This document shows positions 1 to 33,198 of a stretch of DNA of 33,198 nt, one piece after another. The notes beneath the pieces are model-generated. The model saw nothing but the letters and a program-made list of their open reading frames with translations. It was not told the DNA's origin and ran no database searches. The position numbers and the translations under genes were made by a program. The stretch comes from Deltaproteobacteria bacterium. Its GTDB lineage: Bacteria; Desulfobacterota; GWC2-55-46; DRQE01. The first letter of the stretch is position 1; every line of letters starts with the position of its first letter. The stretch spans positions 1-33,198 of the forward strand of contig DAOVKH010000001.1 in NCBI GenBank assembly GCA_030631875.1. The letters run 5' to 3'.

Positions 1-93
1 AGCCTTAAATCGAGCCGACTGCCCGGAGACATGCAGATGACGAGCCTCGTACTGGATCTTTGCAAGAAGAGGCAGGTAAGAAGAGCCGGCTAA

Positions 94-130
94 GAAAAAT
101 AAAACGCCACCTTACGAGAGTAAGGGGGCG
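94..130 (-). terminator. Rho-independent terminator downstream of rpsT
   Basis: Hairpin CGCCACCTTAC-GAGA-GTAAGGGGGCG at 105-130 with one mismatch. Read on the minus strand it is followed by TTTTATTTTTC (104-94). Confidence 0.7.
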
Positions 131-166
131 CGCATAGTCTTTGGTCGATATTCTTTATCTAAGCGT

Positions 167-436
167 CTACTTTGTAGCGATTGCGTTTACGGCACTTGCC
201 AGGCGCGAGACCTTGCGAGAGGCGTTGTTTCTGTGAAGCGTGCCCTTTGTTACCGCACCGTCAAATAACGAGGTTGCCTGCTTCAAGAACTCGGCGGCCT
301 CTGTAGCGTTGCCGGACTCTGTGGCGGTGCGAACCTTCTTGGTTGCGGTCTTTAGAGCTGATTTAATAGCGACATTCTTTGTCTGTTTCCTAAGGCTCTG
401 AGTGTGTCGCTTAATAGCTGAACGATGGTTTGCCAA
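167..436 (-). CDS. rpsT: 30S ribosomal protein S20
   Basis: 89 aa basic protein. The N-terminus MANHRSAIKRHTQSLRKQ matches the S20 signature (E. coli MANIKSAKKRAIQSEK), and the length is typical. Confidence 0.92.
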   Translation of the reverse strand: MANHRSAIKRHTQSLRKQTKNVAIKSALKTATKKVRTATESGNATEAAEFLKQATSLFDGAVTKGTLHRNNASRKVSRLASAVNAIATK

Positions 437-673
437 TGTTATTTCCTCCGGTAAAATTCCGTCATCTTAGGTTAACTCTGACGGACTCGTTTTTAGTGTT
501 ATCTGTTCCCCGTACATGACGTGGTGATTTAATCTAATATATTATTGACTTTTGAGGCGATTGTCAAGTATTTTATCTATTGACGGCTTTATAGAGAGTA
601 ATACATACCAAGGCGAGGTTCTATTATATCTGAAACAAGGAAAATAACCGGTGCGGCGACCCTCGTCGGTGCC

Positions 674-2212
674 ATGACCTTCATTAGCCGAATCCTCGGC
701 TATGTGCGTGATGCCGTCATAGCGGCAATATTCGGCGCGGGTCTCTCGGCAGATGCCTTCTTCGTGGCTTTTCGGATATCTAACCTCTTCAGGAGGCTTC
801 TTGGTGAGGGAGCTCTTACGAGTTCTTTTATACCCGTCTACACGGACGTCCTTCACGAACGTTCGCCCGAAGAGGCGCGCCGCTTTGTATCGAGCGTATT
901 CATCATAGCCCTCATAGTGCTCACCCTGATAACCATTCCGTGCATTATATTCTCTGCGGAGATAGTGGCCTTCATGGCACCGGGGTTTGTAGATGCACCT
1001 GACGGCAAATTTGCCCTGACCGTAACGCTAACGCAGTGGATGTTTCCGTTCATGGTATTTGTAGGCCTTATGGCTGTGGCTATGGGGGTATTACACAGCT
1101 TCAGGCACTTTACCATGCCTGCGATAGCTCCCGTGCTCCTGAATATATCTATAATAGCCTCGGCACTCTTACTTCGCGGGTACTTTCCGTCAGCGGTATA
1201 TGCGCTGGCCGTCGGTGTTCTGGTCGGAGGTCTGCTTCAGCTTCTTATTCAATTGCCCTTTCTTCGCAGGTACGGAATGTTTCCGACCTTTTGCTTTAAT
1301 ATAAAAGACCCCGCAATAAAGAGGATATTCCTGCTGATGGGGCCTGCCATAGTCGGTGTGGGCGTATATCAGCTGAATATATTCATAACCCTGCGCTTTG
1401 CCTCGCACCTGGCAGAGGGGAGTATCGCGTACCTCTACTATGGCTCAAGGTTGATGGAATTGCCGCTGGGGATATTTGTCGTCTCTTTGGCAACGGTCAT
1501 ATTGCCGAGCCTTTCGTCGGACGTTACAAAGAAGGATTTTGTATCCTTTAAGCGTTCTCTCTCGCACGCCATGAGGCTCGTGAACTTCGTATGCATTCCG
1601 GCGACGGTCGGGTTGATCATACTTGCCTACCCAATAGTAGACGTACTCTTCCTTAGGGGGGCTTTCGGCGCAGGAGATGCCCGTGAGACGGCTTACGTCC
1701 TATACTTCTTTGCCGCCGGTATCGTGCCCATAGCCCTCTCAAGGATATTCATATCGGTATACTACTCGCTTAAGGATACAAAGACGCCTGTCGTCATAGC
1801 TGTGGTATGTGTGGTAGTGAACCTCATCGGATGTATGCTTCTTATAGGTCCGCTCGGCCACGGCGGACTTGCTTTGGCAACGACCATTGCCGCCACCGCG
1901 AACTTTATAATGCTGGCGATGGTGCTTAAAGCAAGAGTAAGTGCCGTTGACTTTATATCGGTCGTATCGGCGAGTGCTAAGTCTCTCTTAGCGGCAATTA
2001 TTATGGGTGTTGTCTTATATGTAGCCTTGAATCTTATAGGTTGGCCAGATAGCGGGATATTCTTAAAGGCGGGCCTTATAGCAGTGTTCGTATGCGGCGG
2101 TGCACTATTGTATTTTATGCTCTCAATCCTCTTTAAAATCAAGGAAAGCGCAGTTATAAAGGCTATAGTAGTGGAAAAGTTCTCATCCAAAAGGTTTAGA
2201 AAAGAGCTCTAA
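674..2212 (+). CDS. murJ: Lipid II flippase MurJ (MviN family)
   Basis: 512 aa polytopic membrane protein. SRILGYVRDAVIAAIFGAGLSADAFFVAFRISNLFRRLLGEGALTSSFIPVY aligns with the conserved MurJ N-terminus. Homology seems to continue upstream of ATG 674, so the true start may be a non-canonical codon near 623-626 (see findings). Confidence 0.9.
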   Translation: MTFISRILGYVRDAVIAAIFGAGLSADAFFVAFRISNLFRRLLGEGALTSSFIPVYTDVLHERSPEEARRFVSSVFIIALIVLTLITIPCIIFSAEIVAFMAPGFVDAPDGKFALTVTLTQWMFPFMVFVGLMAVAMGVLHSFRHFTMPAIAPVLLNISIIASALLLRGYFPSAVYALAVGVLVGGLLQLLIQLPFLRRYGMFPTFCFNIKDPAIKRIFLLMGPAIVGVGVYQLNIFITLRFASHLAEGSIAYLYYGSRLMELPLGIFVVSLATVILPSLSSDVTKKDFVSFKRSLSHAMRLVNFVCIPATVGLIILAYPIVDVLFLRGAFGAGDARETAYVLYFFAAGIVPIALSRIFISVYYSLKDTKTPVVIAVVCVVVNLIGCMLLIGPLGHGGLALATTIAATANFIMLAMVLKARVSAVDFISVVSASAKSLLAAIIMGVVLYVALNLIGWPDSGIFLKAGLIAVFVCGGALLYFMLSILFKIKESAVIKAIVVEKFSSKRFRKEL

Positions 2213-2390
2213 ATGAAAAAAGGGCTAAAAGGCTGTAACTCTTTGAATTTAAAGGTGAATCGTCTGGTTAAAAAATAGGCAATCTGCCTGTGCCCTTGTA
2301 AGGACGGCAGTTAAGGTCTTTGCAGAGGTACTCTTTTAAACACTTTATCCACAGTCTCTGGGGACATCTCTTTAACCTTGTGTAATACCA

Positions 2391-3194
2391 TCATTTTTTC
2401 TTTCGCTCTTCTTCTTTTGCTCTCTCCCAAAGCTCTTCCATCTCTTCTATCGATGTTTCATCGAGGCTTCTTTTATCGTTTATAATCGTTCGTTCTATGT
2501 AGTGAAAGCGGTCTATAAACTTTCGAGTTGTTCTTCTAAGTGCTCTTTCCGGGTCAACCCTTACAAAGCGGCTTACATTTACAAGTGTAAAGAGTATGTC
2601 GCCCATCTCTTCTTCGATACCGTCTTGATCGTTCTCAATTAAAGAGACCTTGAACTCCTCTATCTCTTCAAAGACTTTATCCATTGCCTGCTCGGCTTCT
2701 TTCCAGTCAAAGCCGGTCTTTGCTACCTTCTTACTGACCTTCATTGCCCTAAGGAGCGAGGGCAGTGCCTCAGGTATGCCGTCCAAGAGGCCGCTTCGAG
2801 TCGAGGCGTTGGCTTCACTCTTTTTTATGGCATCCCAGTTCTTGAGTACTTCTTCGGAGTCCTTTGCCTCTGAGTCAGAGAATACATGTGGGTGGCGGCG
2901 CGTCATCTTTTCGATGATGCCGTCGATGACATCCGATATATCGAATGAGCCTTCCTCCTCTGCCAGACGTGCCAGGAATATGACCTGAAATAATAGATCC
3001 CCAAGCTCGTCCTTTAGGTCGTTCGTAGGGGTGCCCTTGGAGGTCTCGATGGCCTCTACTACCTCGTATGCCTCTTCTATGACGTATGGCGTGAGGCTAT
3101 CGATGGTCTGCTCTCTATCCCAGGGGCATCCCTCCGGGGAGCGAAGCGTCGCCATTAAATCGATTAGTTTATGGAAGTTTTTGTCTTTATTCAT
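2391..3194 (-). CDS. mazG: Nucleoside triphosphate pyrophosphohydrolase MazG (tandem MazG domains)
   Basis: 267 aa. LRSPEGCPWDREQTIDSLTPYVIEEAYEVVEAIE and the second-repeat EELGDxLF-type motifs (EEMGDILFTLVN) are characteristic of MazG. Confidence 0.9.
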   Translation of the reverse strand: MNKDKNFHKLIDLMATLRSPEGCPWDREQTIDSLTPYVIEEAYEVVEAIETSKGTPTNDLKDELGDLLFQVIFLARLAEEEGSFDISDVIDGIIEKMTRRHPHVFSDSEAKDSEEVLKNWDAIKKSEANASTRSGLLDGIPEALPSLLRAMKVSKKVAKTGFDWKEAEQAMDKVFEEIEEFKVSLIENDQDGIEEEMGDILFTLVNVSRFVRVDPERALRRTTRKFIDRFHYIERTIINDKRSLDETSIEEMEELWERAKEEERKKK

Positions 3195-3306
3195 ATGGAG
3201 TTAGAGGGTAAAGCTCTCAATGAGTATGGCCTTAATTGCTGTAGGCAAACTGCTTCAGTTAGGGGGCATATCCTCTATCTTTTAGGGGGATATAGACGCC
3301 TGGCAG

Positions 3307-3537
3307 TTATTCGTCGCCGAGGGATTCCATCATGCGCTGGCGTTCTTCGGAGGCATCGACTTGTTTCTGTGCCGAGTCCTTTACGTGAAGAGCCGTGCCG
3401 ATGTACTTATCTACGGATTCGCGCGCCGAGTCTCCCCGTGGGTCAATCTTACTCTCCTCAGAGCCATTGCCGCAGGCTACTACGGTGAGTGTTAAAGAGG
3501 CGAGTAGGATCACGGTTGTCAGTATTTTCTTCTTCAT
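3307..3537 (-). CDS. Small putative lipoprotein, function unknown
   Basis: 76 aa. Signal peptide MKKKILTTVILLASLTLTVVAC with a lipobox-like VVAC, followed by a hydrophilic mature part. Confidence 0.55.
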   Translation of the reverse strand: MKKKILTTVILLASLTLTVVACGNGSEESKIDPRGDSARESVDKYIGTALHVKDSAQKQVDASEERQRMMESLGDE

Positions 3538-3798
3538 AAGGTATAGTTTGACACATACTTATCTCAAAATCAAATAAAGATATTGTCCTATTCGGTAAAG
3601 TCTTTGCTATGGTATAAATAGTTAGAATATAAGGAAATAAGAGATTGACGATGGGGGCTTATATGGTAAGATTAATAAGGTAATATGCTAATTTTACGTT
3701 TTTCTCTATTGGGTAGGGGCTTCTATCTATTTAAGGCGTGCGTAGAGTAAACTGTTCATAAGAATAATTAACCACATAGGATATTCTAATAAGATATT

Positions 3799-5190
3799 AT
3801 GGGTAATGACGCATTAAGAAGTCTGCCTTCGGTAGATAGTGTGCTCAACGAGCTTGCTGTGAGCGAAGGTGAAGATTGCTTGGCTTCGCAGGTAAAGTCG
3901 GCGATGGTTAGAGAGCTCTTGGATGAACTTCGTAAGGTTCTTTCGGGCGGCGCGGGAGCGTCGATAGATATATCCCTTACATCTGTGGCAGAAGAGGCCG
4001 CTCGGCGTGTGAAAGCCTTTGGAGAGTTAGGCCTTGAGAGGGTCGTCAATGCGTCGGGCACGGTACTCCATACAAACCTCGGAAGAGCCGTCTTAAGTCA
4101 AGAGGCTATTGAGGCGATGAGTTTTGCGGCAAGCGGTGGTGTGGATCTGGAGTTCGATACGGCCCTTGGGCAAAGAGGTGAGAGAGATGCACGCACCGAA
4201 GAGCTTCTCTGCCACCTTACTGGAGCCGAGGCGGCATGCGTTGTGGGCAATAACGCAGGTGCTGTTCTTATAACACTTAACGCTCTTGCCGAGGGCAAAG
4301 AGGTGCTCATATCCCGTGGCGAGCTCGTTGAGATAGGCGGTTCATTTCGTCTGCCCGATGTCATAGAAAAGAGCGGGTGCGTTATGCGAGAGGTAGGCAC
4401 CACCAACAGAACTCATCCAAAAGATTATAGGGATGCCGTTACACCTGATACGGCTATTATATTCAAGGCTCATAAGAGTAATTACGAGGTCGTGGGCTTT
4501 ACCTCTGAGGTCGACCTTCCCGAACTTGTTGGTATTGGACGCGAGAATGCCTTGCCTGTAGTGGAAGACCTCGGTAGCGGGGCGTTAATAGATATGTCGA
4601 CGTACGGCCTTCCTAAAGAACCCGTAGTAGCAGAACGTATAAAGGCGGGAGCCGATATAGTTACCTTTAGCGGAGATAAGCTCCTTGGAGGGCCTCAGGC
4701 CGGCATCATAGTCGGGAGGAAGGTCTTTGTAGACAGAATAAGAAAGAACCCGTTGAAGCGCGCACTAAGAGCCGGTAAGCTCACCCTCTCTGCCCTTGAG
4801 GCAACGCTTAGGCTCTACCTTAAGCCGAATGAGGTGTTGAGAGAGAGGCTTCCGACACTGCGATACCTCTCAAGAGATATTGAAGAGATAGGGGCATTGG
4901 CCATAGAGGGGGCAGAGCTTCTGAGCCGTGCCCTTGGAAAAGATTATAAAGTTAAGGTCATAGACGGCGAGTCGCAGATAGGGAGCGGCTCTCAGCCTAT
5001 GGCGAGGCTTAAGAGCAAGCTCGTATCGGTAACGCATAAAGAAGGGCGCGACGCGTCATTTATATTCAAGGCGTTCCTTAAGGCCAAGCCGGCGGTGCTT
5101 GGCAGGGTGAAGGACGATTCTTTTCTGCTCGATATGAGAACCATAGATAAGGCCTCCGATATTGTGCCGTCGGGTTTTCTGGGTAAATAG
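3799..5190 (+). CDS. selA: L-seryl-tRNA(Sec) selenium transferase SelA
   Basis: 463 aa, the same length as E. coli SelA. It has the N-terminal LRSLPSVDSVL motif, NASGTVLHTNLGRA, and the FSGDKLLGGPQAGIIVG PLP-lysine region. Confidence 0.92.
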   Translation: MGNDALRSLPSVDSVLNELAVSEGEDCLASQVKSAMVRELLDELRKVLSGGAGASIDISLTSVAEEAARRVKAFGELGLERVVNASGTVLHTNLGRAVLSQEAIEAMSFAASGGVDLEFDTALGQRGERDARTEELLCHLTGAEAACVVGNNAGAVLITLNALAEGKEVLISRGELVEIGGSFRLPDVIEKSGCVMREVGTTNRTHPKDYRDAVTPDTAIIFKAHKSNYEVVGFTSEVDLPELVGIGRENALPVVEDLGSGALIDMSTYGLPKEPVVAERIKAGADIVTFSGDKLLGGPQAGIIVGRKVFVDRIRKNPLKRALRAGKLTLSALEATLRLYLKPNEVLRERLPTLRYLSRDIEEIGALAIEGAELLSRALGKDYKVKVIDGESQIGSGSQPMARLKSKLVSVTHKEGRDASFIFKAFLKAKPAVLGRVKDDSFLLDMRTIDKASDIVPSGFLGK

Positions 5191-5218
5191 AAGATGTTTT
5201 TGAAATGAAAGAATTACT

Positions 5219-8200
5219 ATGAGAGAGAAAAAATTTACATTATTGCAGAAGGCCATCATAGCGCTGATTATAATACTTCTGCCTATAGCCGTGACCTTCT
5301 TAAGAGGTTATTATCAGAATAAAGAGCATTTAGTCAGTAATATGTTGCGCGACATGACCTTTGTGGCAGAGGCCTACGAGGGGCAAGTCTACCTGTTCCT
5401 TGAGATGACGACACGACGCGCCGAGGATTTTTCGAGTGACGGCTTCATAAGAGACGGACTCGCTAAGATTGTTAAAGGAGATAGTGCGGCGGCCGCCGCA
5501 GTAAGTGATCATCTAATACGCAATAAGAAGACCCTCGATAAGACCATACATGACATATATGTTACAGCTCTCGACGGTGTGGTTATATCGTCGACAGAAC
5601 CAAGAGCCATTGGTTCTGATATCTCTTCAATGGATTACTTTAAGGAAGGGCGTACCGGAAATTCTATCGTTGAGACTCTTGACATCCACGGTATGCCTGC
5701 CATAGCCGCATCCGTTCCATTGACCGACAGAAAAACAGGAGAGCCGATAGGGGTTCTCACCAATTTTATCCTACTTACAGAACTAAATAAACTCTTGACC
5801 GGAGATATGATTCTCGAATACGGAGCCTTGACTCAGCATGAGGGTAAGCGTCAGACCTTCGACGCTTACCTCGTTAACAAGGAGAAGTTCTTCATAACGG
5901 AGTCTAACCAGATAGACGACCCTCCGGTTGATTATATGGTCGATACAAACCCCGTCAGGGCTTGCCTTGAAGGTTCAGTTGAGGTTACCGACGTATATGT
6001 AGGTCTTGCCGGCAAGGAGGTCATAGGTGCTTCCATGTGTCTGCCGCAATTCGGATGGACGCTCCTGCTTGAGATGGATGCTTATGTTGAGACGGCCTCC
6101 ATACGTGTGATGTTTCGCGATGCCGTTATAACAGGCCTTATTGTCATAGGGCTTATCGGGTGGCTCTTCTTCCTATTCCTCAGGAATATTATCAGGCCTC
6201 TGGAGACTATAGCCAATGCCGCCGAGATGGTTGGTAGAGGGGATTACGATATTCATATCCCTGTGCGTACTACAGACGAGATAGGTGTCCTTGCCTACAC
6301 CATCAACGATATGGCTAAGGATATAGGCGAGAGCACGAAGGCTCTTATAGAGAGTGAGGCGAGGCTTTCGGATGCGCAGAGGATAGCTCACTTCGGTAAT
6401 TGGTATTGGGATATAAAAAGTAATGAGCTCCTTTGGTCTGATGAGATATACAGGATATTCGGTTACGAACCGCACGAATTTATAGGCACATATGAAAGAT
6501 TTATGAGCAGTGTGCATTCCGATGATAGAGCATTAGTGAAGAGTGCCGTAGAGAAGAGCTTGAGCGAGCAGGTGCCCTACAGTATCGACCATAGGATAAT
6601 CTGTGAAGACGGCACCGAGCGTATCGTCCATGAAGAAGGTGAAGCGGTATTTGACGAGGCCGGTAAGCCTGAGTCCATGCTCGGTACGGTACAGGATATA
6701 ACCGATAGAAGGAGAGCCGAGTATGAGATGAAGAAGCTCTCCACGATAATAGACAATAGCATAAATGCCGTATTTATAACCGACAGGAATGGTGTCATAG
6801 AGTATGTTAATCCTGTATTTGAAAGCCTTACCGGCTATAGTTTCTCTGAAGCCGAAGGCAAGAACCCTTCGATACTTTCTTCAGGCGAGACCCCTGCCTC
6901 TGAGTACGAAGATCTATGGAATACGATACTCAGCGGCAGGACATGGCGCGGAGTATTTAAGAATAGAAAGAAGGGCGGAGACAACTATTGGGCAAGCGGT
7001 ATCATTACGCCGATTAAGGACGATAGCGGAGAGGTTACTCACTTCCTTGCCGTACAGGAGGACGTAACCGAGCGCATGCAGTCTGAAGAGGTTATGGAGT
7101 ATATGGCTCACCATGATGAGTTGACGGGACTCTATAATCGTTTTAGGTTTATAAATATGGTTGGCAGTTGGATAGAAAAGTTAGAGGAAGAAGGCGGGAA
7201 GAAGGCCGTCATGCTTTTGCTCGATGTAGATCAATTCAAGATGATAAATAATACTTACGGCCACGGTCTTGGCGATGAGTTGTTGGCTCGTATCGGAGTC
7301 TTACTTGAAGAGACGGTCAGCAGTGTTGAGAGCACTATGATTATCAGTGATGACGCTTCGGATAGTTCTATCCTTTCACGCCTTAGCGGTGACGAGTTCG
7401 CTATATTCCTGCCGACACTTGACGAGGCCGCAGCAAAGAAGGCCGCGGAAATATTCAGGAAGGCTGTAGAAGAGTTTACTCCGCGAGAGGTCTCCGAGCA
7501 CTTTACGGCGAGCATAGGAATATCTCTATATCCCGACCACGGTGTGAACGTAAGGCAATTGATATCCAGGGCCGATGCTTCTATGTTTAGGGCAAAGGAG
7601 CTGGGTAGGAATAGGTGCCACCTCTACAGCCCTGATGATAGAATAGTTGAAGAGATGCAGTCCAGGCTTAAGTGGAAGGAACGCGTCATAGAGGCCATGG
7701 AGAAAGACCGCCTTGAGCCGTGGTTTCAGCCGATACTGAACTTCGAAACGGGAGAGATTACCCACTACGAGGCACTTGCCAGAATGTATGGAGACGAAGG
7801 CGAGATTATACTTCCGGGTAAGTTCATAGAGGTGGCCGAGAGGTTTGGTCTTATCAGTGAGTTAAATCAGATTATAATAGAGAAGGCTGTGAGGTCGCTC
7901 AAGAAGATCAATGAGACAGACCCGCAGATGAAGTTTGCTATTAACCTGTCGGGACGATTAATAGGCGATGAAGATGTCTTTATCTTCTTAGAGAAACTTA
8001 TAAAAGAAACAGCTGTAGATCCGAAGAATATTATCTTTGAGATAACAGAGACCGCGGCGGTAAGGGATCTCACAAAGGCCGCGGCCTTTGTCGATCGACT
8101 GAAAGAGATTGGCTGTAGCTTCGCCCTCGATGATTTTGGCGTAGGCTTTACTTCGTTCTTATATTTGCGTGATTTAAATGTCGACTACATAAAGATAGAC

Positions 8201-8428
8201 GGTTCTTTTATCAGAAAACTTCATACCAACGATAAGGACCAGCTCTTTGTTAAGGCATTGGCCGATATCGCGCGAGGGATGAAGATAAAGACCATCGCTG
8301 AGTTCGTTGAAAATGAAGAGATACTTGAGATACTGAGGTACTTAGGTGTGGACTATGCTCAGGGTTACTTCGTCGGAAGGCCTGCTCCGTTTAAGGATAT
8401 TAAGATCGTGAGAGGCAAACTCTCTTGA
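5219..8428 (+). CDS. Membrane sensor with Cache-like periplasmic domain, HAMP, two PAS, GGDEF (SGDEF variant) and EAL domains (c-di-GMP turnover)
   Basis: 1069 aa. An N-terminal TM and a second TM (LIVIGLIGWLFFLFL) flank a roughly 280 aa extracytoplasmic domain. Other motifs: HAMP (RPLETIANAAEMVGRGDYD), PAS (FGNWYWDIKSNELLWSDEIYRIFGY; INAVFITDRNGVIEYVNPVFESLTGY), HHDELTGLYNR...LSGDEFAIF, and EAL motifs (YEALARM, DDFGVGFTS, QGYFVGRP). Confidence 0.9.
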   Translation: MREKKFTLLQKAIIALIIILLPIAVTFLRGYYQNKEHLVSNMLRDMTFVAEAYEGQVYLFLEMTTRRAEDFSSDGFIRDGLAKIVKGDSAAAAAVSDHLIRNKKTLDKTIHDIYVTALDGVVISSTEPRAIGSDISSMDYFKEGRTGNSIVETLDIHGMPAIAASVPLTDRKTGEPIGVLTNFILLTELNKLLTGDMILEYGALTQHEGKRQTFDAYLVNKEKFFITESNQIDDPPVDYMVDTNPVRACLEGSVEVTDVYVGLAGKEVIGASMCLPQFGWTLLLEMDAYVETASIRVMFRDAVITGLIVIGLIGWLFFLFLRNIIRPLETIANAAEMVGRGDYDIHIPVRTTDEIGVLAYTINDMAKDIGESTKALIESEARLSDAQRIAHFGNWYWDIKSNELLWSDEIYRIFGYEPHEFIGTYERFMSSVHSDDRALVKSAVEKSLSEQVPYSIDHRIICEDGTERIVHEEGEAVFDEAGKPESMLGTVQDITDRRRAEYEMKKLSTIIDNSINAVFITDRNGVIEYVNPVFESLTGYSFSEAEGKNPSILSSGETPASEYEDLWNTILSGRTWRGVFKNRKKGGDNYWASGIITPIKDDSGEVTHFLAVQEDVTERMQSEEVMEYMAHHDELTGLYNRFRFINMVGSWIEKLEEEGGKKAVMLLLDVDQFKMINNTYGHGLGDELLARIGVLLEETVSSVESTMIISDDASDSSILSRLSGDEFAIFLPTLDEAAAKKAAEIFRKAVEEFTPREVSEHFTASIGISLYPDHGVNVRQLISRADASMFRAKELGRNRCHLYSPDDRIVEEMQSRLKWKERVIEAMEKDRLEPWFQPILNFETGEITHYEALARMYGDEGEIILPGKFIEVAERFGLISELNQIIIEKAVRSLKKINETDPQMKFAINLSGRLIGDEDVFIFLEKLIKETAVDPKNIIFEITETAAVRDLTKAAAFVDRLKEIGCSFALDDFGVGFTSFLYLRDLNVDYIKIDGSFIRKLHTNDKDQLFVKALADIARGMKIKTIAEFVENEEILEILRYLGVDYAQGYFVGRPAPFKDIKIVRGKLS

Positions 8429-8450
8429 ATGCTACAGCGGTGACGTCTCG

Positions 8451-9377
8451 GTGTTGATCTATGAAAAAAAATCAGCACTCTTCTTTTTTATAGCGGTCAC
8501 TTTTATTCTATTTGGTGCTTACGCGCATAGTGCGTCTGCGGCCGGTGGTCTTGAGCCTGAGAAGCTTCCCTTGGCTAAAGAAGAAACCTTGAAGCCGAGC
8601 GCAGCCCTGAATGAAAAAGCCAAGACCTTTAAGTCCATAGGCGAGAGGTTTGATGGGGAAGAGTTAGACTTTAAGATAAGTTTTTGGATATTCAGTAGTG
8701 TCGCGCGCGGTCACTTGACCATGGAGAAAGAGAGCGAAGGAATATATGTTGTAACCTTTTCGGCTAAGACCACCGGTGTTGCCAGATGGCTGCGTAAGAG
8801 GAAGGATAAATACATAGAGAGGATCGAAGAGCTTGATGGCGGACGCAGGTTCAGAACCCTCAGTCTCGAAGAACACTCTAAGATAGGTTCGAAGAAGAGA
8901 AAGACCATCACTACAATAGACCATAAAGAAGGGGTTATGAGCTGGACGAAGTGGAAGAACGATAAATTTCGAAAGACCGAGTCACTTGTAATACCTGAAG
9001 GGCGAAATTACGACGGCCCATTTACGGCGTTTTATAATTTTCGTTACGGCGCGTACGGCGATATCACTCACGATAAAGAGTATCTCGTAAAGACATTCCC
9101 TAAGCACCAAGACGATGAGTTGGATATTTATATACGACTCCTCAACGCAGGGGATTCGGCAAAGCGCATTAAGAAGTGGCGTATAAAAGAAGCCGACGCG
9201 GAAGGCGGTTATATGTCCGCAATAAAACTCGATAAAGAATTATTCGATTCCAAGTCAGGGGACATAGATATGTTCTTTAATTCCGAGATGATTCCCGTTA
9301 AATCGGTTGCCAAGGATATAATGCTATTCGGTGATGTCAGAGCCGAGTTCGTGCCGGCAAATGAATCTAAAGATTAA
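8451..9377 (+). CDS. Secreted hypothetical protein, DUF3108-like
   Basis: 308 aa with a GTG/TTG start and signal peptide ALFFFIAVTFILFGAYAHSASA. The pattern ELDFKISFWIFSSVARGHLTMEKE...YVVTFSAKTTG resembles DUF3108 beta-rich proteins. The family call is from memory only. Confidence 0.5.
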   Translation: MLIYEKKSALFFFIAVTFILFGAYAHSASAAGGLEPEKLPLAKEETLKPSAALNEKAKTFKSIGERFDGEELDFKISFWIFSSVARGHLTMEKESEGIYVVTFSAKTTGVARWLRKRKDKYIERIEELDGGRRFRTLSLEEHSKIGSKKRKTITTIDHKEGVMSWTKWKNDKFRKTESLVIPEGRNYDGPFTAFYNFRYGAYGDITHDKEYLVKTFPKHQDDELDIYIRLLNAGDSAKRIKKWRIKEADAEGGYMSAIKLDKELFDSKSGDIDMFFNSEMIPVKSVAKDIMLFGDVRAEFVPANESKD

Positions 9378-9486
9378 TCCTTCTTGCCGTCCCCGATAGT
9401 CCTTGCCTATCACCACTCCTAAAGTTACTCCCCGCGTTACTGTGAACACACCTTTACTTAAGGTATTCGAGTATTAATAAAAGTGC

Positions 9487-9515
9487 TTGACAAGCACATA
9501 AATCTATTGTATATT
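9487..9515 (+). promoter_or_regulatory. Near-consensus sigma70-type promoter at the left end of the phage-like cluster, overlapped by a 15-bp perfect palindrome
   Basis: TTGACA (9487-9492), a 17 nt spacer, then TATATT (9510-9515). The palindrome GTGCTTG-A-CAAGCAC (9483-9497) covers the -35. The first downstream ORF starts about 250 nt later. Confidence 0.6.
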
Positions 9516-9769
9516 ACGAGTCACCTTTCGTTAAATAGCCCTTCTAATACACCCTTACTGTTACGTTAGCTTGTATAGTACGATATTCCTTTGTCGTTAT
9601 GGGCGGCTAAGGCGTATGTATTGGATTTCTCAGGGATTTTTCATTTAGCGACGGCATCCATATTACCGTGGTTTTTTAGGTTATCTTTAAGAGGAGGGAG
9701 GGCGGCCGGCCTTTTTGTGTGCATAATACGCACACCTATACTACAACAATATGATGGAGGTATCTTAGA

Positions 9770-10063
9770 TTGAGTGACTTCACGAGGATTGATCCAGATA
9801 GTTTTTATGGAGAACTTAAAGGAGAGGGGGTTGAACTGAGGGACTTGCTGTGGCCGTTGGAGTCTCTAAGCCCCAGAGAGAGAGCTATATTTGTCGAGTA
9901 TCATTACTGGAACACACATATGAAGGTCGTAGCAAAGAGCCATAGAATATCACTTGGGAGGGTCTATGAAATACTCTATAGAGCAGAAAGGAAGATCGCG
10001 TCTTCAAGGCCACAGGAAGAGGAGGAAGGCCGTGGAAGTAGTGGTCCAGAAAGAGGGCACTAA
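9770..10063 (+). CDS. Small sigma-70 region-4-like HTH protein (putative transcriptional regulator of the cluster)
   Basis: 97 aa with a TTG start preceded by GGAGG (9755-9759). LSPRERAIFVEYHYWNTHMKVVAKSHRISLGRVYEILYRAERKI looks like an ECF-sigma r4_2 / LuxR-type HTH. The C-terminal tail is low complexity. Confidence 0.6.
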   Translation: MSDFTRIDPDSFYGELKGEGVELRDLLWPLESLSPRERAIFVEYHYWNTHMKVVAKSHRISLGRVYEILYRAERKIASSRPQEEEEGRGSSGPERGH

Positions 10064-10211
10064 GATAGATTGGCTCGAATACAAGACACTTAGGCAGTAC
10101 CAGACAATGTCAGATATCCTGACAGGTAATGATGAGAGAGTTCTCTCGGATAAGTCCGGTAAGAAGGATTCTTTTGTTAATGGCTCCGATTGGTTGACGA
10201 AGGATCTATGA
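9966..10211 (+). CDS. Hypothetical protein overlapping the 3' end of the preceding ORF in another frame
   Basis: 81 aa from ATG 9966 (the track ORF starts at TTG 9954). A GGGAGGG lies just upstream but the spacing is short. It ends directly before a strong terminator, and no recognisable domain is present. Confidence 0.35.
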   Translation: MKYSIEQKGRSRLQGHRKRRKAVEVVVQKEGTKIDWLEYKTLRQYQTMSDILTGNDERVLSDKSGKKDSFVNGSDWLTKDL

Positions 10212-10249
10212 TTTAAGTAAAAGCACTATATAAAATATAATAGTTTTAA

Positions 10250-10297
10250 GGCGTACCATCTTCAGCTTTGTATCTGAAATGGTGCGCCTTTTTTTTT
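10250..10297 (+). terminator. Strong intrinsic terminator separating the regulatory ORFs from the structural operon
   Basis: GGCGTACCAT (10250-10259) pairs with ATGGTGCGCC (10279-10288) as a 10 bp stem with one G-U. It is followed by T9 (10289-10297). Confidence 0.8.
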
Positions 10298-10327
10298 AAA
10301 ATATTTGTCGATATATTTCTGTTTTTT

Positions 10328-10401
10328 CTTCAAGGGTAGAATAAAAGTCATTAATTTTTTAAATCAAATTAAAAGGTTAGGTCTTTAGGGGTAGAAAGAA
10401 A
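10328..10401 (+). promoter_or_regulatory. Two copies of a 19-nt motif containing GGGTAGAA, 55 bp apart (candidate late-promoter or activator sites)
   Basis: CTTCAAGGGTAGAATAAAA (10328-10346) and CTTTAGGGGTAGAAAGAAA (10383-10401) match at 15 of 19 positions. Each has a weak -10-like hexamer about 16-17 nt downstream: TTAAAT at 10359 and TATATC at 10413. Confidence 0.4.
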
Positions 10402-10473
10402 ACACCATAGGGTATATCGCACGAGATATGTTCTGCATATAGCTCGCGAGAAAATAATCAGGAGGTGTGCTTT

Positions 10474-10659
10474 ATGAATTATTACGGTGGTAGTTATCTT
10501 GGTACGGGAGACTCTACGGCATTCTTTAACGGAAGTAGCGGTGGGCGTGTGAAGGTTCTGTTGAGAGAGGTTGAAGCGTGTAGGGTATGTACAAGGCGGT
10601 TTCTAAGTCTTTATCCGTTAAGTAGTTGTGACGAACACGTCGGTCTCGATAGTTTTTAG
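10474..10659 (+). CDS. Small hypothetical phage protein (Gly/Tyr-rich N-terminus, CxxC plus Cys C-terminus)
   Basis: 61 aa from ATG 10474, with AGGAGG 9 nt upstream (the track ORF starts at GTG 10465). It contains ACRVCTRR...SSCDEH and sits immediately upstream of TerS. Confidence 0.45.
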   Translation: MNYYGGSYLGTGDSTAFFNGSSGGRVKVLLREVEACRVCTRRFLSLYPLSSCDEHVGLDSF

Positions 10660-10671
10660 GAGAGACTATAT

Positions 10672-11166
10672 ATGGCGATAGAGTGGGGAAAACTCAGGAC
10701 AGAGTACGAGTCAGACATAGTAAGTGTAGATGAACTGTCAAAGAAGTACGGCTGCAAGGCACAGACGATAGAGAGAAGGGCAAAGAAGTATGGTTGGGTT
10801 AAGAGGGTAAGGGGTGAAACCCCTTCAGGGCTGAAGCAGGAAGGTAAGGAGAGAAGAAGGGTTAGTCCATTGCCGTCAAGATCTAAGCCAAAGGAGAGTA
10901 CGCGAATACTCGGCGAGCATAGAAGGCTCTGGCAAAGCGTTAAGGGTACATTGGTCGAAGGTATTGCCGAGGGTGATGAGAAGAGACTCAAGGTCGCCAA
11001 GATTGCGGGCGACGGTCTCCTAAATATAGTTAAAGGAGAGAGGCAGGCATGGGGAATTACAGAGGGCTCTACCGATGTATCTGCCGAAGAATTATTAGGT
11101 GTCGTTAAAGAGATGGAAGAAGCTACGGTCTCACGCGGAGCAGAGACGGCTCTGGAGAGAGAATAA
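10672..11166 (+). CDS. terS: Terminase small subunit (HTH DNA-packaging protein)
   Basis: 164 aa with SD AGGAGAG. The N-terminal HTH WGKLRTEYESDIVSVDELSKKYGCKAQTIERRAKKYGWVKR is typical of TerS, and the gene lies directly upstream of and overlapping TerL. Confidence 0.7.
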   Translation: MAIEWGKLRTEYESDIVSVDELSKKYGCKAQTIERRAKKYGWVKRVRGETPSGLKQEGKERRRVSPLPSRSKPKESTRILGEHRRLWQSVKGTLVEGIAEGDEKRLKVAKIAGDGLLNIVKGERQAWGITEGSTDVSAEELLGVVKEMEEATVSRGAETALERE

Positions 11167-12355
11167 AAGATTTAAGGTTGTAGTCGCAGGCAGGCGTAGC
11201 GGCAAGACAGAGCTTGCTAAGCGTAAGCTGGTTCTTTCTTTATGGGGTTCTAAGTCCTGGTTGGATTCTCGTTACTTTGCCGCGGCACCTACGCGCGGAC
11301 AGGCAAAGAGGATCTTCTGGAAGGATTTAAAGAGACTTATTCCGGATACTTGGATAAAGAAAATATATGAGACCGACCTATGTATAACGACAAAGTTCGG
11401 CTCAGAGCTTTGGGTCGTCGGACTTGATAAACCGCAGAGGATAGAGGGTGTCGGTTGGGACGGCGGCGTCCTTGATGAATATGCCGACATGAAGGGCGGC
11501 TTGTGGGCAGAGAATGTAAGGCCTTCGCTCTCAGACAAGGATGGATGGTGCTGGCTGATAGGCGTTCCTAATGGCTTGAATCACTTTAAGGAGTTGGCCG
11601 ATTACGCAAGCTCAGGGGGGGACGCGGATTGGGGGTTTTATAGTTGGCCGTCTTCGGAGATACTTCCTCCTGAAGAGATAGAGTCCGTTAAGCGTACCTT
11701 AGACTCGAAAACTTTTCGCCAGGAATATGAAGCATCATTCGAATCGGCAAGCGGACGCGTATACTACGCATATAGGAGAGATACTCATGAAGATGCTTCG
11801 ATAACTTTAAATCCAAAACTTCCGATAATACTTTGTTGCGACTTTAACGTAGACCCATGCGTATGGGAGTTAGTACAGAGCGATGGATATTTAGTCAAGG
11901 TCTTCGATGAGGTCGCGTTAAGAGATACGAATACCGTAGAGATGGCAAGGGAAGTTAAGAGAAGGTACGGAGGCCACAGGGGTGGATTCATAGTCTACGG
12001 CGACGCTGCCGGAGCTTCAAGGTCCACTACCGGTAAGAGTGATTATGTGCTTCTAAAAGAACTCGGCTTTAAAGACCAGCGCATAGCCAGGGCCAACCCG
12101 CAGGTCAAGGACAGAGTGAATGCCATGAACACGCTACTCTTAAACTCCAAAGGGGAGGTAAGGCTTACGCACCATCCCGTTTGCGGCTACCTTAGGAAAG
12201 ACCTCGAAGGGATAACCTGGAGCGATAGCGGTGAGGGGATAGATAAGAGAGACGGCCTGAGAACGCACGCAAGTGATGCGATAGGATATTACGTTGACAA
12301 GGAATATTCACTTATAAAGAAACGTCTGAATACTTCAAAACGATTTTATAAATAA
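11099..12355 (+). CDS. terL: Terminase large subunit
   Basis: 418 aa. It has Walker A VVVAGRRSGKTE, Walker B GGVLDEYADM, and RNaseH-like nuclease acidic motifs ILCCDFNVDP, VYGDAAG and HASDAIGYY. The only possible start is GTG 11099, right after an in-frame TAG and nested 68 nt inside terS. Confidence 0.9.
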   Translation: MSLKRWKKLRSHAEQRRLWRENKRFKVVVAGRRSGKTELAKRKLVLSLWGSKSWLDSRYFAAAPTRGQAKRIFWKDLKRLIPDTWIKKIYETDLCITTKFGSELWVVGLDKPQRIEGVGWDGGVLDEYADMKGGLWAENVRPSLSDKDGWCWLIGVPNGLNHFKELADYASSGGDADWGFYSWPSSEILPPEEIESVKRTLDSKTFRQEYEASFESASGRVYYAYRRDTHEDASITLNPKLPIILCCDFNVDPCVWELVQSDGYLVKVFDEVALRDTNTVEMAREVKRRYGGHRGGFIVYGDAAGASRSTTGKSDYVLLKELGFKDQRIARANPQVKDRVNAMNTLLLNSKGEVRLTHHPVCGYLRKDLEGITWSDSGEGIDKRDGLRTHASDAIGYYVDKEYSLIKKRLNTSKRFYK

Positions 12356-12366
12356 GAGGAGACGAG

Positions 12367-13737
12367 ATGACGAGAGAAGAACTTTTAAGTACACACCCCG
12401 ACTATGACGCAAATATAGGAGAGTGGCAATTTTTTATGCGCAGTTACTTTGGCGGTAGAATTTACCACGAAGGCGATTATCTTCTTCAGCACCCCTTTGA
12501 GAGTGCCGGTAACTATAAACGCCGTAAAGATATTGCCTACTACTACAACTACTGCGGCCCGATTATAGACATAATGGTCTCGCATCTTTTCCGTAAACCG
12601 CCTAAGCGTGATTACGGTTCATTTACCGACGATAGGCTCTTCCGTTCATTCCTGAATGACGCAGACCTTGAGGGGCTAAGCTTTAATCAATTCATGCGTG
12701 ACGCTCAGAGGTTCGCGTCTATATATGGTCGTGTCTCAATCATAATTGACAAGCCTGTAGTAGTGCCGGGAACGAGAGCCGTTGCCGAGGATTATGATAT
12801 ACGTCCTTATCTTTCGCTTATAACGCCTGAGAACCTTGTGGACTGGAATTATATACGACTCTCATCGGGAAGGCCGGTGCTCGATAGTGTTAAGGTGCGT
12901 GAAGATTCATTGACCTATCGTATATGGAATAGAGATTCGTGGGAGCTTTGGCGTATAGGTGCCGCCGGCAGTGATAATGACGGCGACGCAGTATTGATAG
13001 ACTCAGGCGTTCACGGCCTCGGTATCGTTCCTATAGTTAACCTATACAACAAGAGGTCGGGCGTAAGGATGGTAGGTGCTTCCGATATTCAAGATATAGC
13101 CGATATAAATAAGAACATCTACTACCTCTGCTCAGACGCAAAAGAGATTATAGAGAATACGGCATTCCCGATGTTGGCCATTCCTTATGAGAATGCGGCG
13201 TCTTCCGCTTCAGATGGTGATCGTGAGATTGGACCGAGGAATATTCTTCAATTCGACCCGAGCGAACCGGGTGCGAGGCCTTACTGGCTCGAAGCACCGC
13301 ACTCTTCTTTGAGTGAGATACGCAAGTGGGTAAGGCAAGATATAACTGAGATTCATCGCATAGCCAAGATGGGTGGCGTTAAGTCAACGGAAGACTACAG
13401 TCAGGCGAGAAGCGGGGTTGCCATTGAGCTTGAGTATCAGCAACTACACTCCATGCTCAGCGAGAAGGCCGACAACATAGAACAGGTTGAAAGTCAGTTA
13501 CTTAATTTATTTGGTATGTGGCAGGGAGTGAGCTTCGACGGTTATGTTGATTACCCTGATGATTTTTCGGTTAGGGAGTTGGATAGAGACATAGAGCGCG
13601 CCATAAAGGCGCTTAGTGTAGGGGTAGAGTCCAGGACCTTCAAACGCGAGGTCGAGAAGTCTATCGTCGGCGCGGTACTTACCAAGCTGGATGGTAATAA
13701 AAAACGCGAAATAGATGAAGAGATAGACAACGGCTAA
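12367..13737 (+). CDS. Portal protein
   Basis: 456 aa with SD GAGGAG. It lies immediately after TerL and before the scaffold and capsid genes. Size and position are canonical; the sequence family was not identified by eye. Confidence 0.65.
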   Translation: MTREELLSTHPDYDANIGEWQFFMRSYFGGRIYHEGDYLLQHPFESAGNYKRRKDIAYYYNYCGPIIDIMVSHLFRKPPKRDYGSFTDDRLFRSFLNDADLEGLSFNQFMRDAQRFASIYGRVSIIIDKPVVVPGTRAVAEDYDIRPYLSLITPENLVDWNYIRLSSGRPVLDSVKVREDSLTYRIWNRDSWELWRIGAAGSDNDGDAVLIDSGVHGLGIVPIVNLYNKRSGVRMVGASDIQDIADINKNIYYLCSDAKEIIENTAFPMLAIPYENAASSASDGDREIGPRNILQFDPSEPGARPYWLEAPHSSLSEIRKWVRQDITEIHRIAKMGGVKSTEDYSQARSGVAIELEYQQLHSMLSEKADNIEQVESQLLNLFGMWQGVSFDGYVDYPDDFSVRELDRDIERAIKALSVGVESRTFKREVEKSIVGAVLTKLDGNKKREIDEEIDNG

Positions 13738-13761
13738 GGTTTGAAGGTCTCTGTACCCATA

Positions 13762-13807
13762 CTTGGCGCGGCAAAATTACCCTCGCGCAGTGCCAAGGAA
13801 TTTTATT
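13762..13807 (+). other. Hairpin followed by a T-rich stretch between the portal and scaffold genes (possible weak attenuator)
   Basis: CTTGGC-GCG...CGC-AGT-GCCAAG (13762-13797) followed by GAATTTTATT. Confidence 0.25.
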
Positions 13808-13839
13808 AAAGAGGGGATAGATTAAAAGGAGAAGAGTGA

Positions 13840-14499
13840 ATGAGTAAAGGTTATGAAGGTGATAGAGCTTTTACGGGCGATGGCCAAACAGTAGATTCAT
13901 CTCGGGTGGCGTTTACGCCCGAGCAACAGGTCAAGGTGCAGGAGCTTATAGACGAGTCCTACAAGAGGGCATACCAAAAAGCTCGAAAGGGCACTGTCTC
14001 GTCAGCAGACGTTGAGCTGATGCAACACGAGATAGGCGGGCTTCGAGAAGAGCGAAAGAGGGCGGCCATACTTGGCTCTGTATCACGCCATAATGTCGTT
14101 GACTCAATGGAGGTAGCCGAGCTTATAAGGGGTTCGGTCGTTGAGGGTGACGGCGGCGCTCTTGGCGTTATGGTTAATTCAAAGGACGCTGAGAGTGGAG
14201 GTGTGATGATGGGAGTAGATGAGTATGTCGATAGTTGGTTGTCCGATAGGCCACACCATATGCGAAGTCCGGGTATGGTCGGTGCGGGGTCTTCCGCGGC
14301 CTTCTTTGGCGGTGGAGGAAGGAAGGCATACAACCTCTCTGACCCAAACCTGTGGCGCACCTTGCCGCGAGAAGAAGTGGATAGGGTCTTGAGTGAAGGG
14401 ATAAACGTCCAAGGCGTGTCGGGTCAGACCTTCAGCTTTAAGGATGTCAAAAATCCTTTCCTTGAGGCAAAGAAAAGAAGCAATAAGACAGGAGGATAA
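13840..14499 (+). CDS. Capsid scaffolding protein
   Basis: 219 aa with SD AAGGAGAAG. It is charged with predicted helices (EQQVKVQELIDESYKRAYQKARKG), lies between portal and major capsid, and ends 5 nt before the capsid gene. Confidence 0.55.
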   Translation: MSKGYEGDRAFTGDGQTVDSSRVAFTPEQQVKVQELIDESYKRAYQKARKGTVSSADVELMQHEIGGLREERKRAAILGSVSRHNVVDSMEVAELIRGSVVEGDGGALGVMVNSKDAESGGVMMGVDEYVDSWLSDRPHHMRSPGMVGAGSSAAFFGGGGRKAYNLSDPNLWRTLPREEVDRVLSEGINVQGVSGQTFSFKDVKNPFLEAKKRSNKTGG

Positions 14500-14504
14500 T
14501 TTTT

Positions 14505-15368
14505 ATGGCAAACGAAGTAACTACAGGAGCAGGTTCTGCCGGCGAGTTGGTAGCGGCAGAGATAGTATCAAGGCTTGTAATAGACGCGGCCTACGCCGAG
14601 GCAGTCATGCCCGTGCTCGTAAGGACGGCCGACATAAGCGGTGAGTCGACCAATACGGTCGACTTTCCAAAGTGGCCTCTATTGAGCGCGAGCGATCTAA
14701 GCGAAGGCACAGATGCCAGTAACACGGCCGTCAATACAAGTTCTACGAGTGTCATCTCCGATGAGGCCGGTATCATGATAACCGTTACCGATATGCTCTT
14801 AAATGGCGCAGGCATCGGAGGGCTTGAGCCGTACGCAATGGAGCTTGGTAAGGCTCTTGCCAATAAGATAGATACAGACCTTCTCGGAGAGGTTGGAGAC
14901 TTTACAAATTCCGTAGGCACATCTGGTGCCGCTATGACGGAGGCAAACTTCCTCGAAGCAATATATATGCTCGAGAGTGCCAACGCCAAAGGCCCCTATG
15001 CCTGCGTACTGCATCCTGTGCAGATAAGGGATCTAAGGCAGGCTCTTGCTTCAGCAACAGGAGCCGTATGGGGAGGTCCGAGTGCTCCGGCCGCGGATCT
15101 CGGCGCGTTCGCAAACCTCTACGGTGTGGATATATACAGATCCACAAACTGTGCTTCGGTCAATGTCGACGCAGACCGTCAGGGCGTTATGATGCCTCAG
15201 GGCAATAACAGTGGTCTTGCCTTTGTGCTTAAGACCGGTGCGAAGACCGAGTTTCAGAGAGACGCATCACTTCGCGCAACAGAGATAGTCGTTACGGCTG
15301 TCTATGGCGACGAGTGTGTAGACGCGGACGCAAGCGGTGGTGTGGCGATAATCACCGACCACGAGTAG
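14505..15368 (+). CDS. Major capsid protein (probably HK97-fold, no delta domain)
   Basis: 287 aa with SD AGGAGG. It follows the scaffold gene, is rich in Ala/Gly/Thr as structural proteins often are, and is followed by a perfect 14 bp hairpin. Confidence 0.7.
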   Translation: MANEVTTGAGSAGELVAAEIVSRLVIDAAYAEAVMPVLVRTADISGESTNTVDFPKWPLLSASDLSEGTDASNTAVNTSSTSVISDEAGIMITVTDMLLNGAGIGGLEPYAMELGKALANKIDTDLLGEVGDFTNSVGTSGAAMTEANFLEAIYMLESANAKGPYACVLHPVQIRDLRQALASATGAVWGGPSAPAADLGAFANLYGVDIYRSTNCASVNVDADRQGVMMPQGNNSGLAFVLKTGAKTEFQRDASLRATEIVVTAVYGDECVDADASGGVAIITDHE

Positions 15369-15384
15369 GTAGAGCGTTAGGTAT

Positions 15385-15424
15385 TTACGAAGAGGCCTTT
15401 CTTTATTACGAGGCCTCTTCGTAA
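15385..15424 (+). terminator. Perfect 14-bp stem hairpin after the capsid gene (attenuator or RNA-stability element; no U-tract)
   Basis: TTACGAAGAGGCCT (15385-15398), a 12 nt loop, then AGGCCTCTTCGTAA (15411-15424). Confidence 0.45.
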
Positions 15425-15453
15425 ACCTTAAAAAGATGCAGGGAGATAAATTT

Positions 15454-15723
15454 ATGTCCGACATAGTTCGTTCGATGGAGCGTAAAGGATTTAAAGCACT
15501 TGCGGTAAATGATAGAGGCGGGATTGGGTTTAAGGCTTCCTTCAAAGAAGACCTCGAAGAGCTTGAAGAGCCGGTCTGGTTCGATACAGGGCTTAAGATG
15601 AAGGGCATCGACAAAAACGGTCTTACAGTCGAGGTAAATAGGAGCGTATGTGCGCGTGATAAACAGAAGTATAGAGAGTACGAGGCAAATGGATGGAAGC
15701 CTACGGGTGTAGGCAATGGATAA
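15454..15723 (+). CDS. Hypothetical phage protein
   Basis: 89 aa from ATG 15454, with GGGAGA 7 nt upstream (the track ORF starts at ATG 15436). No recognisable domain. Confidence 0.5.
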   Translation: MSDIVRSMERKGFKALAVNDRGGIGFKASFKEDLEELEEPVWFDTGLKMKGIDKNGLTVEVNRSVCARDKQKYREYEANGWKPTGVGNG

Positions 15724-15874
15724 AGCCAAGGTCGTTGACCGAGTAGTAGGACGTATATACAAGGAAAAATTAAAGAGCGGTGCCACCTTACCGAGCGGTA
15801 AAGAAGTTAAAGAAATGAAACGTAGGGTAGTCAGTGCGGCTGAAAAGGTAGATAGAAGAAGAGATAGAGTTTGA
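15716..15874 (+). CDS. Small basic hypothetical protein (52 aa, below the ORF-track cutoff)
   Basis: The ATG at 15716 overlaps the upstream stop (ATGGATAA). It translates to MDKAKVVDRVVGRIYKEKLKSGATLPSGKEVKEMKRRVVSAAEKVDRRRDRV and fills an otherwise empty gap in a tightly packed operon. Confidence 0.4.
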   Translation: MDKAKVVDRVVGRIYKEKLKSGATLPSGKEVKEMKRRVVSAAEKVDRRRDRV

Positions 15875-15907
15875 GAGTTTACTTTAAGAGAAAAGAGAGG
15901 TCTTGTT

Positions 15908-16123
15908 ATGGCTGAGTATTACCTTGAGATAAATGAAGAACTTACCGAAGAGACGGCTCTAAGCCGTCAGCCTTTAGGAGTCAGGGTTTCGGTTGCAGGT
16001 AGAGAAGATGCCTTGGAAAAAGTTTCTATCTTCGAGCCCTTTTTTGACGGAAGGCTCTATACAAAAGAACTTCACAGGTGTAACCACGATAGTGGTACTC
16101 CGTGCGCAAAGGAGACGCTCTAA
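15908..16123 (+). CDS. Hypothetical phage protein
   Basis: 71 aa with SD AGAGAGG 7 nt upstream. Its stop overlaps the next start (TAATG). Confidence 0.5.
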   Translation: MAEYYLEINEELTEETALSRQPLGVRVSVAGREDALEKVSIFEPFFDGRLYTKELHRCNHDSGTPCAKETL

Positions 16124-16908
16124 TGGCATTAACCGTTGGGCTTAAGGCTCTATATCACTTAAATGGTGACGCGAGAGATTCTTCGGGTAACGGTAACCAC
16201 GGAACGGTAGTAGGAGCAACGGTTGAATCTGAAACGGTAAAGCTTGGTTCAGCGGCTTACTCATTTGACGGCGTAGATGACCGTGTAAGCATTCCTCTTC
16301 TGAACTTTGATGAGGTAAGTGTTGCTTTCTGGTTCAACCGTTCGTCGCTGGATTCAGTTAATGCCGACACAGTTTTTGGTGCTTGGAAGTGGAGCTCGGA
16401 TGTACAGTTACAGGAAGGTTTTGACGTTGGAAGGTTTTTTCAACTTTCCCCTAATAAGTGCGATTTTACGATTGTTACTGAGGACGGAGGCGGCGTGAGG
16501 TCTGTAAAGACCGTTGCACATAACGTAGGTGACAGCACGGGTAGCTGGACACACCTCGTTGCTACATATTCAAAATCTACAGGCGAACAAAAGTTATACA
16601 TAGACGGTCTGCTAAGAGATACCACTGCACACATCGCAGGTAACACTATAGTACACTCGACATACTTTGTGGATATGTGGATAGGGGCTTCGCGTGTTAA
16701 TCAGGGATACTTTAACGGATTTATAGACGAGGTGGCTCTGTGGGATAGACCCCTGAGTGACGGTTCAGTTTCGGTCGGCGAGGTGGCCGGAGGCGAAGTA
16801 GCAGAATCATATAATGACGGATTTGGACGAGAAATTAAACTTACGCCGAAAGGGTATGTACCAAGGTCTGTGCATAAGGCGATTAAAGTAAAGGCGGTGA
16901 AGGTATGA
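16123..16908 (+). CDS. LamG / concanavalin-A-like lectin domain protein (Laminin_G_3-like), possible capsid decoration or head fibre
   Basis: 261 aa from ATG 16123, with AAGGAGA 7 nt upstream (the track ORF starts at GTG 16102). It has the hallmark pattern LYHLNGDARDSSGNGNHGTVVG...YSFDGVDDRVSIP...VAFWF...GSWTHLVATYSKSTGEQKLYIDG...FNGFIDEVALWDRPLS. Confidence 0.8.
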   Translation: MALTVGLKALYHLNGDARDSSGNGNHGTVVGATVESETVKLGSAAYSFDGVDDRVSIPLLNFDEVSVAFWFNRSSLDSVNADTVFGAWKWSSDVQLQEGFDVGRFFQLSPNKCDFTIVTEDGGGVRSVKTVAHNVGDSTGSWTHLVATYSKSTGEQKLYIDGLLRDTTAHIAGNTIVHSTYFVDMWIGASRVNQGYFNGFIDEVALWDRPLSDGSVSVGEVAGGEVAESYNDGFGREIKLTPKGYVPRSVHKAIKVKAVKV

Positions 16909-17789
16909 ACCAGCAATTTTTGATAGATACGGCAGATAAGTTTCGAACTTACATCTATGCGGATAATATATGTATAGTGCCGAGCTCGGCGACTATTACT
17001 ATATACAAGCCGGGTGGAGATGTTTTGCTCGTAGACTCTGCCACTATGGGCGTGGAAGCCGACGGCCTATTGACCTATGAGCTGAGTGCTTTGGATAACG
17101 CTACTGTCGATAGAAGTTACAAGAGTATTATAACTTACATATATGACGGGGAGACTTATTATATAAGCATTTTTTATGATGTCGTTCATTCAAGGCTTAC
17201 AAAGGTTATAACCGATGACGATCTTGTTAGAGAATTCCCGCAGTTGAAAGACGCAGAGTGGAGAGTCCACGGTACGGCCGATAGCGGTACGACAACCACC
17301 ATTGTCGACGAGGAGCTTAAGCGTTATGCAGAGGGTTATTTTACGGGCGGCCTTGCCTATTCAATAGACAAGGATGAGACGCGCGAGATAACGGACTTTG
17401 TCGCAAGCAGTGCTACCGTTACCGTTAAGGCTTTTGGCTCAGCGGTAATAAGCGATAAGTATATTCTTACACGTTCATTTTTGAGAGAGATAGAGCGTGC
17501 TTTTGAAAAGATAGAGGAGAGGCTCATTGCCGCCGGCAAGAGGCCTGAGCTTGTATTGGATTCTCAGGATTTGAGAAGCCTACATATATACGCATCTGTC
17601 GCTGAGGTAGCAAAAGGGTTGTCATCTAAGGTCGATGATTTTTGGTGGACTCTGTGGAAGGAATATGACGTTAAGGCCGACAGAGCCTTTGCGGTACTGC
17701 CCATTAAGTACGATACTTCGGGCGACGGTTATATAAGTTCCTCTGAAGATGGTTTACATCTTGGGTCTATAAGAACAGGTAGGGGGTAG
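16905..17789 (+). CDS. Hypothetical virion protein (possible head-tail adaptor or connector)
   Basis: 294 aa with an ATGA start/stop overlap with the LamG gene. It lies between the head genes and the tail tube genes. No motif recognised. Confidence 0.4.
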   Translation: MNQQFLIDTADKFRTYIYADNICIVPSSATITIYKPGGDVLLVDSATMGVEADGLLTYELSALDNATVDRSYKSIITYIYDGETYYISIFYDVVHSRLTKVITDDDLVREFPQLKDAEWRVHGTADSGTTTTIVDEELKRYAEGYFTGGLAYSIDKDETREITDFVASSATVTVKAFGSAVISDKYILTRSFLREIERAFEKIEERLIAAGKRPELVLDSQDLRSLHIYASVAEVAKGLSSKVDDFWWTLWKEYDVKADRAFAVLPIKYDTSGDGYISSSEDGLHLGSIRTGRG

Positions 17790-17794
17790 AGCGG

Positions 17795-18226
17795 ATGTCT
17801 AACTATCAGGTGGTAAGTTCTATTACCGAAAACTTAAGGCAACTCCTGCAGGGTGAGGGGATAAAGTTTTCAGCCAAGGTATTCGAAGACGAGAGTGCTA
17901 TACCGATGAGCCTTATTCCTTTCGGGAGGATACTCTATAAAGGAGAGAGCTTTGAGCACTCTTATGGAATGAAGCCGGGGTATGTTGACGCGGAGTTTCT
18001 AACGACCGTTACCCTTAAGGGTAACGACGATGCCTCCTTAATGGATGAGGCACAGCTCTGGACGCATCGTCTGCGAGAAGCTGTAACGGTATCGGCCGTT
18101 AATGTTGGAGGCTTGTCGGCTTCGAAGCCGGTCACTCAAGCTGCCATAAGTAAGGTTGATGTTAAGCGTGATGGAGAGCTTATTTCTTTAAGCGGCGTGG
18201 TTACGCTTAGATATAGAGAAGGTTGA
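17795..18226 (+). CDS. Hypothetical virion protein (possible tail terminator or head-tail joining protein)
   Basis: 143 aa, directly upstream of the putative major tail protein. Confidence 0.35.
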   Translation: MSNYQVVSSITENLRQLLQGEGIKFSAKVFEDESAIPMSLIPFGRILYKGESFEHSYGMKPGYVDAEFLTTVTLKGNDDASLMDEAQLWTHRLREAVTVSAVNVGGLSASKPVTQAAISKVDVKRDGELISLSGVVTLRYREG

Positions 18227-18258
18227 AAATTTAATATATTTAAAGGAGGTAGTTCAAG

Positions 18259-19350
18259 ATGGCTGAAAGTAAGATGTACCTTGCCGTTGGTGAAGAATCA
18301 ACGAGAGGGGTTAAGGAAGTGGCAACAGTAGGGTTCATACCGCTCTTGTCACCGTCTATTCCAAAGATGGAATTCGACGAGATACGACGTACAGAAATGC
18401 GAGGTACGAGCGGGGTCATGGGAGATACGTCGGTTACGCGCATGAGCCGCAAGTGGGGGGCGTCCATGGAGATGCCGTTCTTTACCGAGGCGGGCGGAAG
18501 TAAGCCCATGGTAGGGACTATCTTAAAGCACTTCTTCGGCAGTGCCGTGAGCGCACAGCAGGGGACGACTAACGCTTACGCGCATATGATCTATCCCGTT
18601 GCAGATCCTTTTTCGACGGCGAATTTAAGTGACTCTGCCTTAACGTTGAACTTGAATATCAACGAGGGGGCTGTCATGAAGAACTGGCCCTTTGTGGGAG
18701 GACGAGTCAGTAGCCTTAGCTTTGAGCAAGAGGCAGGTCAGCACTTGAAACTCTCCGCGGAATTCTTCGGACAGTTCAGAGACGACGTTACAGTCGAGAT
18801 AGGTTCTCCGGTCTTCGCACTTGAAAATCTGCGCTGTGATTACAGCAACCTTAAACTCTATACCGGAACGATTGTGAGAACCGGCACGGCCCCCGATTAT
18901 ACGGACTTTGATTTTACGGCGGCAACACAGATAAAGCCCGACACTATAAGTGTCAAGATAGAGAACGGCATGGAAGACGTATTAAGATTGACCGGACTTG
19001 ATTACTCCGATAAGACGCGCATGGGTAAGTTCAAGGTCTCGGTAGAGATGACGATAGACTGGGAAGATCCTTCAAGCGGCTTTAGCTCCGTCGACGAGTT
19101 CAATAGTTGGATTGCTTCAACGGCTTCAACGAATCTTTGTCTTGAGTGGGACAGCGGTACAGAGGCTGATACAGGCTATAACCATAAGTTCATAATCGAT
19201 ATACCGGTAGCGCTCAGGATGGGCGGCGAGGTAGAGTTCGACGCTGAAAAAGATCCAATGGTAACGCTCAACTACGAGGGCTTGTACGATGCCGATGGAG
19301 TTGGTTATATAGTAGGTTCTTTACTTCAAAATACGGCGACCTCTATTTAA
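18259..19350 (+). CDS. Putative major tail (tube) protein
   Basis: 363 aa with SD AAGGAGG. It lies immediately upstream of the G/GT chaperone pair and the tape measure, which is the canonical position for the siphovirus tail tube gene. Confidence 0.5.
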   Translation: MAESKMYLAVGEESTRGVKEVATVGFIPLLSPSIPKMEFDEIRRTEMRGTSGVMGDTSVTRMSRKWGASMEMPFFTEAGGSKPMVGTILKHFFGSAVSAQQGTTNAYAHMIYPVADPFSTANLSDSALTLNLNINEGAVMKNWPFVGGRVSSLSFEQEAGQHLKLSAEFFGQFRDDVTVEIGSPVFALENLRCDYSNLKLYTGTIVRTGTAPDYTDFDFTAATQIKPDTISVKIENGMEDVLRLTGLDYSDKTRMGKFKVSVEMTIDWEDPSSGFSSVDEFNSWIASTASTNLCLEWDSGTEADTGYNHKFIIDIPVALRMGGEVEFDAEKDPMVTLNYEGLYDADGVGYIVGSLLQNTATSI

Positions 19351-19380
19351 TAGAGTAGAAGCTGATAGGGAGGCTATAGA

Positions 19381-19755
19381 GTGGCTATCATAAGTTTCGA
19401 TCAAGATGCTGTTGTAGATTATATTCCGTCTTACGGAGCGAATAGAGATTCGGAAGACCCCTGTACGGTGAGTCTCAGGTTTATCCCTTATGCGCGCGTG
19501 CAGTATTATTCGCGTATCATTGCGGCAAGAACAAAAGGTGTTATCGAGGCCGAGAAGGTTCAAGAGATAACGCAGAGTGTCCAGCGAAGACAATTTGTGG
19601 AGAGCGTTAGCAGGGTGTCAGGTTATTTTGTGGGAGCTAAAGAGGTCACGGATCCTAACGAGCTTTATGATACGGCGGATACGGAGCTTATAGTGGAGTT
19701 GATACGCGCTATGGAGAATGCACAGAGGTTAACCGAGGGCCAAAGAAAAAACTAA
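19381..19755 (+). CDS. Tail assembly chaperone (G-like)
   Basis: 124 aa with a GTG start and GGGAGG 7 nt upstream. It ends ...CAA AGA AAA AAC TAA, with a slippery heptamer in frame just before the stop. It sits between the tail tube and the tape measure. Confidence 0.7.
   Translation: MAIISFDQDAVVDYIPSYGANRDSEDPCTVSLRFIPYARVQYYSRIIAARTKGVIEAEKVQEITQSVQRRQFVESVSRVSGYFVGAKEVTDPNELYDTADTELIVELIRAMENAQRLTEGQRKN
19746..19752 (+). promoter_or_regulatory. Programmed -1 ribosomal frameshift slippery site A_AAA_AAC
   Basis: The X_XXY_YYZ heptamer is in the correct zero-frame phase (codons AGA AAA AAC). The -1 frame is open from here (CTA ATA GCG GGT CTC CGT TGG AGC AAG) into ATG 19779. Confidence 0.75.
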
Positions 19756-19778
19756 TAGCGGGTCTCCGTTGGAGCAAG

Positions 19779-20147
19779 ATGACGGATGGCAAGGGCCCGT
19801 TTAGTTGTGAGGCGTGTTCTGAAAGCGATAAAGGTATGCGTAATTGTTTTAACGTACGCGGACTCTCTGAAAGAGCACGCGCTCTGAGTAAGTATGATGA
19901 AGATGTTGTCTCTGAACATAAAAAAAATACGGCAAAGAAGGTATTTACGCTCGGAGATATAAGGTTATATGAATGTCCGCTCAGTTATATTACGAGCGAT
20001 ACGAGGGGAATCTTAAGGGTCTTATATATGGCGGATTTTCTCGGTACGTTGGTATTGGCCGGTGGAATTGCCGAGCAACCTTGTTGGTTTATTGAGGCAG
20101 TTGAAATCTACGGAGTTGAAAGTGCCAAGGCTTTAAAGGAGAAATAG
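19779..20147 (+). CDS. T-like extension ORF of the tail assembly chaperone, probably expressed as a G-T fusion of about 255 aa by -1 frameshift
   Basis: 122 aa ORF in the -1 frame relative to 19381..19755. Unlike its neighbours it has no convincing SD before its ATG. Its stop abuts the tape measure start (TAGATG). Confidence 0.65.
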   Translation: MTDGKGPFSCEACSESDKGMRNCFNVRGLSERARALSKYDEDVVSEHKKNTAKKVFTLGDIRLYECPLSYITSDTRGILRVLYMADFLGTLVLAGGIAEQPCWFIEAVEIYGVESAKALKEK

Positions 20148-21065
20148 ATGGAAAAGGATAGAAGTGTTGAGGTCGTTATAAGTGCTCGTGATGAGTACTC
20201 AAAGACCTTTGAGAAAGTAGATAAGTCTATCGGTTCTCTCCAGTCGTCTGTACGGAGTAATGTCGATGGGGTTAAGCAGGAGTATGGAAAGACACTGCTC
20301 GCTCAATCCGCGGCGGTGGCAGGGAGCAACGGGGCAGACATAGAATTGTCCGGAGCCATTGCGCAGAAGGGATTCGCAGGCGATGAGAACGGCACGTCTT
20401 CTGCTGAGACCATGCGCATTGAGAATGAAGAAAAGGTATTGGCGACGACCGACTATAACGCTACACACTTGGAGCTAACTCGTCAGCGCCTATTGATGGA
20501 AAGTGAGATGGAGAGAGAAGGTTCTGATAGCCGTATGCAGAACGCTGCCAAGGAAAGAGACTTTAAGATGCAGGCCGTCTCTGATTATGCAGGAGCGGCT
20601 ATAAGTTTAATGGGTAATCTTCTTACGGCAACGAGTGCGCACGGAAAAAGTTCTTTTAAATTAATGAAGGGCTTTGGTACGGCTCAGGCAATAGTCGATA
20701 CCTACATGGGAGTGAACAGGGCATTAGGCTCAGCACCTCCTCCGCTGAACTTTGCGCTTGCGGCCTCGGTCATGGCTTCCGGTATGGCGACGGTCAGTAA
20801 GATAAAGGCTACAAGCCCAAGCGGAGGTAGCGGGGCAAGGGGCGGAGTATCAAGAGGCGCAGGAAGAGGCGCAAGAACAAGAGGGCTGGAAGTACCCATC
20901 AAGGCCAATGGTGAGGCGGAGAAGCAAACACAGAAGGTTACGATAAATGTGCATAATCCTCTGAGCGAACAAAACTGGGATGCAATTAGCGAAGATATAG
21001 TGGGTGCTATAAATAAGGCCGGCGAACGTAACGTCGCTCTTACCATAAAGAATACGGAGGATTAA
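20148..21065 (+). CDS. Tape measure protein (unusually short, 305 aa)
   Basis: SD AAGGAGA. It follows the chaperone pair. It has a helical N-terminal half and the TMP-like hydrophobic core GFGTAQAIVDTYMGVNRALGSAPPPLNFALAASVMASGMATVSKI, followed by a Gly/Arg-rich stretch. Confidence 0.7.
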   Translation: MEKDRSVEVVISARDEYSKTFEKVDKSIGSLQSSVRSNVDGVKQEYGKTLLAQSAAVAGSNGADIELSGAIAQKGFAGDENGTSSAETMRIENEEKVLATTDYNATHLELTRQRLLMESEMEREGSDSRMQNAAKERDFKMQAVSDYAGAAISLMGNLLTATSAHGKSSFKLMKGFGTAQAIVDTYMGVNRALGSAPPPLNFALAASVMASGMATVSKIKATSPSGGSGARGGVSRGAGRGARTRGLEVPIKANGEAEKQTQKVTINVHNPLSEQNWDAISEDIVGAINKAGERNVALTIKNTED

Positions 21066-21068
21066 AAG

Positions 21069-21857
21069 GTGGTCTTAGATTGGGCGAAGGTTAAATTCTT
21101 TTACGATACGATGTTAGGTACGCCGTCGTCGACACTTCAGGCAACATCTACCGAGAGCGGCGACTATGACGTTAAGTATCTACATAACTGGCTTGAGACT
21201 AACAAGTGGCAGGCCGCTGATTCAAGCACTCCGCAATATATAACATATGACGCAGGAAGTGGGAATTCCAATGAAGCCGACTATCTTATTGTATACGGAC
21301 ATAATTTGGCGGAGGCAGGCGCAAGCATTACGCTTCAGTACTCAGACGACGGTTTTATCTCGGACGTGAATGACGTCTTTACCACTGAGGCGATAAGCTC
21401 TGACGCTGTATATCTTAAGGAGTTCGTAGGCCCGGGAGCGTATAGGTTTTGGCGTTTAAAGATAGAGGGGCCTTTATCCGAAGTTCCCTGCATGACGCTT
21501 TGCCTATGGGGTGAAGCAACAGAGCTGGATTACTGCACGTCAAGCTTTGATCCTAATGAAGAGGATATAAAGGCTAACGTAGGAATAAGCTACGGCGGCT
21601 ATCTTACCGGCAGTCACATAAAACATGTTGAACGCAGGATGCTCTTGAACTTCAGTGATTCGGATTCCCTGCTCTATCAGAAGATAAAGCTTTGGAGAGA
21701 CACACATGGGTTGAATAATCTTTTTGTGGCATGGGAGTTGGCAAATAACCCCGCAGACGTATGGCTGATGAGGCCTTCGCCGAGGTTTAGAAACCCGCTT
21801 AATGAGACCGGGCTCTATAGGGATATTTCCATAGAGCTTAACGGAAGGAAGGAGTAG
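21069..21857 (+). CDS. Putative distal tail / baseplate protein
   Basis: 262 aa with a GTG start and GGAGGA 7 nt upstream. It is the first gene after the tape measure. The pattern WQAADSSTPQYITYDAG...ADYLIVYGHNL...ITLQYSDDG...YRFWRLKIEG suggests a beta-sandwich fold. Confidence 0.45.
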   Translation: MVLDWAKVKFFYDTMLGTPSSTLQATSTESGDYDVKYLHNWLETNKWQAADSSTPQYITYDAGSGNSNEADYLIVYGHNLAEAGASITLQYSDDGFISDVNDVFTTEAISSDAVYLKEFVGPGAYRFWRLKIEGPLSEVPCMTLCLWGEATELDYCTSSFDPNEEDIKANVGISYGGYLTGSHIKHVERRMLLNFSDSDSLLYQKIKLWRDTHGLNNLFVAWELANNPADVWLMRPSPRFRNPLNETGLYRDISIELNGRKE

Positions 21858-21861
21858 GCGT

Positions 21862-22215
21862 ATGGCTATAACTCTTTCAGATGCCTACCTCGGAAAGCTT
21901 AAAGAAGGTGTCAATGAGCCAAATGTTATATTGGAGGTTACCTTAGATAGCGGCACCGTTAAGTGGGGTTACTCCACGGGCGGGTTTTCCGACGTACTAC
22001 CCATAGTGAAGAGCCTGTCGTCGTTACAAAATAAGCTCGATATAAAAGGCGGCTTTGTGACCCTTGGGCAGATTACGGTCGTTATCAGCGGACGAGATAA
22101 CTTTAAAGAACTCTTGAGAGACGAATTCTTAAAGAACAGAAGGGTTGTACGTAAAGACGGTTTTAGCGCCGTAACTTACGACGATTACGCCGCTACATTT
22201 ACAGGTACGATATAG
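21862..22215 (+). CDS. N-terminal segment of the tail hub / tip protein, ended by an in-frame TAG
   Basis: 117 aa with SD AAGGAG 7 nt upstream. It is in the same reading frame as 22264..23505, separated only by TAG 22213-22215 and 16 sense codons. Confidence 0.6.
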   Translation: MAITLSDAYLGKLKEGVNEPNVILEVTLDSGTVKWGYSTGGFSDVLPIVKSLSSLQNKLDIKGGFVTLGQITVVISGRDNFKELLRDEFLKNRRVVRKDGFSAVTYDDYAATFTGTI

Positions 22216-22263
22216 AATTGGTCGAGGCGAGGTGACGAGCTTACCATAACTATAGCCGACGAT

Positions 22264-23505
22264 ATGGTTAAGGCGAAAAAGAAGATACCTCTTGAGAATT
22301 CAACCAATACGCAGGTACTCGATTATAGGGCGATGAATCCCGTCGATATAATGCTCGATATACTTTCAAATAGGCTCGGCATTGATCTGTTACACATCGA
22401 CACTGCGCAGTTTGAATCAGAGCGGGATATATGGCTCTCCGGGTGGAAGTTTGACCGTCTTCTTACTAAACCCGAAGATGCCATAAAGTATTTGGGCGAG
22501 CTTCAGGTAGAGACCAACTCTTACATAGTACATGATGGCGAGAAGGTAAGTCTTAAGTACTTTGGTCCGCCTACTCCCGGAAGTGATGTCCTCTCATGGA
22601 ATGATGACATTAATATTCTTAACGCTACCTTTACGCAGAGGTCGGGATACGCGGAGGGCTTCTTTAACAGAGTAGTCTTTTACTATGACTATGATGAGAG
22701 CGGCAACGATAAGCCCGAGAACTTCGAGGCAGTCTATATAGCGACCGACACTTCTTCTCAAAGCAGTAGTGAGTGGAACGAGGTTAAGACCAAGGTCATT
22801 AAAAGCCGTTGGGTGAGGACTACTACTATCGCACAGCCAACGGATATAAGCGGTGTGGTTATATATCACTCAAGTACTGCGAACGGTATTGGCGAGGGCC
22901 TGCTTGAATTTGATTACATGGCCAACACACTCAGGTGGACAGCACCAGGAAGTACAGGAGGCGAGGAAGTAACCCTTGATAAAGATGGTAAATATCAACT
23001 CTTCGATGAGAGTAAGACGAAGTGGGTGCGTGTCGTCGTTGATACTTCAAGCCTGCCTACCAGTAATAAGATCGATACGGTAGCCATAACGGCCTTAAGC
23101 GGCAATAGCTTTGCCGCGACTATCGCGGATAAGTTACTTAAGCGTTATCGTAATCCCATGTCGAGTGTAAGGCTGCAAGTCGATATAAATGATCTTGCAA
23201 ATGGCAGTAAGTTTTTAAAGCCGACCGATATGGTAGACCTGACGACCGATGAGGCCTGCGGAAAAGATAACGATACGTGGGCTTCTGAGCGGATGATGAT
23301 TACTTCGCTAAGGCCTGATTTTTCCGGAGCCAGAGTTGACATAGAAGCGGTTCAGGCAAAGATGTATCGCAGTTACGGTTTTATAGCTCCGACATCGTAC
23401 CCTGATTATCCGAGCGCGACCAGTAGGGAGAGAGAGTACGCTTTTATCGGAGATTTAAATAATAAAGTAAGTGGAGGTTTGGATGATGGTTATTACGTCT
23501 GGTAA
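22264..23505 (+). CDS. C-terminal segment of the tail hub / tip protein (no SD of its own; likely one 547-codon gene with 21862..22215)
   Basis: 413 aa with no SD before ATG 22264. The peptide across the junction, FTGTI-*-NWSRRGDELTITIADDMVKAKKKIP, reads like a continuous beta-rich domain. Confidence 0.6.
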   Translation: MVKAKKKIPLENSTNTQVLDYRAMNPVDIMLDILSNRLGIDLLHIDTAQFESERDIWLSGWKFDRLLTKPEDAIKYLGELQVETNSYIVHDGEKVSLKYFGPPTPGSDVLSWNDDINILNATFTQRSGYAEGFFNRVVFYYDYDESGNDKPENFEAVYIATDTSSQSSSEWNEVKTKVIKSRWVRTTTIAQPTDISGVVIYHSSTANGIGEGLLEFDYMANTLRWTAPGSTGGEEVTLDKDGKYQLFDESKTKWVRVVVDTSSLPTSNKIDTVAITALSGNSFAATIADKLLKRYRNPMSSVRLQVDINDLANGSKFLKPTDMVDLTTDEACGKDNDTWASERMMITSLRPDFSGARVDIEAVQAKMYRSYGFIAPTSYPDYPSATSREREYAFIGDLNNKVSGGLDDGYYVW

Positions 23506-23517
23506 GGAGGTGGAGCT

Positions 23518-23973
23518 ATGACAGTACCGAGTAAGTCGTGGAGTCTAATAACGGACGGGCAGGTAGATGCCGACAGTCCGCTCGATACGACATTGATTAC
23601 GGCCTTGCGCGATAACCTCGTGCACTTAGAGGAGTGGCTTGGTGACGGGTATGCGGCAACGAAGGATCATGACCATGACGGTTTAAATAGTAAGGTATTA
23701 GGCACTCCATCTATGCAGTCGAGCGGTTATCAGGATATAGCCGCCAGTGCTACATGGACGCCAAGTCTTGGGAGCTATCAATTTGTAGTTCATAATGCGA
23801 CGGGGGCAGCGTCTCCGCAGTTATATATTGATTCCGCATGGAGGGGATGGACCGGAGCCGGCAACGGGATACGTGAGGTCGGAAGTTTTGGATACTTTGA
23901 TGGAGCAAATATGAGGTTCCTTGAGAGAACCGGCGCGGGCACGGTAAGGCTCTGGTATCAAAAGTTTAATTAA
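23518..23973 (+). CDS. Small putative tail fibre / receptor-binding protein
   Basis: 151 aa with SD AAGGAGGTG. It is the last structural gene after the hub. The N-terminus WSLITDGQVDADSPLDTTLITALRDNLVHLEEWLG resembles N-termini of phage fibre proteins; this is from memory and unverified. Confidence 0.4.
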   Translation: MTVPSKSWSLITDGQVDADSPLDTTLITALRDNLVHLEEWLGDGYAATKDHDHDGLNSKVLGTPSMQSSGYQDIAASATWTPSLGSYQFVVHNATGAASPQLYIDSAWRGWTGAGNGIREVGSFGYFDGANMRFLERTGAGTVRLWYQKFN

Positions 23974-23982
23974 GGAGGCGTT

Positions 23983-24246
23983 ATGATTATAGATAAGACA
24001 AAAGAAGAGTGCGCTCATATACCTCATAGCCTTGACGGAGAGGTATTGCTTGAAGAGAGGAAAGATGAGGACGGTAATAGTAAGGGGTTCCTTACTATTA
24101 AACCGGAATACCTGAAGCACTACGGCGAGACGAAGAGCAGCGAAGAGCTTGCCGAGCTTGGCTTTGGCAAATATATGAATACGATTGCATCGGTGATGGC
24201 GCGTAGCGACATAAAGGGAAGGCCGCCGGAGGTTATCGTAGGATAA
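23983..24246 (+). CDS. Hypothetical phage protein
   Basis: 87 aa with SD AAGGAGG 4-5 nt upstream. Hydrophilic, with no recognised motif. Confidence 0.5.
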   Translation: MIIDKTKEECAHIPHSLDGEVLLEERKDEDGNSKGFLTIKPEYLKHYGETKSSEELAELGFGKYMNTIASVMARSDIKGRPPEVIVG

Positions 24247-24249
24247 GTT

Positions 24250-24465
24250 ATGGGAGATATAGATGAATTATCACGCGCCATCGGGCGTATTGAAGGTGCT
24301 CAGGTAGAGATGTTGAAGAACCAGCAGGAGATAAAAGAAGAACAGATTCTTTTGAGAGGTTCTATAGCAGAGCAACGTCTTAGTGTTGCTAAGATATCGG
24401 GAGCGGTAGCACTTGTATTTTCAGTTGTCGTTACGAGTCTTCGCGATTACTTCTTTAAAAACTAA
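24250..24465 (+). CDS. Small coiled-coil protein with one C-terminal TM helix (lysis-cassette membrane protein; holin, antiholin or spanin-like)
   Basis: 71 aa. The N-terminal heptad-like region (IEGAQVEMLKNQQEIKEEQILL) is followed by ISGAVALVFSVVVTSL. It lies directly upstream of the endolysin. Confidence 0.45.
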   Translation: MGDIDELSRAIGRIEGAQVEMLKNQQEIKEEQILLRGSIAEQRLSVAKISGAVALVFSVVVTSLRDYFFKN

Positions 24466-24477
24466 TAGGAGGTCTTC

Positions 24478-24915
24478 TTGAGAAAGATAGATAAAATAAT
24501 TCTCCATTGCAGTGATTCGGACTTTGGAGATAAAGATCTAATAGACGGCTGGCACAGCGCGCGCGGTTGGGATGGAATCGGTTATCACTATGTGATACTC
24601 AACGGACATCCTTCGGATGCGCCATATAGAAGGTCCGAAGACGGGGTCATCGAAATCGGTAGAGACGTGGATGAAATAGGGGCACATTGTTACGGAGAGA
24701 ATAAAGACAGTATAGGAATATCGCTGGTAGGGCGAAATCACTTTACTCCTCTTCAGCTCTTCGTAGCATTGCCGTTACTTTTATCCGCACTCTTAAAGGA
24801 GCACGGCCTTGGGGTTAAGGATATATTCGGTCATGGTGAATTCAACTCGAAGAAGACGTGCCCCAATATGGATATGAAGGTCTTTAGAGAGAACCTTTCA
24901 CGTACGCTCTACTAA
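24478..24915 (+). CDS. N-acetylmuramoyl-L-alanine amidase endolysin (Amidase_2 / PGRP / T7-lysozyme-like)
   Basis: 145 aa with a TTG start after AGGAGGT. It has the zinc-amidase pattern IILHCSDS...GWDGIGYHYVI...GAHCYGENKDSIGISLVG...FGHGEF..KTCP and no signal peptide. Confidence 0.85.
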   Translation: MRKIDKIILHCSDSDFGDKDLIDGWHSARGWDGIGYHYVILNGHPSDAPYRRSEDGVIEIGRDVDEIGAHCYGENKDSIGISLVGRNHFTPLQLFVALPLLLSALLKEHGLGVKDIFGHGEFNSKKTCPNMDMKVFRENLSRTLY

Positions 24916-25004
24916 AGGGAGTTGGAGACGTAGAAGATAGAGAAGATGTTGTCGATTAAAGATAAGCTTCGGAGGGTTAGCTTCGAGCTAAGGAGGATTA
25001 TGTT

Positions 25005-25433
25005 ATGACACCGATTATAGGAGACCTTATAAAGAACACGGTAGGTAAGGTTGTAGGGCGTCTTGCCGATAAGTATCTGCCTAAGTCTATGAGTGAGGCA
25101 GAGAGAGCCGACTTTAACATGGAGGCCGAGCGTCTTGCCATAGAGGAGTATAAGACGGCGATAGCCGACGTGCAGGGCGCACGCGAACTTGCCATGAAAG
25201 AATCCGATGACGCTCCGCCTTGGACTAAAGTCCTTACCGTTACGCACAGACCGATGTGGAGTCTTTTAATATTGGCGGCCTTTGTGTGGACAATCGTTGC
25301 GCCGTCCTTTGGTATGAATGTGATAACCCTCACCGAGATACATAAGGATATAATGCAGACGGTTATTATCTTTTACTTTGGCGGTCGTACTGTAGAGAAG
25401 ACGGCTGGGCTACTTCGTAAGTACAAGATGTAG
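25005..25433 (+). CDS. Holin-like membrane protein (DUF3154 / GTA_holin_3TM-like)
   Basis: 142 aa with SD AAGGAGGA. It has an amphipathic Gly-rich N-terminus (IIGDLIKNTVGKVVGRLADKYLP), a charged helix, then HRPMWSLLILAAFVWTIVAPSFG and IMQTVIIFYFGG hydrophobic segments. It is the last gene of the cluster. The family assignment is from memory. Confidence 0.55.
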   Translation: MTPIIGDLIKNTVGKVVGRLADKYLPKSMSEAERADFNMEAERLAIEEYKTAIADVQGARELAMKESDDAPPWTKVLTVTHRPMWSLLILAAFVWTIVAPSFGMNVITLTEIHKDIMQTVIIFYFGGRTVEKTAGLLRKYKM

Positions 25434-25461
25434 CGTTCTTGGTAGAAGTTGTTTTTCCTAA

Positions 25462-25505
25462 ACGTCCTTTTGTAGGCCTTTTGTGCCTTCGGAAGGGCGT
25501 TTTTA
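25462..25505 (+). terminator. Putative intrinsic terminator closing the phage-like operon
   Basis: ACGTCCTT (25462-25469) pairs with AAGGGCGT (25493-25500), with an inner AGGC/GCCT stem, followed by TTTTT. Confidence 0.45.
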
Positions 25506-25526
25506 TCTTATATAACGAGAGAGTGT

Positions 25527-25555
25527 TTGCCTTGCCGAAGAGATTGTTTTATAAT
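25527..25555 (+). promoter_or_regulatory. Putative lpxC promoter
   Basis: TTGCCT (25527-25532), a 17 nt spacer, then TATAAT (25550-25555). The lpxC ATG begins only 7 nt after the -10. Confidence 0.4.
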
Positions 25556-25561
25556 ATAGAG

Positions 25562-26467
25562 ATGTTTCAAAGGACTTTAAATAAGGCCGTAAAGTTTTCA
25601 GGCATTGGCGTGCATACCGGCGAGCTTGTGGAGGTAGAGATACTTCCGACCGAGACCTCGACCGGTATAAGTTTTGAGCGAGGAGACCTTAAGGGCTCTC
25701 CCACGATAAAGGCTTTGGCTGAAAATGTTGTCGCCACTGATTTCGCTACTACCATAGGTATAGATGATTGCAGAATCTCTACGATAGAGCATTTAATGGC
25801 GGCCTTTTATTGTCTCGGTGTTGATAACGCCCATGTTATAGTCGGCGGCCCAGAGATGCCGATACTCGACGGAAGCAGTGCGCTACTCGTAGAGATGATA
25901 GAGGAGGCAGGGCTTAAGACTCAAAACGCTTCAAGGGAATACCTCTTAGTAAAAAAGCCTATAAGGGTTAAGGACGGAGAGCGCTTTGTATATCTTCTGC
26001 CATTTAGAAGTAGAAGCGCGGAGCAGACACTGACCATAGAGTGCACGATGGACTTTACTCATCCCAGCCTCGACAGGCAGAGCTACTCCATAGACGTAAC
26101 GGCAGATACATTCAAGGAAGAAATAATGCGGGCTCGTACATATGGTTTCTTAAAGGACGTTGAGATGTTGAGGAAGAACGGCTTTGCCAAGGGTGGCTCC
26201 CTCGATAACGCCATAGTATTGGGCGAGGGTTATATAATGAACGAAGAGGGGTTGAGGTTTCCCGATGAATTCGTAAGGCACAAGGTCTTGGATCTTATTG
26301 GAGATATTTCTATGGCCGGGCGTCCTATAATAGGTAGAGTTAAGGCATTTCTCTCAGGCCACGGGCTGAACCATTCGCTCGTAAAGGAGATACTTAAGAG
26401 CACCGATAGTGTTGAGGTCGTAGAGCTGGTCGGTGCCGATATAAAGAGAGGTGTTGGTGGTAATTAG
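25562..26467 (+). CDS. lpxC: UDP-3-O-acyl-N-acetylglucosamine deacetylase LpxC
   Basis: 301 aa from ATG 25562. MFQRTLNKAVKFSGIGVHTGELV aligns with the E. coli [24 protein letters not shown], and HKVLDLIGD and GHGLNH motifs are present. The track ORF start at 25439 is an upstream open-frame artefact. Confidence 0.92.
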   Translation: MFQRTLNKAVKFSGIGVHTGELVEVEILPTETSTGISFERGDLKGSPTIKALAENVVATDFATTIGIDDCRISTIEHLMAAFYCLGVDNAHVIVGGPEMPILDGSSALLVEMIEEAGLKTQNASREYLLVKKPIRVKDGERFVYLLPFRSRSAEQTLTIECTMDFTHPSLDRQSYSIDVTADTFKEEIMRARTYGFLKDVEMLRKNGFAKGGSLDNAIVLGEGYIMNEEGLRFPDEFVRHKVLDLIGDISMAGRPIIGRVKAFLSGHGLNHSLVKEILKSTDSVEVVELVGADIKRGVGGN

Positions 26468-26548
26468 AAACCCTCAGCTGAATTACCTGATGTGATCATG
26501 AAGAGAGAAGGCCGAGTCTTATTTAGCTAAAGGTGCTTAATGATTTAT

Positions 26549-26579
26549 ATGCGTGGGGTATTTAGCCGCGCATTTTTTT
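26549..26579 (+). terminator. Rho-independent terminator of lpxC
   Basis: ATGCGTGG (26549-26556) pairs with CCGCGCAT (26566-26573) with one G-U, followed by a T7 run. Confidence 0.65.
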
Positions 26580-26695
26580 ATTTCATGCGGAGAACTCCGG
26601 CCAAAGTCGGTTCTGCATCTGATTCGGTCATATTGCCAATGGATTTAAATCACGTAAGTTGTTCTTTGTATGTCGCCTCTGATAGGTGGCGTTAA

Positions 26696-26730
26696 AGTAA
26701 AAAGCTCCATCCCGCATTGCGGGCTGGAGC
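26696..26730 (-). terminator. Rho-independent terminator of the cold-shock gene
   Basis: On the minus strand: GCTCCAGCCCGC-AAT-GCGGGATGGAGC followed by TTTTTAC. Confidence 0.7.
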
Positions 26731-26764
26731 CTTGAATTAAAAGGTAGTTATTCTCAGAGACTTA

Positions 26765-26965
26765 TTACTGAGGAATTACGTTTATTGCCTTTGTGCCTTT
26801 TGCATCCTCTGTGAGTTCAAACTCTACGGGCTGACCTTCGGCGAGTGTCTTGAAGCCATCGCTCTGGATCGACGAGTAATGCACGAAGATGTCCTCACCT
26901 GAGTCCTGCTCTATGAAGCCGAAGCCCTTTGCTTCATTAAACCACTTTACTTTTCCCATTGCCAT
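26765..26965 (-). CDS. cspA: Cold-shock protein, CspA family
   Basis: 66 aa from [33 protein letters not shown] (RNP1 KGFGFI, RNP2 VFVHY-like), with SD AAGGAGGG 8-9 nt upstream. The longer track ORF (to 27052) is a 5' extension artefact. Confidence 0.92.
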
Positions 26966-27120
26966 AACACAAACCCTCCTTTTATGAGTTTCATAAGCCA
27001 TTGTGGTTTTGTAAAAGGAACAATGATACTTGTAAATGAACCCCTGAAACAAAACGCTACTATTAGCTTATTTGGCAAGGTTAGCTTAAAAGAAAAAGAT
27101 TGTCAATAAATATCTTTAAC

Positions 27121-27417
27121 TCAGCCCATATGCACGGCAAAGGCGGTTAAGTCTTCGGTAGCCTCTATGCCGCGAGTAGCCCCCTTTTCGACGACTATCA
27201 TATCGCCGGCAGTAATCTCTTTTTTTTCGTCGTCGACGGTCATAATACCGGCACCGCTCAATATGTAGAATATCCCGGTACCGCTGGCATGAGGGGGGAT
27301 TAATTGACCGGCCTTCAGGCATATGAGCGGAACTTTATAGTCGGGTGATACTTTGAGTATTCGAGGCATGAACGCATCGGAAAAGCCTACCTTCTCTGAT
27401 ACTCTTATAATTTCCAT
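27121..27417 (-). CDS. Cupin-domain protein (cupin_2-like)
   Basis: 98 aa. GQLIPPHASGTGIFYILSGAGIMTVDDEKKEITAGDMIVVEKG matches the two-motif cupin barrel pattern. Confidence 0.7.
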   Translation of the reverse strand: MEIIRVSEKVGFSDAFMPRILKVSPDYKVPLICLKAGQLIPPHASGTGIFYILSGAGIMTVDDEKKEITAGDMIVVEKGATRGIEATEDLTAFAVHMG

Positions 27418-27450
27418 GGAATAGGTCTCCTCAATATTAGGGGAAAAAGA

Positions 27451-27526
27451 TGGTGGAGGGTACCGGGGTCGAACCGGCGACCTTCTGATTGCGAACCAGA
27501 TGCTCTCCCAACTGAGCTAACCCCCC
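27451..27526 (-). tRNA. tRNA-Ala (anticodon CGC)
   Basis: The minus-strand sequence is GGGGGGTTAGCTCAGTTGGGAGAGCATCTGGTTCGCAATCAGAAGGTCGCCGGTTCGACCCCGGTACCCTCCACCA. It folds as a 76 nt cloverleaf with anticodon loop TTCGCAA, the G3:U70 Ala identity pair, and an encoded CCA. Confidence 0.93.
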
Positions 27527-27675
27527 CACATGGAATTAGGATTAAGTTTATTATTTTGCCACAGAAGCCTGTCTCTTACAAGAAGAAATCAGAGCATTTA
27601 TTCCTATGATTTTATATTAGGTAGTCTGTCATGGTTGGGGCATGCAGGTAAGTAGTAAGCAAGGGAGACTCTCTC

Positions 27676-28032
27676 TTAGCGGTTGAGGATTTCTCTTATC
27701 TTCTCTTTGAGTTCTCTTAGGTCCGAGGATTTAACGATATATGCCTCTGATGCCCAAGTACCGAACTCCTGCTTGTAGTGAGGGTAGGCCGTGCAGAGTA
27801 CGACCGGGAGAGTCTTCCATCTTTCTTTTATGCGCCTTAGAACCTCAACGCCGTCTATGCCCGGCATCTTTATATCAAGGAGCACGAGATCGATATTTGA
27901 TTCATCGAGCCTTTCGAGTGCCGCTTCGCCGCTTGAGGCGAGGGCTACCTCATAGCCCTCCTCTTCGAGCTCTTCTTTATAGAGCAGGCGGATTCCTTCT
28001 TCGTCGTCTACTACGAGTATCCTGTTTTTCAT
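27676..28032 (-). CDS. Single-domain response regulator (CheY-like receiver)
   Basis: 118 aa. It has ILVVDDEEGIR, DLVLLDIKMPGIDG (phospho-Asp), a VVLCTAY-type beta4 and a conserved Lys region, and no output domain. Confidence 0.88.
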   Translation of the reverse strand: MKNRILVVDDEEGIRLLYKEELEEEGYEVALASSGEAALERLDESNIDLVLLDIKMPGIDGVEVLRRIKERWKTLPVVLCTAYPHYKQEFGTWASEAYIVKSSDLRELKEKIREILNR

Positions 28033-28080
28033 CGACTATACCTCACACTTAGAGTATACAATAAAATTCAGATTAGTCAC

Positions 28081-29301
28081 TTACTTCGTTATTGCACTAT
28101 GATTATTAATGCTTCGAAGGCCGACGGTAAAGCTTACTCCACATGTGTCGTTGTTCTTGGCCGTTATCCATCCGCCGTGCCGTGTTATTATCTTATGAGT
28201 TATTGTAAGGCCGAGCCCTGTGCCGCGTTCCTTTGTGGTAAAGAAAGGGTTAAATATATCACCCATAAGTTCGGGCGGTATGCCGCCTCCGGAGTCGCTT
28301 ATCGTGATTACGGCAAATTCGCCTTCTCTTTGGCTGGAGACAGTTAATTGGCCGCCTTTATCCATTGACTGTATCGCATTGGCGATAATATTGTCAAAGG
28401 CAATCTTTATCTGATCTATGTCGGCCATGACCAGTGGCGCTGGGTCCGTAAGTTGTTCCGTTCTTACCGTGATGTTGTGGCTGGCACAGGAGTCTTTGAA
28501 TATTTCAATGGGCTCTGCCGTAAGGGAGTCTAAGCTATGAGCCTTTAGGTCGAGCTTGTGCTCGTCCGCTACGCTCAGGATGTTGTTGATGATGTTTTCG
28601 AGCCTCGTTACTTCCGTTGACATGCGGTCAACGTACTTGGCACAGGTGTTTTCTCCGAGTTCCTTCTTAAGCCTTGCCGTGAAGCCTCCGATGTTTACGA
28701 GCGGGGTGCGTATTTCGTGGGCGAGTGTTGCCGATAGTTCTCCGAGTGCCATTATCTTTTCGGCATGCACGAGGCGTTCTCTGAGCTTCTCCCGTTCACG
28801 GTGCATACGTTTAAGGCGTGTGTAATTTGTCTCGCACTGGATGGAGGCACTAAGTTGTTTGGCGATTACCGTCAGCATTTCTTCACGCCTTGGGCTCAGG
28901 CGTGGTTTTTTTATAGCCTTTAAGTAAAGTACGCCATAGAAGAGGTCGTTACTAATAAGCGGGTATAACTTGGCATATCGAAAGTTATCGAGTTCCGTCT
29001 TTTCTAACGCACTTATCTTCATCGGGTCGAGGTCGGTGCTCTCTCTGTCGATTGTTCGCCGTTTTTTGCGAACCTCTGCAGGCAGGCCTTCGCCTTTGCT
29101 ATAGAAGTGTTTGCGTTCAGTAGAGCTTCCTGCGGCGGCCGAGAGCGTGAAGGTCTTCTCTTTATGGTTCCAGAGGTATATGGATGAGTCGTCGAAGGGG
29201 AGGTGGGCGTTTAGCTCTAAGGCTACACCTTTAAGGCGTTCAGCGAGCTTTTCATTTGAGTCGGTAAGCTCTATTACTTTCGATAGTATGTTGTAGCCCA
29301 T
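28081..29301 (-). CDS. Cytoplasmic sensor histidine kinase (GAF-like N-terminal domain, HisKA, HATPase_c)
   Basis: 406 aa with no TM segment. It has the H-box LGELSATLAHEIRTPL, N-box FDNIIANAIQS, and G-boxes DSGGGIP and GTGLGL. Confidence 0.88.
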   Translation of the reverse strand: MGYNILSKVIELTDSNEKLAERLKGVALELNAHLPFDDSSIYLWNHKEKTFTLSAAAGSSTERKHFYSKGEGLPAEVRKKRRTIDRESTDLDPMKISALEKTELDNFRYAKLYPLISNDLFYGVLYLKAIKKPRLSPRREEMLTVIAKQLSASIQCETNYTRLKRMHREREKLRERLVHAEKIMALGELSATLAHEIRTPLVNIGGFTARLKKELGENTCAKYVDRMSTEVTRLENIINNILSVADEHKLDLKAHSLDSLTAEPIEIFKDSCASHNITVRTEQLTDPAPLVMADIDQIKIAFDNIIANAIQSMDKGGQLTVSSQREGEFAVITISDSGGGIPPELMGDIFNPFFTTKERGTGLGLTITHKIITRHGGWITAKNNDTCGVSFTVGLRSINNHSAITK

Positions 29302-29334
29302 GTCACGTCACCTAAGTTTAAGTAAGGTTAAAGT

Positions 29335-30351
29335 TTAGTCCACCTTTGTCTGACGTAAGAATTCAGCCGCTTCTTCAGGCGGTGTCGGGATTATATAGAA
29401 CCCCGAGCCCCATTCAAAGCCCGCGGTCTTAGTGAGTTTTGGCATAATCTCAAAGTGCCAATGGTAGTGGTCCATATTGTCGTTGTTCTGCGTGGGAGAG
29501 GTATGCAGAACGAAGTTGTATGGCGGCGAGTTGAGCACCTTATTCAGTCGTTTAAGTACGTCCGAGAATATAAGCGACAGGCTCTCGAAGATACCCTCCT
29601 TGGAATCTTCAAAGCGAGGCTCATGGAACTTCGGGAGTATCCATACCTCAAAGGGGGCTTTCGGCGCATAGGGCGTTACGGCCAGAAAGTCGTGGTTCTC
29701 GGTGACTATGCGTTTCTTCTGCGATATCTCTTGGCGGATTATGTCGCAAAAGACACAGCGTTCTTTATAGCGGTAGTAGGCAAGGGCGCCGTCAATCTCC
29801 TCTGCCACGCGCTTCGGTATTATCGGCAGTGCTATTAACTGCGAGTGCGAGTGCTCCAGAGACGCTCCTGCCGCCTCGCCGTGGTTCTTAAATATAAGTA
29901 TGTAGCTAAGTCTTTTGTCTTTCTTAAGGTCGACTATACGGTCACGGTATGCGCGTAGAATATCTTCAAAGTGTTGTACGGTTATGGTCGCGAGCGTATC
30001 TGAGTGGTTCGGGGATTCGATGATTATCTCATGAGCGCCGATGCCGTTCATCATGTCATAGAGGCCGTCGCCGGCACGGTTAAGTTCGCCTTCGACCTTC
30101 AGTGCGGGGAATTTATTTGCTACGATACGGATATTCCAATCAGGTGATTCGTTATCGCCATCTTCAGAGTTGTCTTCGTCTCGGTAGGTTACTATAGTGG
30201 GAGGTGTCTTCTCTTCGTTGCCTATGCAGAAGGGGCAAAAACCGCTCTTAACGGGAGCGGCGCATTGATGAAACTCCGAGGGGCGTTTGCCTCGCTCAGT
30301 CGATATTATAACCCAACGTCCGATGACGGGGTCTTTTCTAAGCTCTGACAT
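29335..30351 (-). CDS. galT: Galactose-1-phosphate uridylyltransferase family protein (HIT superfamily, GalT-like)
   Basis: 338 aa from MSELRKDPVIGRWVIIS. It has the zinc motif CPFCIGNE and the active site HSHSQL. The 29 residues upstream in the track ORF are hydrophobic junk and lack an SD. Confidence 0.8.
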   Translation of the reverse strand: MSELRKDPVIGRWVIISTERGKRPSEFHQCAAPVKSGFCPFCIGNEEKTPPTIVTYRDEDNSEDGDNESPDWNIRIVANKFPALKVEGELNRAGDGLYDMMNGIGAHEIIIESPNHSDTLATITVQHFEDILRAYRDRIVDLKKDKRLSYILIFKNHGEAAGASLEHSHSQLIALPIIPKRVAEEIDGALAYYRYKERCVFCDIIRQEISQKKRIVTENHDFLAVTPYAPKAPFEVWILPKFHEPRFEDSKEGIFESLSLIFSDVLKRLNKVLNSPPYNFVLHTSPTQNNDNMDHYHWHFEIMPKLTKTAGFEWGSGFYIIPTPPEEAAEFLRQTKVD

Positions 30352-30485
30352 CGTCTCTTGCTTTCCTAAAAGGTCTTTGAATGAAGGTAGTAACAATAGA
30401 AAGTATAGCACATAATGGAGTTTGAGGGGAGGTACCAAGTGTAGTGAACCTTAGTCTTGCGTTAGATATTACTCTGTGCGTGGGG

Positions 30486-30857
30486 TTAGTGGCCGGCCTT
30501 TTTTTCTTCTTCCTCTTCTTCCTTCTTACACTCTATGCAGGAGGTCGTTACCGGGCGTACCTCTAATCTCTTCTCTGAGATATCTTCTCCGCAGATTTCG
30601 CAGACCCCGTACTCTTCGTCCTCGTCATCGATTCTCTTGATGGCTTCTTTAATCTTGCTTACGAGTTTTCTCTCCCTGTCCTTTACGCGTAGCGTAAAGT
30701 TTCTGTCGGTCTCGTGGGAGGCGCGGTCGGTTGGATCAGGAAAGCTCTCATCCTCGGTACGATTCATATCTATGACGGTTCGTTCGGCATCGTCGAGGAG
30801 TTCTTCGAGCTGTTTGTTGAGTATTCCCTTGAAGTGTTCTCTCTGGCTCTTATTCAT
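30486..30857 (-). CDS. dksA: DksA/TraR-family C4 zinc-finger RNA polymerase-binding protein
   Basis: 123 aa with a coiled-coil N-terminus, CEICGEDISEKRLEVRPVTTSCIECK (CxxC-N17-CxxC) and an acidic tail. Confidence 0.85.
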   Translation of the reverse strand: MNKSQREHFKGILNKQLEELLDDAERTVIDMNRTEDESFPDPTDRASHETDRNFTLRVKDRERKLVSKIKEAIKRIDDEDEEYGVCEICGEDISEKRLEVRPVTTSCIECKKEEEEEEKKAGH

Positions 30858-30903
30858 AAGTAGATATCTTAACCTAAAAAGGTCTCTTTATGCAAATATT
30901 AAA

Positions 30904-32652
30904 TTAAAGGCTGAAGGCCGGCCTTACCGGACCTATCATAGGCATATCGGTGAAGTCTTCTTCCTCGTACTCGAGCTCTTCGAGGTCATCTTCTTCATAC
31001 TCAAGTGGGCGGAGCTTTAATATAGATTCTTTTTCTATAGATTCGTTATATGGGTCGGCAATCTCTACTATACGGCGGCGTTCGAATTTAAGAAGAAAGA
31101 GTGACTTCTCGGTCTCTCCGTCACTATCAAAGCTAATAAGGCCGGTAACGCCGTCGGTCGGTTTCATCGTCGCTATAGCATCTTTGATGGAGATAGATTT
31201 TTCCACTGAAGTATCTATGCCCGACAGGAGTACTCGTGTCGCGTCGAAGGCCTCTGCCTCTATTATCGCCGGTTCATAGCCGTATGCTTCCTTAAAGAGG
31301 GTTACGAAGTCGTGCGTTACACGGCGTTTACTCCTTGGGAAGAAGCCGTCGACAAAGACCGCGCCCTGGATATAATCGCCGGCACTGCGTATCAGCTCGG
31401 TCGAGTTCCAGCCGTTTGAACCGAGGAGTTGCAGGTCTTCGATATTGTAGTAGGCGATGTAGGGAGCTATCTGTGAGATGGTAGCGTAGTTGTCCGGAAT
31501 GAAGAGGGCATCGATTTCCTTAGTAGTGGTATATTCCGTGACGCGACGCCTTCCCTGCATCGTCTCTTCCATCTCTATACCGAATAGTTCGGTAAATTCT
31601 TCGCCAAAGTCCTTCTTCTTAGGCTCGTAGGCGCTAATGGCTACGACCGATGCACCGCGTTTTTTGACCGCATCCGAGAATAGCGAGGCGAGTTTTTTGC
31701 CGTATGGGTTTTCGGGGTAGAGTATTGCGAACCTTTCCTTGCAGAGCGCGCGCGTGGCATACTCGGCCAGTGTCTCGGCCTGCATCTTCGGAGTTATAAA
31801 GTTCCTGAAGATGTTCTTTCCGGATTTGGCTATCTCTTCTTTCTGGGAGAGTATTATCGCCGGCACTCGCCGTCTCTTAGCGACCTTTGCCGCGCCGAGA
31901 GCATTCTTACTCCTAAGAGGGCCTATGATGCCTTCGACATCTTCCTTCTTGAGGAAGTTCCAGAGGTCTCTCTCCATTGGATTCTTAGCCGTACTCTTTT
32001 CGGATAGTGCCGTGTCGTGCACCTTGACCTCGACGGCAACCGGTGAGTCTCCATCGGCCTCTCCGTATACTCCGGCGGCCAATAGGATACCCTTAAGGGC
32101 TCGTTCTCCGTAGGGAGCGTAATTACCGCTAAGCGGAAGCACCGCACCTATGGTTATCTCCTGGAACCGATCGTTGAGGGAGCTTGTGACGGCGGCTATC
32201 GTCGTAAGTAAAAGTTCGGCCTTTATCTGAGCCTCTACCGTAGCGTTCTCCGTAGTCGCGAGCGATTGCAGTACGGATTTGGCTTCGAGGATATTACCCT
32301 TGCGATAGAGTGAGTATCCGAGCTTGTATAGCGAGTCACTTCTGTCGCGGCTCTCGCTAAACTTGTCTACGAGTAGCCTGTAAGCGCTTATGGCGGATTC
32401 AAAGTCTTTCTGCTCGGTGTAGATGGAGGCTATCTTCATAACCGCCTCCTCGACCATATCCGAGCGGCGGTGTTTGCCTATGAAACGTTTGAGTTGCCTG
32501 AGGTTATCTTCATTTGCTCCATTGGTCTCAATATCCAGGAATATCTTTGAGAGTAGTTTCCTGGGGCTTTCGGCACCGTAGGCGATATTGTCGTAGATGG
32601 GCACTAAGGCGAGGGATATCGCAAATGCTATGGCTATAAATTTTATCTTCAC
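30904..32652 (-). CDS. Exported TPR plus type-I periplasmic-binding-fold protein (LivK / LpoA-like)
   Basis: 582 aa with a GTG start overlapping the dnaJ stop. It has a signal peptide, TPR-like repeats (residues about 60-140), then GAVLPLSGNYAPYGERALKGILLA typical of Peripla_BP_6/LppC folds, and an acidic C-terminus. Confidence 0.65.
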   Translation of the reverse strand: MKIKFIAIAFAISLALVPIYDNIAYGAESPRKLLSKIFLDIETNGANEDNLRQLKRFIGKHRRSDMVEEAVMKIASIYTEQKDFESAISAYRLLVDKFSESRDRSDSLYKLGYSLYRKGNILEAKSVLQSLATTENATVEAQIKAELLLTTIAAVTSSLNDRFQEITIGAVLPLSGNYAPYGERALKGILLAAGVYGEADGDSPVAVEVKVHDTALSEKSTAKNPMERDLWNFLKKEDVEGIIGPLRSKNALGAAKVAKRRRVPAIILSQKEEIAKSGKNIFRNFITPKMQAETLAEYATRALCKERFAILYPENPYGKKLASLFSDAVKKRGASVVAISAYEPKKKDFGEEFTELFGIEMEETMQGRRRVTEYTTTKEIDALFIPDNYATISQIAPYIAYYNIEDLQLLGSNGWNSTELIRSAGDYIQGAVFVDGFFPRSKRRVTHDFVTLFKEAYGYEPAIIEAEAFDATRVLLSGIDTSVEKSISIKDAIATMKPTDGVTGLISFDSDGETEKSLFLLKFERRRIVEIADPYNESIEKESILKLRPLEYEEDDLEELEYEEEDFTDMPMIGPVRPAFSL

Positions 32653-33198
32653 TCGAATAGATCCTTTACCATCTTAAAGAAGTTCTTCCTCTCAGGGAAG
32701 ACATCGTCGCCGCTTATCTCGGCAAATTCGTTCAAGAGTTCGCGCTGACGTTTATTGAGTTTCGTCGGTGTCTCCACCTTTATCACTACGATATGGTCGC
32801 CTCTGCGCCCACCTCTGAGTGAGGCGATACCCTTGCCATGAATCCTCATGACCTTGTCGTTCTGCGTACCCTTTGGTATCTTTAGCTTCGTCGTGCCTTC
32901 TATTATAGGTGCTTCTATCTCACAGCCAAGGGCGGCTTGAGGAAAACTTATCGGAACCATACAGATTATGTCGTCGCCGTCTCTCTTAAATATAGGATGC
33001 TCTTCGACCGTTATGAATACATACAGGTCTCCGGGAGGTCCGCCTCTCACTCCTGAGTCACCTTCGCCGCTTACGCGGAGACGGTTGCCGTTATCGACGC
33101 CGGGCGGTATGGTTATCGTAAGCGAGTTTGTTCTCTCAGTTGATCCGCGCCCTCTACAGTCGGTGCAAGGGGAGGCTATAATCGTACCTGCGCCGTGG
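32649..33198 (-). CDS. dnaJ: Chaperone DnaJ, C-terminal part (the 5' end lies beyond the window)
   Basis: The frame is open to the window edge. It reads ...CTDCRGRGSTERTNSLTITIPPGVDNGNRLRVSGEGDSGVRGGPPGDLYVFITVEEHPIFKRDGDDI..., which includes the last CxxCxGxG zinc repeat and the CTD I/II region of DnaJ. Confidence 0.92.
   Translation of the reverse strand, partial: HGAGTIIASPCTDCRGRGSTERTNSLTITIPPGVDNGNRLRVSGEGDSGVRGGPPGDLYVFITVEEHPIFKRDGDDIICMVPISFPQAALGCEIEAPIIEGTTKLKIPKGTQNDKVMRIHGKGIASLRGGRRGDHIVVIKVETPTKLNKRQRELLNEFAEISGDDVFPERKNFFKMVKDLFE

Follow-up and report, generated by a model that had tools for sequence, protein, structure and literature searches.

What is a 16-kb block of phage structural genes doing among ordinary host genes: is it a gene transfer agent (GTA)-like or otherwise domesticated particle system, or a stripped prophage? 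We addressed this question for positions 9483-25505 of a 33,198-nucleotide stretch of a Deltaproteobacteria bacterium contig (hereafter the window). The block comprises about 26 genes, all on the forward strand (Table 1), and the 27 co-directional open reading frames of the initial annotation are reached only with an unsupported leader ORF (9591-9773). Its inventory was borne out when functions were assigned via PHROGs and Pfam: a small regulatory unit, TerS, TerL, portal, scaffold, capsid, connectors, a siphovirus-type tail and a lysis cassette; the start/stop overlaps quoted there are also present. The described bracketing likewise stands, with a promoter that has 11 of the 12 consensus bases on the left and a terminator-like site on the right, as does the setting between ordinary host genes with lpxC on the right. 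The codon style, earlier judged host-like by eye, is so by relative synonymous codon usage (r 0.70 for cluster against host and 0.64 for host flank against host flank; ATA-Ile 1.84 against 1.87 in the cluster/host comparison).

Table 1. Features of the cluster and its right border, in window coordinates.
Feature	Position	Strand	Evidence or remark
O1, candidate operator, perfect 15-bp palindrome GTGCTTGACAAGCAC	9483-9497		Overlies -35 hexamer
Sigma-70 promoter, near-consensus, TTGACA-17-TATATT	9487-9515	+	Left boundary of element at 9483..9515
5' leader, ~250 nt	9516-9769	+	Contains O2
O2, second GTGC-N7-GCAC palindrome	9719-9733		Inside 5' leader
sig4, stand-alone sigma-70 region-4-like helix-turn-helix protein, 97 aa	9770-10063	+	Weak family matches
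o85, small conserved protein, no assigned function	9966-10211	+	Overlaps sig4 3' end in +1 frame
Intrinsic terminator, 10-bp GC-rich stem and T9	10250-10297	+	Closes regulatory unit
Bipartite DNA motif	10333-10415	+	GGGTAGAATAA (10334-10344), ~43 nt, then AGGGGTAGAAAGAAAACACCATAGGGTAT (10387-10415)
o64, small Cys-rich protein, first structural-operon gene	10474-10659	+	RVLLRE.E.C..C...F.SLYPL..C.DH.GLD
TerS (small terminase)	10672-11166	+	PHROG_1206 E 9.6e-9, residues 3-47
TerL (large terminase)	11099-12355	+	PHROG_2 E 5.5e-36; Terminase_6N
Portal (SPP1 gp6-like / DUF4055)	12367-13737	+	PHROG_145 E 5.7e-72
Scaffolding protein, weak assignment	13840-14499	+	PHROG_14063 E 0.0045
MCP (major capsid protein)	14505-15368	+	PHROG_544 E 6e-15; Phage_capsid_4
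Three small ORFs (95, 52, 71 aa), presumed head-completion/connector	15436-16123	+	Position only
LamG / concanavalin-like protein	16123-16908	+	Laminin_G_3 E 4.6e-20
o294 and o143, neck or tail-completion proteins	16905-18226	+	Conserved in all loci
Tail tube protein	18259-19350	+	Phage_tube_2 E 9e-12
Tail assembly chaperones G and G-T	19381-20147	+	-1 slippery heptamer
TMP (tape measure protein), 305 aa	20148-21065	+	PHROG TMP families, E 4e-14
o262, presumed distal tail protein	21069-21857	+	Position and conservation
Tail hub / fibre-anchor protein, 547 codons	21862-23505	+	One in-frame TAG
o151, o87, o71b	23518-24465	+	o151, conserved tail-tip or fibre-associated protein
Endolysin, N-acetylmuramoyl-L-alanine amidase	24478-24915	+	Amidase_2 E 1.4e-9; PHROG_822 E 3e-27
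Holin, three transmembrane segments	25005-25433	+	PF11351 GTA_holin_3TM, full length, E 5.8e-5
Terminator-like hairpin and T-run	25477-25505	+	Right boundary of element
lpxC	25562-26467		Follows right-end terminator

In agreement with the initial annotation, the window lacks integrase, replication, recombination and repressor genes, and its non-cluster genes are all ordinary host genes. No tRNA abuts the cluster, the only one in the window being a tRNA-Ala (27451-27526) 1.9 kb away past lpxC, and neither flanking direct repeats nor att repeats were found in the window, where a lone 14-mer is common to both flanks, just upstream of the DUF3108 start (8445) and inside lpxC (25812). No fewer than 54 loci, from MAGs of uncultured Thermodesulfobacteriota/"Deltaproteobacteria" and from metagenomes (39 species-level genomes and further loci), carry the cluster gene for gene, and it lies upstream of lpxC in every locus with a visible right end (the window, L029, L033, L039 and L041). 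The left neighbors, either SelA-GGDEF/EAL-DUF3108 or hppA-ychF, differ by host subclade; the right flank does not vary. None of the ~54 loci yielded an integrase or replication gene, and no locus showed att sites. At the locus, the sole "empty" relative, L077, still carries remains of the promoter and a 3' fragment of the holin gene; its cluster was lost by internal deletion, not clean excision. The findings named at the outset as refuting domestication, att sites with a clean empty locus or a linked integrase, were thus not made.

The check that had been proposed as decisive, whether the locus is inherited vertically in synteny and dN/dS is far below 1, also favors domestication. Across six independent close pairs, dN/dS was 0.02-0.44 for every cluster gene (0.02-0.045 for MCP), and the flanking genes gave 0.069 (HppA), 0.03-0.07 (YchF) and 0.155 (LpxC); in dS, the cluster and the flanking housekeeping genes are equal. 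Purifying selection acts on every cluster gene as strongly as on its housekeeping neighbors. Between genomes, the identity of cluster proteins rises and falls with that of YchF (r 0.89-0.94; 15 pairs, 6 for MCP), with the limitation that the pairs are non-independent and come from only six genomes; in this comparison MCP is 78-84% and portal 65-79% identical, versus 51-60% for LpxC. Core genes are intact in 359 of 375 complete copies (96%), and disruptions occur in a few relatives (L028 and L062).

Synteny, co-divergence, dS, dN/dS and gene integrity together favor domestication over a stripped prophage, the two alternatives originally offered. We consider it likely that the cluster derives from a siphovirus and is now a domesticated particle system fixed in the chromosome, a GTA-like "viriform", that uncultured Thermodesulfobacteriota related to sulfate reducers, a clade as deep as an order or class, inherit vertically and keep functional. 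Because the locus is fixed and the genes for copying and moving it are lost, yet selection keeps it intact, we see in the cluster a strong candidate for a gene transfer agent that is new and arose independently; random packaging of host DNA and its transfer remain untested. All hosts are uncultured MAGs, and no experimental data enter this interpretation. Observations that count against it include the phage-type helix-turn-helix (HTH) domain of TerS, the large phages to which homologous heads belong, a tail module shared with a true phage, and a nonsense codon in the hub gene of the window.

The same signatures (vertical inheritance, purifying selection, no replication or integration genes) would also be left by a conserved PBSX-like defective phage acting as a "killer particle", which kills or competes with neighbors or drives programmed lysis, with packaged DNA incidental and not productively delivered. 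Sequence data cannot separate this possibility from gene transfer, and we regard it as improbable but still viable. It is consistent with the diversifying adhesin cassettes and with a sigma-like late activator placed before the late operon, as is Xpf in PBSX. If DNA were irrelevant, TerS, TerL and portal would not be expected to be as constrained as the tail genes, as they are, yet PBSX too retains packaging genes. In addition, the tape measure protein is only 305 aa, indicating a short tail, and this tail is non-contractile, unlike the contractile tails of PBSX and tailocins.

A GTA-like particle of this kind would differ from those described so far. A review reports that no known GTA has an N-terminal HTH domain in its putative TerS (PMC11841831), whereas the TerS of the cluster retains an N-terminal three-helix (HTH-type) domain, modeled by AF2 with pLDDT 83-91 over residues 1-45 and followed by a helical hairpin (74-126), and its N-terminal motif is kept in most lineages. 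None of the cluster proteins matched an RcGTA family in Pfam or NCBIfam, and the head module consists of scaffold plus MCP, in agreement with the suggestion of an independent lineage that is not of the RcGTA type. The accompanying remark that the genes for Dd1 have not been assigned is open to doubt, since a review mentions a putative Dd1 small terminase.

The retained DNA-recognition domain of TerS would also suit a temperate phage or phage-like mobile element that is still autonomous, using host recombinases (e.g., Xer) and host replication and targeting a site beside lpxC. Such an element could fit its head type, which might hold 16-23 kb, and relatives of the cluster are listed as viral contigs in IMG/VR. 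The tail module is also present in the true phage L040 at similar divergence, suggesting that some exchange with phages occurs. Related phage heads package ~31.6 kb, and as homologous heads are those of phages of 30 kb or more, there might be room in the particle for the entire cluster, although its own head capacity is not established; on this point, the initial view that a phage needs more than 16 kb is uninformative. By contrast, true-phage relatives carry replication modules that the cluster lacks, namely Erf, a replication initiator and a resolvase in L063, a primase in L040, and a DnaD-domain protein in pelagiphage HTVC111P. With no att repeats found, ~54 loci without integrase or replication genes, dS and identities that follow the flanking genes and YchF, a left flank that varies by host subclade beside a constant right flank, and a single loss event that was not an excision, autonomy appears quite unlikely. 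An ordinary decaying prophage, intact here by chance, could account for the hub-gene nonsense codon and the disruptions in L028 and L062, but is already contradicted by gene integrity across deeply diverged genomes, by the low dN/dS of all genes and by the conserved frameshift site, promoter and other cis-elements, and hardly merits further consideration.

Returning to the domesticated particle system, its regulatory architecture is conserved between loci. The cluster is not the one operon first described, as the strong intrinsic terminator lies between the regulatory unit and the structural genes; a hairpin with a T-run closes this unit in at least 17 of 23 loci, its position kept and its sequence not. 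In 19 of 20 loci, 10-12 of the 12 promoter positions fit TTGACA-17-TATAAT, and sequence conservation between the window and L046 starts at 9478. O1 is a perfect palindrome in the window, L010, L016 and L045, with symmetric co-variation in L023. The GTGC-N7-GCAC pattern occurs three times in the window, versus 0.23 expected, and palindromes of this type are found in the leaders of most loci; the leader itself has no Rfam match. Matches of sig4 to sigma factors are weak (Pfam Sigma70_r4, E 8.9e-5, under the curated cut-off; PHROG sigma factor, E 2e-4; region 4 of WhiG in PDB, E 0.008), and a fold search gave no significant match. It is 57-94% identical among loci, all 104 of its 104 homologs fall within its own family, and we infer that it is a candidate activator of the structural operon. 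Outside the overlap with sig4, o85 keeps the motif W.EYKT.RQYQ.MGD...NG..WLT.D in more than 20 loci. In ~20 species-level loci, representing both host subclades, the bipartite motif lies upstream of o64; the 0.9 Mb of sequence retrieved contains no further copy, and the motif may be a late promoter or activator binding site. The o64 protein, without a family match, is kept in ~30 loci.

From this arrangement, a tentative life cycle can be outlined. The promoter would normally be repressed, through its GTGC-N7-GCAC operators, by a factor encoded elsewhere; on release, the sigma-region-4-like protein would be produced together with o85, and the structural operon might then be transcribed from the conserved GGGGTAGAA...CACCATAGGGTAT site or via terminator read-through. 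Capsid assembly would be guided by the scaffold, and TerS-TerL would load DNA in situ; since nothing excises or replicates the cluster, this DNA must be chromosomal. Packaging could be random, as in classical GTAs, or initiated at a site recognized by TerS, and we cannot decide between them. Short non-contractile tails would be joined to the filled capsids, holin and endolysin would lyse the producer, and the released particles would adsorb to related cells.

Among the particle genes, TerL is 60-68% and MCP 72-84% identical among loci, the best 120 of 263 portal homologs are 56-100% identical, and the scaffold gene matches the position of its counterpart in HTVC111P. The three small ORFs after MCP, partly conserved among loci, have no family match, nor do o294 and o143. 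The LamG protein is restricted to the window, L046, L016, L022 and L026, its place being taken elsewhere by Mtd_N or GDSL-esterase proteins, and this slot is a variable cassette for candidate adhesin or decoration proteins. Endolysin and receptor-binding cassettes are exchanged between lineages with their slots retained: adhesin/fibre cassettes vary, and non-orthologous M15, GH24 or GH108 enzymes occupy the fixed endolysin slot in other lineages. Lysis genes are present, as initially noted, but the amidase is lineage-specific and not a conserved cluster component. The holin is 51-80% identical in other loci (24.0 bits to PF11351, cut-off 24.8), and o71b, a small protein with a C-terminal transmembrane segment, precedes the endolysin gene.

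The chaperone frameshift site is intact, as initially reported: the heptamer A_AAA_AAC (19746-19752) is in the correct phase immediately 5' of the stop codon, the -1 frame stays open into 19779-20147, and the heptamer is unchanged in 43 of 44 cluster loci. Hub orthologs are intact in L046 (547 aa) and L029 (572 aa). The in-frame TAG of the window (22213-22215), absent from the earlier description, aligns with CAG in L046.

We consider it probable that the phage-derived head-tail-lysis cluster between the DUF3108-like gene and lpxC is a domesticated, functional particle system, and we rate it as an independently domesticated, self-contained family resembling the gene transfer agents (GTAs). Gene functions assigned with PHROGs and Pfam bore out the initial annotation of a packed, co-directional block of particle genes (see the table), with three corrections, on the single operon, the hub gene and the amidase, given below. 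No integrase, repressor, replication or recombination gene and no att-like repeat was found in the window, as the initial annotation had held, and its impression of a host-like codon style is supported by the codon usage and G+C content of the cluster. The tail chaperone frameshift site, described there as intact, is indeed an in-phase A_AAA_AAC heptamer with a stop codon immediately after it and an open -1 frame. Only one 14-mer (GTCTCGGTGTTGAT) is shared across the two ends, with about 0.03 such matches expected by chance. One copy is located a short distance ahead of the DUF3108 start and the other within lpxC, and because the copies sit near or in host genes, we rejected its reading as an att site.

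Features of the window and of related loci, with positions on the respective sequence
Feature	Sequence	Position	Details
Left host flank	window		MurJ, MazG, SelA, Cache-HAMP-PAS-GGDEF-EAL protein, DUF3108-like protein
mazG/selA intergenic gap	window	3195-3798	600 nt, divergent genes; no annotated feature, no Rfam match at gathering threshold
14-mer GTCTCGGTGTTGAT	window	8445-8458, 25812-25825	att-site reading rejected
Particle-gene cluster	window	9483-25505	about 26 co-directional, tightly packed genes
Palindrome GTGCTTGACAAGCAC	window	9483-9497	perfect, 15 bp
Promoter	window	9487-9515	11/12 consensus positions
Leader palindrome, GTGC-N7-GCAC	window	9719-9733	37 nt before sig4
sig4	window	9770-10063	sigma-70 region-4-like, weak match
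o85	window	9966-10211	overlap with sig4 at 9954-10063
Bipartite element	window	10333-10415	GGGGTAGAATAA, about 43 nt, AGGGGTAGAAAAAAAACACCATAGGGTAT
o64	window	10474-10659	Cys-rich
TerS, TerL, SPP1-type portal	window		packaging genes, PHROGs/Pfam
Scaffold (weak match), major capsid protein (MCP)	window		head genes, PHROGs/Pfam
LamG-domain protein	window		PHROGs/Pfam
o294 and o143	window	16905-18226	neck or tail completion
Tail tube	window		Phage_tube_2, PHROGs/Pfam
Third GTGC-N7-GCAC	window	18542-18556	inside tube gene
Tail chaperone pair	window	19381-19755, 19779-20147	
A_AAA_AAC heptamer	window	19746-19752	
Tape measure protein (TMP)	window		305 aa, PHROGs/Pfam
Hub or fibre-anchor protein	window	21862-23505	PHROGs/Pfam
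In-frame TAG in hub gene	window	22213-22215	
Endolysin	window		Amidase_2, PHROGs/Pfam
Holin	window		PF11351 'GTA_holin_3TM', full-length match, 24.0 bits against a cut-off of 24.8
Terminator-like site	window	25477-25505	
Right host flank	window		LpxC, cold-shock protein, cupin, tRNA-Ala, response regulator, histidine kinase, GalT, DksA, LppC-like protein
DUF2905-like gene	L029	20139-20375	
DUF2905-like gene	L033	20104-20355	
DUF2905-like gene	L039	17157-17372	
DUF2905-like gene	L041	10278-10502	
Deletion scar	L077	10763-11330	promoter remnant, 3' holin fragment
Shortened cluster	L062	2861-5300	frameshifted portal
Duplicated unit	L014	about 1040-1330	terminator plus motif
Mtd_N cassette	L017	6166-8361	731-aa protein
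Phage with shared tail module	L040	1-13842	

The portal and TerS of the window are identical to proteins from an NCBI MAG, encoded on a contig of 60 kb. A homology search detected 263 portal homologues. The best 120 of these share 56-100% identity, and those among them with a named source all come from a Deltaproteobacteria/Thermodesulfobacteriota MAG, an unclassified 'bacterium' or a metagenome; several homologues sit on contigs of 0.1-2.75 Mb. With o294 as the query and one genome per GTDB species, the cluster was found in 39 species-level genomes, and additional loci (handles beginning with L) were drawn from Logan, IMG/VR and JGI metagenomes. Across loci, gene order and gene sizes are kept gene for gene. 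At the right end, the holin gene is followed by lpxC wherever this is visible (the window, L029, L033, L039 and L041), with a small DUF2905-like membrane protein gene between the two in the latter four loci that is absent in the window. On the left, one host subclade (the window, L007, L010, L043, L045, L046 and L070-L076) has SelA-GGDEF/EAL-DUF3108 and another (L001, L004, L019, L029, L033 and L039) has prs-rplY-pth-hppA-ychF. In more distant DUF3108 loci, taken as outgroups, both the cluster and lpxC are missing from the vicinity. Pairwise identities of portal, TerL, tube and o294 correlate with that of the adjacent YchF (r 0.89-0.92, 15 pairs). Between the subclades, conservation is higher for MCP (78-84%) and portal (65-79%) than for LpxC (51-60%) and DUF3108 (41-58%).

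The initial annotation had named syntenic, vertical conservation with dN/dS well below 1 as a check of domestication, and both parts are satisfied: the locus is fixed, the cluster co-diverges with YchF, and dN/dS in six independent close pairs is 0.02-0.44 for every cluster gene, typically 0.05-0.15. Values for flanking genes fall in the same range (HppA 0.069, YchF 0.03-0.07, LpxC 0.155). Cluster and flanking genes have equal dS, and the cluster and its flanks have therefore diverged for an equal time. In 54 loci, 359 of the 375 complete core-gene instances are uninterrupted, and most of the remaining interruptions are domain insertions or likely assembly errors. Of 44 cluster loci, 43 have the A_AAA_AAC heptamer unchanged, against a background of variation at adjacent synonymous positions. 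The hub gene of the window carries one in-frame TAG where the L046 orthologue has CAG (Gln), with sequence downstream still highly conserved, and this could be a base-call error, a polymorphism within the population or a nonsense mutation of recent date. Programmed recoding was rejected for this gene, which is disrupted in three loci, each time at a different position: by the CAG-to-TAG change in the window, by one frameshift in L033, and by many frameshifts typical of long-read errors in L039.

An empty locus with clean att sites in near-identical strains had been put forward as a possible refutation, and one locus, L077 (a 104 kb metagenome contig), has lost the cluster. It retains SelA-GGDEF/EAL-DUF3108, part of the cluster promoter (GTGCTTTACACACACATAAATAAATGATATAAT) and a 3' piece of the holin gene with an in-frame stop, with lpxC further on. 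Judging from this scar, the loss is an internal deletion, not a site-specific excision. In the IMG/VR contig L062, the portal gene is frameshifted and the distal-tail and hub genes come right after it, an arrangement that identifies it, on sequence grounds, as an internal-deletion derivative of the cluster.

The regulatory region is likewise conserved. Upstream of sig4, 19 of 20 loci have a TTGACA-17-TATAAT promoter, with all 12 positions matching in 12 of them, and in the window and several relatives its -35 hexamer lies within the palindrome GTGCTTGACAAGCAC, for which L023 has a symmetric variant (GTTCTTGACAAGAAC). A second GTGC-N7-GCAC palindrome is located in the leader, and most loci have comparable palindromes in their leaders; the window contains three such sites against 0.23 expected. 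The third, in the tube gene, may be chance. The identity of sig4 across loci is 57-94%, and all 104 of its 104 detectable homologues fall within the cluster's own sig4 family. Its assignment as a putative sigma-region-4 protein rests on weak sequence matches, and in a search of its AF2 model against PDB folds sigma region-4 domains topped the list without significance (best E 0.96). The o85 gene starts within the 3' end of sig4 in the +1 frame in more than 20 loci and carries its own conserved motif. A frameshift fusion of the two is less probable than a pair of overlapping genes, since an ATG and a GGAGG motif belong to o85 alone and since in L045 the sig4 core runs directly into a stop.

Both the promoter and the terminator proposed to bracket the cluster were upheld, but not the single operon between them, as a strong intrinsic terminator, conserved in position and not in sequence, follows o85 in at least 17 of 23 loci. 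Beyond it lies a bipartite DNA element of the form GGGTAGAATAA ... AGGGGTAGAA-N6-CACCATAGGGTAT (short form GGGGTAGAA...CACCATAGGGTAT), followed by o64 and the structural genes. The element is present in about 20 loci from both host subclades and nowhere else in the fetched sequence, and it shows no likeness to any promoter type that we could name. In L014 the terminator-plus-motif unit is tandemly duplicated. An Rfam search of the leader and intergenic regions returned no known RNA. We infer that a repressor encoded elsewhere might keep the consensus promoter off via the palindromes, and that sig4, possibly with o85 or o64, might activate the structural operon at the bipartite element; neither step has been shown.

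Among cultured phages, the HTVC111P-type pelagiphages (31.6 kb) are closest to the cluster, with identities of 34% for TerL, 38% for portal and 33% for MCP. Their packaging and head genes are homologous to those of the cluster and keep the TerL-portal-scaffold-MCP order, but they differ in a replication-type gene (a DnaD-domain protein) upstream. An uncultured 30 kb phage, L063 (IMGVR_UViG_3300041402_000316), is closer (TerL 55%, portal 49%, MCP 62%, o294 46%) and has the same gene order, but at the position taken by host genes beside the cluster it encodes Erf, a replication initiator and a Holliday-junction resolvase. Both, at about 30-32 kb, are true phages equipped with modules for replication and recombination, and they lack sig4, o85, o64 and the cluster-type TerS. 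A third relative on a Thermodesulfobacteriota MAG contig, L040, is a true phage as well and encodes a D5-like primase, a TerL and portal of lambda type and an S78 protease-capsid fusion. It shares the o294-o143-tube-chaperone module at 52-61% identity, although without the A_AAA_AAC site. Since this phage carries the cluster's tail module, tail modules have been exchanged with circulating phages.

According to a recent review (PMC11841831), no DNA-binding domain is detectable in the putative TerS of any known GTA. This trait, common to known GTAs and not a formal criterion, is not met here, as the N-terminal phage-type three-helix domain of TerS is kept in most lineages, with a conserved motif, a match to phage TerS (PHROG E 9.6e-9) and AF2 pLDDT of 83-91. 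A fold search gave only weak local HTH matches for TerS, and PDB sequence searches were uninformative. A GTA is expected to package DNA shorter than its encoding locus. The phages with homologous heads measure about 30-32 kb, as against 16 kb to more than 21 kb for the cluster, and the particle may therefore hold more than the whole cluster. The TerS domain, and possibly the head capacity, argue against a classical GTA. As nothing excises or replicates the cluster, its packaging machinery must work on chromosomal DNA in place. One could envisage an ancient domesticated system in which a sequence-specific TerS would recognize a pac site in or near terS and headfuls would be filled processively through the cluster, lpxC and the downstream chromosome, under its own sigma-region-4-like activator and a clade-conserved late promoter. 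It would then be a dedicated, host-owned lateral-transduction engine and not a random-packaging GTA, with packaging starting at a fixed chromosomal pac site because the element never excises or replicates. We regard this as unlikely and continue to favor a GTA-like particle system, for which transfer of random host DNA is plausible but has not been shown.

In function and evolutionary pattern, the cluster matches the GTAs (viriforms) and, less closely, PBSX-like elements. Two GTA traits are present, a phage-derived structural cluster without its own replication, integration or excision genes (none in any of about 54 related loci) and vertical inheritance with the host under purifying selection on the structural genes. 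RcGTA (Rhodogtaviriformidae, Alphaproteobacteria) is similar in its head-tail cluster of about 15-16 kb without integration or replication genes, its vertical inheritance over a deep clade under purifying selection, its short non-contractile tail and its PF11351 holin, although the cluster's holin falls just below the cut-off. The RcGTA activator GafA is an analogue of the dedicated sigma-region-4-like activator inferred for the cluster. The structural genes, by contrast, are not homologous at the family level. Pfam and NCBIfam searches of the cluster detected no homology to RcGTA g1-g15 (HK97-type portal, protease and MCP; GTA-specific tail families) and found instead SPP1_portal, Phage_capsid_4, Terminase_6N and Phage_tube_2, with holin PF11351 as the sole GTA family. 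The RcGTA head has a protease and HK97-type MCP, whereas that of the cluster has a scaffold, MCP and SPP1-type portal; unlike RcGTA, the cluster has a TerS with an HTH domain and keeps its lysis genes and regulator inside, where those of RcGTA are scattered around the genome. On these family assignments the cluster is not a member of the RcGTA-like family, in agreement with the independent lineage proposed in the initial annotation.

PBSX of Bacillus likewise combines particle and lysis genes at a fixed chromosomal site, where its late operon is switched on by a sigma-like factor and particle release costs lysis of the producer cell. It differs in its contractile tail, in encoding an Xre repressor within the element, in its locus size of about 28 kb and in having a host of another phylum. 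No ORF for a contractile sheath or an element-encoded Xre-type repressor was found in the cluster, whose tail differs in having a Phage_tube_2 tube, chaperones and TMP. Dd1 of Desulfovibrio desulfuricans, from the same phylum, is comparable in element size and packages 13.6 kb. No Desulfovibrio occurs among the named portal homologues in the best 120 of 263, and the putative Dd1 TerS lacks a DNA-binding domain (PMC11841831). The traits of a temperate prophage (integrase/recombinase, att repeats, lysogeny switch, replication module) are absent from the cluster, and no such gene was seen in the flanks of related loci.

To our knowledge, GTAs are known from just a handful of lineages. Literature searches turned up no account of a GTA in the host lineage of the cluster, of the cluster itself or of the host genomes, and Dd1 is the sole Thermodesulfobacteriota GTA mentioned. 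Reviews (PMC11841831; PMC9953437) count the true prevalence of GTAs and the recognition of new ones without RcGTA homology among the unsolved questions. In the present case, comparative genomics alone led to the recognition of a family of independent origin, with a set of domestication criteria comprising a fixed locus, host co-divergence, dS equal to that of the flanks, low dN/dS, in-slot cassette swaps and a deletion scar, in a widespread uncultured clade of Thermodesulfobacteriota from groundwater, sediment and hydrothermal habitats. With regulator, cis-elements, particle and lysis genes in one 16 kb block, the cluster suits heterologous reconstruction. It offers a natural test of whether GTA-type packaging really requires loss of the TerS DNA-binding domain, and its conserved regulatory motifs could help to locate unlinked regulon members.

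The endolysin slot is fixed, always next to the same holin family, but its occupant swaps between lineages, so that the amidase, initially listed among the lysis genes, proved to be lineage-specific: other loci have an M15 peptidase (L029, L033 and L039), a T4-type lysozyme (L041), GH108 (L009 and L013) or another M15-like peptidase (L011 and L015). Cassettes between MCP and o294 also vary by lineage and encode LamG proteins, Mtd_N-domain proteins or GDSL esterases. Those between the distal tail protein and the hub vary too, and hold pectate-lyase-like fibres. Such turnover of adsorption and lysis parts in fixed slots on a conserved chassis is expected of released, cell-binding particles. In five loci (L014, L017, L022, L028 and L044), the TMP and distal tail genes are separated by a tandem array of two to four paralogous ORFs, each about 150-280 aa long (family f14) and without a family match. 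The L017 cassette encodes a large protein with an Mtd_N (major tropism determinant) domain, which is the target type of diversity-generating retroelements.

What the first reader, a model, noticed from the sequence alone, without database searches (positions are those of the whole stretch)
21862..23505. Tail hub gene split by a single in-frame TAG (22213-22215)
Seen in sequence:
- ORFs 21862..22215 and 22264..23505 are in the same frame.
- The only interruption is one amber codon. The 16 codons between it and ATG 22264 are all sense (NWSRRGDELTITIADD).
- ATG 22264 has no Shine-Dalgarno, while nearly every other gene in the cluster has a strong AGGAGG-like SD at 5-9 nt.
- The peptide reads continuously across the stop: ...YAATFTGTI*NWSRRGDELTITIADDMVKAKKKIP.

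Inference: this is one hub/tip gene of about 547 codons. It either carries a nonsense mutation (first sign of decay, or a sequencing error) or depends on amber readthrough or suppression to make a long and a short isoform. This bears directly on whether the particle system is functional.
Basis: partly seen in the sequence, partly recalled or inferred. Interest (0 to 1): 0.6.

Follow-up and report, generated by a model that had tools for sequence, protein, structure and literature searches.

The report
Premature amber stop in tail-hub gene
A single C-to-T change has put a stop codon into the tail-hub gene of an otherwise intact phage-like particle cluster, while near-identical strains carry the unbroken gene, so this is an ordinary young knockout (or a base-call error), not a recoding signal.

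Summary
ORFs 21862-22215 and 22264-23505 share a frame and are separated only by TAG 22213-22215 and 16 sense codons. ATG 22264 has no Shine-Dalgarno.

It is one gene:
- All 120 retrieved homologues (524-698 aa) span the junction.
- About 45 genomes of the same order carry it with no internal stop.
- The AlphaFold model (pLDDT 85.7) has a gp27/pb3/J-like hub fold, and codon 118 lies mid-strand in the first domain.

Three other assemblies that are 99.7-99.8% identical in DNA encode the same 547-aa protein with CAG (Gln) at this codon. Across the whole 1,644-base gene, 22213 is the only difference.

Recoding is not supported:
- None of the 37 tRNAs found has a CUA anticodon, and there is no PylS.
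- RF1 is intact.
- TAG ends 29% of long ORFs and behaves like TAA.
- No homologue has a stop at this position, and no RNA structure follows it.

A functional split is unlikely. Residues 119-134, which hold five invariant or nearly invariant positions, would be missing from both products.

Verdict: an unprogrammed, very recent CAG-to-TAG change. It is most likely a real private allele and less likely a consensus error. The finding itself is ordinary. The interesting part is the setting, a GTA-like cluster fixed upstream of lpxC across the order.

The parts
21850..21854 (+). Shine-Dalgarno (AGGAG) of the hub gene, 7 nt before ATG 21862
   Evidence: sequence; anti-SD duplex -8.3 kcal/mol.
21862..22212 (+). 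Hub gene codons 1-117, most of the first hub domain. This is the product made if TAG terminates.
   Evidence: Homologues align from residue 1. dN/dS against the intact relative L002 is 0.03.
22213..22215 (+). Premature amber codon TAG (codon 118). Base 22213 is T here and C (CAG, Gln) in three near-identical assemblies and in the 80%-identical relative.
   Evidence: Across 120 homologues the column holds L, T, S, Q, I, N, V or M, never a stop. In the model it lies mid-strand, in E110-123.
22216..22263 (+). Codons 119-134 (NWSRRGDELTITIADD), sense but in neither ORF. They hold W120, R122, D125, L127 and D133 and form the second half of a beta-hairpin.
   Evidence: W 119/120, R 113/120, D 120/120, L 118/120, D 120/120; strands 110-123 and 126-132.
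22264..23505 (+). Hub gene codons 135-547 plus TAA. ATG 22264 is an internal Met codon and not an evolved start (no SD). The intact relative also has Met here and most homologues have Leu.
   Evidence: phrog_11439 (tail) matches residues 145-320. dN/dS is 0.10.
20148..21857 (+). Context: a short tape-measure protein (20148-21065) and a distal-tail-position protein (21069-21857), directly upstream of the hub gene.
   Evidence: tape-measure PHROGs, E 4e-14; gene order; both intact against L002.

Best explanation
Window 21862-23505 is a single gene for the tail-tip (baseplate) hub protein of a siphovirus-type, GTA-like particle cluster. In this strain one C-to-T transition at 22213 changed codon 118 from CAG (Gln) to TAG. 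The change is unprogrammed and very young, a private allele of the population this genome was assembled from. RF1 terminates translation at the TAG and releases a 117-residue fragment that lacks the last beta-hairpin of the first hub domain. The downstream 413 codons have no ribosome-binding site and would be translated only rarely, by reinitiation. Neither product contains residues 119-134. The allele is therefore null or strongly hypomorphic for tail assembly (inference). Any full-length hub would come only from background misreading of UAG by the near-cognate tRNA-Gln(CUG), which would put back the ancestral residue (inference from general knowledge). What is shown: one gene, the hub fold, the single-base difference, the existence of an intact allele, and the absence of suppression machinery. 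What is inferred: that the T is really in the cells and not a consensus error, and the loss of function.
For: One gene: 235 homologues were found. The 120 retrieved are 524-698 aa and all span the junction. In 77 genomes of the order, 54 have a match and about 45 full-length matches have no stop. Fold: AlphaFold2 gives pLDDT 85.7 and pTM 0.85. Foldseek matches the MuSo2 43 kDa tail protein (3cdd, TM-target 0.65), T5 pb3 (7zhj_b), lambda J (8k35_A), the eCIS (7aef_q) and diffocin (8v3w_H) hubs, VgrG and RcGTA (6tba_7A), all at probability 1.0. Point change: the exact 547-aa protein with Q118 is on record in NCBI, ENA and Logan, on three contigs that are 99.66-99.84% identical to the window with no gaps. 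22213 is the only difference inside the gene. A real strain and not a noisy consensus: the 47 differences from L011 are 34 synonymous, 11 non-synonymous and 2 intergenic. Random errors would give roughly three non-synonymous per synonymous change. Young: the other 19 cluster genes are intact, and dN/dS against L002 is 0.03-0.10 on both sides of the stop with no indels. TAG is a true stop: RF1 scores 516 bits and is intact. TAG ends 290 of 993 long ORFs, with a median of 12 open codons after it against 10 for TAA.
Against: A consensus or base-call error, or a minority variant fixed by the assembler, cannot be excluded. The TAG allele is seen only in this assembly: the 117-aa and 413-aa products have no other source. 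The three intact contigs are identical to each other across the cluster, so they probably sample one population and are not three independent witnesses. Loss of function is inferred, not measured.
Confidence: 0.68

Rival explanations
1. Consensus, base-call or assembly artefact. The organism actually has CAG at codon 118, and the T at 22213 is an error or a minority read variant picked by the assembler, so the gene is intact in the cells.
For: The TAG allele occurs only in this assembly. Every close relative reads C. It is an isolated single-base difference in a fragmented draft of 227 contigs, 90.65% complete. A nonsense change in a gene under strong purifying selection (dN/dS 0.08) is unlikely a priori.
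Against: The other window-specific differences look like real evolved SNPs (34 synonymous to 11 non-synonymous, 34 transitions to 13 transversions), so the consensus is generally sound. Real differences run at about 2 per kb here, far above typical consensus error rates (general knowledge). No homopolymer or repeat surrounds the site.
Confidence: 0.22
2. Programmed amber readthrough or suppression. UAG 118 is decoded at useful frequency by a suppressor tRNA, pyrrolysine or context-driven readthrough, giving a 117-aa short form and a 547-aa long form by design.
For: The aligned column is variable (L, T, S, Q, I, N, V, M), so any inserted residue would probably be tolerated. The base after the stop is A, which general knowledge of E. 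coli rates as a comparatively leaky context. tRNA-Gln(CUG) is present. Only about three hub copies are needed per particle (general knowledge of tail-tip hubs).
Against: None of the 37 tRNAs has a CUA anticodon and there is no tRNA in the cluster. PylS is absent: the best match is 23 bits against a cut-off of 178. RF1 is intact. TAG is used as a normal stop with no excess of open frames after it. None of 120 homologues or about 45 genomic copies has a stop here, and a 99.8%-identical strain has a plain CAG. The 116 nt after the stop show no significant structure (z -1.1). The genome is only 90.65% complete, so a missing tRNA cannot be fully excluded.
Confidence: 0.05
3. Functional split gene. 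The 117-aa and 413-aa polypeptides are both made, the second by termination-reinitiation at ATG 22264, and they assemble into a working hub.
For: ATG 22264 lies 48 nt after the stop, within reach of a reinitiating ribosome (general knowledge). Codon 135 sits at the start of helix 134-139, close to a boundary between structural elements.
Against: There is no SD before 22264 (+0.3 kcal/mol). The ATG is an ordinary internal codon, Met in the intact relative too and Leu in most homologues. Residues 119-134 would be in neither product. They include W120, R122, D125, L127 and D133, which are conserved in 113-120 of 120 homologues, and they complete a beta-hairpin. No homologue is encoded as two genes split here.
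Confidence: 0.04

Closest known systems
Classical amber (nonsense) mutants of phage tail-tip genes, such as lambda J amber mutants (from general knowledge)
   Same: A single CAG-to-TAG type change in the tail-tip hub gene truncates the protein. It is expected to block tail assembly unless a suppressor is present. The position tolerates many residues.
   Different: This one arose naturally in an environmental draft genome, in a chromosomally fixed GTA-like cluster. No suppressor host is evident.
gp27-like baseplate and tail-tip hub proteins: MuSo2 43 kDa tail protein (PDB 3cdd), T5 pb3 (7zhj), lambda J (8k35), eCIS and diffocin hubs (7aef, 8v3w), T6SS VgrG, T4 gp27 (2z6b)
   Same: The predicted fold matches at Foldseek probability 1.0, E from 1e-12 to 1e-6. 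The gene sits directly after the tape-measure and distal-tail genes.
   Different: Sequence identity is only 7-12%. There is no Pfam hit and no PDB hit by sequence profile. At 547 aa it is shorter than pb3 or J and carries no recognisable fibre or receptor-binding extension.
Rhodobacter capsulatus gene transfer agent (RcGTA) tail tip (PDB 6tba)
   Same: It belongs to a compact head-tail-lysis cluster with no integrase or replication genes, fixed in the chromosome. A GTA-type holin family (PF11351) gives a weak hit to the last cluster gene. The RcGTA virion entry 6tba matches the model (chain 7A, E 1.3e-4).
   Different: The fold match to the RcGTA chain covers only 180 columns (TM-query 0.20). 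The host is an uncultured Thermodesulfobacteriota lineage and not an alphaproteobacterium. DNA packaging and transfer are untested.
Programmed stop-codon readthrough in phages (Q-beta A1 protein, UGA) and pyrrolysine decoding of UAG
   Same: An in-frame stop separates a short form from a potential long form.
   Different: The stop is not conserved, there is no dedicated tRNA or Pyl machinery, RF1 is present, and an intact CAG allele exists at 99.8% DNA identity.

Membership tests
gp27-like tail-tip / baseplate hub protein | Multi-domain hub fold (tube-like N-terminal beta-barrel domain plus further hub domains) | tested here: met
   AF2 model with pLDDT 85.7 and pTM 0.85. Foldseek PDB gives 51 matches at E<=0.001. 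The top ones are hubs: 7aef_q, 8v3w_H, 3cdd (TM-target 0.65), 7zhj_b, 8k35_A, VgrG, 2z6b_D. The viral library agrees, with tail proteins and a tip attachment protein J domain.
gp27-like tail-tip / baseplate hub protein | Gene position immediately after the tape-measure and distal-tail genes | tested here: met
   20148-21065 hits tape-measure PHROGs. The order tube, chaperone pair, TMP, 262-aa gene, hub is collinear with L002.
gp27-like tail-tip / baseplate hub protein | Sequence membership in a curated hub family (a Pfam phage tail or hub model) | tested here: not met
   No Pfam family at E<=0.01. Only phrog_11439 ('tail fiber protein', E 4e-13, residues 145-320) matches. A profile search of PDB sequences found nothing meaningful.
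gp27-like tail-tip / baseplate hub protein | Trimer that closes the distal end of the tail tube | not testable with these tools
   Needs a multimer model or particle cryo-EM.
Programmed stop-codon readthrough / suppression | The stop codon is conserved at this position in homologues | tested here: not met
   0 of 120 homologues have a stop here and all span the junction. About 45 genomic copies have no stop. Near-identical contigs read CAG.
Programmed stop-codon readthrough / suppression | Suppressor tRNA (anticodon CUA) or Pyl machinery in the genome or element | tested here: not met
   ARAGORN found 37 tRNAs and none with CUA. The window holds only tRNA-Ala(CGC), outside the cluster. PylS C-terminal family: best 23.4 bits against a cut-off of 178. 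Caveat: the genome is 90.65% complete.
Programmed stop-codon readthrough / suppression | Stimulatory RNA structure just 3' of the stop | tested here: not met
   Fold of 22205-22320: -24 kcal/mol, z -1.13, and 31 of 200 shuffles fold at least as well.
TAG-reassigned genetic code | RF1 lost, and TAG rare as a terminator but frequent in frame | tested here: not met
   prfA is intact at 516 bits. TAG ends 290 of 993 ORFs of at least 200 aa, and open extensions after it resemble those after TAA.
Decaying pseudogene / degenerating prophage | Several lesions, or relaxed selection in the gene and its neighbours | tested here: not met
   There is one lesion only. The other 19 cluster genes are full length against L002. 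dN/dS is 0.03-0.10. There are no other differences from the intact allele in 1,644 bases.
GTA-like domesticated particle locus (context) | Head, tail and lysis genes without integrase, repressor or replication genes, at a fixed chromosomal site across taxa | tested here: met
   Terminase, portal, capsid, tube, TMP, hub and amidase are present, with host genes (MurJ, MazG, SelA, GGDEF-EAL, LpxC) on both sides. By my tally, lpxC lies 1.7-5 kb downstream on the same strand in all 36 genomes where both genes share a contig.
GTA-like domesticated particle locus (context) | Particles package random host DNA and transfer it | not testable with these tools
   Needs particle purification and sequencing from a culture or enrichment.

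The most novel reading that the evidence does not exclude
The amber allele is a real, maintained polymorphism that acts as a leaky throttle on the GTA-like particles. Background misreading of UAG-A by tRNA-Gln(CUG) restores the ancestral Gln and yields a few per cent or less of full-length hub. Because only about three hub copies are needed per tail, a small fraction of particles would still be tailed, so carriers produce far fewer functional particles than CAG strains in the same population.
Probability: 0.04. Interest if true: 0.5.

Novelty: already known. Interest (0 to 1): 0.15.

Why it matters
For the particle system, this genome as assembled probably cannot build tails, while its sister strains can. 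The species as a whole therefore keeps a functional locus, and the lesion says nothing about general decay. For annotation, the two ORFs should be merged and flagged as one interrupted gene, not called as two proteins. There is no evidence for a new recoding mechanism. The broader point is the setting: a head-tail-lysis cluster fixed upstream of lpxC across an order of Thermodesulfobacteriota. That is a candidate gene-transfer-agent lineage and is worth its own study.

Tried and rejected
This was the most direct test.
- Pfam on both halves and on the read-through protein gave no family. A sequence-profile search of PDB chains gave only chance hits to kinases. The hub assignment therefore rests on fold and gene order.
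- Pyrrolysine: the PylS family gave only sub-threshold class-II synthetase matches. I did not search pylBCD separately.
- Code reassignment is rejected by the presence of RF1 and by stop-codon statistics.
- A readthrough-stimulating RNA structure is rejected.
- A literature search for gene transfer agents in Desulfobacterota found nothing relevant.
- My first SNP table used a wrong frame for the open-ended last gene and double-counted a category. One search corrects it, and only its numbers are used.
- The dN/dS partitions are off by one codon at the 134/135 boundary. This does not affect the result.

Full report
**Observation.**
- ATG 21862 is preceded by AGGAG at 21850-21854 and opens 117 sense codons.
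- TAG sits at 22213-22215. Sixteen sense codons follow (NWSRRGDELTITIADD, codons 119-134).
- ATG 22264 (codon 135) opens 413 codons to the TAA ending at 23505. All of this is in one frame, and the read-through product has 547 residues.
- The Shine-Dalgarno contrast is real. Anti-SD duplex energy is -8.3 kcal/mol before 21862 and +0.3 before 22264. Seventeen of the 22 cluster starts scored are at -6 or below, and internal ATG codons have a median of -3.0.
- No ATG, GTG or TTG lies in frame between the stop and 22264.
- A long same-frame ORF after a stop is not unusual in this genome (9% of TAG-ended and 11% of TAA-ended long ORFs). The case for one gene therefore rests on homology.

**One gene.** A database search with the read-through protein found 235 relatives.
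- The 120 retrieved are 524-698 aa long, and all of them span the junction.
- The only 413-aa entry is the window's own product.
- In 77 genomes of the same order, 54 have a match and about 45 full-length matches contain no stop.
- The exceptions are this genome (1 TAG), one visibly decayed copy (G051, with four stops) and one frameshifted copy (G022).
- The column aligned with the TAG is variable: L 35, T 25, S 17, Q 15, I 14, N 4, V 3, M 3.
- The residues just after it are close to invariant: W120 in 119 of 120, R122 in 113, D125 in 120, L127 in 118 and D133 in 120.
- Met135 is an ordinary internal codon. It is Met in the intact closest relative too and Leu in most homologues.

**What the protein is.** Pfam gives nothing, and a profile search of PDB sequences gives only chance hits. 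PHROGs gives one tail family over residues 145-320.
- An AlphaFold2 model built on a 32-sequence alignment is confident, with pLDDT 85.7 and pTM 0.85.
- Foldseek places it among gp27-like hubs: the MuSo2 43 kDa tail protein (3cdd, TM-target 0.65), T5 pb3, lambda J, the eCIS and diffocin hubs, VgrG, T4 gp27 and a chain of the RcGTA virion.
- The gene follows a short tape-measure gene and a distal-tail-position gene.
- "Tail hub" is therefore right by fold and by position, although the protein belongs to no curated sequence family.
- Codon 118 lies in the middle of strand 110-123, which pairs with strand 126-132 to close the first domain. Helix 134-139 begins where the second ORF starts.

**Origin of the stop.** The closest diverged relative (80% identical, L002) reads ATA CAG AAT where the window reads ATA TAG AAT.
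- The exact 547-aa protein with Gln at 118 is on record in NCBI, ENA and Logan.
- It lies on three contigs that match the window at 99.78%, 99.66% and 99.84% with no gaps.
- Inside the 1,644-base gene, 22213 is the only difference, and all three contigs read C.
- The window is nevertheless a distinct strain. It differs from the 60-kb scaffold at 47 of 21,337 positions: 34 synonymous, 11 non-synonymous and 2 intergenic, with 34 transitions. That is the signature of real evolved differences and not of consensus noise.
- The three intact contigs are identical to one another across the cluster, so they count as one population and not three.
- The TAG allele is seen nowhere else.

**Age.** All the other 19 genes of the cluster are full length and collinear with L002. 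dN/dS against L002 is 0.03 before the stop and 0.10 after it, similar to the capsid (0.045) and tube (0.065) genes, and there are no indels. Nothing has decayed downstream of the stop, so the change is very recent, or it is not in the cells at all.

**Recoding tests.**
- ARAGORN finds 37 tRNAs and a tmRNA in the 1.6-Mb, 90.65%-complete genome, and none has a CUA anticodon.
- The window holds only tRNA-Ala(CGC), outside the cluster.
- PylS is absent, with a best match of 23 bits against a cut-off of 178.
- RF1 is present and intact.
- TAG ends 290 of 993 ORFs of at least 200 aa. The open extension after it has a median of 12 codons, against 10 for TAA.
- The 116 nt around and after the stop fold no better than shuffles (z -1.1).
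- Together with the lack of any conserved stop in homologues, this rules out programmed readthrough, suppression or reassignment as reasonable readings.

**Consequence (inferred).** Termination yields a 117-residue fragment with an incomplete first domain.
- The 413-codon remainder has no ribosome-binding site.
- Even if it were reinitiated, residues 119-134 with their invariant positions would be missing from both pieces.
- From what is established for siphovirus tails, the hub nucleates tail assembly with the tape measure and the distal tail protein. The allele should therefore give tail-less particles.
- A trace of full-length protein could arise from near-cognate misreading of UAG by tRNA-Gln(CUG), which is present. 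This is general knowledge and was not tested here.

- In favour of a real allele: the window's other differences behave as true SNPs at about 2 per kb, far above plausible consensus error rates.
- In favour of an artefact: the allele is private, and it is deleterious in a gene under strong constraint.
- I put the odds at about 3 to 1 for a real allele.

**Context.** Host genes flank the cluster on both sides: MurJ, MazG, SelA and a GGDEF-EAL sensor upstream, LpxC downstream. There is no integrase, repressor or replication gene.
- In every one of 36 genomes where the hub and lpxC share a contig, lpxC lies 1.7-5 kb downstream on the same strand. This covers three families and includes two closed chromosomes (by my tally).
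- In the remaining 18 genomes with a hub match, the two genes are on different contigs (14) or lpxC was not found (4).
- It also means that the lesion seen here is a strain-level event in a locus that the lineage otherwise maintains.

**Verdict.** The explanation is the ordinary one, a single unprogrammed C-to-T change that makes an amber codon. Interest in the finding itself is low.

Noticed in passing
window 10672-25433; G-handles: The whole head-tail-lysis cluster sits at a fixed chromosomal site. lpxC lies 1.7-5 kb downstream of the hub gene on the same strand in all 36 genomes of the order where both share a contig (families f1, f3, f4, including closed chromosomes G048 and G053). The hub gene is found in 54 of 77 genomes and 30 of 42 genera. 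This points to vertical inheritance, as in a gene transfer agent.
   Followed up: partly
window 12861-12963 (portal gene): Twelve of the 47 differences from the near-identical scaffold L011 fall within 103 bases of the portal gene, and ten of them are synonymous. Smaller clusters occur at 24408-24414 and 31518-31564. This looks like short recombination tracts or a consensus that mixes strains.
   Followed up: no
G051:C14:10902-12600; G022:C19:75170-76677: Other genomes of the order carry truly broken hub genes at the same lpxC-linked site. G051 has 2 TGA and 2 TAG, and G022 is split over two frames. The locus does decay in some lineages.
   Followed up: no
G009:C53:14542-16191 and G009:C86:2568-4217: One genome of the same family has two full-length hub genes, 62% and 60% identical to the window's, on different contigs. 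It may therefore hold two copies of the cluster, or the bin may be mixed.
   Followed up: no
homologues P0023, P0067, P0114, P0121 (alignment A1, columns 57-100); P0019: Many homologues carry a 20-40 residue Gly/Ala-rich insertion after residue 38 of the hub. One (P0019, 698 aa) has a carbohydrate-binding PF02018 domain. Both are possible sites of host-range variation.
   Followed up: no
window 25005-25433: The identical gene in L011 and L012 carries a precomputed weak Pfam hit to PF11351 (GTA_holin_3TM). It follows an Amidase_2 endolysin (24478-24915).
   Followed up: no
genome G000: ARAGORN calls a tRNA-Ile with anticodon AAT, which is unusual for bacteria, and finds no tRNA-Asn, tRNA-Tyr or tRNA-Sec. 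Yet selA is in the window (3799-5190). This is probably due to the incomplete assembly.
   Followed up: no
G005:C156:5659-6486: A hub relative only 30% identical lies 1.8 kb upstream of lpxC in a genome of the same family. The site may hold a much more diverged version of the cluster there.
   Followed up: no
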